From: a bacterium
GTDB lineage: Bacteria; Krumholzibacteriota; Krumholzibacteriia; LZORAL124-64-63
Direction of reading: 5' to 3'
Assembly (NCBI GenBank): GCA_018829565.1
Contig: JAHJTW010000022.1
Span: 1-52,359 of the forward strand
DNA length: 52,359 nt
In this document: one piece after another, positions 1-52,359 of the stretch
Layout of the letters: each line of letters opens with the position of its first letter
How positions within the stretch are numbered: position 1 is the stretch's first letter
The notes under the pieces: model-generated
Told to the model about the DNA's origin: nothing
Databases searched by the model: none
The model's input: only the letters and a program-made list of their open reading frames with translations
Translations under genes and position numbers: made by a program

Positions 1-1668
1 CTGCGGGACCGGGAAGACAACCCCTGCGTGGTGATCCCCACCGGCGGGGGCAAGACGCCTGTCATGGCCACGGTCTGCCGCGACGCGGTGGGCCGGTGGA
101 ACGGACGAGTCCTGATCCTGGCCCACGTGAAGGAGCTGCTCGAGCAGGCGCTGGAGAAGATCCAGGTCGTGGCGCCCGAGATGTGGATGAAGACCGGGAT
201 CTACTCGGCCGGCCTGAAGAGTAGGGACACCGAGCACCCGATCATCATCGCGGGCATCCAGTCGGTGTACAAGCGGGCCTGCGAGCTCGACGCGTTCGAC
301 CTGGTGATCATCGACGAGGCCCACATGATCCCGCCCGATGGGGATGGGATGTACCGGACGTTCCTCGACGACGCCAGGAAGGTGAACCCGCACCTGCGGG
401 TGATCGGCCTGACCGCGACGCCGTTCCGGATGAAGAGCGGGATGATCTGCGAGCCGGGCAACGTCCTGAACGAGGTCTGCTACGAGATCGGTGTGAAGGA
501 GCTGATCGTCCAGGGCTACCTCTGCCCCCTGGTGACCAAGGGCGCGGCCCAGCCGCTGGACACGTCGAGCCTGCACGTGCGCGCGGGCGAGTTCATAGCC
601 AGTGAGGCCGAGGACTTGATGGACACCGACGAACTCGTGGAGTCGGCCTGTCGGGAGATCGTCGAGCAGGCGCAGGTGCGCCGATCGGTGCTCGTGTTCA
701 CCACCGGTATCCGGCATGCGGAGCACGTCGCCGCGGTGCTGGGCCGGATGGCGAGCGAGCCCGTGGCCACGGTATTCGGGGAGACGGCGAGCGAGGAGCG
801 TGACCGGGTACTGGCTCAGTTCAAAGAGGGTCGGATCAAGTACCTGGTCAACGTCAACGTGCTCACCACGGGGTTCGACGCCCCGAACATCGACTGCGTG
901 GCCATGATGCGGCCGACGCTGTCCCCGGGCCTCTACTACCAGATGGTCGGGCGGGGCTTCCGTCTGTGCGAGGGGAAGGAGAACTGCCTGGTCCTGGACT
1001 TCGGCGGCAACGTGCTGCGACACGGGCCGGTCGACGCCATCCGGGTCCGGGAGGTCCACCACCGCATGGGCGGCGAGGCGCCGGCCAAGCAGTGCCCCGT
1101 GTGCAGGAGCCTTATCGCCACCGGCTACACGGTGTGCCCTGACTGCGGCTACGAGTTCCCACCGCCGGAACGGCAACAGCACGACGCCACAGCGTCCACC
1201 GAGGGCATCCTGTCGGGCGAGGTCACGACGGCCGTCCACGAGGTCCGCGAGGTCTTCTACAGCGTCCACACGAAGAAGGGCGCGCCGGAGGATGCACCCA
1301 AGACGCTGCGGGTCGAGTACGAGGTCGGGTTCCACCAGTACTACAGCGAGTGGATCTGCTTCGAGCACGGCGGCTGGGCCCGCCACAAGGCCGAGTCGTG
1401 GTGGCGGAAGCGGTCGAACGCTCCGGTGCCGCTGACGGCGGCCGAGGCCGCGGCCCTGGCCCAGGACGGAGCCCTCTGCGAGACCGGCGCCATCACCGTG
1501 CGGACGGTGGTCGGGGAGCAATTCCCTCAGATCGTGGGCTACGAACTGGGCGAACCGCCGCCATGGCGGGAGCCCGGGATGGACGATGACCTCGAGCCGG
1601 TGGGCGCGATGACCGAGGGCGGCGTGCGGGCATACGACCCGCACGATGACGATGACCTACCCTTCTGA
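1..1668 (+). CDS. Superfamily II (DEAD/DEAH-like) phage helicase with C-terminal Zn-ribbon; 5'-partial
   Basis: Frame is open from base 1; motifs IPTGGGKT (Walker A), IIDEAH (Walker B), TATP, LTTGFDAP, QMVGRGFR; CPVC..CPDC zinc ribbon. Confidence 0.92.
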   Translation: MRDREDNPCVVIPTGGGKTPVMATVCRDAVGRWNGRVLILAHVKELLEQALEKIQVVAPEMWMKTGIYSAGLKSRDTEHPIIIAGIQSVYKRACELDAFDLVIIDEAHMIPPDGDGMYRTFLDDARKVNPHLRVIGLTATPFRMKSGMICEPGNVLNEVCYEIGVKELIVQGYLCPLVTKGAAQPLDTSSLHVRAGEFIASEAEDLMDTDELVESACREIVEQAQVRRSVLVFTTGIRHAEHVAAVLGRMASEPVATVFGETASEERDRVLAQFKEGRIKYLVNVNVLTTGFDAPNIDCVAMMRPTLSPGLYYQMVGRGFRLCEGKENCLVLDFGGNVLRHGPVDAIRVREVHHRMGGEAPAKQCPVCRSLIATGYTVCPDCGYEFPPPERQQHDATASTEGILSGEVTTAVHEVREVFYSVHTKKGAPEDAPKTLRVEYEVGFHQYYSEWICFEHGGWARHKAESWWRKRSNAPVPLTAAEAAALAQDGALCETGAITVRTVVGEQFPQIVGYELGEPPPWREPGMDDDLEPVGAMTEGGVRAYDPHDDDDLPF

Positions 1669-1684
1669 CCGCGATCGGGTGTCT

Positions 1685-3841
1685 ATGACCGAGACCGGGA
1701 CGACATTGCTGCAGGCAGCGTTGAGGTATGCGGAACTCGGGTACCCGGTCTTCCCGTGTGTGCCGGGCGGGAAGGCTCCCGCGACGCCGCACGGGTTCCT
1801 TGACGCCACCACGGACGCCAGCCAGATCGAGGCCTGGTGGACGGCTCGACCGGATGCGAACATCGGCATGCCGACGGCCGGCCTCTTGGTCGTGGACGTC
1901 GACGGGGCGGACAATCCGTGGCCCGGCGAGGACCTGGAAGGCATCGGGGACTGCCCGCTCTCCATGACGCCTCGCGGCGGCCGGCACTACATCTTCCGGC
2001 AGCCGGCTGGAAAGAGCTGGAGCAGCACCGCCGGTCGGCTCGCCCCGAAGGTCGACACCCGGGCCAACGGCGGCTACATCGTCCTGCCGCCCTCGGTCGT
2101 GGGCGGCAAGCCGTACCGGTGGGTCCGGGCGCTCGAGGTAGGACCGGCCGATCAGCCCGAAGCTCCCGCGTGGCTTGGATCCCGGGTCGAAGGTGGCGCG
2201 GACCTCTTCGCCCAAGGGCCGGGCGGGCCGGCGGAGGATAGGCCGGTTGCGGCCCAGGGCCCGCCCGTGGCGCCCCAGTGCGCTCCGGCGGCCGCCGGTG
2301 GCAACGTTATACCAGCCGGGCACCGGAACGCCACGTTGGCGCGCCTGGGCGGAGCCATGCGCCGGGTGGGGATGAGCCAGGAGGAGATCCTGGCCGCCCT
2401 GGTCCGGGCCAACCTCGACCGCTGCAGCCCGCCGCTGAAGGACCGGGAGGTCCAGCGGATCGCGACCAGCATCGCCCGGTACGAGCCCGACCAGGTCGCC
2501 GTTGCCGTGGTGGAGGACCACTGGCGGCAGGACAATCCCGGGGCGACCGAGCCCGAGGATAGCGGTCCCGAGATGCCAGATCCCGGCCCGCTGCCGGTCG
2601 ATCTCCTCCGTATCCCCGGCTTCGTCTCCGAGGTCATGGACTACTGCCTGGAAACGGCTCCGTATCCGAACAGCTCCATGGCATTCGCTGGCGCGCTGGC
2701 GCTGCTGGCCACCCTCGCGGGGCGCAAGGTGCGTGACCCCGGCGACAACAGGACGAACGTCTACATCCTCGGCCTTGCCCACTCGTCTGCGGGTAAGGAC
2801 CGCCCGCGCAAGATCAACGCCGAGATCCTGCACACGCTCGGCATGTCCGGTCAGATCGGCGGGCGGTTCGCCTCGGGCGAGGGCCTGCAGGACGCACTCT
2901 TCACCGAGCCGGCCATGCTGTTCCAGACCGACGAGATCGACGGAATGCTCCAGTCGATCAACAAGGCCCGCGACGCCCGGTACGAGAGCATCATGGAGAC
3001 GCTCCTGACCATGTACTCGTCGGCCAACTCGATCTTCCCGATGCGCCGCAAGGCGGGGCGGGACGCGCCTGGGGCCATCGACCAGCCCTGCCTGGTGGTC
3101 TTTGGCACGGCCATCCCGAACCACTACTACGAAGCGCTCTCTGAGCGGATGCTGACCAATGGGTTCTTCGCCCGGATGATCGTGCTGGAGTGCGGCAGCC
3201 GCTCGACCGGACGGGAACCGCGGCTGCTTCCGTTGCCGGAGCGCGTGCTCGAGACGGCGCAATGGTGGGCGGACTTCAGAGCCGGCACCGGAAACCTCGA
3301 GAACTGGCATCCCGTGCCGCGGGTCGTCCCGCACACCGATCAGGCGACCGACGTCCTGGTCGAGACCAGGCTCGAAGCCGAGGCTGAGTATGCCAAGGCG
3401 GAGGCGGCCGACGACAGCGTCGGGACGACCGTGTGGGGCAGAGTCAGCGAGCACGCCCGCAAGCTCGCGCTGATCTACGCCGTGAGCGAGAACCACGAGC
3501 GACCCGAGATCGGCAAGACGGCCGCGTCCTGGGCGAGCCGCCTCATCCTGCACCAGACCAAGCGGATGTTGTTCATGGCCCAATCCCATGTCGCGGACAA
3601 TCCGTTCCATGCCGAGTGCCTGCGTTTCCTGCAGAAGCTGCGTGCCGCTCCGGACCGGGCGCTGCCCCATGGCGTGCTGCTGAAGCGGATGAAGACCGAC
3701 GCCAAGAGCTTCTCCGGTCTGGTGACCACGCTCGAGCAGCGAGGCGACATCGTCGTCCAGGTGCAGGCGACTTCCGGCCGGACAGGTCGGATCTACCGCC
3801 TGGCTGGGTCATCGTCAGACGCGACGAAGGGCGGAGGGTGA
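1685..3841 (+). CDS. Bifunctional DNA primase/polymerase (Prim-Pol) with PriCT-1 and a C-terminal DUF3987-like domain
   Basis: N-terminal GYPVFPC..GK.P..PHGF.DAT, NIGMPT, VVDVD, TPRGGRH, DTRANGGYIV; PriCT-like GHRNATLARLGG..PPL.DREVQRIATSIARY; start placed at ATG 1685 (ORF track starts at 1646). Confidence 0.88.
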   Translation: MTETGTTLLQAALRYAELGYPVFPCVPGGKAPATPHGFLDATTDASQIEAWWTARPDANIGMPTAGLLVVDVDGADNPWPGEDLEGIGDCPLSMTPRGGRHYIFRQPAGKSWSSTAGRLAPKVDTRANGGYIVLPPSVVGGKPYRWVRALEVGPADQPEAPAWLGSRVEGGADLFAQGPGGPAEDRPVAAQGPPVAPQCAPAAAGGNVIPAGHRNATLARLGGAMRRVGMSQEEILAALVRANLDRCSPPLKDREVQRIATSIARYEPDQVAVAVVEDHWRQDNPGATEPEDSGPEMPDPGPLPVDLLRIPGFVSEVMDYCLETAPYPNSSMAFAGALALLATLAGRKVRDPGDNRTNVYILGLAHSSAGKDRPRKINAEILHTLGMSGQIGGRFASGEGLQDALFTEPAMLFQTDEIDGMLQSINKARDARYESIMETLLTMYSSANSIFPMRRKAGRDAPGAIDQPCLVVFGTAIPNHYYEALSERMLTNGFFARMIVLECGSRSTGREPRLLPLPERVLETAQWWADFRAGTGNLENWHPVPRVVPHTDQATDVLVETRLEAEAEYAKAEAADDSVGTTVWGRVSEHARKLALIYAVSENHERPEIGKTAASWASRLILHQTKRMLFMAQSHVADNPFHAECLRFLQKLRAAPDRALPHGVLLKRMKTDAKSFSGLVTTLEQRGDIVVQVQATSGRTGRIYRLAGSSSDATKGGG

Positions 3842-4055
3842 AGGAAGCAGTGAAGAAAGGTGAACGAAGGTGAAGGAAGCCTCTTCGAAGGTCGAATTCG
3901 GGGTGAAGGAAGGTGAACGAAGGTGAAGAAAGCTCGGACCGTAACTCGCTATAAGACACACTCTCTTCTACTTCCTTCCCTTCCTTCCCCTTCTTCCCCC
4001 CTCACGGAAATACCCCCCGTTTTCGGCGTGCGCGCGTATAGGCGGGGTGAAGGTA
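3835..4055. repeat. GGTGAA-rich short repeats and a polypyrimidine tract after the primase (origin-like)
   Basis: 19-bp direct repeat AAGGTGAACGAAGGTGAAG at 3857-3875 and 3910-3928, further GGTGAA copies, C/T tract at about 3961-4002. Confidence 0.6.
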
Positions 4056-4126
4056 GTTCCGGCCGCGCCGGCGGCGATTCTTTGGCGCCCCAGTCGCCGC
4101 AAGAGGTCAGCGTTCCAGGAGGCGCT

Positions 4127-4369
4127 GTGAGAGTCGCGGAGAGGCCAGGAGGTATCCAGGCACCCGGAACCGAAACGAACGGAATGCAGGGGCCTCTGAT
4201 TTCGTTCTGCGCCCTGTGCGGGCGGGAGTTCGAATCCCAGAACACGCGACGCGGACAACTGAAGAGGTTCTGTTCGGACGCATGCCGGGCCCGAGCCTGG
4301 CGGGACCGACGCAGCCAATCCGAGGATCCGCTCATTCAGGTCACTGACCCGGAGGTCGTCACGTCATGA
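4127..4369 (+). CDS. Small Cys-rich zinc-finger-like protein
   Basis: FCALCGREF...KRFCSDACRARAWR motif; GTG 4127 follows AGGAGG (alternative ATG at 4184); stop overlaps the next start. Confidence 0.6.
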   Translation: MRVAERPGGIQAPGTETNGMQGPLISFCALCGREFESQNTRRGQLKRFCSDACRARAWRDRRSQSEDPLIQVTDPEVVTS

Positions 4370-4683
4370 AGAGCGCCGAGAACTTGATCGCCGAAGTCCG
4401 GATCCGCCTGGCCCCCGACGCCACCAGCGGCCTGGTCGCCTTCGCCTCCTGCCGCTACGGCGGCGTCCTGCTCAATGACATCGCCATCCGCCGCGACCCG
4501 ACCGGCCACCTGTTCCTGACCTACCCGCGAAAGCTCGCGACCAATGGCCGACCTCACCCGCTGCATCACCCGATCGATCGTGAGACTGCCGGGCAGTTTG
4601 AGGTAGCGATCCTCGGGCAGATCCGTGCGCTCGTGAACGGGGAGCATGTGAGTGGGGGCAAGTCGGCGGAGGAGTCGACATGA
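4366..4683 (+). CDS. SpoVG-like nucleic-acid-binding protein
   Basis: EVRIRL..GLVAFASC.YGGVLLNDIAI.....LFLTYP.K....HPIDRET pattern typical of SpoVG. Confidence 0.7.
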   Translation: MKSAENLIAEVRIRLAPDATSGLVAFASCRYGGVLLNDIAIRRDPTGHLFLTYPRKLATNGRPHPLHHPIDRETAGQFEVAILGQIRALVNGEHVSGGKSAEEST

Positions 4684-4686
4684 ATG

Positions 4687-4720
4687 CCGAAGACCCCTCG
4701 GCTCGCCGAGAGGTCGTCGG
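4687..4720. terminator. Hairpin between convergent genes (possible bidirectional terminator)
   Basis: CCGA-AGACC-C-CTCGGC-TC-GCCGAG-AGGTC-GTCGG imperfect stem; no strong U tract. Confidence 0.4.
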
Positions 4721-4741
4721 TTCAGAACGGGATCCAGCGAG

Positions 4742-5002
4742 CTAGGCTTCGGATACGACCTCCTTCATGATCGCCCGAACGGCCGCCTCGTCCTTCGTCG
4801 CGGCGGCCACCAGCAGGCTGCGCGCAAACTTCGACGCCTTCGCCGGCCCGGCGGCCTTGTGGATTGCGTCGCGCTCGGCCTCGGTCAGCCGGAACGCGAA
4901 CACGCAGAGCTCTTCGCGCGGGGTCTTAGTCTTGGCCTCGGCGGCCGGCTTCTCGGCGGCGGGCTTGCGAGCCCGCGTGGTCTTCTTGGTGGTCTTGGCC
5001 AT
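4742..5002 (-). CDS. Small basic DNA-binding protein, ribbon-helix-helix-like
   Basis: Lys/Ala-rich N-terminus, then VFAFRLTEAERDAIHKAAG..ASKFARSLL (strand-helix-helix pattern). Confidence 0.6.
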   Translation of the reverse strand: MAKTTKKTTRARKPAAEKPAAEAKTKTPREELCVFAFRLTEAERDAIHKAAGPAKASKFARSLLVAAATKDEAAVRAIMKEVVSEA

Positions 5003-5005
5003 GGT

Positions 5006-5257
5006 TCAATTCCTCTCGCTCGGGTCCAGACGCACGATCCGGCTGGGATCCTTGCCGCAGCCCTCGCACGCCACGCGCCCGCCCTGGCGGTCGATCTCCG
5101 CCATGTCAGCGGGCGTGATCTCCTCCCATCGTTCCCAGATCCAGGTGTCGGACCCGGGGTACGGGATGTGGCAGCAGGCGCAAACGATGCTGCCCCGCTC
5201 GTTCCAGAACACCTGATGGGCCTTCAGGCCAAACCTGGGTGTCGCGGTCTTCGCCAT
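5006..5257 (-). CDS. Hypothetical small Cys-containing protein
   Basis: Tightly packed ORF with RBS; CACCH and CEGC motifs. Confidence 0.6.
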   Translation of the reverse strand: MAKTATPRFGLKAHQVFWNERGSIVCACCHIPYPGSDTWIWERWEEITPADMAEIDRQGGRVACEGCGKDPSRIVRLDPSERN

Positions 5258-5258
5258 G

Positions 5259-5585
5259 TCAGTCCACCTCCTGCGGGATGTCGGCAGCGAACACCAGCGT
5301 TCCGTCAGCGCCGTAGATCTCGACGCGGTCGATCCTGGTGTCGGGGTTCTCGCGGCCGGCGCGCAGGATGGCCTGGCTGGCCCGCATGGCGGTCAGACGT
5401 CCGTAGGCTTCGAGGCGCGCCTCCTGCCGGTCGGTGAACAGGGTCGGGTTCTCGTCGATTTGCAGTCCGCCTTTGAATTGCAGATCGAGGTCGCGCAACG
5501 AGGCCTCGAACACGAGGTCCTCGAGCGTGCTGTGGGGCTTCGGGTCGACCACGACCCAGAACTTGTCATCAGGTCCGTAGCGCAT
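5259..5585 (-). CDS. Hypothetical protein
   Basis: 108-aa ORF with AGGAGG RBS, in a tightly packed cluster. Confidence 0.65.
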   Translation of the reverse strand: MRYGPDDKFWVVVDPKPHSTLEDLVFEASLRDLDLQFKGGLQIDENPTLFTDRQEARLEAYGRLTAMRASQAILRAGRENPDTRIDRVEIYGADGTLVFAADIPQEVD

Positions 5586-5781
5586 CGTCGCTGCCTCCTT
5601 CGTTTGTCATCTGGGCGACCGTGCGGTCGCCTTCTTCGCGATCGGCGACGGGGATGAGCATCCCCCGGCCGACGACGTACCAGCCGTCGCGCCGGTGGAC
5701 GACTCGCAGGTCGCCGCTGAGGTCGAACTCCATCCCGTCGCTGAAGCGGAGGCGAGCGGGGCGGTCATGGTTCTTCGACAT
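5569..5781 (-). CDS. Hypothetical protein (70 aa)
   Basis: Start re-called at ATG 5781 (MSKNHD...), preceded by AGGAGG. Confidence 0.6.
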   Translation of the reverse strand: MSKNHDRPARLRFSDGMEFDLSGDLRVVHRRDGWYVVGRGMLIPVADREEGDRTVAQMTNEGGSDDALRT

Positions 5782-5794
5782 GGGACCGACCTCC

Positions 5795-6061
5795 TCACTG
5801 CGCCGCGGCGAAGGCCCAGGCCGGCGCGTAGGGGGAGGCGTTATCGGGGTGCCCGCCTTCGAAGAGGTAGACCACCGAGGCGGCGTCATCGGGTTCTTCG
5901 TCGGGCTCGCCTTGGGCGCGGGACTCGTCGTCCGGCGTGGCGATGCCGGCGACGGTGAATTGCAGTGGCCAGCTGGGCTGGAAGGCGAGGCGTACCTCGC
6001 ACTCGCCGAACCCACCTTCGGCGGCCTCCTGCAGGCGTTCGATCATCTCGTTGACCGTCAT
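5795..6061 (-). CDS. Hypothetical acidic protein (88 aa)
   Basis: Start re-called at ATG 6061 (MTVNEMIERL...EVRLAFQPSWPL), preceded by AAGGAG. Confidence 0.65.
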   Translation of the reverse strand: MTVNEMIERLQEAAEGGFGECEVRLAFQPSWPLQFTVAGIATPDDESRAQGEPDEEPDDAASVVYLFEGGHPDNASPYAPAWAFAAAQ

Positions 6062-6253
6062 GATGCTCTCCTTTTGGGGCGTCGGGCCCCGTGCCCGCCG
6101 CACTTACAGTGACGAGCTTTCGCGGCCGAATGGGAAGGTGAATCGACCAGTAAGTGCATTATTTGCAGTGTATTATGGACGCGCGCGGATTGGCGGAATG
6201 GGGCCAGAATCTGGCGTTCCTGAAGGCTCTCCCCGGGCCGGGATCGGCCCCGG

Positions 6254-8104
6254 CTACCCCCGCCAGCCATCGATCCACCCCCGGGGGCGCCGCAAAGGCA
6301 TGCTCGGCTCCGGCTCGGCCGCGACGGGCACCTCGCGCAGGTTGGCCAGGGCTGCCGCGCGTTCGGGCAGGGACTTCACGAACGACGGGCCCAGGATGTA
6401 GAGGGCGGCCAGGCAGTAGACCTCGAGGTCGAGGGCCTCGTTGCGATCGCGGGTCTTGACCCACTCACGGACCGTGCCGCGGTTCTTGATCCACTTGCGG
6501 ATGGCCTTCTCGGCGGTCAGCTGGGCGGTGTACTCCTCGTCGATCCATTCGGGCAGATGGCAGTAGCCGGGCCCCGGCGACCCGATGCGTAAACGCGAGT
6601 AGACGATCTCCTTGCCGGTGTCGACGCAGAGGGTGAACAGCTTCGCCCGATAGCGGTTGTGATCGGACGGTCGGCCCACGAGAGGCTTGCCACGCTCGGA
6701 GCCACCACGGACGGCGAACACGCGCCGGTCGATCCGAGCGCGGCAGAACCGGTAGACCTGCTCGGAATGGTGGCCGCCGCTGTCGACGGCGACGCAAGAG
6801 ATCGGGACCTTCTGGCCGCTCTCGTGCGTGAACTCGGTCCGCAGGAATCTGTCGAGGTCAAGCCAGACCTGGTCGCGCCCCGGATCGCCGTGGAACTGGG
6901 AGAAGGCGACAAGCCAGGACTCCTCGGCTGCGCCGTACCCCTTCACCGCGCACTCGAGGCGGTCGCCCTGCACGTCGACCGCGGCCACGAGTACGCCTAC
7001 GCCAGTAGGCACCTCGGCTTCGTATCGCTCCGCTCGGGCCAGCAGGCTGTCTGGGTCGACGGTCTCCCCGCGCTCTTCCCAGGTCTCACCCAACACGCTG
7101 TTGACCCAGTTCTTCAGCCGGAGCGGGTTCTCCTTGGACTCCACGAATTCAGCGACGGTGGCCGACCACGGCAGCCAGCCCAGGGGCGAGTAGAGACTGG
7201 GGAGGTGGAACCCGATCGTCTCGCCGTTGCCCTTCGCGGTGGGGCGCCATTGCCCATGGTTGAGCATCTGTGGCTTGAAGCGCTCCTCGATCAGGACGCC
7301 GCAGTGGACGCAGGCCAGGGCTGCGGTCTTGGGGTCGTCGTCGCGCCAGCGGATGTTCTCCCACCGTATCCAGTCGAAGTGGCCGCACTCGGGGCAGGGG
7401 ATGAAGAACCGTCGCTGATCGGAGGCCAGGAATTCCCGCTCGATCCGAGAGATACCCTTGATCGTGGGCGTCGAGACCAGGAACACCTTGCGCCGGGAGT
7501 ACAGGGGCCCCGTGGTGCGCTTCTCCGCAAGCGCGATCGGGTCGCCTTGGCCGTCCACGTCGCCCGGGTACTCGTCGATCTCGTCGCAGAAGAGCCAGCG
7601 GATCGGCATCGACTTGACGCCGGTCGCGGAGTTCGAGCCGGTCAGGAACAGGACCCCGCCAGGGAATTCCTTGATCAGGAGGCTGTTGCCGCCGTCGCGT
7701 GACCGGGCTTCGCGGACCAGCTCGTGCAGGACGGGCGTCGTGGCGATCATGGGATCGAGGCGCTGCCGGCTGAACCGCCGGGCCTCATCCACCGTGGGGC
7801 GTAGAACGAGGATCGGCCCCGGCGCATGGTGCATCACGTACCCAAGCCAGTTGTTGCCGGCCTCGGTGCCGCCCAGCTGCGAGCCCTTCATGAACACGAC
7901 CCGGCGAGCCGGCGACCGCGGACCCAGAGCGTCCATGATCTCGCGCAGGTAGGGCGTGGTGTCGGTGTGCCAGTGCACCGCGGCATGGCCAGAGCGGTTG
8001 CCCAGGACGCGGTGCTCGTCGGCCCACTCGCTGACCGTCAGTCGCGGCTCCGGCCGCCAGCCCGCCCGGTAGGCGGTCTCGTAGGTGTCACGGCCGTTCT
8101 GCAT
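6254..8104 (-). CDS. terL: Terminase large subunit, lambda GpA family
   Basis: LTVSEWADEHR, TPYLREIMD, VVFMKGSQLGGTE (Walker A-like), LFCDEID (Walker B), STPT, CPECG, N.VLGETW, AVDVQ, RNEALD..VY. Confidence 0.95.
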   Translation of the reverse strand: MQNGRDTYETAYRAGWRPEPRLTVSEWADEHRVLGNRSGHAAVHWHTDTTPYLREIMDALGPRSPARRVVFMKGSQLGGTEAGNNWLGYVMHHAPGPILVLRPTVDEARRFSRQRLDPMIATTPVLHELVREARSRDGGNSLLIKEFPGGVLFLTGSNSATGVKSMPIRWLFCDEIDEYPGDVDGQGDPIALAEKRTTGPLYSRRKVFLVSTPTIKGISRIEREFLASDQRRFFIPCPECGHFDWIRWENIRWRDDDPKTAALACVHCGVLIEERFKPQMLNHGQWRPTAKGNGETIGFHLPSLYSPLGWLPWSATVAEFVESKENPLRLKNWVNSVLGETWEERGETVDPDSLLARAERYEAEVPTGVGVLVAAVDVQGDRLECAVKGYGAAEESWLVAFSQFHGDPGRDQVWLDLDRFLRTEFTHESGQKVPISCVAVDSGGHHSEQVYRFCRARIDRRVFAVRGGSERGKPLVGRPSDHNRYRAKLFTLCVDTGKEIVYSRLRIGSPGPGYCHLPEWIDEEYTAQLTAEKAIRKWIKNRGTVREWVKTRDRNEALDLEVYCLAALYILGPSFVKSLPERAAALANLREVPVAAEPEPSMPLRRPRGWIDGWRG

Positions 8105-8651
8105 CCGCGATCTCCTGGCAGATCCGCTCGATCTCTTCCTCGAGGATGCGCTGGACCTCGGCTGGTTCGTCGACCGCGGCCAGGACGGAGGCCAGGCGCT
8201 CGGGCAGGGCGATCAACTGGTCGCGCGCCTTGCGGGCCATGTTGAACGCGCCGAGACGCACCTCGTCGGCGCGGACGAGGGTGCCACGCTTGCGGTCCAG
8301 TTCGAGCTTCGCCAGCTGCGCCTGGTACAGTTCGCGAGCGGCGCGGGCCTTGGCGTAGCCCGTGGCCGTCGATGGGCCGCCGACGATCTCATCGGCTCCG
8401 CCCATGTCCATGGGTTCGGATGGCTCGCCCGGGGTCTTGGTCTGCCTGGGGTTGCCCGTGACCCGGTTGCGGGGCTTGCTCTGGTCGGTGTTCTCCTGCC
8501 ACTGCTGGTCGGCGAGCGCGGGATCGATCTTCCCGTTCACGGTGGAGATGCGGCCTGCTTTGACGGCACGCTGAACCGCGACGTGGGTCACGCCGCGCCT
8601 GCGGGCGTACTCGCGCTGGGAGATCAGCTCCTTCTTCGCTCCCCCGGCCAC
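8088..8651 (-). CDS. terS: Terminase small subunit (Nu1-like)
   Basis: N-terminal winged HTH ISQREYARRRGVTHVAVQRAVKAGRI, coiled coil YAKARAARE..AQLAKLEL; overlaps the terL start. Confidence 0.85.
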   Translation of the reverse strand: MAGGAKKELISQREYARRRGVTHVAVQRAVKAGRISTVNGKIDPALADQQWQENTDQSKPRNRVTGNPRQTKTPGEPSEPMDMGGADEIVGGPSTATGYAKARAARELYQAQLAKLELDRKRGTLVRADEVRLGAFNMARKARDQLIALPERLASVLAAVDEPAEVQRILEEEIERICQEIADAERP

Positions 8652-8654
8652 CGC

Positions 8655-10151
8655 CTACTCATCCCGAGCAGCCCCGCGGTCAGCGGCGACCGCGTCGAAC
8701 GTGCGACCGTCCCCGTCGAGCGTGGCCTTCTGGCCGGTGGCCTCCTGCCACCGCATCACGATCACGTCCGTGTAGGCGGGGTCGAGTTCCATGAGGAAGG
8801 CATGCCGTCCGGTCTGATCGGCACCCATCAGGGTCGACCCACTGCCGCCGAACAGGTCGAGCACGTTCTGGCCGGGCTTCGACGAGTACTGAATGGCGCG
8901 CACGGCCAGCTCGACCGGCTTCTCGGTCAGATGGACCATGCTCTGCGGGTTGACCTTCTTGACCGCCCAGACGTCGACGGCGTTGGTCGGGCCGTAGAAG
9001 TTGTGGCCCGCTCCTTCGCGCCAACCGTAGAACGCCCATTCGTGATTACCCATGAAGTCCTTGCGGGTGAGCACGGGGTGCTCCTTCACCCAGATGACCG
9101 CCTGGCTGAAGTACAGGCCGCAGGCCTTCAGCACCGGAGGGTAGTTGGCGCAGTTGGCGTAACCGCCCCAGATGTAGAACGAGTGCCCGGGCTGGAGCAC
9201 GCGGGCGATGTTCCCGAACCACGCCAAGAGCATCTCGTCGAAGGCCTCGTCCGAGACGAAGTCGTTGGCCAGGGGGCGGTCCTTGGGGCGCATCTTCCCG
9301 GTGGGCTTGGACTTGGTCTTGTGCCGCGCGAGGTCGAACCCCTGGTGGTGCATGCCCTTGGCGTCGGAGGCCTCGACCGCGCTCTTGGTGGACGGCGGGA
9401 AGCTGGACAGGCCGGCGGCGATGGCGTTGTTGGAGCGCGGCTCGACCTTCACGTTGTAGGGCGGGTCGGTGTTCACGAGGTGGATCTTCTGGCCGCCGAG
9501 CAGCCGATCGACCGATGCGGGATCGCAGCTGTCGCCGCACAGAAGGCGGTGGTTGCCCAGGACCCACAGGTCGCCCTGCCGGCTGGTGGGCTCCTCGGGA
9601 GGCTCCGGGGCGGGGGCATCTTCGACGGTCTCGTCGTCGAGGAGATCGTGCAACTCGTCCAGATCGAAGCCAGTCAGCTCGAGGTTGAAGTCGAGGTCCT
9701 CGAGGGCCTTCAGTTCCTCGGCGAGCAGGTCCTCGTCCCAGCCTGCATCGAGGGCAAGGCGGTTGTCGGCGATGACGTAGGCCCGCTTCTGGGCCTCGGT
9801 CAGGTGGGTGAGCTCGATCACCGGGACCGTGGTCATGCCCAGCTCGCGGGCGGCCAGGAGCCGGCCATGGCCCGCGATGATGCCGGCCTCGCCGTCGACC
9901 AGGATCGGGTTGGTCCAGCCGAACTCGAGCAGGCTGGCGGCGATCTTGGTGATCTGCTCGGGGCTGTGCGTGCGCGGGTTCCGCTCGTAGGGGCGGAGCC
10001 GGTCGATGTTCCAGTGTTCCAGTTTCCCGGGCAGGATCACGGGAGACTCGGATCGCGCGGAATCGCCCCTAGGAGCCGTTTCGGGCGCGTTTGAAGACTT
10101 TTCGGACTTCTCGGAACTGGAACAATTGGTGTCGGTGGAAACTTGTTTCAT
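8655..10151 (-). CDS. ParB-like N-terminal domain fused to N6/N4 DNA methyltransferase
   Basis: ParB-N LRPYERNPRTH..FGWTNPIL..IIAGHGRL.AA; MTase DPPY, HLTEKPVEL, VLDLFGGSGSTL. Confidence 0.92.
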   Translation of the reverse strand: MKQVSTDTNCSSSEKSEKSSNAPETAPRGDSARSESPVILPGKLEHWNIDRLRPYERNPRTHSPEQITKIAASLLEFGWTNPILVDGEAGIIAGHGRLLAARELGMTTVPVIELTHLTEAQKRAYVIADNRLALDAGWDEDLLAEELKALEDLDFNLELTGFDLDELHDLLDDETVEDAPAPEPPEEPTSRQGDLWVLGNHRLLCGDSCDPASVDRLLGGQKIHLVNTDPPYNVKVEPRSNNAIAAGLSSFPPSTKSAVEASDAKGMHHQGFDLARHKTKSKPTGKMRPKDRPLANDFVSDEAFDEMLLAWFGNIARVLQPGHSFYIWGGYANCANYPPVLKACGLYFSQAVIWVKEHPVLTRKDFMGNHEWAFYGWREGAGHNFYGPTNAVDVWAVKKVNPQSMVHLTEKPVELAVRAIQYSSKPGQNVLDLFGGSGSTLMGADQTGRHAFLMELDPAYTDVIVMRWQEATGQKATLDGDGRTFDAVAADRGAARDE

Positions 10152-10166
10152 GACTCTCCCACGCTA

Positions 10167-10215
10167 CGAAAGCCGAGGTCGCCGGCACCCGCGGCTGATA
10201 GCCCCGGAAGTACCT
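10167..10215 (-). other. Candidate lambda-like cos site (cosQ-cosN-like)
   Basis: Minus strand AGGTACTTCC...TGCCGGCGACCTCGGCTTTCG, compared with recalled lambda GGGTCCTTTCC...GGGCGGCGACCTCGCGGGTTTTCG; lies upstream of the MTase-terS-terL operon. Confidence 0.6.
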
Positions 10216-10279
10216 ACGGCATCGTCAGTTATGATTTGGTGACTTCGCGGGGGCGAAGCCGCATGCGAAACACTCGGGT

Positions 10280-10945
10280 TCACAGGCCTCTTCCTTTCGA
10301 CCTCGCGATGGCGTTCAGCACTTCCTTCTCCATCTCCTCACGGAACCAGCGGTCGGACTCCTTCTTGGCGGTCTCGACGAACCGGAGCCGCGGTTTGAGC
10401 TTCTTGCCGCTAGTGAAGGCGTAGACTAGGCGCGAGGCTCCGGGTCCCGTGCGCTGGAAGATGCCGACCTCGGGTACGAGGTAGGTCTTGGTGCGCGTGA
10501 CCCCGACACGGCGACGGCCGGTCTTGGTGAGATCGAAGCGGAGACGGCGGACGCGCAGCTCGGGCGGGACGGGCTGCGTGAACCGCGGGCGGGCGGGTCC
10601 GCCGACCACAGGCTCGGCCACACGCCTGGCCCCCTGCGTGAACGGTTTGCGTTCGGCTCCGCGCTCGAACGCAGAGAGCAGCAGACGAGGCTTCTGCCCG
10701 ACACCGATCTCGGCGTACGGCCTGCCCTGCTTCACGTTGGCAAACGGCTTGATGACAGCGGCCTGGCGGCGGATGAACTCCTTCTTGCGGATCGTGAACT
10801 CTTCCTCGACGCGCCGACGTTCGACAGCCTGGATCCGCTTGGCCGTGTTGTTGATGGCGTTGACGACGGCGTAGGCTAGACGGCGCTGGCCATTCTGCAG
10901 ACGCAAGACCAGGGGAGCGGAGTCGATCTGCAGGTCGATCCTCAT
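10280..10945 (-). CDS. Basic phage protein, lambda gpZ (tail completion)-like
   Basis: Start re-called at ATG 10945; A.VNAINNTAKR..., basic composition, ends F..EM.KEVLNAIARSK. Confidence 0.55.
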   Translation of the reverse strand: MRIDLQIDSAPLVLRLQNGQRRLAYAVVNAINNTAKRIQAVERRRVEEEFTIRKKEFIRRQAAVIKPFANVKQGRPYAEIGVGQKPRLLLSAFERGAERKPFTQGARRVAEPVVGGPARPRFTQPVPPELRVRRLRFDLTKTGRRRVGVTRTKTYLVPEVGIFQRTGPGASRLVYAFTSGKKLKPRLRFVETAKKESDRWFREEMEKEVLNAIARSKGRGL

Positions 10946-11250
10946 CGCGGGCCTCCGGAGTCGCCTTCGGGCTGCGTGATCTGCCGGCTGTGTTGGTAGA
11001 TGGCCTCGAGGGTTAGTCGGCCTCGGGACATCTCGACGAGGGCCATGGCGCGGGCCGGACGGGGCGTGTGGCCCTGGAGCCATTCATAGACAGCCTGGTT
11101 TGTGACGCGCAGGGTGGGGTCGTGGGCCAGGCCGGCGACGATGCGGGGCACGCCGAAATCGGCCACCCAGCGGCCGAACTCGGTCTCCCAGCGATCGGGG
11201 ACGCGCTTGAACCTGCCTCGTTCAAGCGCTTCGTTACGGAACATCGTCAC
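10942..11250 (-). CDS. Cro-like HTH DNA-binding protein
   Basis: RVTNQAVYEWLQGHTPRPARAMALVEMS..RLTLEAIY pattern; stop overlaps the next ATG. Confidence 0.55.
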   Translation of the reverse strand: MTMFRNEALERGRFKRVPDRWETEFGRWVADFGVPRIVAGLAHDPTLRVTNQAVYEWLQGHTPRPARAMALVEMSRGRLTLEAIYQHSRQITQPEGDSGGPR

Positions 11251-11388
11251 TCCCGGGGTGGACCTCAGGTCCGCCTACAGCGGATAGAATGCTTCCTTTG
11301 GTTATCTACCCGGGGGATGGTCGATGTGTCGGAGTGGGACTTCGCGATGTGAACGTCGTTCTGGGTGAGCACTGCTACCGATCGCTGT

Positions 11389-11994
11389 TTACCGCGCGGC
11401 AGCTCTCGCTTTAGCCGCATCTCGAAGGATCTCGAGTGCTTCGCGTATCACATAGAGACCGATTCCAAAGCCAACCACAAGATCGGGATAACGCGAGCCG
11501 GTCATGAATACCAGAAGCGACGCGACCAGTACGGCCAAGTTGGCAACGACATCAGCGCGCGTGAAGATCCAGGTAGCTCGAAGATGGACCTCGCCGTTGC
11601 GGTGCTTGGAGAGCAATCGAAGGACGATGGTGTTCACGATGAGGGCTGGTGTTGCCAGGATCGCCATGATCAGGCTTTCGGGCTCGCTGCCCGTGATGGC
11701 TCGGCCAACGATGGCTAAGCAGGCACCGATGCCGAGCAGGAGAAGGATAGTACCGCTGGCCGTTGCCGCACGAGCCTTAAATAGCGACCCACGGCTCACG
11801 GCAGCGATGGCGATCCCATAGGCAGACGCGTCGGCGAGCATATCGAGAGAATCCGCGATGAGCCCGGAAGATTCCCCGATGACCCCGCCGATCAACTCGA
11901 CTACGAACATCGTCGCATTCAACGCGAGGGCGAGCCTGAGGGTCCGACCCGCCTCGACCGATGTCACTTCTGCTGTGCACCCACAGTCACTCAT
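11389..11994 (-). CDS. Short cation diffusion facilitator (CDF) transporter lacking the C-terminal domain
   Basis: SGLIADSLDMLADASAYG, HLRATWIFTRADV..N, D..VG..I; six hydrophobic segments. Confidence 0.88.
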   Translation of the reverse strand: MSDCGCTAEVTSVEAGRTLRLALALNATMFVVELIGGVIGESSGLIADSLDMLADASAYGIAIAAVSRGSLFKARAATASGTILLLLGIGACLAIVGRAITGSEPESLIMAILATPALIVNTIVLRLLSKHRNGEVHLRATWIFTRADVVANLAVLVASLLVFMTGSRYPDLVVGFGIGLYVIREALEILRDAAKARAAAR

Positions 11995-12065
11995 TGATCC
12001 CACTCCTTGTGGGGATAGTGGTTCGAATCAAGAGGCTGCCGTGCTCGGATAATGGACGGCCGGGC

Positions 12066-12983
12066 CTACGACGTAGAATTGCCGCACGGTCCGCTTCTAT
12101 CCAAACAACTTCCCTGCGGCTCGAATTCGAGGGTGGTATGAGAGATCTCGAATTCTTCGCGAAGTAGTTTCTTCAGGGTTCCTTTGATTGTCTCTGAATC
12201 CTCAAAGCCGACCATCGAAACGACATGGGCTTCGAGCGCGCGATTGTGTTCATCTATCTGCCACACGTGGACGTGGTGGACTCCATGGACGCCGGAAACG
12301 TTGGCCATTCGTGCGGTAAGCCGGTCGAGGTCGACCCCGACCGGGACGCTGTCCATCAGGATGCGGACCGACTCTGCCATCAGCTTATATCCCTGAAACA
12401 GGATGTAGCCGGCCAGGAGCAGGGTGGCAATGAGATCAGCGACGTACCATTGAAACACCAGCACGAGGATGCCGACGCAGATGACGACGAGCGATCCGAG
12501 GGCGTCCGCGACGTTGTGGACGAAGGCGGCCTTGATGTTGATGTTCTCTTTGGCCATCGAGAAGGTCATCAGGGCAGTGGCGAGATCCACGACAAGAGCG
12601 AAGCTCGCGACGATGACAACGATCCACCCGTCGATGGGCTCGGGCTGCAGGAAGCGGGCGACCGCTTCATAGACGAGGTAAAGGCCGACAATGATCAGTG
12701 TCGTCGTGTTGATCAGGGCACCGATCACCTCGGCTTTCCGGTAGCCGAAGGTGCGAACCTTGTCTGCCGGCCGACGCGCAATTCGACGCGCAATCAGAGC
12801 GATACCAAGAGACGCGGCGTCGTTCAGGTTGTGCAAGGCGTCCGCCACCAGGGACAGGCTGCCCGAGATGACCCCGCCGACCACCTGGGCGCCGGTCAGC
12901 AGGACGTTGACAACGATGGCGGCAAGCAGTCGACGGTCTCCGGTCTGTTCAGGGTCCGGGTGATGCGAATGTCCGTGTCCCAT
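12066..12983 (-). CDS. czcD: CDF family Co/Zn/Cd efflux transporter
   Basis: His-rich N-terminus, SLSLVADALHNLND, TFGYRKAEV.GALIN, NIKAAFVHNVADALGS, VHHVHVWQ. Confidence 0.93.
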   Translation of the reverse strand: MGHGHSHHPDPEQTGDRRLLAAIVVNVLLTGAQVVGGVISGSLSLVADALHNLNDAASLGIALIARRIARRPADKVRTFGYRKAEVIGALINTTTLIIVGLYLVYEAVARFLQPEPIDGWIVVIVASFALVVDLATALMTFSMAKENINIKAAFVHNVADALGSLVVICVGILVLVFQWYVADLIATLLLAGYILFQGYKLMAESVRILMDSVPVGVDLDRLTARMANVSGVHGVHHVHVWQIDEHNRALEAHVVSMVGFEDSETIKGTLKKLLREEFEISHTTLEFEPQGSCLDRSGPCGNSTS

Positions 12984-13013
12984 GGTGGCGGCCCTTTCTC
13001 GTCGCGGACGGTC

Positions 13014-13352
13014 TCACACGGCAGCTTCACCGGTCTCGCCGGTGCTGATACGAACCGCGTGCGAAATGTCCGTGACGTAAATCTTCCCATCCCCCTTCAA
13101 ACCGGTGTGTGCCGCCTGCTCGATTGCTGCCATGATGTCCGCGGCGAGGTCATCCCGGCAGAATACCTCGATCTTCACGCCTTTTCGATAGCTGAACGTT
13201 TCGGAGTCGGACGCGTGTTCCGTGCCGGCCCAGCCCGCACCAAAGCCGCGGCAGTCCACGATGCTCATCCCCGTCACCCCCTCGATGCGATGGAGCGCCG
13301 AGGTAACGTCCGCCAGCTTGTGCGTCTGGATGTAGGCTTTGATCTCCTTCAT
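13014..13352 (-). CDS. P-II family (GlnB-like) signalling protein associated with metal efflux
   Basis: MKEIKAYI...V..AL..I.GVTGM....GFG; KIEV; TG..GDGKIYV.DI..AVRI.TGE.G..AV. Confidence 0.88.
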   Translation of the reverse strand: MKEIKAYIQTHKLADVTSALHRIEGVTGMSIVDCRGFGAGWAGTEHASDSETFSYRKGVKIEVFCRDDLAADIMAAIEQAAHTGLKGDGKIYVTDISHAVRISTGETGEAAV

Positions 13353-13371
13353 GACTGCTCTCCTTCATGGC

Positions 13372-16300
13372 TTAGACCTCGTGCTCAACCTTGACCGCAA
13401 ACCACTTGTAGAAGGCGGGGATCACGAGCAGGGTGAGAATCGTGGATGTTACCAGGCCTCCGACGACAACGGTGGCCAGCGGACGCTGGACCTCGCTGCC
13501 GGTTCCGTGCGAGAAGAGCAGCGGAAACAGACCGAGCGCCGTGGTGATTGCGGTCATCAGGACCGGGCGCAGGCGCTGGCACGCGCCCTGGATGGAGGCC
13601 TCGGCGACGGGTAGCCCGTCGCGCAGCAGCTGGTTGAGGTAGGTCACCAGCACCATGCCGTTCTCCAGGGCGATGCCGAACAGGGCGATGAAGCCTACTG
13701 ATGCCGGGACCGAAAGGTTTTGGCCCGTCAGCCACAGCGCGACCACGCCGCCGACCAGGGCCAGCGGGATGTTCAGCAGGATCAGGATGGAGTTGCGGAT
13801 CGAACCGAAGTTGCCGAACAGCAGGAGGAAGACCAACAACAGCGTCGCCGGAATAACCACGGCGAAGCGGCGGTTCGCTTCCTGCTGCAGGCGGAACTGT
13901 CCGCCCCAGGTCACGAGGTAACCCGGCGGCAGTTCGACCGAGGCATCGATCGCGTCCTGTGCGTCGGCGACGAACGAGCCGATGTCGCGATCGACGACGT
14001 TGCACTGCACGGAGATGAACCGCTGGTTGTCCTCGCGGGTGATCTGCCGGGGTCCGACGATCTCCTCGATGGAGGCCAGTTGGTCCAGCGGCACCCGGGC
14101 CCCGTCCGGGGCGGTGATGAGGATGTGGCCGATGCTCTCGGCGGTCTGGCGAGCCTCGGGGACGAAACGGACCAGGATGTCGAAGCGACGGATCCCCTCG
14201 TAGATCTGTCCGGCGACCTCGCCGCCCACCGCGGCCCGGATGACTCCCTGGACCTCGTCGACGTTGATCCCGTAGCGGGCGATCGCCTTCCGGTCGATAC
14301 GCAGGAGCAGCTGGGGAGCGCCGCTGACCTGGTCGACCTGGACGTCGGCGGCGCCGGGAACGGAGCCGACGACGGCCGCGATCTCCGCCGCGCGTTCCTT
14401 GAGGACGTCGAGATCGTCGCCGAAGATCTTCACGGCGAGCTCGGCGCGGACGCCCTCCAGGAGTTCATCCACCGTCATCTCGATGGGTTGGGTCAGGTTG
14501 ACCAGGACGCCGGGCACGTTGCCGACCTCGTCGCGGATGACGTCCTCGATGGCTTCCTGGCCTCCGGCGACGCGCCACTCGGATTCAGGACGGAGGATCA
14601 CGTACATCTCGGCGCTGTTGATGGGATCGGTGTGTGCCCCGACCTCACCGCGGCCGATGCGGGTAACGACCTCCCGGACCTCGGGAATCGCCATCAGGCG
14701 CCGCTCGACGATCTGCGCCGTCCGCTGGCTCTCGGTCAGCGAGATCGAGGGCGCCATCGTCAGACGGGCGACGATGGTCCCCTCGCGCAGCTTGGGCGTG
14801 AACTCCGAACCGAGGCGAGGAACCACCGCTGCGCCGGCCACCATCAGAACCACCGCGATTGCGATGGCCGCCCAGCTACGGCGGACGAAGAACTGGACGA
14901 CGGGCCGATACGGTTTCAAGAGCCAGCGTACCACCAGGGCTTCACCGTCACCGTCGGAGTCATCTCGCCGGCGGACCCGCATCAGGAGGCTGCTCAGGGT
15001 CGGCGCCAAAAGCAGGGCGAAGATGAGCGATCCCAGCATGGCCATGGTCACGGTGTAGGCCAGCGGCCGGAAGGTTTTCCCTTCGACGCCCTGGAGCGTG
15101 AACAGGGGCACGAAGACGAGAATGATGATGGTGATAGCGAACAGGATGGGACGGCCGACCTCCGCGCAGGCGAGCGAGATGGTCCGCAGACGGGTCATGT
15201 CCGGCGGTGCGATCCGCAACCGGCGGTCGATGTTCTCCACCATGACGATGGTACCGTCGACCATCATCCCGATTGCGATCGCCAGGCCGCCGAGCGACAT
15301 GAGGTTGGCCGAGACGCCGAAGCGTTCCATCAGCAGGAACGCAAAGAGCACCGAGAACGGCAGCGAGAGGGCGACCACGATGCTCGGGCGCAGACCGCCC
15401 ATGAAGACAAGCAGGACGATCGTCACCAAAATGACACCCTGCAATAGCGCGTTGATCACGGTCTTGACGGCGGCCTCGACGAGCGATTTCTGCTCGTAGT
15501 AGGGAACGATGCGCACCCCATCGGGCAGGATCTTGTTGATCTCCTCGAGCTTGGACTCGACACGGCCGATCACGGTGGACGAGTTGGCGCCGAATAGCTT
15601 GACCACCTGTCCGGAAACCACCTCTCCGGTGCCGTTGCGGGTCTGCAGTCCGCGACGAATCGCGCCGCCGGATCCGATCTCCGCAAGATCGGACAGGAAG
15701 ATGGAGGTCCCGTCGACGGTCTTGACGACGATCGAGCTGAGATCCTCCATGCCGGTCGCCAGCCCGACGGAACGGACGATGAACTCTTCGGAGTTCTTCT
15801 CGATGAACTGCGCGCCGACGTTGAGGTTGTTCGATCGCACGCAAGCGATCACATCGTCCAGGGTGACGTCGTAGCGCAGGAGCTGCTCGGGTCGAATCCT
15901 GATCTGATACTGTTTCTCGAAGCCCCCGATGCCGAGAACCTCGGTAACCCCGGGCACGGTCTGCAGGTGGAACTTGATCAGCCAGTCCTGGATCGTGCGC
16001 AGATCCTCCAGCGAGTACTCGCCGGTCGTGTCTTCCAGGTAGTAGAAGAGGACGAGCCCCATGCCGGTGGAGATCGGGCCCATCTGGGGGTCGCCGAATC
16101 CTTCGGGGATCTGTTCTCGGGCTTCTTGCAGTCGCTCGCCGACGAGTTGCCGGGCGAAGTAGATGTCCACATCGTCGCGGAAGTAGACGTTGACCACCGA
16201 CAGTCCGAAGTTGGATACCGATCGGACCTTGGCGGTGCCCGGCAGACCGGTCATGGCGGCTTCGACGGGGAAGGTGACGTACTTCTCGATCTCCTCGGGC

Positions 16301-16470
16301 GCGAGGCCCTCGGTCACCGTGAAGACCTGGACGAGGTTGGGCGAGACGTCCGGGAAGGCGTCGACCGGCAGGCGGGTGTAGCCGGCGTAGCCGGCGCCCA
16401 TCACGATCAGCGCGATGATGAGCACCAACAGGCGGTTCTTGAGGCCGAATTCGATCATTCGTTCGAGCAT
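13372..16470 (-). CDS. czcA: CusA/CzcA heavy-metal efflux RND permease
   Basis: 1032 aa; LPVDAFPDV, APEEIE..VT.PVE, NLMSLGGLAIAIGMMVDG..V.VEN, RLRPVLMTA, GSEVQRPLATVVVGG. Confidence 0.96.
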   Translation of the reverse strand: MLERMIEFGLKNRLLVLIIALIVMGAGYAGYTRLPVDAFPDVSPNLVQVFTVTEGLAPEEIEKYVTFPVEAAMTGLPGTAKVRSVSNFGLSVVNVYFRDDVDIYFARQLVGERLQEAREQIPEGFGDPQMGPISTGMGLVLFYYLEDTTGEYSLEDLRTIQDWLIKFHLQTVPGVTEVLGIGGFEKQYQIRIRPEQLLRYDVTLDDVIACVRSNNLNVGAQFIEKNSEEFIVRSVGLATGMEDLSSIVVKTVDGTSIFLSDLAEIGSGGAIRRGLQTRNGTGEVVSGQVVKLFGANSSTVIGRVESKLEEINKILPDGVRIVPYYEQKSLVEAAVKTVINALLQGVILVTIVLLVFMGGLRPSIVVALSLPFSVLFAFLLMERFGVSANLMSLGGLAIAIGMMVDGTIVMVENIDRRLRIAPPDMTRLRTISLACAEVGRPILFAITIIILVFVPLFTLQGVEGKTFRPLAYTVTMAMLGSLIFALLLAPTLSSLLMRVRRRDDSDGDGEALVVRWLLKPYRPVVQFFVRRSWAAIAIAVVLMVAGAAVVPRLGSEFTPKLREGTIVARLTMAPSISLTESQRTAQIVERRLMAIPEVREVVTRIGRGEVGAHTDPINSAEMYVILRPESEWRVAGGQEAIEDVIRDEVGNVPGVLVNLTQPIEMTVDELLEGVRAELAVKIFGDDLDVLKERAAEIAAVVGSVPGAADVQVDQVSGAPQLLLRIDRKAIARYGINVDEVQGVIRAAVGGEVAGQIYEGIRRFDILVRFVPEARQTAESIGHILITAPDGARVPLDQLASIEEIVGPRQITREDNQRFISVQCNVVDRDIGSFVADAQDAIDASVELPPGYLVTWGGQFRLQQEANRRFAVVIPATLLLVFLLLFGNFGSIRNSILILLNIPLALVGGVVALWLTGQNLSVPASVGFIALFGIALENGMVLVTYLNQLLRDGLPVAEASIQGACQRLRPVLMTAITTALGLFPLLFSHGTGSEVQRPLATVVVGGLVTSTILTLLVIPAFYKWFAVKVEHEV

Positions 16471-16484
16471 GGCGTCATCTCCAA

Positions 16485-17471
16485 TCAGTGCGCGTGACCG
16501 CCGCCGAAGGATCCCTTGCCGAGTTCCGCCTTGAGCGTGAACCCACCCTGGGATACGTAGTTTTCACCGGCTGCGAGGCCCGAGACGATCTCGAGCGTGT
16601 TCTCATCCGACCGTCCGACGGTCACGGGTCTGGGCATGAAGCCCTCCGGGGTCTGAACGAAGACGACGTCCTGATCTTCGAAGTGCTGTAGCGCCGTCCG
16701 CGGGATGGCGACGGGCACGACGAAGCTTTCGAGGAGGATTCGGGCCGTGATGAACGTGCCGGGACGCCAAGTGCCTCCCGGATTGGGCAGAATGACCCTC
16801 GCCAAGGCGGTTCTGGTTTCCTCGTCGATGACAGGAGCGACATAGGAGATCGCGCCAGTCACGGCCGGGTGGGCGTGTCCCCCGGAGATCTGGACATCCT
16901 GGCCGACTGCCACTGTGCTGATGTCCCGCTGATAGACCGTGATGTCCGCCCAGACGGAGCTGAGATCAGCGACGACGAAGGCGGCATGCTCCCGCGAGAT
17001 CGCCTCGCCAAGCGTAATGTGCTTGGCGATGACCGTGCCGGCGATGAGGGTCTTGACCTCGTAGGGAGACAGACTCTCGTCGCTTTCGATGACGGCGAGA
17101 ACCTGACCAGCCGCGACTTTGTCGCCGACTTGAGCACGCACGTCGGTCACGATGCCGGAAAAGCGTGGGACGATGTGGGCGAGCATGTTGTCGTTGGTCT
17201 GGATCTCACCGGGTAGGTCGACGCTGCTCGTGAGGGTGGCGTTGCCGGCTTCGGCGACGACGATGCCGAATTCACGCATCTCTTCGGCGCTGAGACTCAC
17301 GATCTCCTCGTGTCCTTCTTCGTCGTGCCCCTGTTCGTCGCCGTGGGCCTCGTGACCCGGTTCCTGCGCCAGAGCGGACAGTTGCGGCATCGCCAGGGAG
17401 AGGGCCAGCAGAACAAGTGCGGCCTGATTCACGAACCTGCGTTCTAGGATGGGAAAGCTCGTCGGTTTCAT
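16485..17471 (-). CDS. czcB: RND membrane fusion (periplasmic adaptor) protein
   Basis: Signal region, His-rich HEAHGDEQGHDEEGH, barrel-sandwich hybrid segment, DEETRT..AR..LPN..G.WRPG.F. Confidence 0.92.
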   Translation of the reverse strand: MKPTSFPILERRFVNQAALVLLALSLAMPQLSALAQEPGHEAHGDEQGHDEEGHEEIVSLSAEEMREFGIVVAEAGNATLTSSVDLPGEIQTNDNMLAHIVPRFSGIVTDVRAQVGDKVAAGQVLAVIESDESLSPYEVKTLIAGTVIAKHITLGEAISREHAAFVVADLSSVWADITVYQRDISTVAVGQDVQISGGHAHPAVTGAISYVAPVIDEETRTALARVILPNPGGTWRPGTFITARILLESFVVPVAIPRTALQHFEDQDVVFVQTPEGFMPRPVTVGRSDENTLEIVSGLAAGENYVSQGGFTLKAELGKGSFGGGHAH

Positions 17472-17472
17472 G

Positions 17473-18807
17473 TTACGGACGCTCCTGGTTGTTCTCGACC
17501 TGACTCAGAGGCCCGGCGACGACGCGCTCGAGCTCGGCGAGGGCAATGTGGTAGCTGGCGAGGGACGCGATATGACGCTCCCGCAGATCGAGATAGGTCG
17601 TGCGGACAGCTAAAACATCGGTGAAGTTGAAGAGGCCTTTCAGGTAGGCACTCTCGGCGGTCGCCATGGCTTCCTCGGCGGCCGGTAGGATTTCTTCTCT
17701 GAGCGTGGTTGCGGCCTTGAAGGCGGCAGAGAGGTCAGCGTACGCCGATGCCAGCGCCGCCTGCGCGGTACTGGTTGCTGCCAGACGTTCCTTCTCGACC
17801 TTGGCCAGTTCGAGAGCGGCGGCCTGGACGTTCCCCTGATTCCGGTTGGCAACCGGCAGCGGAATCGCGATTCCGGCCACGAAGGCGTTGTCTCCGGATT
17901 CCTCAAGACGCCTGAATCCGCCAGAGGCGACGAGGTCGATCTTCCCCAGGGAACGCTCCAGATTCAGGGATGCCTCGCGCAGGGATTGCTCGGTCGCCCA
18001 GCGTGCGATGTCGGGGTTCGTTGTCAGGCGTTGCTCCAACATTGACGCCGTCGGGGGCGGTGCGACCTGTTCGAGGTCGCCCACGGCGCGGCCGTATTTC
18101 GGCTGGTCGGAACCCCATGTCGTCGCCAACCGGACCCGGGCGGCAGTCAGTGCGAGTGCCACGGTTTCGCGGTCCATTTCCGCGGTGGCCAGGGCGATCC
18201 GGGCACGCGTCCGTTCGATCGGCGAAGCTGCTCCGGCCTCGACACGCCGGCCGACGGCGACGAGGTCCTGCTTGGCAGTCTCGATCAGGTCATCCGCGAG
18301 CGCGATCCGCAGTTGAGCGGCGACTACCTCGACGAAGGCCCGTGACACATCGCTGAGGACCTCAAGACGGACAGCTTCGTAGTCCCAGGTCGCCAGTTCG
18401 CGTTCGAAGCGGGCGACTTCTCGACGATTGGACCTCTTGCCGCCAAGCTCGAACAGCTGGGCCACCGAAAGGGTGAGTTCGGAACCGCCGAAGCCCGACA
18501 GGTCACCGGATCCCGCGAAGTTCTCCACTTCGAAAGCGAGTTCCGGGTTGGGGCGCAAGGCGGCCTGGAGAGTGCGCGCATCCCGAATCCTGCGTTCGAA
18601 ATCGTAAACCGCCAGGCGAGGGCTACGGGTCAAGGCCAGCGCACCGGCCTGAACCGCGGTGATATCCTCGCCGTCCGTAATCTCCGGGACGGGGACAGGG
18701 TGAATGGCGGTGGTGTCGGGTGGCGAGGAATCGGCGAACACCGGCGTGACCAGCAATGTCACGATCGCCAACGCTTGCCCGAGGCGAAAGCGCCCAAGCA
18801 GTTTCAT
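17473..18807 (-). CDS. czcC: TolC-like outer membrane efflux protein
   Basis: Signal peptide, PNPEL..E.EN, ELGGKR..R, IPLPV.NRNQG.., AY..G....DVL. Confidence 0.92.
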   Translation of the reverse strand: MKLLGRFRLGQALAIVTLLVTPVFADSSPPDTTAIHPVPVPEITDGEDITAVQAGALALTRSPRLAVYDFERRIRDARTLQAALRPNPELAFEVENFAGSGDLSGFGGSELTLSVAQLFELGGKRSNRREVARFERELATWDYEAVRLEVLSDVSRAFVEVVAAQLRIALADDLIETAKQDLVAVGRRVEAGAASPIERTRARIALATAEMDRETVALALTAARVRLATTWGSDQPKYGRAVGDLEQVAPPPTASMLEQRLTTNPDIARWATEQSLREASLNLERSLGKIDLVASGGFRRLEESGDNAFVAGIAIPLPVANRNQGNVQAAALELAKVEKERLAATSTAQAALASAYADLSAAFKAATTLREEILPAAEEAMATAESAYLKGLFNFTDVLAVRTTYLDLRERHIASLASYHIALAELERVVAGPLSQVENNQERP

Positions 18808-18900
18808 GGTTTGAATCCTTTTCCGAGATCAGCGCAGCCTAAAGACGTGGCACGACGAATCGGCCCGACGAATCATCCAGGGTTGTCTTCAGCGGTGAGG

Positions 18901-19251
18901 CTAGCAGCGGAGAGGCGGAAAGCCGGAGGGCAGGGGCAGCGGAAGCGAGACGCACGGGTCAGCCACAAAGGGCGCAGCGTCACCAGGCGTCGAGGCGATT
19001 CCGCCGAATTCGACGAGAGCGTGGACGCTGGCATCTATGTCCAAAGACAAATCACCTTTGCACCGGCTGTCGGGCAGGGGGACCACGGTGATGTTGCAGG
19101 GGTCACTCGAACAATGAACTTCGTGTTCGCAGGGTGTCTCTGGACAGGAAGGGCAGAAATGGTCCAGAGCGCCGGCAAGGCATGCCGTCGGCGCCAGGAG
19201 GAGCGACCAGAGAGTCGCAATCAGAACTGTTTTCATAATGCCCATAGGCAA
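18901..19251 (-). CDS. Small exported Cys/His-rich protein, CzcI/DUF2946-like
   Basis: Signal-like N-terminus, HFCPSCPETPCEHEVHC..C motif, Pro-rich C-terminus; first gene upstream of czcC. Confidence 0.6.
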   Translation of the reverse strand: MPMGIMKTVLIATLWSLLLAPTACLAGALDHFCPSCPETPCEHEVHCSSDPCNITVVPLPDSRCKGDLSLDIDASVHALVEFGGIASTPGDAAPFVADPCVSLPLPLPSGFPPLRC

Positions 19252-19350
19252 TCAAGATACCTTCTGTCTTATAATTCGCAAGCTCGTCTTTCCGAACAGT
19301 TACGGCCGCTTGGACATCGCCGGGCAATATTAGTTCCCAATCTCCATTGA

Positions 19351-21801
19351 TCAGTTACGTTCAACATTCCACTCGATCTCGCGAATCGCCTCATGAGTCC
19401 GTCCCGCCCCGTATGTCCGAATGATCACCCGCAGATGGTCGTTGAGTCGCGCGAGCCCCGACTCCGCGATCTCCGTCGCCTCGAGGTAGGTCCAGGACGT
19501 GCCCGTCAATCCCGACTCGGTGTGAACCAGCGTGCCGAGCTCCCCGTAGACCAGGACGTCGTATTCTGTGCCCGGCTCGGATGACGTCGTCTTGCCGGAG
19601 TCGACATAGCTCCAGGTCCCGAGCCGATTCCGGTGCGACCAGGATACTGTCAGTTCGCCCGTGATGGACGCCGGGTAGCTCTCTCCGTTGAAGCGCAGGT
19701 CGGTAGGGCAATAGACCTTTACTGACCGCGCTGGCGTGGTCGCCACGACTTGCGATGTCGGGCACGACGTGAACGGAAACTCGCTCTGGTTGTTGTAGGC
19801 CTGAAATCGGATGTCGTTGTAGACGTTGATGGTCGGAGGCACCGGCCCGCGGATGTTCACGATCTGGTTGCCGTAGGAGATGAACCACACCCGCGTCCCG
19901 GCCGAGAATGCAGTCGGCGCAGTATCGAGGCACCCCCGCGCGATGACCTGAAGCGTGATGTTGCTCTCGCCCTGCACTACGTTCTGGAACGCGATGAACT
20001 CCTCCACCCCCTCATGGGCCACCCATGCGACGCTCACCCCGAGGGAAAAGTCGGGCGCGCTGACCGACTCGACGAGGTCGGTGTCCAGACCCGAGGCGAC
20101 GACGATCTCGCTCGTGAGTTCGTCGATCGCAGTGCTGAGAACCCCTGATGGAGTGAAGAACGGGATATCGACCGGTGGCGCCCAGCCGCCCGCGCCGTCA
20201 GCCACATAGGCCCGGTATCCGAGGGAGACCCCGGTCACCCCAGCAGCGGCGAGCGTGATGGCCAGCTGCACATCGGCACCTAGGCTTCCGTAATCCTTCA
20301 CCGCCTCATAGGGTGCGGCCAGGGCAACTTGGTCGGTCAGTGCCGGGACGTCACCGGAAGGGTCTTCCCAACCGGACGCTGGCGGAGTCGAGTAGCCAGT
20401 CCAGTCCACGGCGAAGATATCCTCCATGGCTTCGATCTCGATCTTCCCGGAGTCGAGGCGGCCAGTCCCCACACGGACCACCCGGCAAGCCATACCGGCA
20501 ATCCCCAGCGGGTCCCAGACGAGTTTGAATACCGCCCCGGGCCGGAACGCCCAAGCCGAGCGGTCAGCCTCGATGGTGATCGTAGCCAGCGGATAGGCCA
20601 GAGCCGCCAGGGCACGGGCTGCGGCCTGCTGGGCAGACGTCGCATTCGAGAGCCCACGAAGGGTGAGATCCTGGAGTGAGACCTCGCCGCCTTGCACCTC
20701 GATCCCAGCGAGGTCCTGGGCCTGGGCGGTCTTCTCGATGAACCCGGCGTCACGGCTGACGTAGCCGATTCGCACGGTGTTCTTGAGGTCACCCCACGAC
20801 GGCCGGGCAAACGACTTTACCGTGCACGAGTCCGCATCGAGCACCGGGATCGCCTCGGGATCGTAGTCGTACCGGACCAGGCGGATCGTCAGAAGGCCGG
20901 ACGCCGGTTCCACGTACATGACGCCGTCGACGTGGCGCAGGATCTCAAGGACGAGGTCCTTCGCTGTTGTGCCGCGATCCTGGAGCATGGAAAGTCCGAG
21001 GCCTTCGTCGGCCAGCGTCTGTCCAACCGAGCGAAACGCGGCAACATCCAGAAACCCCACCGGCAACCCGAGACCGTTCTCCGAAGACGGCGAGATCAGG
21101 ATGTCGTAGATCATGGCTGCGGGATTGGCGTCGCCATCGATGTTGTGGGCTCCGCCGGTGAGACCGAGGCCATTGGGGCAGCGCCGGACGACGAACGAGA
21201 CGGCCTTGATGTAGGGGCTCGTCCCCACGTAGACGCGCCGGAATACGGCGTAGCAGACCCTTCGCCAGGCGGGCAGGCTCTCCCCGATACGGGCCTCGAG
21301 GTAGGAGTCCGCCGGCTGGGTGGGAGTCCCGCGGTAGACGTAGACGCTGCCTTTGACGCCGCCTTCGGAGTCCTCGCCGCCGAAGAAGCCAGGGGCGTTG
21401 ATGCTGATCTGGGTGAGATCCGGAACGTGGGCGTAGCCTGCAGAAGGCCGCCTGTCGTCGAACCGGATCTGCAGGACCTCGTCGATCTCACCACTGCATA
21501 GTACCAGCTGGATGCCGAGGTAGTACTTGTAGCCGGTGGTGATTTCCTTTGAGGAGAACAGCCCCGTCTTGACCTTCTCCTTGATGGCCTGGATGCGCAG
21601 ATCGCCGTACCAGGTCACCATGGGTCCGGAGAGCTTGCAGGTCCCCCAGACGACGGGAATGGTCCGGCCCTCGCCGATCGTGGGGAACTGGAAGTCGCCG
21701 AGGCTGGACGGTGTCGGCTTGTCGAACTGCGGCTTGGGGCGCAGGACCTCGTACAGGACCGTGCCGACGATGTAGACCAGGGCCATGATCCAGAAGGCCA
21801 T
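19351..21801 (-). CDS. Phage tail tip / central tail fibre protein (gpJ/megatron-like)
   Basis: Start re-called at ATG 21801 (TGATG overlap); FQFPT..EGR.IPVVWGT, NPAAMIYDIL, F.PG.VFKL.W..LGI. Confidence 0.85.
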   Translation of the reverse strand: MAFWIMALVYIVGTVLYEVLRPKPQFDKPTPSSLGDFQFPTIGEGRTIPVVWGTCKLSGPMVTWYGDLRIQAIKEKVKTGLFSSKEITTGYKYYLGIQLVLCSGEIDEVLQIRFDDRRPSAGYAHVPDLTQISINAPGFFGGEDSEGGVKGSVYVYRGTPTQPADSYLEARIGESLPAWRRVCYAVFRRVYVGTSPYIKAVSFVVRRCPNGLGLTGGAHNIDGDANPAAMIYDILISPSSENGLGLPVGFLDVAAFRSVGQTLADEGLGLSMLQDRGTTAKDLVLEILRHVDGVMYVEPASGLLTIRLVRYDYDPEAIPVLDADSCTVKSFARPSWGDLKNTVRIGYVSRDAGFIEKTAQAQDLAGIEVQGGEVSLQDLTLRGLSNATSAQQAAARALAALAYPLATITIEADRSAWAFRPGAVFKLVWDPLGIAGMACRVVRVGTGRLDSGKIEIEAMEDIFAVDWTGYSTPPASGWEDPSGDVPALTDQVALAAPYEAVKDYGSLGADVQLAITLAAAGVTGVSLGYRAYVADGAGGWAPPVDIPFFTPSGVLSTAIDELTSEIVVASGLDTDLVESVSAPDFSLGVSVAWVAHEGVEEFIAFQNVVQGESNITLQVIARGCLDTAPTAFSAGTRVWFISYGNQIVNIRGPVPPTINVYNDIRFQAYNNQSEFPFTSCPTSQVVATTPARSVKVYCPTDLRFNGESYPASITGELTVSWSHRNRLGTWSYVDSGKTTSSEPGTEYDVLVYGELGTLVHTESGLTGTSWTYLEATEIAESGLARLNDHLRVIIRTYGAGRTHEAIREIEWNVERN

Positions 21802-22601
21802 CAGTCGATCCTCCCGGAGAAGGGGTTTCGGCCCGGCAGGCGCGACCAGCCCAAGTGGTTGATCAGGTTGCTGAACTTGTTCTGGCAGGTGGCCTCGAGG
21901 TGATCGCAGCCCCAGTAGGCCCACACCTGGTCGAGGGACGACAGCCCAGGCATCGGCGAGATCAGCGTGACGGTGTCGCCTTGGTGGTCGACGATGAAGC
22001 GGGTCTCGCCGGTGGAGGATTCGAGACGGCCCCCACGGAACCACTGGTCAGGGCGCAGGGCGAACCCGCTCGAAGTGACCGTCGCGCCCGCGACCGAAGT
22101 GACCGTGACCTGATCGCGGCACGCTCCGGGGTCCGCACCGCATGCCGCCGAGTAGAGCACATGGTTGCAGGGCGTCTGCATGGCCAGGATCGGCACCGTG
22201 CGCGCCAGCATGGCCATCAGGCTCGCGCCGGTGAGTATGGCCTCGGACTCTTCGAAGCGGGCGCGGATCACCTTGCCGCTGAAGATCGTCACCGCGAGGG
22301 ACTCCTCGCCGCGGTGGGCGCGGTATACGGTGACCCAGACCGGCGTGGACGGCAGGTCGCCGATGAACAGAGCGGCCACGGGGTTGGGCCGCGGCAGCGT
22401 CAGGTCGATCGTCTCGCCCGTGTCCTCCTGGGAGAAATCGAGCTCGCTGCGGGTGATGGCCTCAGGTGCGAACACTCCGGCGGGCAGCGTGATCGCCCGA
22501 TCGGCCGACGTGTAGAGCCACAGGTTGCTGCCCTGGGCGAACCGGAAGCCCTCGACGGGCTGACCCAGGTACCGGCTCTTCTCCCTGGCGTCGTAGGTCA
22601 C
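21801..22601 (-). CDS. Tail hub protein, DUF2163 / Phage_BR0599 family
   Basis: GTG start at 22601; QTPCNHVLY...CG, WFRGG, GCDH..ATC..KFSN..N..G...LP..NPF. Confidence 0.88.
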   Translation of the reverse strand: MTYDAREKSRYLGQPVEGFRFAQGSNLWLYTSADRAITLPAGVFAPEAITRSELDFSQEDTGETIDLTLPRPNPVAALFIGDLPSTPVWVTVYRAHRGEESLAVTIFSGKVIRARFEESEAILTGASLMAMLARTVPILAMQTPCNHVLYSAACGADPGACRDQVTVTSVAGATVTSSGFALRPDQWFRGGRLESSTGETRFIVDHQGDTVTLISPMPGLSSLDQVWAYWGCDHLEATCQNKFSNLINHLGWSRLPGRNPFSGRID

Positions 22602-23218
22602 AGCGGCGCCTCCAGGGGAAGTTCTCGGATGCGGATCGTGGCCTCGGCCACTTGCGGGCTCGGGTAGGAGATCTCGATGCGGTCCTCGTCCAGCCGGCAG
22701 AACTTCAGGAACGACAGCACGGTCTTGGTGCGGCCGTACTCGCGCTGGGCCACAGGGTCGAGGGTCAGGGTCTCGGTCTGGTAGTTCGCCACATCGATGG
22801 CGCCCGTGATCCTGCAGTAGTCCATGGTGCTGTCGCCGAGAGACCAGATGGCCAGGTGACGCCTGGCTCCGGTCGTGCCCCACATCTGCTGCTTGTACCG
22901 GACCCACCAGATCGTGGCGCTGGACTGGTTCTGGGAGACGTCTTCGGCCAGGGCCAGGTCCCACTGGAAGCTGGGCAACCAGAACGGGACGGCGCGGCCG
23001 CGGCGGGCGTCCAGGAACGTGCGCATGGCCGTGGTCTCGTCGCGGCCGAAGGCCGTCCAGGTGAACGGCCGCGATGCCGCAGGGGCGGGGGCCTGCTCGT
23101 CGGCGACGCGCCGGCCGGTCTTCGAGTTCAGGAGCGTGAACTTCCGGCGCAGCCGTTCCTCGAACGCGCCGATGCGGTTGTAGTTGAGTTCCAGCACGTC
23201 GTAGCCGAGGTAGCTCAT
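22598..23218 (-). CDS. Virion structural (distal tail) protein
   Basis: ATG 23218 with ATGA overlap; FLDARRGRAVPFWLPS motif of distal-tail-type proteins. Confidence 0.7.
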   Translation of the reverse strand: MSYLGYDVLELNYNRIGAFEERLRRKFTLLNSKTGRRVADEQAPAPAASRPFTWTAFGRDETTAMRTFLDARRGRAVPFWLPSFQWDLALAEDVSQNQSSATIWWVRYKQQMWGTTGARRHLAIWSLGDSTMDYCRITGAIDVANYQTETLTLDPVAQREYGRTKTVLSFLKFCRLDEDRIEISYPSPQVAEATIRIRELPLEAPL

Positions 23219-24291
23219 GGCCGGAACCCGTCGATGTCGAAAGTGAGCGAGGTGGATGCGATCGACAGGGCATCCCAAGTGAAGCCCTCTTCGGCCGACA
23301 GCCGGCCGACCACGATCGGTAGGATGATGGTAGGACCTGCAGCCCAGGACTGGATGAGCCCGAAGCTGAGGACCACGCGGTCCGGCAGCACGCTCTCGAT
23401 GGTCTGGACCTCCCAGTGGTAGGGGTCGGTCCACAGCAGGACCATGCCGCCGGGCTCAAACGGGATGTCGGACGTGTCGCAGAAGACGTCGTGGTCTTCC
23501 GCGCTGGCGTTCTGCAGCAGCCGGGTCTGGAATTGCCAGCGGCCGACGCCGAACGCCCGGGCCTGGTTGCCGAAGAGGATGGCGCCTGCCATCTGGGCAT
23601 CGCGCAAGTCATCCAGGAGCGTCGCGTAACGGATCGTGCCCACCGGCACGGTGCGCAGCTGGATGCGCTGCTCCATGCCGCGGTACGAAACGATGATGTC
23701 GGTCATGAACCCGAACGTCTCGCTCACGGGCTGCGCCCAGTTCGGAGGGAACGGGAACGGGATGAGCCGGAAGCCCAGGATGCGCAGGTTGGTGCCCAGC
23801 GGATCGAGCCCGGTGAACACCCAGGTGACGAGGTTGTCGATCAGGGCATCGCCGTCGGTGAGAGCATTGACCAGGTAGACTTCGGCGCGCGATGCCGGGA
23901 AGTGGGCCGGCAGGCCGAGGTGGTCGGTGACCTCGATCCCGGTGGGGCCATCGACGGTGATCTCCTCGAGGATCTGGGCGCGGTCGATGGCGGCGTTCCA
24001 GACTTCGACCTCGGCTTCCTGGTCCGATACCACCGCGCCGAGATCGATCCTGCGCGGGATGACGTGGACGCGGCCGAGAACGACATGGCCGTGGACAGGG
24101 GCCACGCCGCCGTCCTTCTGCATCGCGACAGGACGCGGATCAGCCAGCATGGTGCGGACGCCGACGCTCATCCCGACCCGCTGCAGGGGGCGGGTGCTGA
24201 CCGGATCGAGGACGGCCGCCCGGAGGTCGAAAGAGAAGTCGGTCCCGGAGACCAGGTTCAGAGGGCTGGGGACGGTGATCGCCGTGGCCAT
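23215..24291 (-). CDS. Virion structural (tail tip) protein
   Basis: Translationally coupled within the tail operon; FPPNW..PV.E...F.TDII.S..G.EQR..LR..P. Confidence 0.72.
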   Translation of the reverse strand: MATAITVPSPLNLVSGTDFSFDLRAAVLDPVSTRPLQRVGMSVGVRTMLADPRPVAMQKDGGVAPVHGHVVLGRVHVIPRRIDLGAVVSDQEAEVEVWNAAIDRAQILEEITVDGPTGIEVTDHLGLPAHFPASRAEVYLVNALTDGDALIDNLVTWVFTGLDPLGTNLRILGFRLIPFPFPPNWAQPVSETFGFMTDIIVSYRGMEQRIQLRTVPVGTIRYATLLDDLRDAQMAGAILFGNQARAFGVGRWQFQTRLLQNASAEDHDVFCDTSDIPFEPGGMVLLWTDPYHWEVQTIESVLPDRVVLSFGLIQSWAAGPTIILPIVVGRLSAEEGFTWDALSIASTSLTFDIDGFRP

Positions 24292-25364
24292 CAGGCGGCC
24301 TTCCTGACGGCGAAGAGCGGGAACAGCATGTAGTTCTGGCCGCCGAGTTGGTAGACGTCACCCGCGCTGAACCCGCGACCTACGGCCTCGGTCCACAGCA
24401 CCGTCGGCGGATAGCCGATCGGAGCCCAGCGGCCCTGGGGGACGGTCTCGACGAAGCAGTGCAACGGAAGCATGAGCGCCCCACCGAACGCGCTCTGCAG
24501 CGTGCGCTCACCCGGGCCACCGGAACCGTCGTCCCACAGGTACTGGTAGTTGACGTACTCGTCCTCTTCCATGCCGCCTTGGGCGGCCAGGCATTTGTTC
24601 AGGGCATCGCGCATGCGGCGACCGGTCCAGCCGTAGCCCTCGTTCTCGTCCTTGCAGTCGCCGATCCAACGGCCTGAGTACGTGGCCGCATCCACGCGCA
24701 CGAACGCCGTGCAATGGGTCAGGGCAGTCGAGCCGCCCATGGTCGAGTAGTCCTCGTCCGTGTGGGACATGGGCGGATAGGCGGTCAGGTCGATACCGCG
24801 CCGGTTGCCGGTCAAGAGGTCGGCGGTCTCTGCGGTGTTGAGCCGGGCGCTCGAGCTGGCGAAGAAGTAAGGGAACGGCTCGGGCAAGGACGCCCGCTCC
24901 ATGGATGGTCCCCACCCCATGTGGCAGTAGATCCCCGCAGCGCGCTCGACGACGACGGTGATGTGGTCGTTGCCGTCGTCGAAGAAGTGATACGCCGATA
25001 TCTGGCCTTGGGGCAGGTTCATGCCGCAGCCGGAGGTGGTCAGGTCGTAGGGCCGCGTGGGGCCTCCCGCTTGGGCGTCCCAGAAGCTCTCGCCGTCCCA
25101 GCCGGTGCCCAGGTACAGGCCGATCCCGTAGCCGCCGTCGCCCAGGTCGTGGTAGCCGCCGCTGCCCTTGGTCCAGAGCCGCTCGTTCTCCGCGGCGCGA
25201 AGGTTCACGTGCAGGCTGCCGGCATTCACCAGGTGGGCCCGCCAGCCGGTGCCTTCCTGCTCGGACTGGTTCACGGTCCAGCCCTGGGCCATGAGCCAGG
25301 CCACAAGCGTCTGCAGGAGGTTGGTGGGTGAACTGGCGAGTCCGGTTTGATAGGAGGCGGCCAT
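24291..25364 (-). CDS. Virion structural protein (tail tip module)
   Basis: Start re-called at ATG 25364 (MAASYQTG.ASSP..LL..L); TGATG overlaps at both ends. Confidence 0.7.
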   Translation of the reverse strand: MAASYQTGLASSPTNLLQTLVAWLMAQGWTVNQSEQEGTGWRAHLVNAGSLHVNLRAAENERLWTKGSGGYHDLGDGGYGIGLYLGTGWDGESFWDAQAGGPTRPYDLTTSGCGMNLPQGQISAYHFFDDGNDHITVVVERAAGIYCHMGWGPSMERASLPEPFPYFFASSSARLNTAETADLLTGNRRGIDLTAYPPMSHTDEDYSTMGGSTALTHCTAFVRVDAATYSGRWIGDCKDENEGYGWTGRRMRDALNKCLAAQGGMEEDEYVNYQYLWDDGSGGPGERTLQSAFGGALMLPLHCFVETVPQGRWAPIGYPPTVLWTEAVGRGFSAGDVYQLGGQNYMLFPLFAVRKAA

Positions 25365-27001
25365 CAGTCCAACCTCACGGCGCAGAAGTCGTCCCGGTCG
25401 TTGCGGAACACGTTGGGGACGATGATCCAGTCGACCGCGCCCTGGCGGATCAGGGTCTCGGCGCTCAGGTCCTGGCCTGTGATCAGGGCGATGCCCGGCA
25501 GCTGGCCCGGCGTGTTGTAGCCGTTGCCCACATCGCCGAGCATGACCATCACCGGCCACAGGTCGTAGGTCGCCCCAGGTCCCGGGTCGAGTTCGGACAG
25601 GCCGCATCGCGTGGGCCAGATGATGTGGTAGTAGATCTGCGGGGTGGACGTGATCGCATCGGCGAGTGAGCCCTCGACCGCCTTCCACCCGCCGTCGAGA
25701 TTTCGAACGCGCAACTGCGTGTCCCAGGGATCGCGCTCGCCAGTGCCAACCGGCGCACCTCCCACGTCAGCGTGGGTGAAGATGCGATGGCGGTTGTCGG
25801 ACAAGGACCACCTGTAGTCCGTGTCGTTCCAGGCGGAGAACTCCCCATGGGACATCGACCCGCCCAGGACCAGCGGATACGGCCACTGGCCAGGGGAGTA
25901 ATAGGGCTCGAGCAGGCCGAAGACCGCGATCTCGTACTGTGTGGAGATCTTGGCGATCACCACGGCCCGCCGGCCGTCGCAGACGAACCAGTAGGGGATC
26001 GCGGCGTTCCACAAGGGCAGGTAGAGGTTCCCCTGGAAGCCCACCTGCTGATAGAACGTCGAGCCTGCGAGCCAGCCGTCCATGCCGGCGATCTCCCAGT
26101 CGTAGTAGTCGGCGTCCTGGCGCTCGAACCCATGGATGCCGACGAAGATCTCGGACGTGCCGTCGTTGCCCGGGGCCTTCCAGGCGTACTCGTGGAAGCA
26201 GGCGTCGACGCCGTCCGCTTGGCGGAACATCCGCAGCGAGCCCATGTGCAGCTGGGTGTAACGCAGCCCGGTGATGTGCCAGCGATAGCGCGTCGCCGAG
26301 ACGGGCGCGGCGATGGTGAAGGTCTGCGGGATGCCGTTGTAGAAGACGATGCCCATCTGGGAATCGAGGGTCACCCACGCGCCCCCGTCCCAGTACTGCA
26401 TCTGCCAGTCGTCAGGCGCTTGCCCCGTGGTGTCGTGGAGCGTCAGTTCGTAGGCGGAGATGGTCACCGGCTCGAAGAAGGTGATCTCCACTTCCTGAGG
26501 CAGAGTGACCGTGGTGTAGATGTTCCAGGAACGGTTCGTCAGGCCCGAGACGTTGAACGGCCAGATGTTGAGCTTCCCGTCCACGAGGTTCTGGACAGCG
26601 TAGGTGCCATCGTTGCCCTGAGTGGCTTCGAGCCGGCACCCGCGGGAGCGACGTAGGCTGGTCCACTTCGGCGCGGTCGACAGGATGAACTGGTCGCCAG
26701 CGACGAATGGGGTCGTCCCGGCCGAGATCAAGAACTCCAGCGTGGCGTGCGCGAACGGCGTGCCGACCGTCGCGGGGCCGATCGAACCGGTCACGCTGCC
26801 TACCACACTGAACGACGTGGGCGATGTCGCCGTGATGGTGAAGGTCTCGGCCACGGACGACGCGCCCCCGGAATAGTCGGTCAGGCGTCCGTCGCCGGTC
26901 CCCGTATAGGCGAGCCCGAACGCGGACCCCTTCGCGGTCAGGAACGTGTGCAGCCGCTCGGCCAGGTCGTTGTAGTCAGTCGCGGTTCCGGTGGTGAACA
27001 T
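25364..27001 (-). CDS. Virion structural protein with an internal F5/8 type C (discoidin-like) domain
   Basis: MFTTGTATDYNDL..RL..FLT; internal VQNLVDG...EITFFEPVTISAYEL...APDDWQMQYWDG.AWVTLD...ATRYRW. Confidence 0.75.
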   Translation of the reverse strand: MFTTGTATDYNDLAERLHTFLTAKGSAFGLAYTGTGDGRLTDYSGGASSVAETFTITATSPTSFSVVGSVTGSIGPATVGTPFAHATLEFLISAGTTPFVAGDQFILSTAPKWTSLRRSRGCRLEATQGNDGTYAVQNLVDGKLNIWPFNVSGLTNRSWNIYTTVTLPQEVEITFFEPVTISAYELTLHDTTGQAPDDWQMQYWDGGAWVTLDSQMGIVFYNGIPQTFTIAAPVSATRYRWHITGLRYTQLHMGSLRMFRQADGVDACFHEYAWKAPGNDGTSEIFVGIHGFERQDADYYDWEIAGMDGWLAGSTFYQQVGFQGNLYLPLWNAAIPYWFVCDGRRAVVIAKISTQYEIAVFGLLEPYYSPGQWPYPLVLGGSMSHGEFSAWNDTDYRWSLSDNRHRIFTHADVGGAPVGTGERDPWDTQLRVRNLDGGWKAVEGSLADAITSTPQIYYHIIWPTRCGLSELDPGPGATYDLWPVMVMLGDVGNGYNTPGQLPGIALITGQDLSAETLIRQGAVDWIIVPNVFRNDRDDFCAVRLD

Positions 27002-27004
27002 GGC

Positions 27005-29566
27005 TCACGTCCCCAGGGCCGAGCGGACCGCCCGGCGGTTCTTGGCCATGGCCTTGACCAGGATGCGCTGGCCGGCGGGGCTTTCGAGGTGGCGCAGGAT
27101 GAGCCCTTCCTCCAGGCCGATCAGGACCTGGCTGTCCTTGGGGGCCTGCGGGTCCGCGGGGGCGGCGGGCGCATCGACCAGACCGCCCTCGGCGAACCGA
27201 GGCACGGGGGATTCGACCAGGATCGGGGTGGAGACCAAGGCCTGGGCTCCGCGGCGGTTCAGTTCGTCGAGGTGGCGCAGGACACCGGGTTCGCGGACCA
27301 CCGCGGCCCGCACCAGGTACTCGCCGCGGGAGAACCAGGCGAGGTTGGAGTCAGACGTGCCGGTGCCGATCCCGCCAAGGACGCCGCCGGTGGCTTTCTT
27401 CTCCGCACCCCCGACCTGACCGCCGCTGCCGAACACCCCGGCGATCTTCTTGATGATCGCGGTGGCCAGAAGCTGGGCCGCCATGCGCTTCAGGTCGGCG
27501 ATGATCGAAAGAGCCAGGTTGCGGAAGGCGTCGCCCAGGGACTTCGCGCCGGTGATCCCGGTATCGAAGAACTCGGTCAGGGCGTCGCGCCCGCTGTCCA
27601 GGGCGGTTTTACCGAAGGCAGCGAACGACGCGCGAGCGCCCTCGACGGCATATCCGAGGTCGCGCACCGCTTCAGTGAACCCGCGGGCCTGGGCGATCCG
27701 CTCGGGATCGCCTGTGGCCCATGCCGCCTGCTCGAGCGCCGTAGCCAGGCTCTGCAGAAGGGTCAGGCGCTCGGATTCGATGGCCAGGATCTGCTGCTCG
27801 CCCTCGACCTGGGACAGCAGGCCCGCTGAGACCCGGGCCTCGATCTCGGCACGGGTGGCGTCCAGTTCCGCGAGCGCGGCTTCGGCCTGGCGCTTGATCT
27901 CGTCGAAGTTGGCCCCGGACTCCATCGAACTGCGCAACCGAGCCAAGGTGGCCTCGCGCTCAGCATCGGATGCACCCTGCTTCTTGAGCAGCAGATCGGC
28001 CCGGCGGATCTCCTCGTCGATCCCCAACAGAGCGGCCTCGTGACGGCGGCCCTGGGCTTCAAGGAGGGTCTTCTCCAGGGCGAGACGCTCCTGGGCGAGC
28101 TTCTGGACGGCGTCGCGCTCCTCGGATAGCAGGGCTGCGATGCGCTCCTCCTGGGTCGCGCGGGCCTTGGTCAGCTCGGCGTCGATCTTCCCTTGTTCCT
28201 GCAGACGCCTGCTCGGGTCGACCTCGGCGTCGAGCAAGGCGCGCTTCTGCTCGAGGACCTCGAGCTCCTTGGCGAACTCCTCCTCGGCCGCCCGGCGTCG
28301 GTCCTCGTAGTAGGCGCGGACGTCCTTCAGTCCCTCGTCAAAGGCGCGCTTCTCCGCTGCGTTGCGCAGAGCCCCCATCGAGCGGACCAGCGCCAACTCG
28401 CGATCGAGGGTCATCTGCATGGCCTGAGCGCGCTTGGCCGCCAAGGCGGCCGGGTCCTCGGAGTAGTCCTCCGCAGGGGCTTCTTCTCGTGCGGTGGGTT
28501 CGGTCGGCGTGGAGATGGTCAGCTCGAACCGGGCCTTCAGCCGCTCGAACAGCGCGTTCTGCTCGGCGCTGATCGCTTCGCCTGCGGTCTTCAGGTAGGT
28601 CTTGGCCTCGTCGAGGTTGCCATGCAGCAGAGCCCAGACCGCCCGCACGCTCGAATCGATCCGCATCATCACGAACGAGAGCGCCGTGCCCACCACGTCG
28701 AACGCCGACGAGACGACCGCGACGATGAACTTCATCACGAGCCCGATGCCCTGGCCGAACTTCTCCCACGCCTCGGTGGTCTGCTTCAGGTCGCCGCTCA
28801 TGATCTGCAGCGCCTGGGACAGCTGCGGCACGAGGCCGGCGGCCAACCGAGTGCCGAGGCCTTCGCTCTGGGCCTTCAGGAGCTCGAAGTCGTCGTTCAT
28901 CTGCCGGGCCGATTCGGCCAGCCGGGTGTCGATCAGGACGCCCAGTTCGCGGGCCCGCTCGATGACCCCACCGAGGCCTTCGTCCGCCAGGGCGTTCATC
29001 GTGGGGATGAGGTTCGCGCCGGCCCGCCCGAAGATGTCCATGGCCGTCTTGGTCTTCTGGATCGGCGAGGGCATGGCGGTGATCCGCTGCGCTAGAAGCT
29101 CGAAGATCTCGACCGAGTCCTTGCCCTTCAAGTCATCGAGAGTCAGCCCGAGGTCGCGAAAGGTGGCGACGGCCTTGGGGTTCCCCTCGGCCACGTCGCC
29201 GATGAACTTGTTCTGCTTGGCCAGGGCCGCGCCCATCTCCCCGAGGCTGGAGGCCGACGTGCGGGCCAGAAGGTGCAGGGCGGACAGGTTCTCGGTCGAG
29301 GCGCCGACCTTCTGGCCCAGCTTCTGGATCTGGTCCGCGGCGTTGACCGAAGACTGGATCCACTGCTGGAACTGGCGCACCCCGAGGGCGACCCCAAGGC
29401 CACCCAGTAGCGAGGACGTCGACCCTAGGACCCGGTTCAGGCCAGAGAACCCCCGCGCCTGCTTCGCCGAGGCCTTCTCGCCTTCGGCCTGAACCTTCTT
29501 GAGGGCGGCCACGACCTCGGCCACACCTTCGGCCGATAGCCGGACTCGCACATCAGGGGTGGCCAT
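27005..29566 (-). CDS. Tail tape measure protein
   Basis: 853 aa, Ala/Leu/Glu-rich and helical, after the chaperones; C-terminal ATGG...GTGTSDS..AWFS.GEY.VRA. Confidence 0.92.
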   Translation of the reverse strand: MATPDVRVRLSAEGVAEVVAALKKVQAEGEKASAKQARGFSGLNRVLGSTSSLLGGLGVALGVRQFQQWIQSSVNAADQIQKLGQKVGASTENLSALHLLARTSASSLGEMGAALAKQNKFIGDVAEGNPKAVATFRDLGLTLDDLKGKDSVEIFELLAQRITAMPSPIQKTKTAMDIFGRAGANLIPTMNALADEGLGGVIERARELGVLIDTRLAESARQMNDDFELLKAQSEGLGTRLAAGLVPQLSQALQIMSGDLKQTTEAWEKFGQGIGLVMKFIVAVVSSAFDVVGTALSFVMMRIDSSVRAVWALLHGNLDEAKTYLKTAGEAISAEQNALFERLKARFELTISTPTEPTAREEAPAEDYSEDPAALAAKRAQAMQMTLDRELALVRSMGALRNAAEKRAFDEGLKDVRAYYEDRRRAAEEEFAKELEVLEQKRALLDAEVDPSRRLQEQGKIDAELTKARATQEERIAALLSEERDAVQKLAQERLALEKTLLEAQGRRHEAALLGIDEEIRRADLLLKKQGASDAEREATLARLRSSMESGANFDEIKRQAEAALAELDATRAEIEARVSAGLLSQVEGEQQILAIESERLTLLQSLATALEQAAWATGDPERIAQARGFTEAVRDLGYAVEGARASFAAFGKTALDSGRDALTEFFDTGITGAKSLGDAFRNLALSIIADLKRMAAQLLATAIIKKIAGVFGSGGQVGGAEKKATGGVLGGIGTGTSDSNLAWFSRGEYLVRAAVVREPGVLRHLDELNRRGAQALVSTPILVESPVPRFAEGGLVDAPAAPADPQAPKDSQVLIGLEEGLILRHLESPAGQRILVKAMAKNRRAVRSALGT

Positions 29567-29903
29567 CGGTGGACCGTCCTCTCAGGATATCGGGCACCGC
29601 GGGCGGTCTCGGCCGCGATCCCTTGGCGCTGTGCGGGGCCAGGACGCACCAGCAGAGGAACCGGTGGCGATAGTCCTCGAGCGCCTGCTCTCTCATCAGC
29701 CGGCGGTAGGAGGCGAGGGCGACCCGGAGCGGCCAGCGGACGATCCGCTCGGCGCAGTCGTGGTCCCCTGCGGCGAGTTCGCGGACGAGCTCGGTCCAGG
29801 GGCCGTACCGGCCCGGGGCTTCTGCTTGCTCTCGGGTTCCGGGATCGCCTCGGTGGAGGACGTCGTCGAAGTCCACAAAGAGACGATCCCGCTCTCGAAA
29901 AAA
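29553..29903 (-). CDS. Tail assembly chaperone T segment, expressed as a G-T fusion by -1 frameshift
   Basis: The -1 frame continues FFRERDRL...ELAAGD...WPLR.AL..Y from slippery T_TTT_TTC (29897-29903) to a stop near the tape measure start. Confidence 0.75.
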   Translation of the reverse strand, partial: FFRERDRLFVDFDDVLHRGDPGTREQAEAPGRYGPWTELVRELAAGDHDCAERIVRWPLRVALASYRRLMREQALEDYRHRFLCWCVLAPHSAKGSRPRPPAVPDILRGRSTDGHP

Positions 29904-30265
29904 GAGACCAGCAGCGACAGGACCAGGCCGCGCACCTCCGCCTTGTCCTTGGGGTCCCGCAGCTGCCCGAGAAAACGCGCGGTCTCCTGACCCACCTCCG
30001 GGGTCCAGACCTCCCCAGGGTCCCGGTCCTGGGGTGCGATGTCCTCCGGGATCAGGAGGCACCCGAGGAGGTCCAGGATCACGCCGCTCTCGACCGTCAC
30101 TTCGAGCAGCCGCCGGGCGAACGCTTCGGGGCTCTCGCCAGGCTGCATGACCACCTCATCGATCCTGGCCCGCCCCACCAGGGACAGGAACCGGAAGTCC
30201 TGCTCCACGGTGGATTCGCGCAGCGGCAGGAACGTGCGGCCGCCGATCGTGTGCTTGTCGCTCAT
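29696..30265 (-). CDS. Tail assembly chaperone (gpG-like)
   Basis: ATG 30265 (TGATG overlap); lies between the major tail and tape measure genes; contains the slippery heptamer. Confidence 0.8.
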   Translation of the reverse strand: MSDKHTIGGRTFLPLRESTVEQDFRFLSLVGRARIDEVVMQPGESPEAFARRLLEVTVESGVILDLLGCLLIPEDIAPQDRDPGEVWTPEVGQETARFLGQLRDPKDKAEVRGLVLSLLVSFFESGIVSLWTSTTSSTEAIPEPESKQKPRAGTAPGPSSSANSPQGTTTAPSGSSAGRSGSPSPPTAG

Positions 30266-31032
30266 CACGCGATCCTGATCAGCCGGTAGTGCGGCTCGTT
30301 GGGGTGGTTGGCGGCATCGGACTCGATGTCTCCGGTCATGGTGAAGCTCGCGTACTCGTCCGAGATGAACCCGATGGCGCCGTCGGCTCGCATGGACGCC
30401 CGCCAGATCTCGCACTCGTACTTGGGGCCGCGGGCGGGGTCGCCGATGAACCGCAGGTACCCCTTGACCGAGGTCTGGTTCATGCCGCGCACGGTCGGAA
30501 GCGCGATGGTGCCATAGGTGTAGTCCACCTCGATGTCCGACAGGTCGGTGATCGCGCCACCCTCGACGATGTAGATGCGGCCGGTCGTGGCATCGACCTT
30601 GTAGTCGTCGTCCACGGTGTAGGTCGGGGTGCCGCCGGTGCCGGTGACGGTGACCAGGCTCACCTGACGCATCGCGAGCGCGTAGTACCGGCCCTGCAAG
30701 ACGCCGGCGATCTCCTCGGCGGTGACGGTCGAGCCGGTCTGGGCCAGCGTCGCTGTGTCGCCGAACAGCGCCATGGCGAGGTTCTCCTTGGAGAACTCGT
30801 CGCCCACGATCCGGATCGCGAGCGTGGTGCGCAGCACGTCCGAGGCGATCAGGTCGGCCGACCGATCGGCGCTCGAGTACTTCTTGATGTCCTCGCTGGT
30901 GGGCGTGATCTCGAACGTCGGGCAGTTGCCCAGGAACAGCTCGCCGGTGCGCACGCCGCCCGAGTCGAACCGGTCGAAGTAGATCTTGCCCCTGCCGAGC
31001 AGGATGTTGTTGCCGTTGACGACCTCGGGCAT
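30265..31032 (-). CDS. Major tail (tube) protein
   Basis: LGRGKIYFDR, FLGNC..FEITP, LRFIGDPA.GP, F.MTG; canonical position. Confidence 0.85.
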   Translation of the reverse strand: MPEVVNGNNILLGRGKIYFDRFDSGGVRTGELFLGNCPTFEITPTSEDIKKYSSADRSADLIASDVLRTTLAIRIVGDEFSKENLAMALFGDTATLAQTGSTVTAEEIAGVLQGRYYALAMRQVSLVTVTGTGGTPTYTVDDDYKVDATTGRIYIVEGGAITDLSDIEVDYTYGTIALPTVRGMNQTSVKGYLRFIGDPARGPKYECEIWRASMRADGAIGFISDEYASFTMTGDIESDAANHPNEPHYRLIRIA

Positions 31033-31045
31033 GGCTTTCTCCCTC

Positions 31046-31516
31046 TTAGGTCAGGGTCTCCGCGTCATCGGCGCGGGACTGGTAATCGATCCGGAACGTC
31101 ATGGTGGCGCGGCAGAACGATGTCTCGGCCTGCTCGTACTCGAACTTGGTGCCGATCTCGTCGGCGGGGCCATTCGCGAAGCCACCGAACGTGCCGGCTG
31201 CCGCCAGCGCGGTCGTGGCGAAGGCCAGGATCGGATCGGCCGCCTTGTCGGGTTCCTCACCTGCTCCGGCCTTGGTCAGGACCTCGACGCTCACCAGCAC
31301 CGACCGCCGCACGATGGGCCCGCGGCTGGCCGTGCCGGTCTTGGCTTCCCGCATCGTCTCGACCGTCTCGGCCCCCTGGTAGACCGTCAGCGCGGGCAAC
31401 TGGTCTGAGCCGGGCGAGTCCAGGCGCGTCCGCACCGGGGCGGGGACGCCCACGGGCGCGTCGGTGGCCAGAGCCAGGACGGCGGCCGCGACGATCTGCT
31501 CACGGATCGTGCTCAT
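31046..31516 (-). CDS. Tail terminator (gpU-like)
   Basis: MSTIREQIVAA..., LPALTVY, ...F.IDY; directly upstream of the tail tube gene. Confidence 0.7.
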   Translation of the reverse strand: MSTIREQIVAAAVLALATDAPVGVPAPVRTRLDSPGSDQLPALTVYQGAETVETMREAKTGTASRGPIVRRSVLVSVEVLTKAGAGEEPDKAADPILAFATTALAAAGTFGGFANGPADEIGTKFEYEQAETSFCRATMTFRIDYQSRADDAETLT

Positions 31517-31818
31517 GGCGTCCTCAGCGCGACTCGGACCATGGCCCCGTCTCCGTAGGGCAGGACCTTCAGAACGGTGTAGGCCGTGCCGCCGACTGTG
31601 ATCGCGGCCCCTGACTGCAGTCCCGGCAGCACCCCGCTCTGGACGTGGACGATCTCATCGGCGGCCACGACCGCGGGCATCTCACCGCCCAGGATCTCGA
31701 CGGCCTCGCGGTCGAGCAGCCCGAAGACTGTGACGTCGCCGAGGGTGACCTCGACCACGCCACCGGCTTCAGCCAGGTCCGCGAGCATCGCCGCGATGTC
31801 GAAGCCGCCGAGGGACAT
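31513..31818 (-). CDS. Head-tail joining protein (gpFII-like)
   Basis: Small beta-rich protein ending G..ITVGGT.YTV..V.P.GDG...V.L. Confidence 0.7.
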   Translation of the reverse strand: MSLGGFDIAAMLADLAEAGGVVEVTLGDVTVFGLLDREAVEILGGEMPAVVAADEIVHVQSGVLPGLQSGAAITVGGTAYTVLKVLPYGDGAMVRVALRTP

Positions 31819-31821
31819 GGT

Positions 31822-32211
31822 TCAGCTCGCCTTCGTGATCCCGACGAACTCCACGCCGAAGTCGAACGACGGCGTGGTGCCGGCGATGGTGCCGATCACC
31901 CGCAGGTATCGCTTCAGGTCCGAGACGTTCAGCTTCATGACCTTCACGCCGGCGGTCTCGGCCGCGTCGGTGACCTGGGAGAACGTGCCGCTGGTGACAT
32001 CCTCGTAGGTCGAGTCGTCGTCCGAGTGCTGCAGCTTCACGTCCAGGGTGGGGCTGGTGCCGGTGCCGGCCGAGGCGTTCAGCAGCACCAGGGCCACGCC
32101 CTCGTACTCGAGCACGTCGATGCCGGTCCCGGTCAGGGTCGAGGTCCGGCTGGCCGCCGGGGCCAGTTCGACGCCGGTCGCCTGGGCCAGGGCGTTCAGT
32201 AGGTGGGTCAT
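31822..32211 (-). CDS. Head decoration/cement protein (Bbp16-like)
   Basis: Start re-called at ATG 32211; TG.GID, TLDVKLQHSDD.STY.DV, KRYLRV. Confidence 0.7.
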   Translation of the reverse strand: MTHLLNALAQATGVELAPAASRTSTLTGTGIDVLEYEGVALVLLNASAGTGTSPTLDVKLQHSDDDSTYEDVTSGTFSQVTDAAETAGVKVMKLNVSDLKRYLRVIGTIAGTTPSFDFGVEFVGITKAS

Positions 32212-32215
32212 GCGG

Positions 32216-32521
32216 TTACCTCCCGCCGGCGCGCGGCCGGCCTTTGCGCCCCTGAGGCGCCAGGGTGTCGGGGTCCCGGTCTTCGGTGGCCGGGTCCCCA
32301 TGGCTGATGGTGGCGGGCCCGGAGGCCGCGGGAGCCTCCGGACCCGCCGCGGGCACGGACGGGATGACGCGGGCGTAGCCCATCCGGACCTTCTTGCGGG
32401 CGTCCGCGATCGACAGGTCCTTCGGAGCCACCAGGATCTGGCCGGGCAGGACGTCGTTGCCTTCGCCTCCCAGGCAGTGACCCGTCGTGACCTCGATGGT
32501 GAGCGTGCCTTGCTCCGTCAT
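32216..32521 (-). CDS. Small capsid-adjacent protein
   Basis: Start re-called at ATG 32521; short globular domain followed by a Pro/Ala-rich tail, as often seen after a major capsid gene. Confidence 0.6.
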   Translation of the reverse strand: MTEQGTLTIEVTTGHCLGGEGNDVLPGQILVAPKDLSIADARKKVRMGYARVIPSVPAAGPEAPAASGPATISHGDPATEDRDPDTLAPQGRKGRPRAGGR

Positions 32522-32544
32522 GCGTTCTATCCCTTCGTGCCCGG

Positions 32545-34527
32545 TTACGACAGCGTCGCGCCGGTGCCCTTGACGAACGACTCGCCACGCCGGACGGCGG
32601 TGTCGGCCATCGAGTAGCTGGTGATCAGGATCTGGCCGCGGGCGGCCTTGGTGACGACGTCGACTACGATCTCGAGGTCGTTGCCCCACATGCCCACCAG
32701 CAGGTCGTTCCAGTTCCCGAAGACCAGGCCGTGCTCATTGCTGCCGGCTCCCAGCGTCTTGGAGATCTGGTTCGTGGTACGGGCGGGGTAGCCGCCGAGC
32801 TCGCCCTCGCGGTAGGTGCCCGCCCACAGGAAGACCGGGTAGCCGCTGACCAGGGGCGTGCGCTTGAGCACGCCGGCCATCAGCGGGGTGGTCATCCAGG
32901 ACAGGGCCCCCAGGTCGGCGTTCTTGTCCGCGACCAGGGCGGGCATCGTGGTGATGTCCGTCAGGTCGGGCACGCCGCCCACGGCGTGGGACTGCACGTC
33001 GGCCGCGCCGTAGATGCCCACGGGCTGCTTGTCGGTGCCCTTGCCGTGGAGCGCGCCGAGATCCAGGGCCAGGCCGTGTCCGGTCGCCAGGTCGCTGCGG
33101 ATGTCGGCCTCGACGTCGATCGAGGACATCACCAAGAGCTGCCGGGGGATCTGCACCTGGCCGATCAGGGTCTTGGGCGATAGGGACACGTAGCCGTAAG
33201 CGGGCTCGGACCCGGGAGCATCGCTCGGGGGGTTCTCCTCCATCCAGGACACCGTCGGAGCGCCGGTCTTCTTGTTGAAGTACACGACGCCCTGCAGGCC
33301 CGGATAGAGCTTCGCGCCAGCGACCAGCACCAGGGCGCGGTTACGCAGCAGGTCGATCATGTCGGGCATGATCTGCTGGCCGACCAGGGTTGCCCCGCCC
33401 GAGGGCTGGGTGGTGCCCAGCACGCGCTGCTGGTCGTCGTCGCTCAGACGCCACGGCACGAGCACCCCGCCGTGGTCCGCGCCGGTGCGGTGCTTCGTGA
33501 GCTCCTCGTGGACCTCGGCCTCGAGGCCGTCGTACCTGGCGCGCTTGCCATCCATCAGTTCGGCCTGCATGCGGATCGCGCGGTGGATGGAGTAGCGCTT
33601 CTTGTCCCGGGCCGGCATCGCGGCCAGGGCCTCGGCCGAGGGCTGCGCCGGGCCATGGGTGCGGACGGCCTTGAGGATCTCGCGCGAGACCTGGTCGGGG
33701 CTGAGGCCCTGCCTGATCCAGCCGGCGGCCTTGTCGGTCACGCCGTGGGCCTGGGCCATGTCCATGATCTCGGCCGCTTCGGCGCCGCGATCGCGGGTCT
33801 CGGTCACCTTGGGTGCCGGCGCAGACGCCGCCGGCCCGACCGGGGTCTCGTTGCCCTGCGCGGGCGCGCCCTGCGCGGCGGGCTGGGGGGTTCCTGCATC
33901 GACACTCATGGTTCGTTCTCCTTCGGAAGCGGGCTCTTCGATCGTGAACTCGACCAAGTCGGCCTCGGGCACATCACGGGTGCGTCCGAAGCCGACCTTG
34001 TGGTCAGCGGGAATGGGTTCGGTGGACACCTCGTAGGGCATCCAGCGGCAGCGGTAGGTCGCAAGACCGGTCTTCTTGTCCTTGGAGACCATGTCCATCG
34101 ACAGAACCTGATAGCCGACGGAGACGGTCTTGATGTGCCCCTCGCGGAGCATCGTCTCCTGCTCCTGGCCCAGCGGGATGGACGAGAAACTCGCCATGCC
34201 CCGCAGGCGACCGCGCTTCTCGTCGAGCTCGATGTCGTTCACCGAGCCGAAGTGCAGAAGGCGCTGGTGGGACTTGATCAGCGGCAGGCCGTTCTTCGCC
34301 CTGGTGAGGTCCACGTCGCCTGAGACGTGGGACAGGACCTCGTCGTACTCCTCCCAGGTGTCCCAGGAGTAGCGGCGGACGGGAGCCTCGCTGGAGAAGG
34401 ACACCGGGTAGAGGCGGATCTGGCCCTCGCCTTGGTCGGCGCGGGTCTCGACTTCGACCTCGAAGTCCCGGTACTGGATGCGCGGCACCTTCACGGTTCG
34501 CGTCTTGATGGCAGTCGGTGTGTCCAT
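32545..34527 (-). CDS. Prohead protease (HK97/U35-type) fused to HK97-fold major capsid protein
   Basis: N-terminal VSFSSE.PV.R..EVLSH..VDL.R, VSVGYQV, W.PYEVS..PIPAD..VG.GR; C-terminal GG.LV...., LSPKTL, FGNW.DL..G.W, D.AVRR.ESF. Confidence 0.93.
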   Translation of the reverse strand: MDTPTAIKTRTVKVPRIQYRDFEVEVETRADQGEGQIRLYPVSFSSEAPVRRYSWDTWEEYDEVLSHVSGDVDLTRAKNGLPLIKSHQRLLHFGSVNDIELDEKRGRLRGMASFSSIPLGQEQETMLREGHIKTVSVGYQVLSMDMVSKDKKTGLATYRCRWMPYEVSTEPIPADHKVGFGRTRDVPEADLVEFTIEEPASEGERTMSVDAGTPQPAAQGAPAQGNETPVGPAASAPAPKVTETRDRGAEAAEIMDMAQAHGVTDKAAGWIRQGLSPDQVSREILKAVRTHGPAQPSAEALAAMPARDKKRYSIHRAIRMQAELMDGKRARYDGLEAEVHEELTKHRTGADHGGVLVPWRLSDDDQQRVLGTTQPSGGATLVGQQIMPDMIDLLRNRALVLVAGAKLYPGLQGVVYFNKKTGAPTVSWMEENPPSDAPGSEPAYGYVSLSPKTLIGQVQIPRQLLVMSSIDVEADIRSDLATGHGLALDLGALHGKGTDKQPVGIYGAADVQSHAVGGVPDLTDITTMPALVADKNADLGALSWMTTPLMAGVLKRTPLVSGYPVFLWAGTYREGELGGYPARTTNQISKTLGAGSNEHGLVFGNWNDLLVGMWGNDLEIVVDVVTKAARGQILITSYSMADTAVRRGESFVKGTGATLS

Positions 34528-34556
34528 GCACCCAGTAGTGATTCATCCGCGAAAGG

Positions 34557-34589
34557 CCGACCAATCTAAATGTCATTTAGATTGGTCGG
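34557..34589. repeat. 33-bp palindrome (16-bp perfect arms, 1-nt centre) between divergent head genes
   Basis: CCGACCAATCTAAATG-T-CATTTAGATTGGTCGG. Confidence 0.95.
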
Positions 34590-34617
34590 GTCCTGAGCGC
34601 GGTGTCACCGTGGGCGC

Positions 34618-35175
34618 ATGGCACAGGAACTCACAAACCTCCCCGATCAGTTCGCCGCCGGCACGACCGTCAGCTACCGCAGGCGGTTGACGGACTTTCC
34701 GGCATCTGCCGGCTGGACACTCCGGCTCCATCTGGCCGGCGCGAGCGTGCTCGCCAAGACCGCGGCCGCCGATGGCGACGACTTCCTGGTCACCATCGAG
34801 GCTTCCGATACCGAGGGCGACTTCACAGCTGGCCTATACAAATGGGTCGAGCGGGTCAGCAGCGCGGGCGGAGAGGTCTACGAGGTAGACCGCGGCGCCA
34901 TCACGGTGCTGCCCAACCTGGCCGAGGCCTCCGAAGGCAGCGAGCAGGAGTGGATCGAGCGGGCGGTCACGATGCTGCGGGCCCACATCGAGGGCCGGCT
35001 GCCCGCGGGGATGGAGAGTTACCAGATCGCCGGCCGCGTCGTCGCCAAGATGCCGATCAAGGAGGCGATGAGCCTCCTGGCAAGCCTCGAATCCCGTCTC
35101 GCTGGCCTCAAAAACCCCGGGGCCTTCACGCGACCGGTGCTCGTGTCGTTCACCAAGCCAGGGTTCGATCGATGA
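34618..35175 (+). CDS. Head completion/adaptor protein with a gpW-like C-terminus
   Basis: Directly upstream of the portal; ESYQIAGR..KMP..E...L pattern. Confidence 0.65.
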   Translation: MAQELTNLPDQFAAGTTVSYRRRLTDFPASAGWTLRLHLAGASVLAKTAAADGDDFLVTIEASDTEGDFTAGLYKWVERVSSAGGEVYEVDRGAITVLPNLAEASEGSEQEWIERAVTMLRAHIEGRLPAGMESYQIAGRVVAKMPIKEAMSLLASLESRLAGLKNPGAFTRPVLVSFTKPGFDR

Positions 35176-36692
35176 AGCGACCGCTGCACAAGCGCCTTGG
35201 TCGCGCATTTCGGTCAGCCTTGCGGGAGTTGCGCGGTCAGCGCGGCGTATTCGACGGGGCGGGAGTCCACCGCCTGCTCCTGGACTGGATCGCCCAGACC
35301 CGGTCCGCGGACGAGGAAGTCCGCGGCGACATCCGCATGCTGCGGGCCCGCGCCCGCGAACTCGGCCGCAACAACAGCTACGTCAAACGCTACTTCCGTC
35401 TGCTGGTGACCAACGTCATCGGACCTATGGGGATCAAGCTCCAGGCCCAGGTCTGGGCCGGCGACCAGCCCGACTCGAAGGCCAACGCCGCCATCGAAGA
35501 GGCGTGGAACGCCTGGGCCAACGCGCCGGTGACGGTCGACGGCCGGCTCACCTTGCGCCGCTTCGAGAAGCTGATCCTCAAGACCGTGGCTTGCGATGGC
35601 GAGGCCTTTGTCCGCCTCTGGCGTGGGTTCGAGGGCAATGCCCACGGTTTGGCCCTGCAGGCGATCGACGCCGACCTGATCGACGAGACCTTCAATCGCC
35701 CTCGTCGCGGCACCCAGAACGAGATCCGCATGGGCGTGGAGATCGACGCCATCGGGCGGCCGGTCGGCTATTGGATCTGGGACTCGGTCGGTACCGACCT
35801 GATGCGGGAGCGGTACTTCATCCCGGCCGCGGAGATGCTCCACCTCTACGATCCCGACCGCGTGAACCAGACCAGGGGCGTCACATGGGTCCACTCGGTC
35901 ATGGTCCCGGCTCACATGCTCAACGCCTACGAAGAGTCGGAGGCCGTCGCCGCTCGGATCGGCGCCTCGAAGATGGGGCTGTTCGAGAAGCGAGCCGACT
36001 CCCTGGCCGGCGACCTGGCCAGCGATCCTCGGCCTGCCACCATGGAGGCCAACCCGGGGACGTTCGAGATCGTCCCTGATGGCTACGAGTTCAAGGCGTG
36101 GGAACCGGATCATCCCACGGCGCAGTTCCCGGCATTCATCAAGCAGATGCTCCGCAAGATCGCCTCTGGGTTCAGCGTCTTCTACAACGTGCTCGCCAAC
36201 GACGCCGAGGGCGTCAGCTATTCCACCATGCGCAGCTTCGCGCTAGTCGAACGAGACGACTGGCGCTCCATCCAGCAGGACTTCATCGACATGTGGCGGC
36301 GACCGCTGTATGCGGCCTGGCTCGGCATGGCGTTGCTCACGGGCAGCCTGAAGCTCTCCTCCCGCGATCCCTCCCGCTACATGGCCGTCCGGCATCGTCC
36401 TCGTGGCTGGCAGTGGATCGACCCCGAGAAGGAAGCCAAGGCCGCGGTGCTCTCGATCCAGAACGGTCTGGGCACCAGGACGGGATTCCTGGCTGAAAAG
36501 GGTGAGGACATCGAGGACGTCTTCGCCGAACTGGCGCGCGAGCAGGCGCTGGCCAAGGAGTACGGCCTGTCGATTTTCGGGGAGCCGGTACCGGCGGAGG
36601 AACCCAAGGAAGAGCAGCCCAAGGACTCCGAGGATCCGGAAGAAGAGAAGGACGAGGATCAGGCCGAAGTCGAGGACGAGGTGAATGCGTAG
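35172..36692 (+). CDS. Portal protein, lambda family
   Basis: ATG 35172 (ATGA overlap); LRARAR.L.RNN, DGEAFVR, LQ.IDAD, GVE.D.IGRPV.YW, RGV, SYS..R, WIDPEKE. Confidence 0.95.
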   Translation: MKRPLHKRLGRAFRSALRELRGQRGVFDGAGVHRLLLDWIAQTRSADEEVRGDIRMLRARARELGRNNSYVKRYFRLLVTNVIGPMGIKLQAQVWAGDQPDSKANAAIEEAWNAWANAPVTVDGRLTLRRFEKLILKTVACDGEAFVRLWRGFEGNAHGLALQAIDADLIDETFNRPRRGTQNEIRMGVEIDAIGRPVGYWIWDSVGTDLMRERYFIPAAEMLHLYDPDRVNQTRGVTWVHSVMVPAHMLNAYEESEAVAARIGASKMGLFEKRADSLAGDLASDPRPATMEANPGTFEIVPDGYEFKAWEPDHPTAQFPAFIKQMLRKIASGFSVFYNVLANDAEGVSYSTMRSFALVERDDWRSIQQDFIDMWRRPLYAAWLGMALLTGSLKLSSRDPSRYMAVRHRPRGWQWIDPEKEAKAAVLSIQNGLGTRTGFLAEKGEDIEDVFAELAREQALAKEYGLSIFGEPVPAEEPKEEQPKDSEDPEEEKDEDQAEVEDEVNA

Positions 36693-36762
36693 GGAGTGCT
36701 TCGCCGAAGCTCCGCGGCCTGACAGGTGCCCCAGACGAGGGGCGGAACGGAGAGGTTGGAAC

Positions 36763-37140
36763 GTGAGAACGAAGATCATCTGCTTGGTGCTGCTGGTCGT
36801 GGCCGCGGCATGGCTTCCTCTGCTGGGCCTGGCCGCACAGGACGGTGCGGTCGCCGAAGCCACGGGCTGGGTGCCATTCTACGGTACTGGCCCGGTTGGG
36901 TCGAAGCAGGCGCACATCCTCGACATGTACGCGTTGCCTGACCTGGGGACGGTCACCATGTCGTTCTGGGTCTACGACGACGCGGCGCATACCTGGTCAC
37001 GGCTCAAACCGAAGGCAGCGCTCGGAGACTCGGTCTTCACCCTGAGAGAGGGCCTGCCTGTGCGCTTCATCTTCGAGCCGAACGCTCCGGACGCAGCCTT
37101 TCTCTCGGGCGATGGCCGTGCTGACATGATGTGGGAGTAG
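36763..37140 (+). CDS. Hypothetical exported protein
   Basis: GTG 36763 after GGAGAGG; basic N-terminus and hydrophobic stretch (signal-peptide-like). Confidence 0.6.
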   Translation: MRTKIICLVLLVVAAAWLPLLGLAAQDGAVAEATGWVPFYGTGPVGSKQAHILDMYALPDLGTVTMSFWVYDDAAHTWSRLKPKAALGDSVFTLREGLPVRFIFEPNAPDAAFLSGDGRADMMWE

Positions 37141-37146
37141 GCGGTC

Positions 37147-37644
37147 ATGAGGACGCGGATTCTCATGACGGTCATCCTCATCTTGGTCGCGGAGGCCGTG
37201 CCCACGACGGTGTCTGCTCAGTACGGCGGTTCGGTGCACAACGGCGGCTGGGCCAACGGGACGGGTGTGCTTCTGCCGCCGCGTTTGGCGACGATTGCGC
37301 CAGACCCGATCCTCCTGGCCCTCTTGCCTCAGACGTCGTACACGGCGGGTGGTTCGAATGCCTTTGCCTACCTGTACCTGAATGCCCCGTTGTCCGAGGC
37401 CAGGGCGAGGATTCGGGTGGTCCGTCTCAGCGATTCGGCGGTCGTTGCGACAAGTGGTTGGACGGGCACGCTGGACAATCGAGTGACCATCGCCGGGTTG
37501 GTGGTCGGGACGACTTACCGCGTTGAGGTGGAACTCCAGGCACTGACTCCGGCGTGGCTGAGCGTGTCGTGGACGACATTGGTCGCTTCGTATGTCCAGC
37601 CGGGCAAGAACGATCCCCCCTTCGACTACGACTTGCAGGGATGA
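37147..37644 (+). CDS. Hypothetical exported protein with an FN3/Ig-like C-terminus
   Basis: Signal peptide MRTRILMTVILILVAEA..VSA; VTIAGLVVGTTYRVEV resembles the FN3 L.PGT.Y motif. Confidence 0.6.
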   Translation: MRTRILMTVILILVAEAVPTTVSAQYGGSVHNGGWANGTGVLLPPRLATIAPDPILLALLPQTSYTAGGSNAFAYLYLNAPLSEARARIRVVRLSDSAVVATSGWTGTLDNRVTIAGLVVGTTYRVEVELQALTPAWLSVSWTTLVASYVQPGKNDPPFDYDLQG

Positions 37645-37654
37645 AAGGCTGTCA

Positions 37655-38014
37655 ATGGAACTGACACTCGAGGTAGCACGCAGCTTGGGACTTGGTGGAC
37701 TCGGACTCATGGCGACAATGCTGGCCGTGAAGCTGGCCATCCAGACCGTCGACCTCGCCCGAAACCAGCTGTGGAGGCGCAACGGCAGCAACGGAACGAA
37801 GGTCGCCTTCGATGAGCTCAAGGTCGTGTGTCCGCTGGCCCCGGGCCGACACTCCCTCGACGACGTCCACGAGGTCCTGATCCAGATCCGAAGCGGGATG
37901 GAACGGCTCAACGAGACCCAGAAGGAGATCGAGACCGACATGAAGGACCGCAGCCAGCGGTTGTGCGACATCCTCGGGGCGCTGCGCCTCGAGCTGGCCC
38001 GAAGGGAGGCCTGA
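37655..38014 (+). CDS. Membrane-anchored coiled-coil protein (possible lysis accessory)
   Basis: Start re-called at ATG 37655; one N-terminal hydrophobic helix and a C-terminal coiled coil; directly before the endolysin. Confidence 0.55.
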   Translation: MELTLEVARSLGLGGLGLMATMLAVKLAIQTVDLARNQLWRRNGSNGTKVAFDELKVVCPLAPGRHSLDDVHEVLIQIRSGMERLNETQKEIETDMKDRSQRLCDILGALRLELARREA

Positions 38015-38015
38015 C

Positions 38016-38510
38016 GTGACCAGCAGAGAGCTCTTCGACCGGGCGATCGAGGTCGTCCTCGAGCATGAGGGGGACACCTACACCGACAACCCTGTCGATC
38101 GGGGTGGACCCACGAAGTTCGGGATCGCCCAGCGTTGGAACCCGGATTTGGACGTGGCGAGCCTCACTCGAGCGCAAGCCGTCGAGGTCTACTGGGAGCG
38201 CTACTGGCGCGGTCATCGATACGAGTTCCTGCCCGAGGCGATCGCCATCAAGGTCTTCGATCTGGCCGTCAACCTCGGCAACAAGACGGCGGTGACGTGC
38301 CTCCAGCGCGCGCTTCAGGCCTGCGGTCTGCGGGTAGTGATCGACGGAATTCTGGGCACCGAGACCTGTGGGGCTGCGGAGCAAGCCGACCAGAAGGCGT
38401 TGATGGCAGCTCTGAGATCCGAGGCCGCGGGCGAGTACCGGCTCCGGGTGGCCCGAAGCGCGGATCAGATCGTGTTCCAGGGCGGGTGGCTGAACCGGGC
38501 TTATGCCTGA
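38016..38510 (+). CDS. Endolysin, glycosyl hydrolase family 108 with a peptidoglycan-binding domain
   Basis: EHEG..Y.DNP.DRGGPTKFGI, Y...YW, FDLAVNLG, LQRAL, DG..G..T, GWLNR. Confidence 0.92.
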   Translation: MTSRELFDRAIEVVLEHEGDTYTDNPVDRGGPTKFGIAQRWNPDLDVASLTRAQAVEVYWERYWRGHRYEFLPEAIAIKVFDLAVNLGNKTAVTCLQRALQACGLRVVIDGILGTETCGAAEQADQKALMAALRSEAAGEYRLRVARSADQIVFQGGWLNRAYA

Positions 38511-38522
38511 GAGGAGAGTGCA

Positions 38523-38924
38523 ATGGTTGGAGAAATCCTGGGCATCCTGGGGAAAGTCGCTGGCGGAGTCGCCGACCGCATCTTCCCGGACCCGGAGCAG
38601 GAACTGAAGCGGATCGAACTGCAGCAGGCGCTGCAGGCGGCCGTCCTGGAGCGGACCTCGGAGATCGAGCGGGCGGCCGCCGAGGTCGTCAAGGCGGAGG
38701 CGCAGGGCCAAAGCTGGCTTCAGCGGACCTGGCGGCCGATCACGATGCTCGTGTTCGTCGCGCTGATCGTGGCCCGCTGGCTGGGGTGGTCGGCCCCGAA
38801 CCTGGGCGAGGCCGAGGTCCTGAAGCTCTGGGACATCGTCGAAATCGGCCTCGGTGGGTACGTGATCGGACGGTCGGCGGAGAAGGTGCTGCCGGGGATC
38901 GTCGGTTCACTCAAGAAGAGCTAA
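38523..38924 (+). CDS. Holin (3TM, gene-transfer-agent-type family)
   Basis: SWLQRTWRP, TM segments, GLGGYVIGRSAEK. Confidence 0.88.
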   Translation: MVGEILGILGKVAGGVADRIFPDPEQELKRIELQQALQAAVLERTSEIERAAAEVVKAEAQGQSWLQRTWRPITMLVFVALIVARWLGWSAPNLGEAEVLKLWDIVEIGLGGYVIGRSAEKVLPGIVGSLKKS

Positions 38925-38997
38925 CTCCTTCAATCGATTGCGACTCGGCACGGGGACCGCCCCCAGACGGAGGCGGGGCTGAGCATGCATTTCTGTC

Positions 38998-39025
38998 TTG
39001 ACAAAAACTATCAGTAACTGACAAT
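38998..39025 (+). promoter_or_regulatory. Sigma70-like promoter with an internal palindromic operator candidate
   Basis: TTGACA-N16-GACAAT; TCAGT-A-ACTGA palindrome at 39011-39021 in the spacer. Confidence 0.55.
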
Positions 39026-39073
39026 AAGCCCTCGTCATCTATCCGAGCCGCTTCCCCGCAGTCGGAGTTCTAC

Positions 39074-39289
39074 ATGATGGCTGAACCGTCAGGCGATGTT
39101 CTCACGATTGATGAACTCGCCGTATACCTTAAAATTCCGAAGTCAACGCTCTACAAGCTTGTGCGGGAGGGGTCTGTCCCTTGCCAGAAGGTCGGCAAGC
39201 ACTGGCGATTCCACAGGGACGCCATCGATGATTGGTTGAAAGGACGCCCTGCTGTAACGCCAAGCAAGAGGTTAACCGCGCCAGGTTAA
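39074..39289 (+). CDS. Excisionase-like HTH DNA-binding protein (HTH_17)
   Basis: VLTIDELAVYLKIPKSTLYKLVREG.VP.QKVGKHWRF.R.AID.W. Confidence 0.88.
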   Translation: MMAEPSGDVLTIDELAVYLKIPKSTLYKLVREGSVPCQKVGKHWRFHRDAIDDWLKGRPAVTPSKRLTAPG

Positions 39290-39465
39290 CCAACTGAAGA
39301 AGTAACGCCACATGTACTCCGCCACACCTGGGCTACCCTCGCAATCCCAAAGGGGGACAAGCTTGACCGGCGTTCAGTGCATTCTCGGGCATGGGAGATT
39401 GACCACAATCGCCATCTACCTCAATCTGGCCGACGCCACATCGTGCAAGAATAAGGGGCCAAATA
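39290..39465 (+). pseudogene. Decayed C-terminal fragment of a tyrosine recombinase
   Basis: Translates as VTPHVLRHTWATLAI.KG, then after a +1 shift TSLTGVQCILGHGRLTTIAIYLNL (H-x-x-R, LGH, Y motifs). Confidence 0.75.
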
Positions 39466-41616
39466 GTGAAGCAACGTAGGGACCTACGGCAACAAGACAC
39501 CGCAGAAAAGCTTGTTCGGATACAAGAGATGGCTTCCTTGTCTCTTTCAGATATTGCAGTGCTGCTGGGAGCGTCACTTGCCTCAACTGTACGCTGGCAA
39601 AGGGGCGACGTGCATCCCAGCCGGGATACAGAACGTAAAATCGACGACCTATTAGATCAGGCGACTAATGGCACGATTCCTACCATGAGACACGCATCTC
39701 TGTCGCACGTATTTGCGTCCCGAGGCGTCAGAACAAAGCCGGAACCGCTTTTTGATCATGACATCAAGATCTCCCTAGGCTCTGCGTCAGCACTTTCTTC
39801 TGTCCGGCCTGGCGTCAAGGGTTTTTGGGGGAGCAATCAAGCTATCCTAAGCGAACTGCTTTCAGACCATGAGCATGCCGCGAAGACCCTTCCTGTAGCA
39901 AGCCTTGGTGGCATGTCTGCGGGCAAGAACACCTATACATATGATGCCCATACGTATCACACTAAGGTTCCGCCTCAAGGTATCGCGGAAGTAATGTCGC
40001 GTTATCTGCCAAATGGTGGTCTCGTTCTTGATCCATTTGCTGGAAGTGGCATGACGGGCGTGGCAGCACGTGTTCTCGGCCTCGATGTAATACTCAATGA
40101 ATTGTCGCCAGCGGCTTCGTTCATCGCTGATCGCTTTACGTCATCACTTTCGCCGGCGATCTATTCGAGCGCCGTTGAAGCAGTCATACAAGAACTGCAG
40201 CCACTGCGTGCTCGCCTTTACCAAACCACTTGTCGTGAGTGCGGCCAGTTCACCGAAATCCTCTACACGGTCTGGTCATATCGTGTCACATGCTACGATT
40301 GCGGACACGAGTTTGTCCTTTGGGACCATTGCCGGCGATATGGAAACACCGTCAGAGAGCATAAGATCCTCTCGGCGTTCCCCTGCCCAGCCTGCGCCGC
40401 TCTCTTGAAAAAATCTCGACTCGCTCGAAGTTACGCCGTGCCTGTGTTGCTCGGCTACAAGTGCTGCTCGCGAACACAGATTGAGCATCCGCTAACCGAA
40501 TCGGACTTGGCTCTTATCAACGATATTGATGACAGCGTGCCTCTCGCTGACGGATTCTATCCGGAAACTGTCTTGCCGGATGGAGTAAATCTATCTCAAC
40601 CCAAACGACATGGCTTTTTGGAGGTCAAGGATTTCTACACGACCAGAAACCTGACCGCTTTGAGTCACCTCTGGAAAACTATTCACCGCGTCAATGACCG
40701 TACTGCCGCAGCCTTTCTCGCCTTCGCATTCACCTCGCTATATCAAAGGGTTACACGCCTATCTGAATATCGGTTTTGGGGGGGGAGTGGCAACACTGCC
40801 AACTACAACGTTCCCTATATCTTCAATGAAGCAAATGTATTTGTCACGTTTGCGCGCAAGGCCAAGTCCATTCGGGACCACCTCGCAACGACCGCGACGC
40901 GCTATCGGGGGCGCGCCCTTGTTCGCACCGGCAGCGCAACAAATATATCATTTCTCCCGGACGACTCCATCGATTTCATTTTCACGGACCCGCCATTCGG
41001 CGCTAACATCAATTACAGTGAAATGAATCTGTTATGGGAATCTTGGCTTGGTGCTTTTACCGATTGCGTGGAGGAGGCCATCGTAAACCGAACGCAGGGT
41101 AAAGGCGTGACCGAATACGGTGACCTGATGCGCCAGAGTCTGCGAGAATGTTATCGAGTGTTGAGGCCTGGTCACTGGATGGTTCTCGTATTCATGAATT
41201 CAAATGCTTCTGTTTGGGAGGCCCTCAAGTCTGCAATCGTCGATAGTGGGTTTGTACTCGAATCAGCAGAAATATTCGACAAGCAACACGCAACGTTTAA
41301 GCAGCTCGTAAGCGAAAATACCGCGGGTAGTGATCTATTGCTACATTGTCGGAAAGCGGGCTCTAGCAGTAGTGCAAGAAACACTCCGATGGCGGATTCT
41401 GTCGCGCGTTCGATTCCGGTCTATCTCGATCAAAGAGAAGGTCAGATTCCTACGTTGCCATATCTCCACGTCAAGCGTAGCACGGAAGTTGATTATCGCA
41501 CTCTGTATAGTGAATGGCTCAGTCAAGTTCTCCTTAGCTCGACACCGCCTATTGGCTTTGCTGACTTCCGAAGGATCGCATCTGACCACATCTCTAAGCG
41601 AGGCATGTCCCGATGA
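39466..41616 (+). CDS. DNA methyltransferase (N6A/N4C) with an N-terminal HTH and an internal Zn-ribbon
   Basis: HTH LSLSDIAVLLGAS.ASTVRWQRG; HTYHTKVPP; VLDPFAGSGMTG; CRECG/CYDCG/CPAC; FTDPPF; ECYRVLRPG. Confidence 0.9.
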   Translation: MKQRRDLRQQDTAEKLVRIQEMASLSLSDIAVLLGASLASTVRWQRGDVHPSRDTERKIDDLLDQATNGTIPTMRHASLSHVFASRGVRTKPEPLFDHDIKISLGSASALSSVRPGVKGFWGSNQAILSELLSDHEHAAKTLPVASLGGMSAGKNTYTYDAHTYHTKVPPQGIAEVMSRYLPNGGLVLDPFAGSGMTGVAARVLGLDVILNELSPAASFIADRFTSSLSPAIYSSAVEAVIQELQPLRARLYQTTCRECGQFTEILYTVWSYRVTCYDCGHEFVLWDHCRRYGNTVREHKILSAFPCPACAALLKKSRLARSYAVPVLLGYKCCSRTQIEHPLTESDLALINDIDDSVPLADGFYPETVLPDGVNLSQPKRHGFLEVKDFYTTRNLTALSHLWKTIHRVNDRTAAAFLAFAFTSLYQRVTRLSEYRFWGGSGNTANYNVPYIFNEANVFVTFARKAKSIRDHLATTATRYRGRALVRTGSATNISFLPDDSIDFIFTDPPFGANINYSEMNLLWESWLGAFTDCVEEAIVNRTQGKGVTEYGDLMRQSLRECYRVLRPGHWMVLVFMNSNASVWEALKSAIVDSGFVLESAEIFDKQHATFKQLVSENTAGSDLLLHCRKAGSSSSARNTPMADSVARSIPVYLDQREGQIPTLPYLHVKRSTEVDYRTLYSEWLSQVLLSSTPPIGFADFRRIASDHISKRGMSR

Positions 41617-42590
41617 GCTCTCTTCCTGCGTTCTCTGTAACGGAATACCAATCCGCCAAGCGGATTCTTGCCACACAGGTTGCCCTAATGATGGGTCGCA
41701 AGCTTGAAGAGGGGGACTGGACCCATGTGTATTGTAATTCCAAGGGGATTCCCGACACCGGCTGGAGCAATTTGCATATCGATATTGCGCATGAAGGCTT
41801 AGGTGTCGAATTAAAGATGCTTCGTTGTGCGCAGCTCAAAGGACGCCCTCTAAAGTCCGTCTGTGGAACGACACTCATGCATCCTGCTGCAACACGATCA
41901 ATTCGAATCGACGACCCAGAGAGAGAAGCAAACAAAGTAAAGGACGATGTTCTCTACCAATACGCAGAACTCATAAACGAAAGATCTCTTCGCGTCGCCC
42001 GAACCGGGTCCAGCGGCCGAGCAGATATGCGAACGGGATGGCTAATTTGGGAAGACACACTGACCGAGTTCCTATATTTCGAGGAGCCAATGATCGCCCC
42101 AGATCCGACTGATTTCTACGCCGAGTGGAATATTACGCCTGCGCGTGGGATCCGAAAATCCAGCAAGAGCCTTTGGGTTTACGAGGTGGGAACGAATCGC
42201 AAGCGGTATTCCGTTACCACAACTGCGGGAATTAAGATTCAGCCGTATTTTGATGTCCCACCGCCCTCAGACCCGAACCTCTACTATTTCCGTGTCCAGA
42301 GCGAGGCGCTTGATGCCGACACCATTCGGTTATGGATTCTTCCGAGCACAGCGCGAGCTCTTGAGAGCCGCCTCGGAATCCTCAATAAAGAATCCCTAAG
42401 TGGGGCCATATTGACTAATGCGGCTGCACTTGCGGCGGCAATTCCGGCAGACGCGCCAGACGATGGGCTCGCTGTTCCTGTTTTGATTTCTATGCGCGCT
42501 TACGAAGTCTTGGTTGGACTGTGGGAGGCGGTTAGCGATGAGCATCGTGCGCAAACACTCGCACGGGCTTTAGCATCCCTTCCGAAATAG
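41613..42590 (+). CDS. Putative restriction endonuclease (PD-(D/E)xK-like)
   Basis: ATGA-coupled to the MTase; HIDIAHEGLGVELK resembles a D..ExK catalytic motif. Confidence 0.55.
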   Translation: MSSLPAFSVTEYQSAKRILATQVALMMGRKLEEGDWTHVYCNSKGIPDTGWSNLHIDIAHEGLGVELKMLRCAQLKGRPLKSVCGTTLMHPAATRSIRIDDPEREANKVKDDVLYQYAELINERSLRVARTGSSGRADMRTGWLIWEDTLTEFLYFEEPMIAPDPTDFYAEWNITPARGIRKSSKSLWVYEVGTNRKRYSVTTTAGIKIQPYFDVPPPSDPNLYYFRVQSEALDADTIRLWILPSTARALESRLGILNKESLSGAILTNAAALAAAIPADAPDDGLAVPVLISMRAYEVLVGLWEAVSDEHRAQTLARALASLPK

Positions 42591-43352
42591 CAGGTCCTCT
42601 ACAGTCCCCCGCTCCGAGAGGGGGGTATATGGAGTCGTTTCTGGGCATTGTTCAGTGAAGTCAAGTTGGCCCCCGCCGACACCACGCGAGCAGCCGGCAC
42701 CGCGTGGTTTCAATCTCGTCGGGCCTGCCGGGATCGATATTTAGCCGGCATCCAACGGACAGATATCCTCGGGACACTGTAACTCGCATTGTAGCAATTG
42801 ATTGTCGTATCTGTGTTGTCAGAGGATATTCTATCGACCCGAAACCAAACCTCGGGATGATTTCGATAGCGGTTACGTTTGGGGAGCCATCTTTTTTTGC
42901 CTCGAACCCGGGTGGGGAGAGGTTAACAGCAGCCCTGGTCCGGTGAGGATCGGGGTTTTTGTATGTCTTTGTGGCGGAATGGCTTACGTGTCTGAGAATC
43001 GGGTTTGGAAGGTCTCTTGGGGACAGGATAAAAGAGAGAGGTCGCTGGGCTCGAAATCCGGACGCGGGGGTGTCTCGGAGTCTCGGAATCCTGCACGGAG
43101 GGCTATTTTGGTTAACAGCCAGCGCAGGGTCAGGCGGTACATCCAGAGCGCGGAGCGGTATATGCGATAGTCGACGATCGGGTGTGGACCTGGACGAGCC
43201 CGAGTGGGATAATCACTGCCAGGACGTCCGGAGGCTACACCGCCAGGCGGGATGTCCTGCGGGATGGTTTGGGTATTGAGTGCTGTTTAATTCACGTTGG
43301 CCGGAAGCCTGGGGGGCTGCTGAATCACGTTGGGCTAGTGGGAGGGTTCCTG

Positions 43353-44375
43353 GTGAGTGTCTCGAAGCGATGTTCTTTATGCGCAGTAGTCGTCTCCGGG
43401 GACGCCCAGAGGGCCGCCAAGTGGGTCCGTCACTCCTATCCTGTCTTGGCAGCTGAAGGCGGGGTTCGAATCCTGCTCGTCCCGTGGGGCAAAAATTCTG
43501 AAGCAGTGATCCGCGAATTCCCGCCCGTCGTGCAGGTCAAACGAGCGCAACTCGAGAACCATACGCTCGAGGACAATCTCAACTTGGCGCTGGTGAGCCT
43601 GCTCGAATCCCCGCCTGACCTGGTTGCGTTCCTCGATGATGATACCTATCTGCGCTCTAACTGGGCGCGGGCAATGTTGCAATCGGCTGAAGAGGACAAG
43701 GATGCGGGCGCGTTTGCAAGCGTCGTATTCTCGGCGACCAGCGGGAAGCTGCAGAGTCAGGGGCATGCGTTTGTAAATGCTGCGCCGCGCGACCGCGGAT
43801 TTAATGGGAAGGGTCTTACGTGTCCCCTGCTCGGTCCCTGTAGCAATAGCGCGGTCGTGCGGTGGTCGGCGATCGCGGGAATCCGTGATGTACACCCTCA
43901 AGTGTGGGACCCGCTGTTCAATCAGCGACAGACCTGTTTTGACTTCGGCCTCAAGCTAGCGCTTACGGGCGTGCGTTCCCTGATCGTCGAGGCGGCTGAA
44001 GCGGACCATGAAGGGTACCTATCGACTGGCACTGAATGGCCGTACATGCGTGCAGCGGAGGAGGTCCGGCTGCAGCTGTCGCGGCGATACCTCCTGTATG
44101 CCAAGTTCCTATCGGGGAGGGCGTACAAGTGCGCGGTCCGTGCGCTCGAAGACCGGATTCCGCGCTGGCGTCGGGACGGCTATCCACACTTCCACCAAGT
44201 GGTGGGCGATGCAGTGGACGAGGTTCACGCTGCCGCAGTCGTCGAGGCTCGACGGCTAATGAGCTCGCTGTTGACGTCGGCGTGGCGTACCCTTATGGAG
44301 CGCCGGTCTGATCAGTTCGACCTGCTCGGGCTCGGTGATCCTGGCTGTTGCCTCCCAACAGCAACGTGCAAATGA
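43353..44375 (+). CDS. Glycosyltransferase, GT-A fold (family 2-like)
   Basis: GTG 43353 after GGAGG; NLNLAL, DLVAFLDDDT (DxD motif), NSAVVR..A, FDFGLKL...G. Confidence 0.78.
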   Translation: MSVSKRCSLCAVVVSGDAQRAAKWVRHSYPVLAAEGGVRILLVPWGKNSEAVIREFPPVVQVKRAQLENHTLEDNLNLALVSLLESPPDLVAFLDDDTYLRSNWARAMLQSAEEDKDAGAFASVVFSATSGKLQSQGHAFVNAAPRDRGFNGKGLTCPLLGPCSNSAVVRWSAIAGIRDVHPQVWDPLFNQRQTCFDFGLKLALTGVRSLIVEAAEADHEGYLSTGTEWPYMRAAEEVRLQLSRRYLLYAKFLSGRAYKCAVRALEDRIPRWRRDGYPHFHQVVGDAVDEVHAAAVVEARRLMSSLLTSAWRTLMERRSDQFDLLGLGDPGCCLPTATCK

Positions 44376-44449
44376 CCGGCTCGGCTGGGAAGCCCCGCAC
44401 AGAGCACGGGCCGCGCACGCCGGCCTCCCGGCTGAAGCCAACGCTAGGT
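44353..44449 (+). other. Degenerate attC-like site downstream of the GT2 gene
   Basis: TCCCAAC...GTGCAAATGACCGG...CCGGCTGA..CCAAC-GCTAGGT; its R''-like end complements GTTGGGC at 43329-43335 upstream of the gene. Confidence 0.55.
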
Positions 44450-44908
44450 TGCGCCTGGGGGCGGAATCAGGAAATGAGCAAAAGCTTATAAACGCTGGTT
44501 CAATAGTGCGGCGGGTGACCACTCCCCACCCTACCCCCTCGGGCGACAAACGGCACGGGGCGGAATTGTGGACACGGCTGAAGGTCTGTGCTTTACTGGA
44601 TCTCATGAATGACGGCGTCCATTGACAGGGTTTTTGCTGGCGTCGTAGCCGCATAATCCCAAGTCTGGAGCCGTCTTTCAACCTTTTCAGCCTTTCAAAC
44701 CCCCAAATTTATGCAATCATGGGGTTATCAGAGAAAATTGGGCCATTAAGGTGCCCGATGACGTATTCTTGCCAAAGTGAGCCATTCGACAAGACGGACA
44801 TGAAGCTTTGGATTGAGAGGTGTCTGGAATACCATGAAGAAGTGATCTGATATGATGGTCACGTGCGCTTAATGACTGTCTGGTAGCAGTGAAAGTGTCG
44901 CTATAGTT

Positions 44909-45952
44909 ATGGATCCAAAAATAGAAAATGTTTACTTCAAAGATCGCCGCGGAGAAGTCCGTGGACCGTTTGAAGTCTACAACGAAGATCCAAAGTTCAC
45001 GATTCTTAATAATAATAGCGGGCCATGGGATCACGTCTTCAGGGGGCATACCCTCGTACGCCACCTTTCCAATGGAAGGATTGAAAATCGCCACATCTTC
45101 GCTGTAAGTTGGTACGGAGCTATAATGTTCCCATCACTTGAGATCATTGCCCCGAAACAGGTCGTTAAGCCTGGTTCGGAAAAGCGCTTTGCGCGCGATA
45201 GAGCGTTTTCGTGGAATCCGACTGCAGAAGAAATGCCACCTATACTCGATTTTCGTCCTGGCACAACTATCATGGGTGGCCGCGACAGTGGTTTTTACGA
45301 TAGCGAGGGGATCATAATTGAAGCTGAACATACAGGCGGAGACCCAAAGCGGGAAGAGGACTGGTTGTTTCGAGTCATTGCAAAGACTACTGATGGGGAA
45401 TGGCTGGGGCCCTACTGGATCCTTCTCTGTGATGTTGGGTTCCCGATTACTGAGCCGGAATGGTTATGGGAATTCCCCTTGGAGCCAAGCAAGCCGATCG
45501 ACGAACTCCTGGCAGCCGGAGAGCAGGAACTTTTTGAGTACTTCGCAAGTCACCCGAAAGAGCTAGTGAACCTTAGCCCGCGACGTTTCGAAGAGTTAGT
45601 TTTGGCGATATACCGAAATCTGGGCTTTGCGACCGAGAGAGTAGGTGCCTGGAATCAGCAAGATGGTGGGGTGGATTTACTTGCGGTTTCGAGAACGGAG
45701 GCGGGAACGGAATTTCGGATCGCGATCCAATGCAAGACTTCGGGGCGGAAAATATCGGCACGACCGATTCGTGAGCTGGCCGGAGTACTTGGTGTTTTTC
45801 ACGCACACCAAGGCGTCGTTGCGACGACCTCAGCATTTACTGGACCTGCGAGAAAGGAGGTCGAGGGGTCGCTGTGGCAAATTTCACTGCAAGACAAAGA
45901 CGACTTATATAGACGTATTTTATCGATTCTTGTACCAGATTTGAAATTATGA
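44909..45952 (+). CDS. Mrr-like (Mrr_cat) restriction endonuclease with an unrecognised N-terminal domain
   Basis: LSPRRFEELV..IY..LG, DGGVDL, IQCK, I..RPIREL.G, GVVATTS.FT..AR.E. Confidence 0.88.
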   Translation: MDPKIENVYFKDRRGEVRGPFEVYNEDPKFTILNNNSGPWDHVFRGHTLVRHLSNGRIENRHIFAVSWYGAIMFPSLEIIAPKQVVKPGSEKRFARDRAFSWNPTAEEMPPILDFRPGTTIMGGRDSGFYDSEGIIIEAEHTGGDPKREEDWLFRVIAKTTDGEWLGPYWILLCDVGFPITEPEWLWEFPLEPSKPIDELLAAGEQELFEYFASHPKELVNLSPRRFEELVLAIYRNLGFATERVGAWNQQDGGVDLLAVSRTEAGTEFRIAIQCKTSGRKISARPIRELAGVLGVFHAHQGVVATTSAFTGPARKEVEGSLWQISLQDKDDLYRRILSILVPDLKL

Positions 45953-45963
45953 CATGCCTTCCA

Positions 45964-46200
45964 TCAAATGTTTGAATGACCCATCTCAAGGGACCCCATG
46001 AGCCTGCTAACCCTTGCCCTCAACACCCCGCACATACGCGCCACGGCCGCCGTCTCAGCTACCTCCCCGGACCGGACGAGTCCATCGATCCAGTAGGCGA
46101 GGGCGAGATTCCGGGCCCGGCGAGACGCCCAGTCCTGCCCCTGTCGTTCGGCCTTGGCCCTGGGGGTGCGGACCAGGTCACCCCGCAGCCTAGCGCGGTA
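45964..46200 (-). pseudogene. Copy D of the recombinase-associated HTH gene, 5'-truncated
   Basis: Translates ..AKAERQGQDWASRRARNLALAYWIDGLVRSGEVAETAAVARMCGVLRARVS; no in-frame start after the DUF4041 stop. Confidence 0.85.
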
Positions 46201-47844
46201 TCACTCGATTTCTTCTTCAGCCAACCCGACAACTGACGTATCGAGCTCCAATTGTCGATTCAGCCACGCCTCCCGGGCGGCGGGGTCGTCTTTGATGGCT
46301 CTTTCGATCGCCAACGTCTCGCGGTAGTCCCGGGCTTCAGCGGCCATAGTCCATTTACACTCGAGACCCAGAGCTTCGATCTCCTGACGGATATCGGCGA
46401 TGGTGGCCCGGAAGAACTCCTTCCGATAATTTACCTTGTTGACTTGCGCAAGCGCGAAATGGCGGTGCAGGCGAGTCTCCAGCGTTGGCGCGTCATCAGA
46501 AAGAATCATGGCGTGCACGTCGAAATCGAACGGAACACTTGAATCGCCGAGTTCGCGTACTCGATCCAGGGGTTCAAGTCTGCGCGTCAGGCCAATTTTG
46601 AAGACATCGTCCCCGAAAGAGCCAATGTTGGAAATGATATAGACGTGGCCGCGGCGGGTTTGCTGGGCCATCGAAATTGCACGCTGATTGCGCTCTTCCG
46701 TTTCAAGGAGCTTCGCCGTCAGCTCTGCCAGCTTCTGCTCGAATGCCGCGCGCTGTTCAGCATTGGCGTGTGCAACCTGCTCCTGTGCCTTGGCCATGGC
46801 CTTACGTAGCATATCCTCTTCCTTGGCTGCGTCGCGAATGGCTCGCTCGAATTCCTTGCGGGCCTTTTCCTCTTCGCGCAGTTGCTCTCGTACGCGGCGC
46901 TGCTCCTCGCGCTCCTCGAGCTTCAGCTGCTGTGCCACCGCCGCCCATCTCAGCTCATCGAGTCGGGCAGCCAAGTACTGATCGGTGATGTGTGCGTCGC
47001 GGAATGCCTTGCCGTTGAGGTTGACAACAGTGAAGGCATCCCGGATTTCCTGGGAAAGCGTACCGGCGTTGTCATGGCGGACGCGAGAAAGGATCGAATC
47101 TACCTTGCCATTGAAAGCGTCGGTAACGAAGGCGATGGCAGTTGTTCGACGGTTGTCCTCAACGTATGAACACGAGGCGGCTGTGTCGCTGCGAATCATT
47201 GACCGTGTCACTTTGCGGGCGTTCTTGAGGGCTTCTCCAGCCTCGGTGTAGCCAAATTCCTCGGCAAGGTCATCAAGAAGGCTAATGCTCGGGATGAGGT
47301 ATGCATCCCCGTAGCCGTCGACTATGTTCTTCATAGCGCGCGCTGCCTTTTCGTATAGGGCGGCGTTGTTCATTGCCTTATAGGCCTCTCCAGCGATCTG
47401 CTCCGCGTTTGCATGGGCGTCGGAAATAATCTTGGTGGCCTGGGTCGCGGCGCAATCCAGAGCAGATTGGGCATCGTCTTTCATTGTCTTGGCCTGCTGG
47501 CGCGCGTGGGACAATGCCGTCATTGCTTCTGAGGCAGCCAAGGTTCGTTCTGATTCTGCATTTGCGAGAATCTCCGCAGCTTTTGCGGAAGCATCGACAA
47601 TACCGCGATATTGAGATAGGGTGGCGACTTCAGATAGAGCCTTTGACAAATTCTCGTTGGATTGCTGCAGTGAAGATTCAAGTTCCTGTGTTTTCGCTGT
47701 GGCCTGGGTTAAGTGGTCCTTGGCCTCGCGTAGAGCCGCGGCGCGATCGCGCGACAGTTTTGTCTGTTGAACAAGTCGATTGCCCAACACCGCGATAGCA
47801 ACGATGAAGATGACAAGGAGAGCGTAGGCAAGATTGGTGATCAT
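46201..47844 (-). CDS. DUF4041 + T5orf172/MUG113 (GIY-YIG-like) domain protein with an N-terminal TM anchor
   Basis: FNGKVD, L..RL.EL, EEQRR.REQ.REE, GHVYIISNIGSFG.DVFKIGLTRRLEP.DRV.ELGD.SVPF.FDVHA. Confidence 0.92.
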   Translation of the reverse strand: MITNLAYALLVIFIVAIAVLGNRLVQQTKLSRDRAAALREAKDHLTQATAKTQELESSLQQSNENLSKALSEVATLSQYRGIVDASAKAAEILANAESERTLAASEAMTALSHARQQAKTMKDDAQSALDCAATQATKIISDAHANAEQIAGEAYKAMNNAALYEKAARAMKNIVDGYGDAYLIPSISLLDDLAEEFGYTEAGEALKNARKVTRSMIRSDTAASCSYVEDNRRTTAIAFVTDAFNGKVDSILSRVRHDNAGTLSQEIRDAFTVVNLNGKAFRDAHITDQYLAARLDELRWAAVAQQLKLEEREEQRRVREQLREEEKARKEFERAIRDAAKEEDMLRKAMAKAQEQVAHANAEQRAAFEQKLAELTAKLLETEERNQRAISMAQQTRRGHVYIISNIGSFGDDVFKIGLTRRLEPLDRVRELGDSSVPFDFDVHAMILSDDAPTLETRLHRHFALAQVNKVNYRKEFFRATIADIRQEIEALGLECKWTMAAEARDYRETLAIERAIKDDPAAREAWLNRQLELDTSVVGLAEEEIE

Positions 47845-47938
47845 GTAGTACCTGCCATGTTTAGCATCTGAAACGCTTTAGGAACGACCCGCTTTCGGGC
47901 ATAATCGCATGTGGCGTGATTCGAATCGTTATGGGAGC

Positions 47939-48357
47939 TTACGGTATAAGGGCGCCGCCGTCAGCAAAATCTTGCTTAGGGAATTGGGAGAACGATTGCC
48001 CAAGATTTGCTGGGCCGGTCTGACAGGCGGGCGGGGACGAGATGAGGCTGTTCACGAGCGCCCGCTCCTGCTGCTCTCCCGCTTGTTCCAGCAATGCCAC
48101 GATAGCAGAAACCCGCGCCCTGCTCACCCCACACATCCTTGCCACGGCCGCCAGGTCCGCCACTTCCCCAGAGCGAACCAGCCCGTCGATCCAATAGGCC
48201 AGCGCCAGGTTCCTGGCTCGGCGTGCCGCCCGGTCCTGACTCTGCCGCAGCTTGGCTCGACCCACGGACACAGACGTCGGCTCAGGGCGCGTCCTGGCAC
48301 CGCGACCTTGACCTCGACCCTCAGGGCCGCGGAGCGGACCGCCAGGTTGAGTGGCAT
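47939..48357 (-). pseudogene. Copy C of the recombinase-associated HTH gene, frameshifted near the 5' end
   Basis: ALRVEVKV.. in one frame (ORF 48124-48357) and QDRAARRARNLALAYWIDGLVRSGEVADLAAVARMCGVSRARVS in another (ORF 47939-48271). Confidence 0.85.
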
Positions 48358-48358
48358 A

Positions 48359-49102
48359 CTAGGTTTCTATGCGCGAGACCGGGGGGTACGGGAACTCAAG
48401 TGCTAGCCCCTCCCAGTCTAGCACCCAGACCCGCCGAAAGGGACCCAATCCGCGTTCACGAAGGAGTTTGACTAGGGCATTTAAATACTGACGATCGTGA
48501 CCCCAAGCAAGTCCTCCAAAATGTGCCAGAAGCTCGATGGGGCAGTCGGTTTCGTAAAACTTTGAGAGCTTCGAAGAAAAGGCCGCCATCGGTACGGTCG
48601 GGTCGAAACTGCCACCAAGGTTGAAGTTCACGGCGCCCGGGTCATTGAGCCGCCCGGCGAAGCATACCTTTATGACCGCGCCAGCGACAGTGGGCGAGAA
48701 TGAAACGAACTCATCGTTAGTCGGTGTCGCCGACAGTAGTTCTATAAGGAGAGCCGGTAGTATGGTCTTGATTCTGACTAGGGAGGCCTCGGGCCTGAAG
48801 TAGAACCTAAGAGGTCTGTTGACGAAGCGGCGTTCGAAAGAATTGCGCGACGGTGCATCAAGCCCGTTGTATGCATCCATGATTGCGTTGTGGATTCGCT
48901 GGGCAGAGAACATGAACCGCGCATTGGCAGGATTGCAGATCTCGACCAACTCAAAGGCCACGGAGCCACCCGTTGCCAAACCGCATCGTACGTCAGGTTC
49001 TGGTGGAAACCGCTTCTCGATAGTCGCAGGCAGAACTGGGAGCCCCGCAATCTCAACGAAGTGGCGGAATATTCTAATTTCGTCTTCAGATTGATCAACC
49101 AT
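48359..49102 (-). CDS. Hypothetical protein (247 aa), possible nuclease-like fold
   Basis: Long AT-richer ORF; EPDVRC....VAFELVE near the N-terminus; GTTAGGT lies just upstream. Confidence 0.6.
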   Translation of the reverse strand: MVDQSEDEIRIFRHFVEIAGLPVLPATIEKRFPPEPDVRCGLATGGSVAFELVEICNPANARFMFSAQRIHNAIMDAYNGLDAPSRNSFERRFVNRPLRFYFRPEASLVRIKTILPALLIELLSATPTNDEFVSFSPTVAGAVIKVCFAGRLNDPGAVNFNLGGSFDPTVPMAAFSSKLSKFYETDCPIELLAHFGGLAWGHDRQYLNALVKLLRERGLGPFRRVWVLDWEGLALEFPYPPVSRIET

Positions 49103-49534
49103 GAAAGTACTGGCCACCTAACTGGCGTTCGGCCGCTCCACGGATACTGAGTTCAAGGTCGAAACGCGTCTGGATACCTTCGGGTCGCTCAAGTAGCCGG
49201 TCGCGGTATTCCGCCGGTAGCGCGGATTGGACCGAACTCTCAAATCGCATTCACAATGGAGACTCGACGTGCCAACCTGCGTTCCGCGCGAAAGACTAGT
49301 CCAGATAGCTTCGAGTGGGCAGCAAGCGTACATGACAGGGCAGCCGCTGTCCAGTCGGAGGTCAGTGCAGTCCGGTGGGGGCATTCGAAAGGGTTCGCGG
49401 GTTGCCGCGCTCGGCAGGTCCGATATCGTGGCAGCTCTGTGGTAGGTGGTGTTGCCGCGCGAGCGGCCGCAGAGGCGCGTCGCCCTGGTCAGGTACCGGA
49501 GACGGGGCAAAGTGAAGCAGGGTTGGCGGGTCTG

Positions 49535-49740
49535 TCTGCGAGAATCCAATCCTGAACCCTCCGTACCGGCAGGAAGTGCATGCCGCAGAGCTTTTGTCAG
49601 GCGCGCCCGGGAGACTCGGCTTAGCTTTGCGGCGGACGTCAGATCGGCCACCTCCCGCTCCTGACCAGATGGTCGATCCAATAGGCCAACGCCAAGTCCC
49701 TGGCCCGGCTGGCGGCTCGGTCTCTCATACCGCTTCAAAA
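49535..49740 (-). pseudogene. Copy B of the recombinase-associated HTH gene, truncated and frameshifted
   Basis: AASRARDLALAYWIDHLVRSG, a 1-nt deletion, then EVADLTSAAKLSRVSRARLT. Confidence 0.8.
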
Positions 49741-49753
49741 CCCCTCCATTTCC

Positions 49754-49813
49754 TAATAACGCATGAATTAGGCTGAGCCTCGAAGCGATTTCGGTCTGAA
49801 TGAATTGTCAGAG
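49754..49813 (-). other. attC-like site (59-base element), 60 bp, degenerate
   Basis: CTCTGACAATTCATTCAGACCGAAATCGCTTCGAGGCTCAGCCTAATTCATGCGTTATTA closely resembles recalled aadA-type attC (..TAACAATTCATTCAAGCCG..GCTTCG..GGCTTAATTCA.GCGTTAG). Confidence 0.75.
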
Positions 49814-49829
49814 CCTGCGCTCGCCAAGG

Positions 49830-50117
49830 TTAGCTCTCGGGTATAAGGTCGCCGAAGGCCCACAAAAAGGTTCCGAATATAGTTGCGGAATAGACGATGT
49901 GCATGAGGCGCTGTTTCAGGGTAATGCCGCTGCTAAGCTTGCGCGTGAATTTTTCTGGGTTTGCGAACATGTAACCCTGCAGAAATACCGCCATTCCAAC
50001 TAAAGTGCCTCCGATCCGACCGGGCCAACCAATGTCTCCGACAAGGGATGTGAGTAACGAAGCAAGACCAAAGCTGCCAAAGACGAGCAGCGCAGAAAGA
50101 ATGGCGCTGTAGATCAT
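49830..50117 (-). CDS. Small membrane protein (about 3 TM, 95 aa)
   Basis: Start re-called at ATG 50117 after GGGAG; three hydrophobic segments; flanked by attC-like sites. Confidence 0.7.
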   Translation of the reverse strand: MIYSAILSALLVFGSFGLASLLTSLVGDIGWPGRIGGTLVGMAVFLQGYMFANPEKFTRKLSSGITLKQRLMHIVYSATIFGTFLWAFGDLIPES

Positions 50118-50136
50118 TGCGAATGCTCCCTGTGGG

Positions 50137-50194
50137 CTCGATCGTTGACGATCAACCACCGTCGAGGGTGGGCGGCTGAAACGGCAGGGATGGC
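50137..50194 (-). other. Degenerate attC-like site, 58 bp
   Basis: GCCATCCCTGCCGTTTCAGCCGCCCACCCTCGACGGTGGTTGATCGTCAACGATCGAG: internal stem and attC-like ends; the upstream ORF reads through it. Confidence 0.5.
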
Positions 50195-50697
50195 GTCGCC
50201 GCCTCCCCGGGATAGGCATGTAACCAAAGCTCGATTGGCGATAGACCAGCAAAGCTCTCGGCTACAAGTCGTACTAGCTTAGCGGCCTTGTCAACTTCAT
50301 ACCCGTACAGCAAGTAGATCGCGCGCTCGTAACCGACCTTAGTACGAAACAGGGATAACTTTCTCAAGTCGTCCTCGATCCCGGAGCGTTTCGCATTGGA
50401 TGATTTAACCTCTATGATTATTTTGTTGCCGGCCATGTGCCCTGGCTGATGGACAAGAAGGTCAGGTTTAGCAAAATCAGCACCGAGTTTCTTAAGGATT
50501 GGGTGGGCGGCTTTATCGAGTTCACCATTCAGGCAATACTGTGTGTCTGCCGGCCATAAGCACCGGAGTTGGTGGTACAGTTCATAGCAGTACACCCGCT
50601 CCCGATAGACCGGATCACCTCCGTCCAGCTCAATATGAAAGTAAAGCGGGGCAATCTGCTTAGTAGAAACCTTGAGAAGATCCGTGAATTCGTGCAT
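50152..50697 (-). CDS. PD-(D/E)xK-like nuclease-fold protein
   Basis: ATG 50697 after AAGGAG; RERVYCYELYHQLR, KPDLLVH....IIIEVK; GTTAGGC at 50713-50719 upstream. Confidence 0.72.
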   Translation of the reverse strand: MHEFTDLLKVSTKQIAPLYFHIELDGGDPVYRERVYCYELYHQLRCLWPADTQYCLNGELDKAAHPILKKLGADFAKPDLLVHQPGHMAGNKIIIEVKSSNAKRSGIEDDLRKLSLFRTKVGYERAIYLLYGYEVDKAAKLVRLVAESFAGLSPIELWLHAYPGEAATPSLPFQPPTLDGG

Positions 50698-50805
50698 TGG
50701 TTCTCCTTGAATGCCTAACCAGGGCCACCCGGATCCATATATTGTAAGAATTCCGCGACGCAACCCGTGCAGTGGAATCAATGGGTGCCGGTAGTGGCTG
50801 ATATT

Positions 50806-51213
50806 CTATTCCCATGAGGGGCTTCCGAATGCGGCGGATGGTACACCAGTTGGCCGGTAAGGTAAAGAAGAGATGGAATGAAGGGCGAATTTGGAGGGCG
50901 CTGCCAATTTCTTCAGGGGGGCGCGACTACCGACAAGTTTCTCCTGTTCTGCTGCAGGTATCCCCAGCATCCCCACGACATTGCTGACCCTCGCCCGAGA
51001 TACTCTGCACATTCTGGCCACGGCCGCCAGGTCTGCGACCTTCCCGGACCGAACGAGCTCGTCGATCCAATAGGCGAGCGCGAGGTTCCTGGCCCGCCGT
51101 GCCGCCCGGTCCTGCCGCTGGCGCTCAGCTTTGGCCCCGGGGGCCGGCTTGGGGGCGGGGCGGCGGCCAGCCAGCTGGACCTTGAACTCGACCCTCAAGG
51201 CATCGTCGTTCAC
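50806..51213 (-). CDS. Recombinase-associated small HTH protein (copy A, intact)
   Basis: GTG start overlaps the recombinase stop (GTGA); RARNLALAYWIDELVRSGKVADLAAVARMCRVSRARVSNVV HTH pattern. Confidence 0.8.
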   Translation of the reverse strand: MNDDALRVEFKVQLAGRRPAPKPAPGAKAERQRQDRAARRARNLALAYWIDELVRSGKVADLAAVARMCRVSRARVSNVVGMLGIPAAEQEKLVGSRAPLKKLAAPSKFALHSISSLPYRPTGVPSAAFGSPSWE

Positions 51214-52359
51214 CGTAGTGCCTCCTGTGCCTTCGCCACCTCGTCGGCCAGCGAGCGGATTCCGGTGGGTTTGAAGGTGATGGCCAGAGTTCCTGCAGTG
51301 GCGTCGAAGTCGATCCTTTCGATCAGCAGGTTGATGACCCGTTCCTGCTCCCGGGGGAACAGACAGCCCCAGACCTCATCGAACAGGGCAAGGCTGCGGG
51401 CGAGGTGCCGCTTGTCGATGGTTTGGTCTCTCAGGACAGCAAGCTCCCGTGCGATTTCCTCGAGGCGGGCCTGGATGCGCCCGATTTGCTCTCGGTCCTC
51501 ATCCCGCCCCGTGTCAATCAGCCTGGCCAGTTCTCGGTCCAGCCTCCGCTGTTCGGCAGCCAGCTGGGGTGTGCGGCTCTTCTGGATGCTGCGAATCTGC
51601 TCCAGAGTCCCGGCAACCAAGTCGGGGTCCCTGCCGATGGCCTTGATCCGCGCCACCACGGCATCCTCGATCTGCTGGGCCGGCAGGGAGGGATGCGGGC
51701 ACAACTTCCAGCCGTTGCGCGTGGCGTTGGTGCAGACGTAGTACCGGAACGCCCGGCCATTCTTGCGGGTCACACTCGGCGACATGGCGCAGCCGCAGGC
51801 CGTGCAATGCAGCAGGCCGCGCAGGAGATGCCCGTAGCGGTTCTTGGCTTTCGCCCCACTGCTGACGTTGTTCTGGGCGAGCAGGGCTTGGACGCGGTCG
51901 TAGAGGTCCACAGGGACGATCCCGGGGTGCTCGCCGTCATAGATTTGCCCGTGGTGGGACACCCGGCCCACGTACAGCGGATTGCCGAGCAGCCTGGACA
52001 GGTTGGACTTCTGGAACGGCACGCCCTCGTGGAACGTCCCTCCCTTCGTGGCCCAGGACTTGGTCCGCCAGCCGCGGCGGTTGAGCTCCCGGGCCAACAG
52101 CTGCAGTGACCTCAGATCCAGGTAAAGGGTGAAGATCTGCCGGACTGTCTCGGCTTCCTCCTCGTTCACCACCAGCCGCCCACCGCCGGGGTGGACGTCG
52201 TAGCCCAGGACCGGGAAACCGCCGGTCCATTTCCCCTTCTTGCGGGCCGCGGACATCTTGTCCCGGGTCCGGTCGGCGATCATCTCCCGTTCGAACTGGG
52301 CGAAGCTGAGCAGGACGTTCAGCATCAGCCGCCCGCTCGAGTCCGCGGTGTTGATCGGC
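51210..52359 (-). CDS. Large serine recombinase (resolvase + recombinase + Zn-ribbon domains); 5' end lies outside the window
   Basis: INTADSSGRLMLNVLLSFAQFEREMIADR.RD...A.RKKG.W.GG...LGYD; L.NPLYVG; LLRGLLHC..CG..M; YYVC. Confidence 0.95.
   Translation of the reverse strand, partial: PINTADSSGRLMLNVLLSFAQFEREMIADRTRDKMSAARKKGKWTGGFPVLGYDVHPGGGRLVVNEEEAETVRQIFTLYLDLRSLQLLARELNRRGWRTKSWATKGGTFHEGVPFQKSNLSRLLGNPLYVGRVSHHGQIYDGEHPGIVPVDLYDRVQALLAQNNVSSGAKAKNRYGHLLRGLLHCTACGCAMSPSVTRKNGRAFRYYVCTNATRNGWKLCPHPSLPAQQIEDAVVARIKAIGRDPDLVAGTLEQIRSIQKSRTPQLAAEQRRLDRELARLIDTGRDEDREQIGRIQARLEEIARELAVLRDQTIDKRHLARSLALFDEVWGCLFPREQERVINLLIERIDFDATAGTLAITFKPTGIRSLADEVAKAQEALR

Follow-up and report, generated by a model that had tools for sequence, protein, structure and literature searches.

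The best cultured matches of the phage locus described here are the CRP-822-type roseophages, namely Roseobacter phages CRP-811, CRP-821, CRP-822, CRP-823 and CRP-831 (PMC12629253), and a wider group made up of Vibrio VP882, Halomonas phiHAP-1, Rhodobacter RcRhea/RcCronus, Synechococcus S-CBS3 and Escherichia ECOO78. The nearest cultured relatives keep their genes for terL, adaptor, portal, capsid and lysin in canonical order on a single strand (PMC12629253 and our sequence comparison), and the order of the group is terS-terL-adaptor-portal-capsid-tail-lysis, all on one strand. These matches reach 44-48% for terL, 35-38% for the portal and 28-31% for the capsid fusion; the terL range was obtained against the terL of CRP-821, ZRG1 and AcaML1. 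The stretch that we analyzed, hereafter the window (GCA_018829565.1 JAHJTW010000022.1:1-52359, 52,359 nt), is one complete contig from a fragmented MAG with 354 contigs, and its morphogenesis region spans positions 6254-38924. The following features were recognized:

1-4683, plus strand: end of the early/replication region, with an SF2 helicase (cut by the contig start), a prim-pol/PriCT/DUF3987 primase and two small ORFs (Pfam)
4742-6103, minus strand: four or five small conserved ORFs 3' of terL (GC3 frame analysis)
6254-8104, minus strand: large terminase subunit terL, lambda gpA type, ATPase and nuclease (PF05876 GpA_ATPase, 1e-90; PF20454 GpA_nuclease, 3e-86)
8088-8651, minus strand: small terminase subunit terS (phrog_57, 5e-35)
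8655-10151, minus strand: ParB_N-N6/N4 DNA MTase, first gene of the packaging unit (PF01555, 3e-25; PF02195)
10152-10200, minus strand: candidate cos, a conserved block just 5' of the MTase ATG, with the lambda-cosN-like GGCGACCTCG at 10174-10183
10280-11250, minus strand: two conserved ORFs, o10280 and o10942, that separate the cargo slot from the candidate cos (partial phrog_1924 match only)
11389-18807, minus strand: cargo, with a CDF fragment, a czcD-type CDF, a P-II-like gene, RND czcA, MFP czcB and OMF czcC (Pfam for the CDF and P-II-like genes)
19351-31032, minus strand: siphovirus tail module, with major tail protein, chaperone region, tape measure, distal tail proteins and J-like tip (Tape_meas_lam_C, Phage-tail_3; phrog_807, 687, 1082)
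19351-22044, minus strand: J-like tip protein (tail J), within the tail module
27005-29566, minus strand: tape measure protein, within the tail module
31046-32301, minus strand: head-tail connectors, i.e., tail terminator, FII-like attachment protein and Bbp16-like protein (phrog_4204; PF05354; PF21190)
32545-34527, minus strand: fusion of an S78 prohead protease with an HK97-fold major capsid protein, which opens the leftward late operon (PF05065, 1e-29; PF04586; phrog_617, 9e-81; phrog_4523)
34557-34589, no strand: perfect 16+1+16 palindrome CCGACCAATCTAAATG-T-CATTTAGATTGGTCGG, 33 bp, in the middle of the 90-bp divergent gap (inverted-repeat search)
34618-35175, plus strand: head-tail joining (adaptor) protein, 185 aa (phrog_5774, 4e-26; weak PDB 8gtd_M match)
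35172-36692, plus strand: portal, lambda family (Phage_portal_2; PF05136, 3e-85)
36685-38014, plus strand: three small ORFs, of which two have an N-terminal signal/TM segment and the other, spanin-like, has TM and coiled-coil (hydropathy analysis and sequences)
38016-38510, plus strand: GH108 endolysin with PG_binding_3 (PF05838, 4e-20; PF09374)
38523-38924, plus strand: 3-TM holin (GTA_holin_3TM; PF11351, 5e-12)

On the minus strand, the protease-capsid fusion is followed by the connectors, the tail, tail J, the RND/CDF cargo, two small ORFs, the ParB-MTase, terS and terL. On the plus strand, the 90-bp gap leads into adaptor, portal, three membrane or secreted ORFs, GH108 endolysin and holin (34618-38924). 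Read in the canonical gene sequence (terS-terL-adaptor-portal-capsid-connectors-tail-lysis), the strands are -, -, +, +, -, -, -, +. No colinear one-strand order from terS to lysis exists in the window; the portal lies 27 kb from terL, and morphogenesis genes and cargo together extend over 33 kb. This scrambled order (leftward from capsid to terL, rightward adaptor-portal-lysis) had been described by the first-pass annotation, and every part that it named was found where it had been placed. Its claim that a single inversion cannot produce the order was borne out by an exhaustive search, which gave a minimum of three inversions. The genes had also been called intact and translationally coupled; indeed, the ORFs of this region are all intact and many junctions are tight, with a 17-nt overlap between terS and the start of terL and an ATGA shared by the adaptor stop and the portal start. 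Values of dN/dS between 0.06 and 0.3 across all morphogenesis, packaging and lysis genes (0.08-0.11 for terL, 0.10 for the portal) indicate purifying selection.

Some assignments deserve comment. The capsid fusion is one ORF of 660 aa carrying PF04586 and PF05065, and phrog_4523 is described as "major head and protease protein." The gene labelled gpW in the first-pass annotation is the phrog_5774 adaptor of 185 aa and not the 68-aa lambda W; it is homologous to a CRP-821 gene located between terL and portal, and its weak structural match, 8gtd_M, is a dodecameric head-to-tail joining protein. For o10280 (10280-11083), labelled "gpZ-like," the sole match is a partial, C-terminal one to a PHROG "minor tail protein." The "HTH" proposed at 10942-11250 matched nothing, and neither ORF has a Pfam, NCBIfam or PDB match. 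Both are conserved in all relatives and in a terminase-only element (element B) of the G002 genome, with dN/dS of 0.2-0.26. The czcCBA labels are those of the first-pass annotation, supported here by homology to the RND cassettes of relatives and not by family search. The cargo slot is occupied in all relatives; G090 and G002 carry a different cassette, in inverted orientation. The three small ORFs between portal and endolysin gave no family matches in profile searches (Pfam, PHROG, NCBIfam), and the first two are replaceable, as seven relatives have a different insert and a spacing from portal to o37592 of about 4.0 kb vs. 2.4 kb. The small ORFs 3' of terL are 80-99% identical in relatives (dN/dS 0.10-0.32); with them the leftward arc ends, and the early genes, themselves syntenic in relatives, converge on it from the other side.

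The same arrangement was recovered well beyond the window. Four MAG contigs (G033, G040, G090, G002), from four GTDB genera other than that of the window and one family, are syntenic with it over the whole helicase-to-holin span, with amino-acid identities of 80-99%. Homology to all relatives stops at the holin stop codon. The divergence between capsid (minus) and adaptor-portal (plus) is present in all 37 additional loci spanning the junction in genome and IMG/VR collections, at identities as low as 52% for the capsid and 65% for the portal. Also, seven other records have terL on the capsid strand, 19-28 kb off, including a Nanopore-derived 4.7-Mb contig. In two of three viral contigs, G092 and G093, a distance of 19-21 kb separates the portal from terL, which is on the strand of the capsid gene, and the third, G091, covers the other arc (terL > small ORFs | < early < LSR ... 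< lysis < portal); one of the three shows only 68% portal and 75% terL identity to the window. Altogether, the order recurs in more than 40 independent contigs from different assemblers and samples. The synteny comparison suggested by the first-pass annotation found the rearranged order in the close relatives. The two outcomes that would have spoken against its reading, misassembly seen with long reads and canonical order in close relatives, did not appear: the long-read G002 contig (4.72 Mb, from a Nanopore-based activated-sludge MAG set; PMC8012365) has the same layout, the four MAG contigs, the 37 loci and the three viral contigs keep the order of the window, and no IS element or repeat was found at the breakpoints.

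Within the host family, 16 of 91 genomes contain the element, and hosts of different genera carry near-identical copies of it; this patchy distribution fits mobility, not vertical inheritance. Several relatives contain 9-20 kb of variable DNA between the holin and a DUF2924-LSR operon; a unit that took in this DNA would reach 58-69 kb, a large size for a capsid like that of lambda. The LSR of the window is oriented the other way and is truncated where the contig stops.

We conclude, with high confidence, that the locus represents a genuine conserved architecture of a widespread temperate siphovirus lineage, with probably three late units, a putative palindromic switch and a putative cos. The hosts are uncultured Krumholzibacteriia-type bacteria. 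Judged on sequence, the locus is an unusual variant of lambda-like phage architecture and not an assembly error, and the lineage presumably produces infectious virions. The first-pass annotation had proposed a distinct phage lineage with two divergent late operons; the lineage and the divergence stand, and the late transcription units are probably three rather than two. The colinear terS-terL-adaptor-portal-capsid-tail-lysis block has been broken into a leftward unit (capsid > connectors > tail > J), a rightward unit (adaptor > portal > variable membrane ORFs > spanin-like > endolysin > holin) and a packaging unit (ParB-MTase > terS > terL > small ORFs) located 3' of the cargo slot that follows tail J. 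The first two start back to back at the 90-bp region centred on the 33-bp palindrome, which may be a symmetric promoter/operator bound by a dimeric regulator, whereby capsid and portal genes on opposite strands would be switched on together. In G090 and G002, the cargo cassette is inverted between tail J and the packaging genes, and the packaging unit there must therefore have its own promoter. Also, the palindrome occurs only once, and thus cannot also control the packaging unit.

The palindrome is most likely a bidirectional late promoter/operator, as suggested by its position and pattern of conservation. It is separated from the capsid ATG by 29 nt and from the adaptor ATG by 28 nt, and is the best inverted repeat of the 52-kb window. 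About 30 relatives have its core unchanged, conservation of the 90-bp junction across genera extends to single nucleotides, and other palindromes occupy the same position in L028, L047-L050, L064 and L065. It could instead be a cos or packaging site, a replication origin, or a recombinase site that flips the portal-lysis block of an otherwise real architecture. We consider such a role unlikely, although the palindrome is unique as a cos or an origin would be, has a strong cruciform/hairpin fold (z-score -7.5) and borders a portal-lysis block whose orientation differs between lineages, and although no sigma-70-type promoter was found in the divergent gap, where the host promoter consensus may differ. 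However, L026 has two copies of the palindrome, one per operon, on either side of an inserted SRA/HNH-like gene, and both keep about 28 nt to their start codons, as expected of a promoter-proximal element and not of a cos or an origin. In L042-type variants a symmetric position is altered in both arms without retained complementarity, which favours protein half-sites over a hairpin. Moreover, the flipped state was seen in 0 of 37 loci, and a better cos candidate lies near terS.

This candidate, which the first-pass annotation had already labelled cos, is a plausible cos site. About 60 nt upstream of the MTase (itself 90-96% identical in relatives) are invariant in six copies; the rest of the gap varies or holds an inserted HNH-like ORF, immediately beside the block in G090 and in element B of G002. 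HNH genes are known to adjoin the terminase genes of cos phages, as does HK97 gp74. The block shares 10 nt with nucleotides 5-14 of the lambda left end, plus flanking GGG and TTTCG. The 10-mer has three matches in the window and is weak evidence alone, and among the viral contigs checked none ends exactly at the proposed site. If cos lies there, before the packaging unit, the packaged chromosome would start with the terminase genes as in lambda and would end with tail, cargo and the two small ORFs.

We regard as rather improbable a further reading, in which the lineage would be a stable fusion of two semi-autonomous halves and the first of them may act as a satellite packaged into the capsids of a resident full phage. 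A "replicon-packaging" half may comprise the DUF2924-LSR, early genes, helicase/prim-pol, small ORFs, terL, terS, ParB-MTase, cos and two small ORFs; a "virion-lysis" half may comprise cargo, tail and capsid on one side and adaptor-portal-lysis on the other, under one palindromic switch. Element B of the long-read G002 chromosome has a terminase without structural genes and ends exactly at the cargo-slot boundary; its presence alone means that the first half can exist by itself. If true, this would be a type of satellite with both terminase subunits but no capsid gene.

It is very improbable that the window holds a scrambled, decaying or defective prophage, or two adjacent remnants (capsid-tail-terminase and portal-lysis). 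Related units do adjoin in several chromosomes, the second element of G002 (element B) has a terminase without structural genes, the flanks of G033 are related but non-identical, and terL of G044 is broken by stops and frameshifts. Against this, terL and portal are each single-copy in the genome of the window, which was searched for them, and a capsid search of five related genomes found the gene once in each; also, the ORFs are intact and under purifying selection, and the junction is conserved across genera. Furthermore, terL, portal and capsid share their nearest cultured relatives, which argues against a mosaic of unrelated remnants.

We give very little credit to a domesticated GTA- or tailocin-like particle system, with a gene order freed from phage constraint. 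Some Pfam matches are GTA-associated (GTA_holin_3TM, Phage-tail_3 and a weak, sub-threshold Rcc01698_C on tail J) and the element is kept across host genera under purifying selection, but it has its own replication genes, an LSR integrase with a DUF2924 partner, full terS/terL, a full-size genome, variable cargo and the patchy distribution given above. An RcGTA-like system (a cluster of about 15 kb, without replication or integration genes, vertically inherited) was rejected, as helicase, prim-pol and LSR are present, the region measures 33 kb and its occurrence is patchy.

An assembly artefact, whether a chimera or an inverted segment, e.g., via the 33-bp palindrome or by joining of two phages in the metagenome assembly, is hardly credible: the window is the whole of one contig of a fragmented MAG and its G+C, about 0.66 up to 38.9 kb, is 0.52 beyond that point, but this drop falls exactly at the holin stop, outside the morphogenesis region, the order is repeated in the many independent contigs, including the Nanopore-based one, and distant relatives with different palindromes share the junction.

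Distant uncultured relatives show graded architectures. In portal relatives at 48% identity, adaptor, portal and capsid are co-directional; in those at 54-59%, the flip is confined to the adaptor-portal-lysis block; L065 has its terL about 9 kb beyond the portal.

The morphogenesis proteins of the lineage descend from the lambda-portal/GpA-terminase/protease-capsid-fusion group. With the CRP-822/VP882/RcRhea-type phages the window has in common a GpA terminase, a lambda-family portal and a protease-capsid fusion, and also an adaptor of 180-200 aa before the portal, FII-like and tail-terminator connectors, a siphovirus tail and a GH108 endolysin. Unlike this group, the window lineage splits adaptor-portal-lysis onto the opposite strand and places terS-terL after tail and cargo; moreover, in contrast to the CRP-822-type phages, it is temperate (LSR), cargo-bearing and about 45-49 kb or more in size. 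Likeness to lambda includes the GpA-type terL with terS directly upstream, the Phage_portal_2 portal and the FII-like connector. In addition, the C-terminus of the tape measure is of the lambda type, the tip protein is J-like, J is followed by a moron/cargo slot, and a cosN-like GGCGACCTCG precedes the terminase operon. In lambda, however, the late genes form a single rightward operon (lysis-cos-Nu1-A-W-B-C-D-E...J), C/Nu3 and E are separate genes and not a fusion, W measures 68 aa, and cos and terS have no MTase between them.

P2-like phages (P2, 186, phiCTX), with their divergent late operons Q-P vs. O-N-M-L, are a precedent for head genes in two divergent late operons that share one short intergenic region with dyad-symmetric activator sites. 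In P2, portal and terL run one way, scaffold, capsid and terS the other way, and the tail is contractile. As for a short control region of this style, the window has a 33-bp dyad, conserved or covarying among relatives, central in its 90-bp gap; no binding protein, transcription start site or Ogr/Delta-type activator was identified in the window. Its portal runs with the lysis genes, both terminase subunits lie on the capsid strand, about 27 kb off, and the protein families differ. No sheath gene was found, the tail being that of a siphovirus (major tail protein phrog_807, tape measure, J-like tip). A P2-like architecture, with portal-terL and scaffold-capsid-terS operons, was therefore rejected, as the capsid strand carries both terminase genes, 3' of the tail.

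Cluster S mycobacteriophages (Marvin type) are a siphovirus lineage with displaced virion genes (PMC9872701). They resemble the window lineage in that a conserved, lineage-wide departure from the canonical synteny of structural genes is tolerated. Nevertheless, in the Marvin type two minor tail genes have moved to the right arm and the terminase-portal-capsid core is colinear, whereas in the window the core itself is split.

The window covers an entire contig of 52,359 bp from a fragmented MAG (354 contigs, 89% completeness). Reading frames were picked by third-position G+C and annotated with Pfam, PHROGs, and NCBIfam. The resulting map agreed with the gene order and strands of the first-pass annotation, which had described a non-canonical lambda-like morphogenesis order with the terminase downstream of the tail and an inverted portal ~27 kb away.

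Features of the window (coordinates, strand, description)
1-3841, +, SF2 helicase (truncated by the contig start) and prim-pol primase
to 4683, +, two small ORFs after the primase
to 4742, -, four or five small ORFs downstream of terL
8104-6254, -, terL of GpA type
8651-8088, -, terS
10151-8655, -, ParB_N-MTase
11250-10280, -, two small ORFs without assigned function (o10942, o10280)
18807-11389, -, cargo czcC-czcB-czcA-PII-czcD-CDF
22044-19351, -, J-like tip protein, following distal tail proteins
29566-27005, -, tape measure protein, following the major tail protein, itself after the connectors
after the capsid fusion, -, connectors (Bbp16-like, FII-like, tail-terminator)
34527-32545, -, S78 protease-HK97 capsid fusion
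34618-35175, +, head-tail joining protein of 185 aa (adaptor), start 90 bp from the capsid start
35172-36692, +, lambda-family portal, ATGA overlap with the adaptor gene
after the portal, +, three membrane/secreted ORFs
to 38924, +, GH108 endolysin, then 3-TM holin
~39.09-39.30 kb, -, excisionase-type HTH ORF (sequence read by eye)
within 38925-52359, restriction-type set of a 716-aa MTase and an Mrr-type nuclease
within 38925-52359, GT2-like gene
within 38925-52359, T5orf172/DUF4041 gene
at the contig end, -, truncated large serine recombinase (LSR), in opposite orientation to the LSR of the relatives

The labels "gpZ-like" and "HTH" formerly given to o10280 and o10942, respectively, found no support beyond one partial PHROG match, the only exception in a search of these two genes and the post-portal ORFs against Pfam, NCBIfam, PHROGs, and PDB. 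The gene labeled gpW is present at the stated position, but adaptor is the better name for it. No matches were obtained from tRNA and Rfam scans of the window. Also, two signal/TM ORFs after the portal (36685-37644) constitute a second variable slot. Another insert occupies it in L019, L030, L032, L042, L044, L046, and L051, where the distance from the portal to the ORF o37592 is ~4.0 vs. 2.4 kb, and in the related locus L064 a 723-aa "virion structural protein"-like gene and a patatin gene are found at this position.

Both terL and the portal gene are present in one copy each in the window's genome. A terL match at E ≤ 1e-50 was found in 16 of the 91 genomes of the host family, about 10 of which have a copy 86-99% identical. 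In the only related MAG contigs long enough to judge (G033, G040, G090, and G002), the arrangement of capsid, portal, and terL agrees with that of the window in relative position and strand. Protein-level synteny covers all genes from helicase through holin, and most of this span can also be aligned as DNA. Among these contigs, G002 belongs to an activated-sludge MAG of a Nanopore-based set (Singleton et al., PMC8012365) and is one piece of 4.72 Mb; its identical layout supplies the long-read confirmation called for by the first-pass annotation. A portal scan of public genome and IMG/VR collections yielded 39 further loci, 37 of which span the junction. The arrangement of capsid (-) next to adaptor (+) and portal (+) was observed in 37/37 of these, including loci with identities as low as 52% for the capsid and 65% for the portal. 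In the viral contigs G093 (CheckV 91% complete) and G092 (portal 68%, terL 75% identity), terL shares the strand of the capsid gene and is separated from the portal by 21 and 19 kb, respectively. A third viral contig, G091, covers the other arc, in the order terL > small ORFs, < prim-pol < helicase < early < LSR ... < holin ... < portal < adaptor, capsid. Misassembly was rejected because this gene order is conserved in the MAG relatives, the wider loci, the viral contigs, and the Nanopore-set contig.

The dN/dS ratios, computed against relatives ~15% divergent in DNA, fell within the same range of 0.06-0.3 for replication, terminase, portal, capsid, tail, and lysis genes. The comparison with G090 gave two values with dN > 1.5, for o10280 and tail J, which were disregarded as alignment-frame artefacts. 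Selection maintains the lineage as a working unit. The genome G044 has a terL 80-89% identical (G044:C2:1021776-1023629) that is broken by TGA stops and frameshifts, and no matching portal or capsid was found in it; this copy is a decayed representative of the lineage.

The 90-bp gap between the capsid and adaptor genes (34528-34617) has at its center a perfect 16+1+16 palindrome, CCGACCAATCTAAATG-T-CATTTAGATTGGTCGG (34557-34589), with spacings of 29 nt to the capsid ATG and 28 nt to the adaptor ATG. This palindrome is AT-rich in a surrounding genome of 67% G+C. It is the unique, best inverted repeat across the 52 kb, and its folding is far above that of shuffles (z = -7.5); no further copies or half-sites occur elsewhere in the window. 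The core is unchanged in ~30 relatives with varying flanks, and the distant loci L028, L047-L050, L064, and L065 present a different palindrome at the same place. In L026 (CAYZWI010000027.1, locus 8515-9444), an ~840-bp insertion inside the gap encodes an SRA/HNH-like (type IV restriction-like) ORF and is flanked by two palindrome copies, one per operon, each ~28 nt from the start codon. This duplication with kept spacing argues for a promoter-proximal element belonging to each operon, and against a cos site or an origin. In variants of the L042 type, one symmetric position is altered in both arms without preserving complementarity, which speaks for half-sites bound by a protein rather than for a hairpin in RNA or DNA. 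A sigma-70 promoter scan of the gap gave 0 matches; the host promoter type may differ from that consensus. We consider it somewhat more likely than not that the palindrome is a symmetric bidirectional late promoter/operator for a putative dimeric regulator; it is a compact candidate for co-regulating the two late operons.

In all five MAG copies, the cargo slot that separates tail J from the two small ORFs is filled by an RND metal-efflux cassette. In G090 and G002, this cassette is a different RND system (39-46% amino-acid identity) in the opposite orientation. Thus, at least in G090 and G002, transcription continuing out of the tail operon cannot supply the genes downstream of the cassette, and the packaging genes must therefore form their own unit. 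The same slot has almost no insert in G092 and only ~2.4 kb in G093.

Immediately ahead of the MTase ATG, ~60 nt show almost no variation among six copies, while the remainder of this gap is variable or has an inserted HNH-like ORF (G090 and element B of G002). The invariant block holds GGCGACCTCG, flanked by GGG and TTTCG; this matches nt 5-14 of the lambda left cohesive end and their surroundings (NC_001416). Taken alone, the 10-mer is without significance, as it occurs three times in the window. The cos-like motif is found in 11 viral contigs and, where its position is known, is internal; the one exception, a contig whose end falls at a distance of 12 nt from the expected nick, is uninformative, and none of these motif carriers with known position ends exactly at the proposed site. 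With a non-unique 10-mer and no contig end at the site, the conserved block is a plausible, slightly favored candidate for cos. If this is right, the packaged chromosome would start with cos-MTase-terS-terL-small ORFs, followed by the early region (opposite strand) and LSR, and its remainder would lead through lysis-portal-adaptor (opposite strand) to capsid-tail-cargo-two small ORFs-cos. HNH genes adjoining the terminase are typical of cos phages. The HNH-like insertion (~600-700 bp with Cys/His motifs; G090 ~34430-35140, G002 ~451840-452440) lies between o10280 and the ParB-MTase, immediately upstream of the cos-like block, and is missing from the window, G033, G040, and G002-A.

Element B (G002:C1:434485-453429, loci L013-L014) is a ~19-kb stretch that adjoins a full prophage on the long-read chromosome. 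Its order is DUF2924-LSR > early > helicase > prim-pol, then, on the other strand, < small ORFs < terL < terS < ParB-MTase < (HNH-like) < two small ORFs. One end of it coincides exactly with the boundary of the cargo slot, and it contains no capsid, portal, or tail genes. Element B is either a deletion remnant or a satellite bearing the terminase and the candidate cos. Two MAGs at least 96% complete (G006 and G054) have a terL 93-95% identical and no portal or capsid match.

Homology to all relatives ends at the holin stop codon. G+C is ~0.62-0.70 up to 38.9 kb and lower (0.51-0.60) in 38925-52359, which is not common to the relatives. In these, a DUF2924-LSR operon lies upstream of the early genes, and 9-20 kb of mostly non-homologous DNA separates holin and LSR in G002, G091, and G033. 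As the integrase is a large serine recombinase, long direct repeats are not expected at att. Only G033 and G090 have a tRNA-Asn near the LSR side of the holin-LSR stretch. This stretch contains a conserved element, suspected to be an RNA from equal tblastx scores in six frames, which had no match in an Rfam search and turned out to be a ParB-HTH protein gene. Reading the G033 contig as the wrap-around of a circular genome was ruled out by its ends being only 76-82% identical. A ParB-HTH gene and a DUF2924 gene flank prophage units on either side, the copies being 76-82% identical and similarly spaced (G033:C3, 5039-5304 vs. 65251-65515 and 10894-11030 vs. 69221-69357), and are also found at G002 427523-427972 and G091 ~34.3-35.2 kb. 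This recurrence points either to related elements lying next to each other or to an accessory arc borne by the phage. The variable DNA, to which 38.9-52.4 kb of the window belongs, may be phage-borne and accessory, but also a neighboring island or a piece of host sequence between related prophages that lie side by side; its origin is without bearing on the morphogenesis order.

The order terS-terL-portal-(protease/scaffold)-capsid is among the most conserved features of tailed-phage genomes, and annotation pipelines, prophage finders, and module-based classification rely on it. When signed circular block orders were searched exhaustively, at least three inversions were needed to get from the canonical to the observed order, wherever the lysis and early genes of the ancestor are put, so the earlier statement that no single inversion could produce it holds. 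The portal relatives span a continuous range of identity that reaches down to 48%, and the graded architectures of the more distant ones make the path of rearrangement traceable. At 48% (L063, identical to L066), adaptor > portal > capsid > tail are co-directional with a terminator-like hairpin ahead of the adaptor gene, and no GpA terL was found anywhere on this 39.9-kb contig. At 54% (L064) and 59% (L065), the capsid-adaptor divergence and a palindrome are both there. Past the lysis genes, L064 has early-type genes on the capsid strand, and L065 has small ORFs, then terL (65% identical) ~9 kb beyond the portal; an L065-type portal used as query had no match in the viral-contig collection. 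Only the adaptor-portal-lysis block is flipped in these 54-59% relatives, and in the window's group the early region is additionally co-oriented with it. Thus, the rearrangement order can be reconstructed from relatives, and what stays constant in the clade is an adaptor-portal-(variable ORFs)-lysis operon, self-contained and divergent from the capsid gene.

The lineage is widespread in the environment (activated sludge, soil, groundwater, and sediments). As far as the literature could be searched, neither this lineage nor any phage of Krumholzibacteria has been described, the host group being a candidate phylum (Krumholzibacteriota-type MAGs). The lineage reveals no new mechanism, but it is a solid, conserved exception to the textbook synteny rule. 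A fixed break of the order under purifying selection implies that even lambda-like siphoviruses do not mechanistically depend on colinearity. Also, tools expecting terL beside the portal will mis-call or split the prophages of this lineage.

P2-like phages have divergent late head operons as well, with portal and terL opposed to scaffold-capsid-terS; however, their operon partition differs from that of the window's lineage and the protein families are unrelated. The best cultured matches of terL, portal, and capsid belong to one phage set (CRP-822-type roseophages, VP882, phiHAP-1, RcRhea/RcCronus, S-CBS3, and ECOO78), therefore the blocks share ancestry and are no mosaic of unrelated modules. 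By its protein content, the lineage is a member of the lambda-portal/GpA-terminase/protease-capsid-fusion siphoviruses. The CRP-822 family presents a conserved packaging/structural module, siphovirus morphology, and capsids of ~60-64 nm (PMC12629253). Nevertheless, the canonical colinearity of this group fails in the window's lineage: the terL, adaptor, portal, capsid, and lysin homologues lie on one strand in canonical order in CRP-821, whereas here they are split over both. Virion genes displaced throughout a lineage are known from the cluster S mycobacteriophages (PMC9872701), where, unlike in the lineage reported here, the displacement is limited to minor tail genes.

Follow-up and report, generated by a model that had tools for sequence, protein, structure and literature searches.

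The seven genes that fill positions 11341-19350 of the window (the whole 52,359-nucleotide stretch of DNA analysed, which is an entire MAG contig with both ends cut inside phage genes) most probably constitute an 8-kb moron module within a temperate lambda-like cos siphovirus of Krumholzibacteria-type bacteria, an account to which we assign a probability of about 0.8. The evidence consists of the gene content of the interval, the position of its borders, the variability of cargo between related phages, the chromosomal orthologues of the operon, a recombinant block and a conserved cos-like motif, all of which were observed here.

All seven genes lie on the minus strand, co-oriented with the upstream tail gene and with the downstream genes for p102, p221, the ParB-methylase, TerS and TerL, and are separated from one another by gaps of 1-99 bp. 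A sequence-only reading had described seven efflux-operon genes between the last tail gene and a downstream block, pointing the same way as the late operon; each gene was found where that reading had placed it, and the tail and packaging genes do share its strand. Read 5′ to 3′, the cassette opens with a small secreted protein and the three components of an efflux complex (outer-membrane factor, adaptor and HME-RND pump), which are followed by a PII-like protein and two CDFs, the first CzcD-type and the second short. The first gene (18901-19251) specifies a protein of 111-116 aa that is rich in Cys and His, bears a signal peptide and contains a CxxC...C.H..H.C cluster. A homologue occupies the equivalent position in the related locus L024 (51% identical), and in L021 the protein is 100% identical. 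As it has no Pfam or NCBIfam match and homology to CzcI is undetectable, the label 'czcI-like' that had been given to it reflects position and size only; the protein is a positional analogue of CzcI. The outer-membrane factor (17473-18807, 444 aa) is CzcC-like and matches PF02321 OEP (E 1.5e-39). The CzcB-like periplasmic adaptor (16485-17471, 328 aa) has a His/Glu-rich N-terminus, matches HlyD_D23 (E 1.6e-33) and scores 113 with TIGR01730, above the cut-off of 94.9. The best named-family matches for the adaptor and the outer-membrane factor were IhpB (295 bits) and IhpA (237 bits) of IhpABC (NCBIfam NF045679/NF045680); these scores are far under the equivalog cut-offs of 450 and 650, so the two proteins are not members of those families.

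Downstream of the pump, a PII-superfamily protein of 112 aa (13014-13352; PF00543, 65 bits against a cut-off of 25) is kept in both the phage and the chromosomal versions of the operon and is probably regulatory. With GlnB models, for which the cut-off is 202, it scores 74, so that it is no GlnB/GlnK equivalog. The CzcD/ZitB-type CDF (12066-12983, 305 aa) matches PF01545 (E 2e-45) and ZT_dimer, with 248 bits to TIGR01297 and 196 to ZitB, the latter under its cut-off. The last gene, CDF2 (11389-12003, 204 aa), encodes the membrane domain only (PF01545, 71.7 bits), without a C-terminal dimerisation domain, and barely clears TIGR01297 (82.6 bits against 82.35). L024 shares this gene with the window (90% aa identical); the related phage loci G035 and G080:C107 lack it, as does L021. 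The 99-bp intergenic spacer 5′ of the first cassette gene (19252-19350, minus strand) is a candidate cassette promoter and is 100% identical in the G035 phage. A promoter/terminator consensus scan of the minus strand around the cassette recognised neither element. The ORFs of the slot include no czcRS, no czcN and no dedicated metal regulator.

The pump (13372-16470, 1032 aa) scores 1093 bits with the curated HME-RND subfamily model TIGR00914, whose cut-off is 701.45. Its alignment with ZneA runs from end to end (residues 1-1025 against 1-1016, 702 bits), as does that with CusA over residues 1-1023 (640 bits), and the HlyD_D23 and OEP genes lie directly upstream of it with gaps of 1-14 bp. Within this family, HME1 and HME2 denote Zn/Co/Cd or Ni/Co pumps and HME4 denotes Cu/Ag pumps. 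The TMH IV motif of the pump is AIGMMVDGTIVMVEN, i.e. AIGX3DGTX3VEN, while the signature of the CzcA-type HME1/HME2 proteins is DFGX3DGAX3VEN (PMC3637150, citing Nies 2003). With the first Asp replaced by Ala and DGA by DGT, and with the second Asp and the Glu-Asn retained, the pump does not carry the signature of a CzcA sensu stricto. Nor does it have the methionine triad of CusA-type HME4 proteins: M573, M623 and M672 of CusA align to R569, S619 and an E residue. The acidic residues aligned to ZneA D602, E610 and D658 are retained. The pump is thus of the HME family but lacks DFG-DGA-VEN, which makes any assignment of its metals provisional; the Zn/Co/Cd specificity named in the sequence-only reading finds no support in these residues. 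Retention of the cassette for a purpose of the phage itself, such as superinfection exclusion through envelope remodelling or export of something other than metal, would agree with the absence of the canonical CzcA motif and with the defence-like genes (YaaC-like, HerA, radical-SAM) often present in the slot of relatives. However, every RND pump found in the slot passes the heavy-metal model, their partners are CDFs, a P1B heavy-metal ATPase and a DmeF-type CDF, and the operon is conserved in phage-free chromosomes, so that such a purpose in place of host metal tolerance is most improbable.

The interval is bordered upstream by the last tail gene (19351-22044, minus strand), which encodes an 897-aa host-specificity/tail-tip protein (phrog_1101, E 2e-210; Pfam Phage-tail_3) that relatives possess at full length with 77-98% identity, and downstream by the leader of the packaging operon (11251-11340, minus strand). 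Homology with relatives stops at 19351-19369, with the tail-gene stop as the left border, and resumes at 11253-11340, which places the right border 0-90 bp upstream of the p102 start. Both borders were mapped in ~20 relatives, and the breakpoints coincide with the limits of 11340 and 19350 drawn in the sequence-only reading, which had suggested defining them by this comparison. In ~40 related phage loci homology is lost at the tail stop and regained some 90 bp upstream of p102, near 11340, so the interval is a slot for cargo that separates two transcription units of the late region. The leader carries a single-copy motif, CGACACATCGAC-N-GGGTAGATAA (11302-11331), that is kept in ~13 relatives and is unique in the window. 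It precedes p102 (10942-11250), a conserved small protein 65-94% identical in relatives, in which the Cro-like HTH signal is weak and sub-threshold (P22_Cro, E 0.043); the earlier HTH call was therefore too firm. The likely start of p221 (10280-10945) overlaps the p102 stop as ATGA; the long ORF form has 267 aa, and relatives show the 221-aa form. This protein, previously called gpZ, matches only PHROG 'minor tail protein' families (phrog_1924, E 5.6e-13; phrog_4688, E 2e-4) and gave no match to Pfam. Beyond it lie a ParB-nuclease/DNA-methylase fusion (8655-10151; phrog_498/620), TerS (8088-8651; phrog_57) and TerL (6254-8104; phrog_15, E 2.6e-246), the last being gpA-type and 45% identical to AcaML1 gpA.

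Across ~40 related phage loci the interval is variable and flanked on either side by conserved late genes, which bears out the earlier proposal that the operon is phage cargo. Related prophages are embedded in contigs of 186 kb to 4.7 Mb from the same lineage, and IMG/VR holds ~20 further relatives. We distinguished ~25 slot contents, the smallest slots measuring 1.44 kb and being nearly empty. An HME-RND cassette occupies ~8 of the ~25, and at least four of these cassettes are non-orthologous, in either orientation. Co-oriented czc genes lie in the slots of G035, G080:C107 and G031; antisense HME-RND cassettes, all passing TIGR00914, are accompanied by DmeF in L025, by a P1B ATPase in L027 and L037 and by EamA in L036. 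Other cargo comprises a K+/H+ antiporter, YaaC-like proteins, HerA, a radical-SAM protein and a subtilase. With unrelated or near-absent cargo at the same interval in its relatives, the slot fits a phage moron/accessory hot spot. In relatives the RND cargos divide about equally between antisense and co-oriented, which shows no clear constraint on orientation, and the suggested risk of toxic expression during late transcription is speculation. The slot of the window consists of the seven genes only; no ORF in it encodes a transposase or integrase, and its flanks carry neither direct nor inverted repeats, as the sequence-only reading had reported for transposases and terminal repeats. Lacking a transposase, an integrase and flanking repeats, the cassette was not classed as a transposon, an integron cassette or an integrative island.

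The cassette traces back to an operon that belongs to the host bacterial family itself. Same-family genomes that lack the phage tail gene have the operon in identical gene order, with CzcA identities of 80-92% (92% in G105, 85% in G002), and the czcCBA-PII-czcD span of G002 aligns at 75% nucleotide identity. In the CzcA tree, a comparison with host copies that had been proposed earlier, phage and non-phage copies interleave. A sliding-window identity profile identified a block at 12500-21500 that is 99-100% identical to the G035 phage, with a dip to 96-98% at 15.5-16.5 kb, in a backbone of 82-95% identity elsewhere; such a 9-kb block points to recent recombination. It comprises the 3′ 2.1 kb of the tail gene and the cassette to mid-czcD, and in G080:C107 a duplicated 3′ fragment of the tail gene adjoins the cassette. 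Identity to G035 falls abruptly inside czcD (~12.1-12.5 kb), which could reflect real recombination or a strain-level assembly mosaic. This fall would also fit an assembly artefact in which phage and chromosome, or two phage strains, were joined at 11.3 kb or 19.3 kb, as would the fragmentation of the source MAG (354 contigs) and the many related contigs that end exactly at the tail-gene end. We nevertheless regard a chimera, which the sequence-only reading had also raised, as very unlikely. JACZKN010000092.1 has the tail-cassette junction at 100% identity, G080:C107 has it as well, and the CDF2-p102 junction recurs in CAZJWO010000003.1 within one continuous 8.6-kb alignment, so that both junction types are reproduced in independent assemblies; these were deposited separately, G035 and G031 differing in accession prefix and isolate name.

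The phage backbone looks complete, with genes for TerS, TerL, portal, protease-capsid, terminator, major tail protein, tape measure and tail tip, and further for a GH108 endolysin, holin, primase, helicase and serine recombinase. The candidate cos site, CGGGTGCCGGCGACCTCGG (10173-10191, minus strand), is unique in the window and has at most one change per locus in 16 aligned loci, among which the intergenic DNA beside it varies; it resembles the lambda cohesive end GGGCGGCGACCT. The motif lies ~1.1 kb beyond the slot, so the cassette would sit near one packaged genome end, in agreement with the earlier proposal. A domesticated or defective prophage, too large or otherwise unable to form particles, would instead make the operon an immobile chromosomal island. 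The contig is at least 52 kb long with part of the early region still missing (the remainder of the phage was sought in this bin and not found), and it holds two big cargo regions of 8 kb and 13 kb. Including the latter, a low-GC defence region at 39-52 kb, the genome may exceed 55-60 kb, which could strain a cos-type head. An RND cassette was found in none of the ~10 IMG/VR relatives with a resolved slot, where cargo is small or non-RND, all RND-loaded copies being from MAGs, and in some relatives the tail gene has internal TGA stops. However, the structural, packaging and lysis ORFs in the window are all intact, relatives retain the cos motif and the late leader, and the 99-100% block common to the phage of a different genus-level MAG implies recent movement. 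We therefore consider a defective prophage unlikely.

On the favoured account of a moron module in a temperate phage, a fixed slot would separate the unit running from capsid to tail gene from the unit p102-p221-cos-ParB/methylase-TerS-TerL, and the module would be a copy of a host-family metal-efflux operon with a second short CDF appended at its end. Recombination, whether homologous or illegitimate, would most likely account for its entry into the phage and its movement from phage to phage, with the p102 leader and the conserved 3′ end of the tail gene as arms for an element with no transposase or integrase of its own. Expression in the lysogen and packaging into virions are both predictions from the sequence. 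In the lysogen, the two CDFs would carry cytoplasmic divalent cations to the periplasm, from which the tripartite RND pump may export them past the outer membrane, and the resulting higher metal tolerance would amount to lysogenic conversion. More tentatively, and at somewhat less than even odds, this widespread phage family may act as a recurrent shuttle of whole envelope-spanning metal-efflux systems whose cassettes are exchanged together with the receptor-binding 3′ part of the tail gene. That would tie metal tolerance to host range, the two passing on as a linked block.

Phages are usually thought of as carriers of small auxiliary genes. A seven-gene, three-compartment efflux machine in a virion-gene region indicates that whole metal-resistance systems can travel with temperate phages, here in a candidate phylum that to our knowledge has no cultured members. 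The comparative set, with its borders, source operon, captures and block coupling cargo to tail gene, offers a concrete model of transposase-free cargo gain and swapping and bears on how metal resistance, and resistance co-selected with it, spreads through sediments and soils.

The cassette has the same order of outer-membrane factor, adaptor and HME-RND pump as czcNICBADRS of Cupriavidus metallidurans pMOL30 and ZneCAB, and ZneA (PDB 4K0E) is the best solved-structure match to the pump. As in the czc determinant, these genes are preceded by one for a small secreted protein and followed by one for a CzcD-type CDF; unlike it, the cassette lacks czcRS and czcN, has an extra PII-like gene and a second short CDF, and carries AIG-DGT-VEN in place of DFG-DGA-VEN in TMH IV. 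The carrier is a phage and not a plasmid, and the host belongs to an FCB-type uncultured lineage. Lambdoid morons and the variable regions of P2/P4 likewise place interchangeable non-essential cargo with exact borders and no mobility gene in a fixed late-gene interval, but here the cargo is a seven-gene, 8-kb envelope-spanning transporter system, not one or two genes, and ion efflux recurs. Phage-borne metal efflux is already documented, and the window is a clean further example that adds detail rather than principle. Paracoccus prophages carry ZntA, ZitB, AcrABCR and ArsB (PMC6536676), Co/Zn/Cd RND genes are present on lysogenic viral contigs from soil polluted with chromium (PMC8240259), and Burkholderia phage vB_E427 (PQ789820.1) has an RND adaptor and a pump 41% identical to ours, all of them temperate phages with metal or RND efflux cargo. 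The present case differs in phage lineage and host phylum, and in that a comparison of ~40 loci resolves the slot borders, the chromosomal operon of origin and repeated, independent capture.

The contig is phage-like from one end of its 52,359 bp to the other and is one entire contig (C162) of a source MAG of 354 contigs (4.39 Mb, 67% GC, 89% complete). Helicase and primase-polymerase genes (28-3841) lie on the plus strand. The long minus-strand array holds TerL (6254-8104), TerS (8088-8651), a ParB-nuclease/methylase (8655-10151), the small conserved genes p221 (10280-10945) and p102 (10942-11250), the efflux cassette, a tail protein (19351-22044) with further tail-tip proteins after it, the tape measure (27005-29566), the major tail protein and tail terminator, and, at its end, a protease-capsid fusion (32545-34527). 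A divergent plus-strand unit carries the portal (34602-36692), a GH108 endolysin (38016-38510) and a holin with three transmembrane helices (38523-38924), and the low-GC 13-kb region holds methylase, Mrr and T5orf172 genes, its last gene, for a serine recombinase, being truncated where the contig stops. No tRNA was found in the window, no k-mer overlap joins the contig ends to other contigs of the same MAG, and that MAG bin holds no DNA homologous to the early region of the related phage in genome G035.

All seven genes of the heavy-metal efflux operon that the sequence-only reading had placed between the tail and packaging genes are present (11341-19350), all on the minus strand, in the same direction as the tail and terminase genes. 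With TIGR00914, the heavy-metal subfamily model (cut-off 701 bits), the RND pump (13372-16470) scores 1093 bits, and the adaptor, the outer-membrane factor, the PII-like protein and both cation diffusion facilitators (CDFs) pass their Pfam thresholds. The first gene encodes a Cys/His-rich protein of ~111 residues with a signal peptide. A small secreted gene does occupy the position that had been called czcI-like, but no profile match supports homology to CzcI, and the label is positional only. Gaps between the cassette genes are 1-99 bp, with no other credible ORF inside the interval and no recognisable terminator on its coding strand. A search of 10-20 kb for Rfam elements, including the NiCo (czcD) riboswitch, found none. 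A transposon or integron origin was considered and rejected, as the slot has neither a mobility gene nor flanking direct or inverted repeats; the earlier observation that no transposase or terminal repeats were visible holds in and around the slot.

Related phage loci were sought with the 897-residue tail protein as the query, which gave relatives in 9 of 61 related genomes, at 21 loci in a species-representative collection and on 20 IMG/VR contigs. The protein covers only positions 3-769 of a 1405-position PHROG profile, which raised the suspicion that the cassette had truncated its gene; this was dismissed, as all relatives end at residue 896-897. Comparison with these relatives, proposed earlier as the way to define the insertion junctions, located both borders. 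Nucleotide homology runs through the tail gene and ends at its stop codon (19351-19369), and resumes at the ~90-bp leader of p102 (11253-11340), so that the borders first read at 11340 and 19350 coincide with the homology breakpoints. The right border bears a conserved single-copy motif, CGACACATCGAC...GGGTAGATAA, at 11302-11331, and no sequence past the tail-gene stop is conserved across the relatives. Since the leader motif is conserved and nothing beyond the tail stop is, the slot looks, from its sequence, like a gap between two late transcription units. In ten relatives (L023, L028, L029, L031, L032, L041-L044 and L058) a TGTCCCC-N17-CCCCCCCTTTGTCC-TTTGGAGG element is kept at the right slot border, ~60-110 bp ahead of p102. 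The window lacks this element and has only the CGACAC...GGGTAGATAA motif, and both occur together in L023, L031 and L058; the TGTCCCC element may serve the packaging operon as another type of promoter. Many IMG/VR viral contigs (L046, L048-L051, L054) end at or just past the tail-gene stop, which suggests that assemblies break at the hypervariable slot through strain heterogeneity.

The interval between the tail gene and p102 is a cargo slot, and in relatives it is filled with unrelated DNA of 1.44 to >10 kb. The same czc cassette occurs in G035 (JACZKN010000092.1; CzcA 99.7% identical) and on contig C107 of genome G080 (CzcA 98%), in both cases without the second CDF (11389-12003 in the window), and a diverged cassette occurs in G031 (CAZJWO010000003.1; CzcA 86%, second CDF 90%). 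Three more distant types of HME-RND set, all passing TIGR00914, lie in the opposite orientation, accompanied by a DmeF-equivalog CDF in locus L025, by a P1B heavy-metal ATPase and PII in L027 and L037, and by PII and an EamA transporter in L036. Other slots carry a K+/H+ antiporter or YaaC-like, HerA-type, radical-SAM, subtilase/beta-helix or T9SS-tailed proteins. By our own count, an HME-RND system occupies ~8 of ~25 distinct slots; none was found among the IMG/VR relatives with a resolved slot. Related prophages also occur on a 4.7-Mb contig of genome G061 (JADJQR010000001.1), at ~372.8-414.2 kb and ~441.9-449.8 kb, ~69 kb apart, with a further prophage fragment at 2.78 Mb.

The G035 phage is 82-95% identical to the window over the backbone and 99-100% identical over 12.5-21.5 kb, with a dip to 96-98% at 15.5-16.5 kb. 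This block takes in the final 2.1 kb (3' end) of the tail gene and the cassette as far as the middle of czcD. In G080, contig C107 has the tail-gene 3' end twice (8453-8656 and 9519-10010), with one copy inside the gene and the other immediately next to the czc cassette, a duplication that looks like a recombination scar. Taken together, the shared block and the duplicate argue that the cassette would move by recombination through its conserved flanks, and they point to a link between the cargo and that part of the tail protein which probably binds the receptor.

HME pumps match in 75 of 91 genomes of the same bacterial family, with continuous identities: CzcA is 92% identical to that of the window in G105, 85% in G002 (same genus) and G025, 80-82% in G001, G004 and G088, and 74-76% in many others. 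These genomes lack both the p102 flank and the phage tail gene, except for a 30-residue fragment of the latter in G002. On a 53-kb contig of G002 homology covers czcC to czcD with gene order kept and the PII gene included, and in G105 the homologous stretch begins at the small secreted-protein gene. The closest pump in the window's own MAG is only a 65% paralogue (C149/C193). In the maximum-likelihood tree of CzcA, a phylogeny against chromosomal copies that had also been proposed, phage copies adjoin non-phage copies at two separate places, and the antisense phage pumps sit on long branches of their own. This topology is consistent with the native operon having been captured at least twice, and other HME systems also at least twice.

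The best relative of the pump with a solved structure is ZneA (702 bits), followed by CusA (640 bits). The three methionines of CusA align to R, S and E in the pump, and acidic residues of the pump align with D602, E610 and D658 of ZneA; the functional roles of these ZneA residues and of the CusA methionines are assumed here. Transmembrane helix IV of the pump reads AIGMMVDGTIVMVEN and departs from the DFGX3DGAX3VEN signature, which defines CzcA/CnrA-type HME1/2 pumps (PMC3637150). The adaptor resembles IhpB, the outer-membrane factor IhpA and the CDF ZitB, all under equivalog cut-offs. The predicted substrate is most likely a divalent cation.

The cassette had also been placed near one packaged end. 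TerL belongs to the lambda gpA type (phrog_15), with 45% identity to AcaML1 gpA. The 128 bp that separate p221 from the ParB/methylase gene contain CGGGTGCCGGCGACCTCGG (10173-10191), which we take to resemble the lambda cohesive end. This sequence is unique in the window and has at most one change per locus across 16 aligned loci, in which the DNA around it is variable. If CGGGTGCCGGCGACCTCGG is cos, the virion DNA would have its right end 1.1-9.2 kb away from the cargo, and on this condition the position agrees with the earlier placement.

On the question of an assembly artefact, the tail-to-cassette junction is present at 100% identity in a separately deposited assembly with another accession prefix and isolate name, and the type of junction between the second CDF and p102 recurs in a third assembly inside one continuous alignment. 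A strain-level mosaic within czcD is still conceivable. We judge the cassette to be a real and well-delimited cargo module that is probably functional. Its kind is not new, as phage-borne metal-efflux genes are already documented. Paracoccus prophages carry ZntA, ZitB, AcrABCR and ArsB (PMC6536676), lysogenic viral contigs from chromium-polluted soil carry Co/Zn/Cd RND genes (PMC8240259), and the GenBank record of Burkholderia phage vB_E427 shows an RND pump with its adaptor in the stretch that separates the Mor/GemA region from the tail genes; like the window cassette, all are phage-borne metal-efflux or RND genes. GenBank 'phage' matches to CzcA, such as the 240-kb 'Acinetobacter phage MD-2021a' records, were discounted as mostly mislabelled bacterial contigs. 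What is added here is a resolved comparison of the hot spot and the block that couples cargo to the tail gene.

That the divergence of capsid and portal genes (34.5 kb) arose by inversion or misassembly was considered and rejected, as a single collinear 8.9-kb alignment crosses it in each of G035, G031 and G013; the divergent head module is genuine, since 30.0-38.9 kb is wholly collinear in these three genomes. In the gap that parts the minus-strand capsid gene from the plus-strand portal gene, a ~34-bp palindrome (34557-34591) matches both strands in G035, G031, G013, G003 and G029. The portal ORF as listed has an N-terminal extension of ~200 residues without a portal-profile match, overlapped in another frame by a 185-residue ORF with good GC3 (34618-35175); the portal gene itself probably begins close to 35.2 kb and is preceded by a second, small gene. 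An ATGA (10942-10945) joins the stop codon of p102 to the probable start codon of p221, and p221 is likely a 221-residue protein whose ORF, called at 267 residues, was drawn too long. Homology to all relatives ends directly past the holin gene (38924), beyond which the window (38925-52359) and G035 (contig C249, 1-23689) both have long, unrelated low-GC (50-60%) stretches, in what looks like a second, larger variable region. A ~160-bp element within it (44569-44727), which has the look of a MITE or another small dispersed repeat, is found again on at least five G035 contigs (84-85% identity) and on one G013 contig (79%).

Follow-up and report, generated by a model that had tools for sequence, protein, structure and literature searches.

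The late operon of phage lambda is served by the promoter pR' and by Q, and its genes follow the order lysis-cos-Nu1-A-W-B-C-E-tail. The late promoters of P2 and 186 (Ogr/B) and of Mu (C) lack a -35 element and depend on an activator, and the A2c/A2b-A3 region of phi29, with p4, holds divergent, back-to-back phage promoters under one regulator. Gram-positive phages have late activators of the RinA/ArpU type (PMC3152322, PMC3753634). In bacteria, bidirectional promoters that arise from the symmetry of the -10 element were described by Warman et al. 2021 (summarised in PMC10268837 and PMC12825309); in this class, as outlined in PMC10268837, the divergent starts lie 7-25 bp apart, mostly 18, and the -10 elements overlap reciprocally. 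Here we describe a palindrome in a 52,359-nt stretch of DNA (the window), which we read, with moderate confidence and from sequence comparison, as the core of a phage late transcription control region, made up of two back-to-back outward promoters without a -35 element that lie in its two arms.

Position and conservation of the palindrome

The perfect palindrome CCGACCAATCTAAATG-T-CATTTAGATTGGTCGG occupies 34557-34589 (33 bp) and consists of 16-nt arms, 100% complementary, around a single central T. Its core is AT-rich and its surroundings have ~65-70% GC, in agreement with the original prediction of an AT-rich perfect 33-bp inverted repeat in a GC-rich context; the span then given, 34527-34618, contains the palindrome but is that of the entire intergenic gap. 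The centre, at 34573, lies 46 bp from the ATG of a protease-capsid gene on the minus strand and 45 bp from that of a gpW-like gene on the plus strand. The window contains no other long perfect inverted repeat, dinucleotide-preserving shuffles of it gave no match, and the 4.39-Mb genome has a single copy. The neighbouring features are as follows.

10172-10193, minus strand: probable cos, reading CGCGGGTGCCGGCGACCTCGGC, 24 nt upstream of the ParB-MTase ATG
32545-34527, minus strand: prohead protease-major capsid fusion (PF05065 + PF04586, phrog_617), heading the leftward unit
34528-34556, minus strand: leader of the capsid operon, conserved in the alignments, with SD-like TGGGTG at -9 to -4 of the ATG
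34560-34586: conserved palindrome core, 27 bp, ACCAATCTAAAT-NTN-ATTTAGATTGGT, from the alignment of relatives
34590-34617, plus strand: leader of the gpW operon, in the alignments variable at 34590-34600 and then conserved (GGTGnCACCGTGGGCGC), with SD-like TGGGCG
34618-35175, plus strand: gpW-like head-tail joining protein, 185 aa (phrog_5774, E 4e-26), heading the rightward unit
35172-36692, plus strand: lambda-family portal (PF05136, E 3e-85)
36685-38924, plus strand: rest of the rightward unit, with three small ORFs without known function, an endolysin (38016-38510) and a holin (38523-38924)

Pfam, PHROGs and the ORF map bear out the leftward protease-capsid and the rightward gpW as neighbours of the palindrome. 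Both functions of the predicted gpW-portal gene are present, but in two genes, which overlap in ATGA. The late genes all point away from the gap and are co-directional on each side. According to the ORF map the leftward unit continues in one direction down to ~4742, and it includes head-tail and tail genes, efflux cargo, the cos candidate, ParB-MTase, TerS, TerL and small ORFs. The head module is unusually split, with TerS and TerL 26-28 kb from gpW and portal and on the opposite strand. Homology among related prophages stops just past the holin, at ~38900-38920, and no att repeats involving the nearby tRNA-Asn were found.

Conservation in relatives with the same gene order, proposed earlier as a check, was found in 31 distinct genomes. 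The gap measures 90 bp in every one of these single-copy relatives, and minority bases make up 3 of 744 positions in the arms (ACCAATCTAAAT / ATTTAGATTGGT) vs. 359 of 1922 in the flanks. The relatives keep just the inner 13 nt of each arm, and the outer CCG/CGG, which extends the repeat to 33 bp, varies. A search for the palindrome or its half-site in the window and eight genomes gave one site per prophage. Blastn of the region against a phage collection returned no match, and tblastn with the capsid returned relatives at ~30% identity only, all with a collinear portal-capsid order and therefore uninformative on the gap. Host MAG labels of this prophage family include Krumholzibacteriia, Eisenbacteria, 'Fibrobacteraceae' and others. 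The 'inverted terminal repeat' flag of one IMG/VR record (G016) is a 99-bp end artefact, unconnected to the palindrome.

The identical divergent layout recurs in more than 35 independent assemblies (SPAdes, MEGAHIT), including Mb-scale contigs of 0.9-4.7 Mb, and the distance from TerL to the portal is kept in three other genomes. Judged by these assemblies, the division of the head module into two divergent parts is natural and stable and did not arise in assembly. The split module, together with the presence of the linear-plasmid prophage VP882 among the distant relatives of the capsid, could suggest a DNA processing or rearrangement site (cos/pac, protelomerase telRL, invertase site or assembly chimera), yet we regard this as extremely unlikely, given the recurrent layout, the conserved distance from TerL to the portal and an intact prophage inside a 4.7-Mb contig. 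No contig contains the inverted isomer or ends at the palindrome, and one relative (L014) tolerates two copies of it just 840 bp apart.

The same data dispose of several alternatives raised in the original prediction. A chimeric junction is refuted by the one layout of the independent assemblies, and an inversion site by the one copy per prophage in one orientation; a hix/gix-type site needs two inverted copies and both orientations, neither of which was seen. A telRL-like site, already doubted for its odd centre and lack of a protelomerase, needs an even-centred palindrome at the end or junction of a linear replicon. The centre is indeed odd, the site lies within integrated prophages inside 0.9-4.7-Mb contigs, and the ResT/TelK protelomerase domain (PF16684) is absent from G000, G001, G004 and G009. 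The palindrome is also 26 kb from TerS, whereas the conserved GGGTGCCGGCGACCTCGG at 10172-10193 adjoins the packaging genes. This candidate, which presumably resembles lambda cosN, is invariant in the window, G004, G001 and G009, with divergent sequence upstream, and it removes the cos reading of the palindrome. The scan for an intrinsic terminator (GC-rich stem and T run, 3' of a gene) was empty, and both neighbouring genes start here.

Predicted outward -10 elements in the two arms

Read outward, each arm is ATT-TAGATT-GGT and has the TAnnnT of a sigma-70-type -10 element, whose second base is A and whose sixth is T.

34563-34568, minus strand: predicted -10 hexamer TAGATT of the leftward late promoter (capsid, tail, packaging), predicted TSS ~34556
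34578-34583, plus strand: predicted -10 hexamer TAGATT of the rightward late promoter (gpW, portal, lysis), predicted TSS ~34590

Host promoters 5' of tRNA genes have the form TTGACA-N17-TAnnnT, and that of a tRNA-Leu gene on contig C161, TTGACA-N17-TAGATTGGTCG, shares with each arm both the hexamer TAGATT and the GGTCG that follows. A -35 hexamer resembling TTGACA, 16-18 bp upstream, is missing for both arms, for which reason a sigma-70 consensus scan of the gap was empty; variable flank (GGCCGA, GCCCGA and others) occupies this position. The TG of an extended -10 at -15/-14 was not found either. The original prediction had pointed to TCTAAAT as resembling a -10. Each arm does contain a -10-like element, but TCTAAAT reads inward and implies a -10 in the far arm. 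The outward TAGATT of the near arm is the better candidate, since it matches the host promoters and the near arm is always kept in relatives with two copies.

Each of these relatives (L014, L077, L082 and L083) has its gap interrupted by cargo genes and carries two palindromes. The 45/46-bp spacing to the own operon is kept by both copies of L014 and by copy A of L077, and on the capsid side of L082 it is longer. TAnnnT is kept in the operon-proximal arm of 8/8 copies, compared with 3/8 for the distal arm (one-sided Fisher p = 0.013), a contrast that corresponds to about four independent events because some duplicated copies share ancestry. The other distal arms read TGGATT, TGGATG or TAGATG, or are lost, and most of the distal-arm sequence in two-copy loci is still conserved. 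In arms whose function has to be retained, the variation falls at hexamer position 4, the tolerant one (TAGtTT and TAGgTT in L040/L041, TAGcTT in copy A of L083), and the one other arm change seen is an A-to-T just 5' of the hexamer in L081. In L065-67 the half-sites are 7 bp closer, and outward TAGATT/TAGACT is kept, 36 nt from the gpW ATG vs. 34 nt in the window.

These changes also bear on a possible role of the palindrome as a hairpin or cruciform in DNA or RNA, e.g. as an origin of replication, as a target of a nuclease or of recombination, or as a leader-RNA structure. A single strand folds at -20 kcal/mol (z = -7.5), and the recurrence of cargo insertions exactly at the palindrome, with its duplication, could reflect cruciform breakage. 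However, no arm change is compensatory (an A-G mismatch would result in L040/L041 and a T-T mismatch in L081), several relatives have lost the innermost pair (centre ATC, CTC, ATG or CTA), and one arm decays while the other is kept in two-copy loci. With predicted starts that are within the arms or past them, neither mRNA would contain the complete hairpin. A role of this kind is accordingly very unlikely.

Other promoter types were considered and rejected. The Bacteroidetes-type -7/-33 promoter was dropped because the host tRNA promoters are canonical. TGGCAC-N5-GCGC before the gpW ATG invites a sigma-54 reading; the window and many relatives have TGTCAC there, and the start would be intragenic. 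A leaderless reading of TGnCACCGT before the same ATG has no counterpart on the capsid side, and both genes have the SD-like TGGG(T/C)G.

Under the explanation by back-to-back promoters, the TAGATT of each arm would act as a host-type -10 with starts at ~34590 and ~34556, giving leaders of ~28 nt that carry the SD-like TGGG(T/C)G. The leftward promoter would serve capsid, tail, cargo, cos, ParB-MTase, TerS and TerL, and the rightward one gpW, portal and the lysis genes, so that every late function would start from the one 90-bp gap. A phage-encoded factor (activator, repressor or a protein directing RNA polymerase) may recognise the arms and switch both promoters together. Such dependence is probable, as there is neither a -35 nor an extended -10 TG and the 12-13 invariant nt per arm exceed what the hexamer needs. 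The predicted starts, the presumed late timing and the postulated factor apart, this account follows the observed position, symmetry and conservation of the palindrome, its match to the host -10 and the asymmetry between proximal and distal arms. All of the comparative evidence agrees with the original proposal of a symmetric bidirectional late promoter or dimeric activator site, the activator being suggested rather than observed.

Candidate regulators and cargo insertion

It is also possible, though less probable than the two promoters, that a single dimeric regulator encoded by the phage uses the entire palindrome as its operator and that the -10 resemblance is secondary; this protein could be a late activator, or a repressor that covers the two -10 regions in the lysogen. 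This overlaps with the back-to-back promoters and does not exclude them. The dyad is perfect and is conserved as a unit, with 12-13 invariant bases per arm and both arms invariant in the 31 relatives, and promoters without a -35 are usual where an activator is required. In more distant relatives (L016, L059, L064) the same centre, 44-47 bp from the ATGs, is occupied by different dyads without sequence relationship to this one, the pattern expected of a co-change in operator and protein specificity. The dyad of L064 has TATAAT/TATATT at its centre, and in those of L016 and L059 the corresponding register has no outward TAnnnT; the symmetry of every lineage can therefore not be put down to a host -10 alone.

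A dimer site, in contrast, does not predict the proximal/distal asymmetry of the two-copy loci, where 5/8 duplicated copies have a decayed distal arm, nor the 7-bp shift in half-site spacing of L065-67, nor that the same symmetric position is changed in both arms of L040/L041, to different bases. With one motif per prophage there is also no regulon to back a regulator. Small phage ORFs, among them the first early genes of G009, were scanned against Pfam, and no clear cognate protein emerged. The weak candidates are a Cro-like ORF at 10942-11250 (E 0.043) and, by eye and without a Pfam match, an RHH-like ORF at 4742-5002. The former is a small HTH gene; in the genome carrying the L016-type dyad it has the lowest conservation within its block (68% over 73 aa), which would suit an operator; the contigs carrying the other dyads lack the early region. 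The HTH gene at 39074-39289, earlier put forward as a binding candidate, is a poor one because it lies beyond the end of the homology shared with related prophages (~38900-38920).

Cargo put into the gap in relatives comprises an SRA-HNH nuclease and several genes of no known function, and the gap appears as a slot for repeated cargo insertion. It is conceivable, though unlikely, that the invariant 27-bp dyad is both the one recognition site of the phage factor, licensing bidirectional firing of RNA polymerase, and the preferred entry point of cargo. As the palindrome was duplicated with each entry, in four relatives with different cargo, both operons would keep a promoter. If true, this single site would act as the master switch of the whole late gene set.

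For a widespread prophage family of uncultured high-GC bacteria, the element makes late-gene control accessible to precise tests. The near-arm promoters predict two start sites, and changing the A-11 base at 34579 or at 34567 should each silence one half of virion production.

Comparison with known systems

Like the phi29, P2/186, Mu and RinA/ArpU regions, this one is a short intergenic region 5' of morphogenesis genes that may serve as a single late control point, and it combines predicted promoters without a -35 with a dyad-symmetric element at the promoter. It differs in that the dyad spans both -10 regions, whereas in those systems it is found at -35 to -55, in having one site per genome with essential virion genes both ways, and in having portal and gpW apart from the terminase genes. 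No homologue of those regulators was recognised among the few small proteins scanned here.

With the bidirectional promoters of Warman et al., as far as the summaries describe them, the locus shares a pseudo-symmetric AT-rich sequence that would be able to engage RNA polymerase both ways and drive divergent mRNAs. Compared with the summarised class, its best hexamers are separate, 9 bp apart, the predicted starts are ~34 bp apart and so outside 7-25 bp, and the symmetry is perfect across 27 bp. A weaker central AAATnT/nAnATT pair would put the predicted starts 18 bp apart, and the variant centres of L059 and L064 could fit the 18-21-bp class of those summaries. The palindrome is most likely a tidy case of a kind already known, which reveals no new mechanism.

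The gene content is close to that of lambda, with a GpA-type terminase, a lambda-family portal, a gpW-like protein and a lambda-like cos candidate, and here too cos would be crossed by one long late transcript running in a single direction. In contrast to lambda, the analysis recognised no Q-like antiterminator, and gpW, portal and lysis genes are oriented opposite to capsid, tail and terminase, with the consequence that late transcription would diverge from one gap.

Gene layout around the capsid-gpW gap

The window, an entire contig of a MAG of 354 contigs with 67% GC, carries a siphovirus-type prophage according to PHROGs and Pfam searches. A perfect palindrome had been noted between its divergent capsid and gpW genes, and this was confirmed: CCGACCAATCTAAATG-T-CATTTAGATTGGTCGG occupies 34557-34589 in a 90-bp gap, its 16-nt arms are 100% complementary, and its centre (34573) lies 46 bp from the capsid-fusion ATG and 45 bp from the gpW-like ATG. 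No other long perfect inverted repeat is present in the window, the MAG genome has no second copy, and none of the shuffles of the window reproduced it.

Genes of the prophage (coordinates, strand, product)
28-3841, plus: helicase and primase-polymerase
6254-8104, minus: GpA-type TerL, then small ORFs to 4742
8088-8651, minus: TerS
8655-10151, minus: ParB-methyltransferase
10280-11250, minus: two small ORFs
about 11389-19350, minus: cation-efflux cargo region
to about 19351, minus: distal tail genes
27005-29566, minus: tape measure
30265-31032, minus: major tail protein
after capsid, leftward from the gap, minus: Bbp16-like, head closure and tail terminator genes
32545-34527, minus: prohead protease-major capsid fusion
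34618-35175, plus: gpW-like head-tail joining gene
35172-36692, plus: lambda-family portal gene, overlapped by the gpW-like gene in ATGA
after portal, rightward from the gap, plus: three ORFs of unknown function
38016-38510, plus: endolysin
38523-38924, plus: holin

With capsid, tail and packaging genes running leftward and gpW, portal and lysis genes rightward, all late functions depart from one gap in two directions. The efflux cargo, with two CDF genes, a P-II-like gene and a 1032-aa protein (phrog_7301), lies within the late transcription unit; provirus G009 lacks it and in genome G001 it differs, making this a variable cargo region. Three ORFs on the downstream side of TerL (4366-4683 plus / 4742-5257 minus region) are possibly small nucleic-acid-binding proteins: one SpoVG-like (Pfam E 9e-4, under the curated cut-off), one RHH-like of 86 aa (identified by eye, no Pfam match) and one Cys-rich of 83 aa.

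Portal and gpW protein searches of genome and viral collections recovered about 45 distinct loci, from both SPAdes and MEGAHIT assemblies and including contigs of 0.9-4.7 Mb. Every sufficiently long locus is collinear with 29169-38920 across the palindrome, the inverted isomer is seen in none of them, and the palindrome never forms the end of a contig; the TerL-portal distance is 28-31 kb in three other genomes, as in the window, and shared homology stops just past the holin. It follows that the arrangement is a natural one and that both the chimeric junction and the recombination or inversion site that had been considered fail; each prophage has one palindrome copy, seen in one orientation only, which also speaks against an invertase site.

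Near-identical prophages (portal identity 80-99%) occur in MAGs labelled Krumholzibacteriia, Fibrobacteraceae, Eisenbacteria, Verrucomicrobia, Planctomycetota and even Woesearchaeota (record titles L003-L083), and probably several of them are mislabelled or misbinned. A 4.7-Mb contig of G001 (C1) has two closely related TerL genes 68 kb apart (379327-381174 and 447903-449750) and a further palindrome copy 2.4 Mb off at 2786782, so that host harbours several related prophages.

Conservation of the palindrome and structural readings

All 31 distinct single-copy relatives, whose gpW is at least 74% identical, keep the 90-bp gap and the 45-bp distance from centre to gpW ATG. Minority bases number 3/744 at positions 2-13 on each side of the centre and 359/1922 at positions 14-44. 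The central T is invariant while both its neighbours vary (GTC, ATC, CTC, ATG, CTA), and the outer CCG/CGG is not conserved. This leaves ACCAATCTAAAT-NTN-ATTTAGATTGGT as the functional core, shorter than the 33-bp palindrome of the window. The central base is T on the gpW-sense strand in the window and in all 31 relatives, a strandedness that should not matter to a purely symmetric site; it may serve as spacer T at position -17/-18 in the rightward promoter. The capsid and gpW leaders (34528-34556 and 34601-34617) share TCAC-N2-3-TGGG-N-GC-ATG, the capsid leader being far better conserved (minority bases 143/961 vs 216/961); in most relatives it contains the 8-bp palindrome GATGCATC, where the window has GATTCATC.

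Several structural readings were weighed. The palindrome strand folds at -20 kcal/mol (z = -7.5), and a functional hairpin was rejected because single arms decay and no arm change seen is compensatory, restoring base pairing. A terminator was not detected by scan, and both neighbouring genes begin at the gap. The proposed telRL-like site did not hold up: no ResT/TelK domain is present in four genomes, the centre is odd and the prophage is found integrated within contigs of Mb size. As for cos, a conserved candidate lies elsewhere: minus-strand CGCGGGTGCCGGCGACCTCGGC at 10172-10193, 24 nt upstream of the ParB-methyltransferase ATG, is invariant in four genomes (window, G004, G001 and G009), in contrast to the diverging sequence on its upstream side. 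It resembles lambda cosN and is probably where this GpA-terminase phage has its cos. The 21.8-kb IMG/VR record G016 (locus L035) is classed as 'inverted terminal repeat' on the strength of 99 bp that recur, exactly and inverted, at its two ends; this looks like an assembly artefact and has nothing to do with the palindrome.

Outward arms as candidate -10 elements

Host tRNA-gene promoters are canonical TTGACA-N17-TAnnnT, as in TTGACA-N17-TAGATTGGTCG of the tRNA-Leu gene on another contig (C161). Each arm, read outward, is ATT-TAGATT-GGTCGG, its -10 hexamer and following bases being identical to those of the tRNA-Leu promoter. The -35 position falls in variable flank and has no match there, and a consensus promoter scan of the gap was empty. 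An SD-like TGGG(T/C)G precedes both start codons, so the mRNAs are not leaderless; from the hexamers we infer starts 7 nt beyond each, at about 34590 and 34556, with predicted leaders of about 28 nt that are conserved over most of their length. Relatives carry TAGtTT in one arm and TAGgTT in the opposite one (L040/L041) or TAGcTT in the capsid-facing arm (L083 copy A), all at hexamer position 4 with the three alternative bases represented; this is the position at which -10 elements tolerate change. L081 has A-to-T just upstream of the right-arm hexamer.

Four loci carry 0.8-2 kb of cargo between the capsid and gpW genes: an SRA-HNH endonuclease gene in L014 (4543-5414; same contig as L078) and genes of unknown function in L077 (1386-2960), L082 (2028-2905) and L083 (1093-2945). 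The gap is a recurrent cargo slot, and in all four the palindrome is duplicated, its copies flanking the insert. The 45/46-bp spacing to the structural operon is held in both L014 copies and L077 copy A; the capsid-side copy of L082 is farther from the start codon, and the gpW-side copy of L077 has lost the central T with its gpW, portal and capsid genes intact. TAnnnT is present in 8/8 operon-facing arms and 3/8 cargo-facing arms (one-sided Fisher p = 0.013, with some copies sharing ancestry and about four independent events beneath); L077 and L082 have some inner-flank sequence in common, so the insertions are not all independent. The other five cargo-facing arms read TGGATT (twice), TGGATG and TAGATG or are lost, the four survivors being altered at A-11 or T-7, the bases a -10 element cannot lose. 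In L065-67 (gpW 48% identical) the half-sites are 7 bp closer, and outward TAGATT and TAGACT are retained, 36 nt from the gpW ATG vs 34 nt in the window. To judge from these sequences, the arms agree with directional elements each serving its own side's gene, and fit poorly with an obligate symmetric bound unit or a hairpin.

Possible phage recogniser and comparison with known promoters

In three more distant lineages the centre is unchanged, lying 44-47 bp from each ATG, and the dyad around it is a different one.

Dyads of distant lineages
L016: ATTCCAGT-GTT-ACTGGAAT, no clear outward TAnnnT
L059: CCATTGCACAA-T-TTGTGCAATGG, central AATT
L064: CAATTGAAAT-TAT-ATTTGAATTG, TATAAT/TATATT at centre

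The central AATT of L059 could be the source of the 18-bp bidirectional arrangement described in PMC10268837. Symmetry retained while sequence differs between lineages suggests that, besides host RNA polymerase, a phage-encoded recogniser acts here, and the twelve invariant bases per arm are beyond the need of a -10 element. The ORF at 10942-11250 is only weakly Cro-like (E 0.043) and, in the genome carrying the L016-type dyad, is conserved less well than any other gene of its block; the HTH_17 gene (39074-39289) lies beyond the region common to relatives, and the first early genes of G009 gave no family matches.

The palindrome is very probably a cis-regulatory region, be it promoter or operator. 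A full sigma-70 promoter test failed because there is no -35, and a strict dimer-operator test failed because the element tolerates the loss of one half-site and changes in spacing. The palindrome would thus far be best described as a late control region of two back-to-back -35-less promoters; that each arm supplies the -10 of its own side with a required phage factor is a model we favour with moderate confidence, its starts, timing and factor all being inferred. The symmetric bidirectional late promoter or dimeric activator site originally proposed is partly supported, the better -10 hexamer being the outward-reading TAGATT of the near arm and not the inward-reading TCTAAAT. The element is close to symmetric bidirectional bacterial promoters, but that class has starts 7-25 bp apart by definition (PMC10268837), whereas those predicted here are about 34 bp apart. 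It would act in the manner of those temperate-phage late promoter regions that are divergent and activator-dependent.

Follow-up and report, generated by a model that had tools for sequence, protein, structure and literature searches.

Phage evolution is reportedly described by the 'moron' or mosaic model of Hendrix, Juhala and colleagues. Several described systems resemble the locus analysed here. Rhs and CdiA loci carry orphan, that is displaced, C-terminal toxin/immunity modules (PMC3967940). P2-like phages and P4-like satellites have prophage-encoded defence hotspots (10.1101/2021.01.21.427644). The SCC/SCCmec composite islands, which are mobilised by the large serine recombinases CcrAB or CcrC, include tandem defence cassettes (PMC11470126), and tycheposon arrays are situated at tRNA genes (10.1101/2020.12.28.424599). 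In the current analysis an array of repeated HTH genes and defence cargo, situated beside a large serine recombinase (LSR), has been compared with these systems.

The window, the whole stretch of 52,359 nucleotides analysed, is a temperate phage of ~54 kb with genes for a portal, a major head protein, a tape measure, a tail protein, a GpA terminase, a ParB-methyltransferase and a Prim-Pol primase. The array lies inside this phage, between the integrase operon and the phage genes, and directly downstream of an operon of the order DUF2924-DUF2924-small ORF-LSR-HTH. A longer copy of the contig (L050) encodes the LSR at its full length of 506 aa, within the range of about 450-600 aa of phage-integrase-type large serine recombinases, preceded by two DUF2924 genes and small ORFs. 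The resolvase catalytic, recombinase and zinc-ribbon domains of that class are all present in it (Pfam Resolvase, Recombinase and Zn_ribbon_recom), and its sequence matches in PDB are the TP901-1, A118 and SPbeta integrases.

The HTH gene is a dedicated, translationally coupled partner of this LSR clade. It follows the LSR in 42/42 non-redundant loci, and it is also found behind LSR homologues in distant relatives with 40-55% LSR identity. In the window the GTG start of copy A overlaps the recombinase stop (GTGA overlap). The predicted fold of copy A (AlphaFold, mean pLDDT 72) consists of a long helix followed by a three-helix HTH resembling ParB, and its best fold matches are the HTH domains of ParB/Spo0J/Noc, which are non-significant (E about 1). 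A role as regulator or as directionality or accessory factor is possible.

Table 1. Features of the array and of the adjoining part of the window
Feature	Position	Strand	Description
LSR gene	51210..52359	-	last 382/506 codons; contig end cuts the rest
HTH copy A	50806..51213	-	intact, 135 aa; translationally coupled to recombinase
Cargo 1a	50152..50781	-	209-aa ORF (181 aa by gene caller); weak PD-Lambda-3_A match (PADLOC E 6e-6)
Cargo 1b	49830..50252	-	small membrane-type ORF, 140 aa (95 aa by gene caller)
HTH copy B	49539..49740	-	pseudogene; 5'-truncated; profile positions 360-542; nhmmer 49539-49724, E 3e-20
GC-rich 420-nt stretch	49118..49538	-	joined with second half of copy B as 206-aa ORF
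Cargo 2	48359..49117	-	252-aa protein
HTH copy C	47939..48357	-	frameshifted N-terminal piece; nhmmer 48050-48324, E 1.6e-48
Cargo 3	46201..47844	-	SNIPE / PD-Lambda-1 defence protein; PADLOC PD-Lambda-1 E 1e-112
HTH copy D	45964..46170	-	5'-truncated, in frame; profile positions 331-526; nhmmer 45970-46167, E 9e-38
Mrr-type (type IV restriction-like) nuclease	44909..45952	+	Pfam Mrr_cat E 5.5e-23; PADLOC
GT2-like gene	43182-44375		beyond Mrr-type nuclease
325-aa ORF	41613-42590		beyond Mrr-type nuclease
PglX-like methyltransferase	39466-41616		beyond Mrr-type nuclease

Profile matches and inspection of the reading frames confirm the four same-strand copies reported in a preliminary description of this DNA. 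They are one intact and three degraded versions of an HTH gene of ~100 aa, all encoded on the minus strand between 45964 and 51213. Their pairwise core identity is 58-76%, and the repeat finder places the window copies at 64-76% identity to the reference copy. Copy B is frameshifted in the middle of the HTH, after 'LVRSG'. In copy C the N-terminal piece 'ALRVEVKV' sits in a different frame, up to about 48357, and this copy is thus frameshifted relative to A; it retains a 110-aa frame (47939-48271) with a GTG start that spans the entire HTH domain and that gene calling also recovers in an independent assembly. Copy D is devoid of a start codon and begins 31-35 nt past the SNIPE stop. The decay is not ordered by position, the most degraded copy being the second one, B. 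Copies B-D had been described as abutting the preceding cargo; the distance from the preceding ORF is at most ~35 nt for C and D and ~100 nt for B. The cargo between the copies is AT-richer, as noted before, with a GC content of 0.50-0.56 compared with 0.65-0.69 across the HTH copies.

The earlier view that the cargo consists of defence genes is borne out by PADLOC and Pfam matches in the window and by defence systems in the relatives. Cargo 3 has a hydrophobic N-terminus with a transmembrane helix, followed by matches to the Pfam domains DUF4041, T5orf172 and MUG113 nuclease. Such an N-terminal membrane helix combined with DUF4041 and a T5orf172/GIY-YIG-type nuclease domain places it in SNIPE / PD-Lambda-1 (10.1101/2025.11.03.685801), a name that now replaces the label DUF4041 first given to this gene. 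For the gene first labelled 'PD-(D/E)xK', cargo 1a, only the weak PD-Lambda-3_A match of PADLOC has been obtained, with no match in Pfam. Cargo 1b has no family match in Pfam, PADLOC or PHROGs; together the two genes make up a PD-Lambda-3-like pair. Cargo 2 also has no match in these three collections. Several cargo genes, in the window and in its relatives, are devoid of a known family. The Mrr-type nuclease is convergent to the array and is the first gene in the opposite-strand half of the same hotspot. None of the window cargo genes is present in the other related loci that were fetched.

The comparison set comprises 42 non-redundant related loci, 25 of which have at least 3 kb of downstream sequence. 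Loci from many samples have the same layout of replication genes, two DUF2924 genes, LSR, HTH, variable cargo and a Rok-like gene on the opposite strand. The integrase operon flanks the hotspot in all the loci and the Rok-like gene borders its opposite side in most of the relatives. The variable cargo of the relatives spans 2-9 kb and includes Gabija, MmeI-like, Type ISP with HEPN and large helicase genes. A fixed position between conserved phage genes and a variable, defence-enriched cargo are the attributes of a phage defence hotspot. At least two HTH copies are found in 13 of the 25 loci and at least three in 6 of them. All the extra copies (23/23) are on the same strand and downstream, with 0/23 upstream. 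The array thus recurs across this recombinase-HTH family rather than being a one-off, and it is polarised, as had been proposed. The 5' end has been lost in 23/23 extra copies, which either begin at or beyond profile position 117 or are without the HTH body. The 3' end has been lost in only about 7/23, which end before position 526, and about 16/23 are 3'-complete.

Complete distal copies exist in four loci (L016, L033, L042 and L052), so that the earlier statement that only the recombinase-proximal copy is intact is true of this window but not of its relatives. The complete distal ORFs, each having a start codon of its own (L016#3 and L052#4), along with the 110-aa frame of copy C, suggest that not all copies need be dead scars. 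It could be argued that the extra HTH copies function as paralogous regulators, each travelling with the defence cargo downstream of it and controlling this cargo. Distal ORFs that have a ribosome-binding site and a start codon of their own (L052#3, L052#4, L016#3 and L041), the calling of the copy C frame as a gene also in the independent assembly and the preferential retention of 3' ends agree with such a role. We consider it quite unlikely, as copy B is frameshifted within the HTH and copy D lacks a start codon, and the HTH family is confined to the position immediately behind this LSR clade and is never seen alone before defence genes. Moreover, the cargo beside a copy often has the opposite orientation, as does Gabija in L052, and homologous cargo in L016 and L041 lies behind HTH copies that are not closely related.

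Several of the extra copies keep the 3' end of the LSR, from residues about 388, 411, 426, 441 and 458-461, which indicates that these copies once belonged to LSR-HTH pairs. The median core identity is 0.64 within arrays compared with 0.66 between loci, and distal copies have their nearest neighbours among the proximal copies of other loci. Sequence comparison thus supports the view that the copies were acquired independently rather than duplicated in place. Tandem duplication of the HTH in place followed by divergence, or an assembly artefact, would yield direct repeats on one strand, as are seen here. This explanation is contradicted by the sequences and extremely improbable, for copies that are 58-76% identical are no closer to one another than to those of other phages, and no long exact repeats able to mislead an assembler are present. 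The segment 47611-49779 of the window, which runs from within copy B through the 252-aa gene and copy C to the beginning of SNIPE, is reproduced with 100% identity in an independent Logan assembly of a different run, so this order is not an artefact of assembly, a possibility that the preliminary description had named as fatal to its own reading. The same array pattern is also seen in long-read MAGs.

Exchange between phages is apparent from individual pairs of loci. Over 1.9 kb, the second unit of L042 and the proximal unit of L054 with its cargo share 94% identity, compared with only 82% for the platforms of these two. This correspondence, the distal unit of one phage being the proximal unit of another, upholds the proposal that cargo accretes sequentially near the recombinase. 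Similarly, the distal unit of L016 is 82% identical to the proximal unit of L017, while the two proximal units share 72%. In several close pairs the synonymous divergence of the HTH is 3-8x that of the LSR, indicating that HTH and cargo have been exchanged separately from the LSR. L033 and L042, with platforms 93% identical, differ by a 1.4-kb segment whose left end is within HTH1 and whose right end is intergenic. No parental pair has been found for any junction of the window array itself, where the joining may have been illegitimate or through short homology.

The positions at which the extra copies begin bear on the part played by the recombinase. The breakpoints are scattered over about 485 nt and fit a uniform spread; random breakpoints are the outcome that the preliminary description had held to count against its proposal. 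Remnants in L016 and L033/L042, together with the contig end of L040, begin no more than 4 nt apart in the LSR 3' end, at 'CGC|GAGCAGGAGCGCGTCAT', some 138 nt upstream of the LSR stop. In uniform simulations a cluster of three starts within 4 nt has P = 0.46, and the clustered starts are hence compatible with chance and may at most reflect a weak site preference. Some 25 further starts range between LSR residue 388 and HTH codon 75, and even well-preserved remnants start at different profile positions (117-121, 158, 208, 258, 275, 285 and 331). No half-site is common to two independent cargo-side flanks and none is conserved at the junctions, neither the LSR 3' end nor the HTH has an att-site-sized run of suppressed synonymous change, and no repeat beyond the HTH homology itself is common to the junctions.

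These observations do not favour an LSR, perhaps acting with the HTH, that recombines at its own 3' end or at the LSR/HTH boundary and inserts circular units of LSR-3'/HTH and cargo, as an integron does at attI. Such capture would explain why the arrays are polar and always adjoin the LSR, why three remnants and one contig end start at nearly the same point, why the homology between the L042 distal and L054 proximal units begins at that very point and why the identity of close relatives falls near the LSR/HTH boundary. We regard it as unlikely in view of the scattered starts, the cargo-side flanks devoid of a shared half-site, the absence of att-size synonymous suppression in these genes and the cargo turnover that is seen also where no copy has been left behind. 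An active landing pad at the 3' end of the integrase operon is an equally doubtful variant, in which the LSR or the ParB-like HTH might break DNA or promote strand exchange, so that defence segments of other phages are preferentially captured and older units pushed downstream. If true, it would be a phage-borne, recombinase-assisted gene-capture platform with an enzymology masked by imprecise junctions.

The position of the prophage ends has been checked in one genome, that of Ahniella. Its contig has two collinear prophages, at about 10-58 kb and 62-92 kb, in both of which homologous segments flank LSR-HTH-cargo on either side, so the prophage ends are located several kb beyond the array and not at the LSR/HTH junction. 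The integron/CRISPR-like capture platform run by the recombinase, as first suggested, therefore finds no support in the prophage ends, in the random breakpoints or in the search for a half-site or a constrained site. The same genome, the one in which it is testable, contradicts the integration of entire elements in tandem at an attachment site in the LSR/HTH junction, by which the HTH would be a detached integrase tail and deletion of older elements would leave SCC-like composite scars. The jump in synonymous divergence from LSR to HTH, the unrelated DNA reaching up to the exact HTH start codon before some copies (L041) and the single open frame of LSR and HTH in one Ahniella element could be read in its favour. 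This frame depends on a single additional G within a G-run of a long-read assembly, and LSR, HTH, cargo and anchor are contiguous within contigs of 129-383 kb. Tandem integration is accordingly very unlikely.

Polar accretion is thus supported, and recombinase-driven, integron-like capture is not. The locus is probably a temperate-phage defence hotspot that grows by recombination between phages, with older LSR-3'/HTH-cargo units displaced downstream. The best reading of the three broken HTH copies is that they are left-overs of earlier gene sets pushed downstream by newer arrivals. Recurrence, polarity, co-orientation, truncation at the 5' end only, independent origin, distal/proximal correspondence, random breakpoints and defence cargo are the observations underlying this reading. 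As to the mechanism, we infer a homologous left and an illegitimate right junction. Related phages would recombine with one another, the left crossover being homologous, in the conserved integrase operon or within the HTH gene, and the right junction non-homologous. Where the right junction falls inside the resident LSR-3'/HTH region, the incoming HTH and cargo would become the recombinase-proximal unit, and the resident unit would be shifted downstream with loss of its 5' end, start codon and translational coupling. It may then persist, cargo attached, as a 5'-truncated and 3'-complete 'orphan' copy, and repeated events would stack such units. The recombinase itself is presumably not the catalyst of these events.

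This family of temperate phages is widespread in the environment, and its DUF2924-LSR-HTH operon serves as a marker for a rich defence hotspot with fast turnover and a predictable location. New defence systems can therefore be sought with the conserved LSR-HTH pair as a handle. The degraded HTH copies serve as a fossil record, according to which cargo is added on the integrase-proximal side and older units are kept rather than replaced. A note of caution is that an array which is polar, punctuated by repeats and adjacent to a recombinase is not necessarily the product of that recombinase.

Polar stacks of unrelated cargo beside a recombinase gene are also found in integrons and tycheposons. 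Integrons have the tyrosine recombinase IntI and structured attC sites, neither of which is present here; the only recombinase is a serine recombinase, not an IntI-type enzyme with an adjacent attI site, and comparison with Rfam and of repeats gave only chance-level Rfam matches, scattered boundaries and no junction repeat in place of attC at a fixed boundary. Tycheposons share with this array partial gene copies as scars, which in their case are pieces of the host tRNA target of site-specific integration and are absent here. SCC islands similarly have a large serine recombinase beside stacked cargo units, some of them for anti-phage defence. Their units are bounded by short, precise att-core direct repeats in the host gene rlmH and are excised as circles, whereas the boundaries here are scattered and imprecise and no core repeat has been found. 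The array does not occupy a chromosomal attB but is situated inside a phage genome, and for that reason no host target gene takes part.

The hotspots of P2 and P4 are closer, with a fixed position between conserved genes and variable, AT-richer defence systems exchanged among related phages. The present hotspot differs in belonging to another phage family, with an LSR-DUF2924 integrase operon and from environmental metagenomes, and in being punctuated by remnants of the flanking genes that record earlier states. To our knowledge such remnants have not been described for P2 and P4.

The array has the make-up of an Rhs/CdiA-type displacement array, the extra copies being co-oriented (23/23), 5'-truncated (23/23) and mostly 3'-complete (about 16/23), several with LSR 3' fragments, and of independent origin. 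As with the Rhs/CdiA orphans, a variable 3' module lies behind a conserved gene, and further downstream come older, co-oriented modules that each begin with a piece of the 3' end of that gene. The modules are likewise of independent, horizontal origin, and the fragments kept form direct repeats that could mediate deletion or switching. Unlike in those loci, the conserved gene here is a phage integrase operon (LSR and HTH) and not a toxin, and the variable part, in place of a toxin tip and immunity gene, is anti-phage defence cargo. The orphan-module logic of Rhs/CdiA loci is thus now seen in phage defence cargo.

Contig C162, which the window covers from end to end, belongs to a MAG comprising 354 contigs with a GC content of 67% and is a temperate phage sequence. 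A longer version of the contig (L050, 54,093 nt), which shows one mismatch to the window in 11,554 nt, extends 1.8 kb past the window end and displays the full order of the locus, namely small ORFs, two DUF2924 genes, a large serine recombinase (LSR) of 506 residues and the HTH gene. A circular contig was considered and rejected, the 54,093-nt version being without terminal overlap. Genes typical of phages fill the rest of the window (see table) and the array of HTH copies is therefore internal to the phage, flanked by the integrase operon on one side and by the structural genes on the other. Large ORFs are also observed at 11340-19350, between the ParB-methyltransferase and tail genes. Promoter and terminator scans were uninformative in this GC-rich phage, and Rfam returned matches at chance level only.

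Coordinates of the HTH copies, of phage genes in the window and of representative anchor genes
Feature	Sequence	Position	Strand	Remarks
HTH copy A	window	50806-51213	minus	intact; GTG start overlaps LSR stop
HTH copy B	window	49539-49724	minus	5' end cut; frameshift inside HTH
HTH copy C	window	48050-48324 (profile match)	minus	N-terminal piece in other frame; 110-aa frame (GTG start) spans whole HTH domain
HTH copy D	window	45970-46167	minus	in frame, without start codon; starts 31-35 nt past stop of preceding gene
Prim-Pol primase	window	1646-3841		
GpA-type terminase	window	6254-8104		
ParB-methyltransferase	window	8655-10151		
Tail protein	window	19351-22044		
Tape measure	window	27005-29566		
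Major head protein	window	32545-34527		
Portal	window	34602-36692		
Anchor gene	L031	18064-18642		
Anchor gene	L037	6247-6948		
Anchor gene	MAG contig C124	16095-16730		

The four co-oriented HTH copies of the preliminary description were all recovered with a DNA profile built from 18 related loci, as well as by tblastn, alignment and repeat finding. The states assigned there to A (intact), B (truncated and frameshifted) and D (5'-truncated) are borne out; the frameshift ascribed to C applies to its N-terminal piece and does not extend to the HTH domain. The copies share a core identity of 58-76% and have a GC content of 65-69%, as against 50-56% in the cargo. An assembly of a different run in Logan is identical over window 47611-49779, and the arrangement is therefore no assembly artefact. 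A search for a closer relative of copy C, which might have had it next to an LSR, yielded nothing beyond the identical sequence in a second assembly. LSR C-terminal remnants upstream of B, C and D, including a derivation of the tail of the 252-aa ORF from the LSR tail, were sought by profile search and rejected, the search being empty. A GC-rich (60-65%) stretch of 420 nt (49118-49538) separates copy B from the 252-aa gene; the gene caller joins it with the second half of B into a 206-aa ORF for which no homologue was identified.

The cargo was confirmed to include defence genes, as had been proposed. The 547-aa protein with DUF4041 and T5orf172 domains corresponds to SNIPE / PD-Lambda-1 (PADLOC E 1e-112), a nuclease bound to the membrane, which cleaves the DNA of phages as it is injected (10.1101/2025.11.03.685801). 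A 209-aa ORF weakly matches PD-Lambda-3_A, and the 252-aa protein matches no family. The opposite strand past copy D encodes an Mrr-type nuclease, a GT2-like gene, a 325-aa ORF and a PglX-like methyltransferase. Homologues of the window cargo genes were not found in the other loci.

Gene lists of five long contigs reveal a common layout, with the replication genes on one strand and a divergent integrase operon consisting of small ORFs, two DUF2924 genes, an ORF of about 58 residues, LSR and HTH, followed by 2-9 kb of variable cargo. The replication modules of two of the related loci (L058 and L059) include an AAA_24 protein. The variable cargo of the relatives includes Gabija, an MmeI-like enzyme, a Type ISP enzyme with a HEPN protein and a 1,841-aa helicase. 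On the far side of the hotspot most relatives carry a conserved gene on the opposite strand, whose product of 175-235 residues begins with a coiled coil and ends in a Rok-like winged helix, the middle being rich in Lys and Ala and similar to histone H1. The terminase gene and this anchor gene share a strand in an IMG/VR contig, which suggests that the latter belongs to the phage. The window phage is without it, and a homologue is present on contig C124 of its own MAG. The idea that a tRNA or tmRNA gene serves as this anchor was rejected, since none was found in the window or in 19 loci and the anchor encodes a protein.

The HTH family has 246 relatives at E <= 0.001, of which the best 120 were listed; its members are of about 100 residues and no Pfam model covers them. 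In every locus fetched the HTH gene lies directly behind an LSR of one clade, even where the LSR is only 40-55% identical. A role as generic defence regulator was rejected in view of this constant tie to the LSR. The predicted structure (mean pLDDT 72) has one long helix followed by a three-helix HTH. Its best fold matches are the DNA-binding domains of ParB, Spo0J and Noc, at non-significant scores (E ~1), and a sequence search against solved structures gave no significant match. The motif 'LLG.P..EQE.L' would fit an HTH of the ParB type. The protein is a candidate regulator or, alternatively, a candidate accessory factor of the LSR. In its C-terminal tail the LSR has a hypervariable patch (window ~51290-51325 on the minus strand, ending 75 nt and starting 114 nt ahead of the LSR stop), which reads 'DATAGTL' in the window and 'DAERETV' or similar in relatives, close relatives being nearly identical on both flanks. 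In an Ahniella contig (G065:C19, locus L016, 8465-10294) LSR and HTH form a single open frame of 610 residues owing to one extra G in the G-run just before the usual GTGA overlap; either the fusion is genuine or the extra G is a homopolymer error of long-read sequencing.

Of 42 non-redundant loci scanned with the DNA profile, 25 extend for 3 kb or more past the first copy. At least two copies are present in 13 of these 25 and at least three in six, one locus (L052) having four, as in the window. Arrays are the rule in this family. They are also polar, all 23 extra copies being on the strand of the first copy and downstream of it, and the flanks of 10 kb on the upstream side being free of HTH copies. 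The unit has lost its 5' part in 23 of 23 extra copies and its 3' end in only about 7. Several retain the last LSR codons (from residues ~388, 411, 426, 441 and 458-461 of 506), and together with the 5' loss this identifies the extra copies as remains of former LSR-HTH pairs, cut upstream. Decay does not follow position in the array; in the window and in four further arrays the intact copy is separated by a weaker remnant from a distal copy in better condition.

An IMG/VR record (G063, 25,698 nt, locus L056) with a terminase 90% identical to that of the window is collinear with window 1300-11300 and then diverges. It carries two LSR 3' remnants (from residues ~427 and ~388) with HTH pieces, a full LSR being absent from the contig, and the distance from its array region to the ParB-methyltransferase is about 11 kb, against about 36 kb in the window. 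Three contigs from relatives of the host (G029:C577, G002:C12 and G035:C249) encode distant LSR-HTH members (HTH E 1e-7 to 1e-12), each with two co-oriented HTH matches 1-2 kb apart (~12 kb in G035:C249), one match among them being preceded by an LSR 3' remnant from residue ~411; the array pattern therefore reaches beyond the close family. The MAG of the window itself has a second, more decayed array on contig C168 (2287 nt; 1292-1762 and 2001-2178), where an LSR 3' remnant (from residue ~441) comes after a gene for a host-like secreted protein (305-940) and precedes an HTH copy with 42% identity to A; one more HTH fragment lies at the contig end. Contig C109 of this MAG carries an LSR fragment (15340-15744, minus strand) 59% identical to the window LSR near a weak HTH-like match (13946-14146, plus strand), an opposed orientation, the two being co-oriented in every other locus.

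The median core identity is 0.64 within arrays and 0.66 between loci, and the copies were therefore gained independently. The nearest relatives of the distal copies are the proximal copies, those next to the LSR, of other phages. In the clearest case, the second unit of L042, which starts within the LSR 3' end and runs through the HTH into 1.5 kb of cargo, shows 94% identity with the proximal unit of L054, the platforms being only 82% identical, and the distal unit of L016 is 82% identical to the proximal unit of L017, as against 72% for the two proximal units. Thus the proximal unit of one phage is distal in another, as downstream displacement predicts. Synonymous divergence between close pairs is 3-8 times higher in HTH than in LSR (1.52 and 0.29 for window and L024), and the change in identity is located at or just past the HTH start. 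Exchange at the LSR-HTH locus is frequent. L033 and L042, with platforms 93% identical, differ by a 1.4-kb segment whose left end is inside the first HTH and whose right end is intergenic, before a common cargo gene, with no extra copy left; this swap suggests that cargo exchange uses the conserved LSR-HTH sequence as its left arm of homology. A scar would arise only if the right junction happened to lie inside the resident LSR-HTH. No parental pair was found for the junctions of the window.

We consider it fairly probable that the locus is a phage defence hotspot growing by displacement. When two related phages recombine, the left crossover would be homologous and fall in the integrase operon, and the right junction would be non-homologous and lie within the resident LSR-3'/HTH. 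A new HTH and cargo unit would be installed beside the LSR, and the old unit would stay downstream, beheaded and otherwise whole. Phage recombinases are known to perform relaxed homologous recombination, which is a plausible source of the left crossover (PMC3945230).

The preliminary description had instead envisaged an array comparable to integrons or CRISPR, with capture beside the recombinase and an HTH scar left by each event. Three remnants and one contig end do start within 4 nt of each other, about 138 nt before the LSR stop, as a recombination hot spot in the LSR 3' end might produce. Such a cluster appears in 46% of uniform simulations (29 start points over 485 nt) and is not beyond chance, and the identity drops among relatives mostly reflect the hypervariable patch and the change at or after the HTH start, so that this hot spot was rejected. 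No half-site is common to two independent cargo-side flanks, and third-codon-position entropy over 28 full units disclosed no conserved run of att size embedded in HTH or the LSR 3' end. An attachment site at the LSR/HTH junction is contradicted by two collinear prophages in the Ahniella contig, about 70% identical, each with homologous segments on both sides of the LSR-HTH-cargo block; the ends of the prophages therefore lie elsewhere. The copy breakpoints fit a random spread, an outcome that the preliminary description had named as refuting its array. Capture driven by the recombinase is not supported, and capture assisted by it is improbable. Upstream of the first Ahniella prophage lies a tandem repeat (4629-7789) of 4-5 units, each about 690 nt long and 98-99% identical.

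Defence hotspots have been described in temperate phages (10.1101/2021.01.21.427644), as have stacks of defence cassettes linked to recombinases (PMC11470126) and islands marked by scars (10.1101/2020.12.28.424599). Our literature search found no description of this LSR-HTH phage family, nor of a hotspot in which the partner gene of an integrase recurs as displaced copies. The closest known pattern to the displaced HTH units is that of the orphan toxin/immunity modules of Rhs and CdiA (PMC3967940).

Follow-up and report, generated by a model that had tools for sequence, protein, structure and literature searches.

The question raised by this locus is whether two small genes of a phage genome (50719-49754, minus strand) are integron cassettes whose attC sites have decayed. 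The window, i.e., the whole 52,359-nt stretch of DNA that was analysed (GCA_018829565.1, JAHJTW010000022.1:1-52359), belongs to a metagenome-assembled genome (MAG) of Ca. Krumholzibacteriota, whose GyrB is 80-83% identical to those of Krumholzibacteriia MAGs. In attC sites, the core consensus is RYYYAAC for R'' and GTTRRRY for R', with conserved AAC and GTT triplets, and at least two attC sites within 4 kb with no intI nearby constitute a CALIN. An earlier, sequence-only reading had proposed that the phage acquired integron cassettes, which were then fixed by attC decay. Cassettes homologous to both units in integron arrays support this proposal, and the degenerate core triplets and stems fit it. 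With a probability of roughly 85%, the segment is a piece of an integron array that comprises two cassettes and amounts to a fossil CALIN; it lies in the accessory/defence region of a temperate phage.

The remaining window is a tailed-phage genome with a GpA terminase, a lambda-type portal, capsid, tape measure, and tail genes, and its low-GC accessory region spans 39-51 kb (features in Table 1). The two cassettes are located directly downstream of, and co-oriented with, an operon consisting of a large serine recombinase gene and an HTH-like gene. Read along the minus strand, the recombinase, a phage integrase-type gene, is thus upstream of both cassettes; a complete 506-aa version is encoded in L162, where two DUF2924 genes precede it. 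The defence neighbours of the cassettes include, besides a PD-Lambda-1 homologue and an Mrr-type nuclease, a restriction-modification system. An Rfam scan of the 45.5-52.4 kb region returned nothing relevant and no attC-like match.

Table 1. Features of the recombinase-proximal accessory region, with window coordinates
Feature	Position	Strand	Basis or remark
Large serine recombinase, N-terminus cut by window end	51210..52358	-	Pfam Resolvase, Recombinase, Zn_ribbon_recom
HTH-like gene copy A, 135 aa	50806..51213	-	HMM match 50923-51210
Cassette 1, extent	50718 to 50143	-	
Left boundary core of cassette 1, R'-type GTTAGGC	50713..50719	-	nucleotide homology to L074, L078, L159 starts here
Cassette 1 cargo, 181-aa PD-(D/E)xK-like protein	50152..50697	-	family, residues, fold
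Decayed attC of cassette 1, 58 bp	50137..50194	-	positional homology to L159 attC
Cassette 2, extent	50142 to 49760	-	
Cassette 2 cargo, 95-aa protein with three predicted membrane helices	49830..50117	-	9 homologues
Decayed attC of cassette 2, 60 bp, fosE/aadA type	49754..49813	-	fosE 48/60, aadA1 43/60, R2 15.7 bits
HTH copy B, frameshifted, 5'-truncated	49589..49725	-	HMM 49651-49725 and 49589-49654, two frames
547-aa DUF4041/T5orf172 protein	46201-47844	-	clear PD-Lambda-1 defence homologue, PADLOC E 1e-112
Mrr/type IV-like nuclease gene	44909-45952		neighbour of 547-aa gene
Third attC relic, host's own ~98-nt type	44353..44449	+	R1 14.9 bits, full length; R2 11.7 bits
PglX-like methyltransferase	39466-41616		

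The first cassette opens with the heptamer GTTAGGC, 15 nt ahead of the ATG at 50697. Its proposed position and its role as a boundary are borne out by homology, whereas the motif by itself is no more frequent than expected by chance: the window has 39 occurrences of GTTRRRY, and shuffles have 55 +/- 8. The heptamer is nevertheless taken as a true cassette boundary because the homology edge falls there in three independent relatives. Identity to L074 and L078 amounts to 32% and 31%, respectively, in the ~60 aligned columns before GTTAGGC, increases to 66% and 63% in the 100 columns after it, and reaches 70-71% in the body of the ORF. At the corresponding position, the relatives contain ATTAGGC (L074-L077), GTTCGGC (L078), and GTTATGC (L159). 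In L074-L077, a 41.1-bit attC lies directly upstream and ends exactly where homology to the first cassette of the window starts.

The 181-aa protein encoded by this cassette belongs to a family of 1612 members. Among 26 sequences, Pro78-Asp79, Val97, and Lys98 are invariant and Glu96 is at least 90% conserved. The AF2 model (pLDDT 80.6) has only PD-(D/E)xK folds as top Foldseek matches (PaqCI, YaeQ, XPF, and Cdn1; best E 4.7e-3, probability 0.98), and PADLOC reports a weak match to PD-Lambda-3_A (E 4.4e-6). By its motif and predicted fold, the protein can be placed in the PD-(D/E)xK superfamily, with a predicted nuclease activity.

The 58-bp site at the end of this cassette overlaps the last 14 codons of the 181-aa ORF. 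Its cores are degenerate, with GCCATCC as R'' (4/7) and GATCGAG as R' (GTT lost); the latter (50143-50137) forms the 3' end of the site and represents a mutated form of the junction core (GTTAGAG in L071). The site is regarded as an attC relic because it is positionally homologous to a detectable attC (26.5 bits, E 2.5e-4) in L159. There, a 181-aa homologue with the same C-terminus as the window protein is encoded, and the attC overlaps its last codons; this attC itself has no GTT core. The two sites share 35 of 58 positions, and the inner CCACC/GGTGG stem alone remains, though a part of the likeness may be due to the common C-terminal coding sequence rather than to attC ancestry. The description of the 58-bp element as an attC-like stem holds for the relic but not for the stem, which folds no better than shuffles (MFE -6.8 kcal/mol, z = -0.44). 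In a search of 50100-50830 with the covariance model R2 (described below), the best match, at 50141-50189, reaches only 6.7 bits. The complementarity claimed between the leading heptamer and the R'' end is present at 4/7 positions in the window (GTTAGGC/GCCATCC) and at 6/7 in L159 (GTTATGC/GCATACC). Two other R'' candidates (GCCTATC at 50217-50211 and GCCCACC at 50172-50166) and the R' candidate GTTGATC (50156-50150) were dropped, as L159 supports the originally proposed register as the homologous one.

The second cassette has relatives in integron arrays. Homologues of its three-helix protein occur as cassettes in L070-L073 and directly after KwaA-KwaB in L068 and L069. In L070, four attC sites (54-62 bits) form an array beside a divergent IntI-type integrase gene (Phage_int_SAM_4/Phage_integrase), and the homologue occupies the third cassette. 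L071 and L072 carry the second cassette intact, with 296 of 390 nucleotides (76%) identical over the whole length, from the core (GTTAGAG vs GATCGAG in the window) through the ORF into the 60-bp attC, which in L071 scores 50.5 bits. The heptamer complementarity claimed for this cassette is perfect in L071 (GTTAGAG/CTCTAAC) and mutated in the window (GATCGAG/CTCTGAC). The copies in L068 (6001-6315) and L069 (1016-1330) are located ~60 nt downstream of KwaA-KwaB, i.e., the Kiwa defence system; neither contig yielded an attC. No paralogues of any cargo gene were found in the host MAG.

A lack of cargo homologues in integron arrays had been named as an argument against a cassette origin; they are in fact present in L070-L072 (three-helix protein) and in L074/L075 (PD-(D/E)xK-like protein). 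Both units align from boundary to boundary with array cassettes elsewhere, and sequence comparison suffices to recognise their attC sites. Each unit is a gene cassette, i.e., a core-bounded ORF with an attC, with homologous units in L070-L072, L074-L077, and L159.

The 60-bp site that terminates the second cassette has CTCTGAC as R'' and GTTATTA as R' (GTT kept, 4/7). Its proposed assignment to the aadA type is well founded. Compared with the aadA1 attC of plasmid R100, confirmed there directly after aadA1 and beside intI1, it has 43 ungapped matches in 60 positions; the next best value is 36 among the 8.8 million 60-mers of the 4.39-Mb host MAG (both strands). A blastn search of 7.3 Gb of plasmid sequences retrieved the fosE cassette attC of class 1 integrons (84% over 56 nt, E 1e-7) and a same-type site on the Desulforapulum plasmid pHRM2a. 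In the latter, an environmental plasmid (L067, Desulforapulum autotrophicum), a cassette array occupies 1740-6031, and its attC at 3999-4058 matches the fosE attC at 59 of 60 positions. The site in the window shares 48 of 60 positions with fosE; the 12 differences include one compensatory pair, four stem-pair breaks, one G-T wobble, and the change of AAC to GAC in R''. It equals the class 1 attC sites of fosE and aadA1/aadB/catB3 in length and register, without gaps, and the motif common to it and the fosE/aadA1 sites is AACAATTC..TTCA..CCGA...GCTTCG...GCGTTA. Unlike the fosE and aadA1 cassettes, the cargo encodes an unrelated three-helix membrane protein.

The decay of this site is evident in its folding. 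Its minimum free energy is -6.1 kcal/mol, compared with -14.9 for fosE and -18.3 for aadA1, and it is predicted to form three small local hairpins (-6.1/-6.8 kcal/mol, z -1.2 to -1.3) instead of a single hairpin with R''-R' and L''-L' pairing. When threaded on the aadA1 structure, it yields +11.5 kcal/mol, with 16 of 23 pairs kept, three of them via compensatory double changes.

Two covariance models were used for attC detection: R1, built from host-lineage sites and aadA1, and R2, built from 20 diverse seed sites and containing 14 covarying pairs, which were examined one column at a time. Intact sites outside the seed score 25-69 bits on R2. With the host-type model R1, the interval 49650-50850 was negative. 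With filters off, the best R2 match of the whole window coincides exactly with 49754-49813 on the minus strand at full length (15.7 bits, E ~0.15); a covariance signal at low threshold, whose absence had been taken in advance as counter-evidence, is therefore present, if weak. The E-values are not significant at the window scale for either relic (0.15 for the 60-bp site; the 58-bp site was not listed). A strict finder of R''/R' motifs and hairpins recovers aadA1 and host attC sites and nothing in the window, while its relaxed version, with a background of 7.5 matches per 10 kb, is uninformative. The low R2 scores are as expected for decayed sites. The proposed folding check turned out negative, as neither site folds as an attC hairpin (MFE -6 to -9 kcal/mol, z -0.4 to -1.3 vs shuffles), and their folding energy reaches about one third of the value for intact relatives. 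On their own, the folding, the motif count, and the strict finder would have spoken against attC sites. The core triplets read GAC in R'' of the second attC and GAT in R' of the first, and it is the sequence homology to the established fosE and aadA1 sites that identifies the 60-bp site as attC. In sequence, the sites have lost features that IntI needs (AAC to GAC in R'', GTT to GAT in the junction R', and at least four broken stem pairs). The two relics are ~320 nt apart and even a weak model signal is found at one alone; at most one of them would probably be called by a standard pipeline.

The sequence-only reading had noted that no IntI was in view, which is correct within the window. The statement has to be limited to the window because the host MAG carries intI (C230:1332-2315; TIGR02249, 447.8 bits vs a cut-off of 265) and many attC sites: at least 17 were detected with R1 outside the phage contig, in cassette arrays scattered over several contigs. 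Among 81 relatives, 40 have an intI above the TIGR02249 cut-off. In the Krumholzibacteriota lineage, intI is typically located at a contig end, and the attC sites follow its 3' end and share its strand, an 'inverted' layout (G000 C230:153-2315; L027, L035).

A third attC relic, of the host's own type, is present within the phage at the 3' end of a glycosyltransferase-like gene (43182-44375), in an orientation opposite to that of the other two. Its global alignment with the host attC at C157:16305-16400 scores 26, whereas 500 random 97-mers from the window give -3 +/- 3.9 (maximum 10; z about 7.5). A 146-nt non-coding segment nearby (44587-44732) is 92% identical to C157:31341-31486. The copy in C157 sits at a border between high-GC and low-GC sequence. 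The segment of the window is also related to C75 (~80% identity) and C189 (77%). It is not a tRNA and has no Rfam match; one possibility is that a mobile element ends here, another that this is an att-type sequence. The phage contig is assigned to the MAG on the basis of binning and the host-type relic, and this relic, together with the C157 match, supports a real phage-host link.

The surroundings of the cassettes are unusual in another respect. HTH copy A is translationally coupled to the recombinase gene via a GTGA overlap and is conserved only in its first ~97 codons; the family comprises 246 homologues, which are ~100 aa long and lack any Pfam domain. The window has four such copies in one orientation (64-76% nucleotide identity; 45973-51213, minus strand), which have diverged and separate cargo genes from each other. 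Copy B starts ~27 nt after the attC of the second cassette, and the copies beyond it are separated by a 252-aa orphan gene and by the 547-aa DUF4041/T5orf172 gene. The 252-aa neighbour, itself considered as a cassette candidate, has an R2 match of 8.7 bits (49116-49133), which is not significant; searches of genome_contigs and metagenome_contigs gave no relatives. The arrangement of HTH copies and cargo is found again in unrelated phage contigs from metagenomes (L001, L004, L005, and L015), where some copies follow remnants of the recombinase 3' end. The breakpoints vary (HMM positions 3 to 69), which argues for tandem accretion and deletion rather than for a precise site-specific mechanism. 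The integron cassettes look like the cargo of one such accreted module. A 1175-nt Logan contig from another sequencing run (L163, SRR6514730) is 100% identical to 49751-50925 and ends exactly at the end of the conserved core of copy A and at the R' end of the second attC; this suggests that its ends are branch points of the assembly graph and, hence, that the flanks at module ends are variable in that sample. In the host MAG, further tblastn matches of the HTH family fall within G000 C168:1534-2250, which may be a second element of the recombinase-HTH type.

That the cassettes are ordinary phage morons and their sites random sequence is scarcely credible. The GTTRRRY motif is indeed not enriched, the claimed stems fold no better than shuffles, and the covariance-model E-values alone are not significant. 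Chance, however, does not account for a 43/60 match to aadA1 where the MAG-wide maximum is 36, for a blastn E of 1e-7 to a fosE-type attC, for sharp homology edges at core sites in independent relatives, or for homologues within arrays beside an IntI-type gene. It is also very unlikely, if less so, that the array was built by the serine recombinase with HTH copies as punctuation, the integron cassettes having been swept in within one accreted module. Such a capture system would be in line with four co-oriented copies of 64-76% identity that separate cargo, with the recurrence of this architecture in four other contigs, including the recombinase remnants, and with the start of copy B shortly after the second attC. 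This explanation is compatible with a fossil array fragment and not opposed to it; the variable breakpoints favour tandem accretion with deletion, and the attC homology and the cassette boundaries are left unexplained by it.

Somewhat greater, although still low, is the probability that the sites are functional, i.e., that the segment is a live CALIN excisable by the host IntI, with the phage as a shuttle of mobilisable cassettes. The second attC retains GTT in R', preserves 16 of 23 aadA1-type pairs (three by compensatory changes), and is the best R2 match of the window. The host possesses intI, recombination with IntI1 has been demonstrated for some attC sites of phages (Qi et al. 2023, PMC9892861), and the Logan contig from another run terminates exactly at the end of this site. 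These observations are outweighed by the loss of AAC in its R'' (GAC), by the junction core GATCGAG, which is devoid of GTT, and by energetics: -6.1 kcal/mol compared with -14.9 and -18.3 for intact sites, and +11.5 when the canonical hairpin is threaded. The scores are also below those of almost all intact sites.

If the segment is a fossil array fragment, as preferred here, the cassettes would have entered the phage in an integron-bearing host, either by IntI-mediated insertion of cassette circles at a secondary site or through the illegitimate capture of part of a chromosomal array. Recchia and Hall reportedly described in 1995 cassettes at secondary sites, which are neither attI nor attC, e.g., aadB in RSF1010 derivatives. 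As in that case, a cassette lies outside an integron and has no partner site, and is hence stranded; unlike it, the window contains two adjacent cassettes in array order. Secondary-site insertion is just one of the two routes, because the flanks are unmatched to an uninterrupted target and the cassettes are adjacent in array order: no relative with an empty site was found for the flanks, the left flank (50720-50925) matches nothing, and none of 13 related phage loci carries attC. Subsequently, excision and shuffling by IntI would have been lost, leaving the cassettes as ordinary fixed phage genes. Having no promoter of their own, they would be transcribed by read-through from the recombinase-HTH operon. 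No sigma-70-like promoter was detected upstream of the 181-aa gene on the same strand, in a scan that may not cover the host promoter type, and no terminator-like site was detected between the HTH gene and the cassettes; read-through is, for this reason, the simplest route of expression.

The attC types within the phage differ in affiliation, that of the second cassette being the clinical fosE/aadA type and the third relic being of the Krumholzibacteriota host type. One might speculate that the phage ferries defence cassettes between integron-bearing hosts of distant phyla, either by integrating in or beside the chromosomal integron of its host and repeatedly taking up adjacent cassettes on excision, or by using the serine-recombinase/HTH array as a second, independent accretion platform that absorbs integron cassettes; this is rather doubtful.

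Phage genomes are known to contain complete integrons and CALINs, some of them captured from the chromosomal integrons of their hosts (Qi, Rajabal, Ghaly, Tetu & Gillings 2023, PMC9892861). The present locus resembles the phage CALINs of that study in having attC cassettes in a phage genome with no adjacent IntI; there, temperate phages take pieces of the sedentary chromosomal integron of their host, and the cargo is often close to methyltransferase or defence-type genes. IntegronFinder/HattCI was used to call those CALINs, so that most of their attC sites are intact, and recombination was demonstrated for some (PMC9892861). In the present locus, both sites have decayed beyond the reach of standard detection, and homology to intact cassettes was the only means of recognising them. 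Also distinctive are the host, an uncultured MAG of Ca. Krumholzibacteriota, and the HTH-punctuated array beside a serine recombinase. It is well supported that the case adds one further example to the documented integron pieces in phages and leaves the picture of Qi et al. 2023 unchanged; what sets it apart is the decay of its sites and its unusual neighbourhood. It suggests that integron cassettes can become fixed genes in the accessory region of a phage and then lose their recombination sites. As standard attC detection would miss decayed cases, the number of integron elements in phages is probably underestimated by surveys. Within a single 6-kb stretch, three systems of gene flux appear to meet: the host chromosomal integron, the phage defence island, and a recombinase-associated repeat array.

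The cargo possibly serves the lysogen in anti-phage defence or superinfection exclusion, as do presumably its neighbours PD-Lambda-1, the Mrr-type nuclease, and the restriction-modification system. Integron cassettes that encode anti-phage defence have been reported (bioRxiv 10.1101/2024.07.02.601719 and 10.1101/2024.07.02.601686). The two genes are similar to these in their small, single-gene nuclease or membrane-protein type and in their defence-rich neighbourhood; in contrast to them, they are carried by a phage and not by an integron of a bacterium, and their defence role is putative. The 181-aa and 95-aa genes thus represent a concrete pair of small candidate anti-phage genes. Between the packaging and tail genes, the phage additionally contains a full-length AcrB/RND transporter gene (13372-16470, minus strand; Pfam ACR_tran, E 1e-291) with 70% nucleotide identity to host contig C193.
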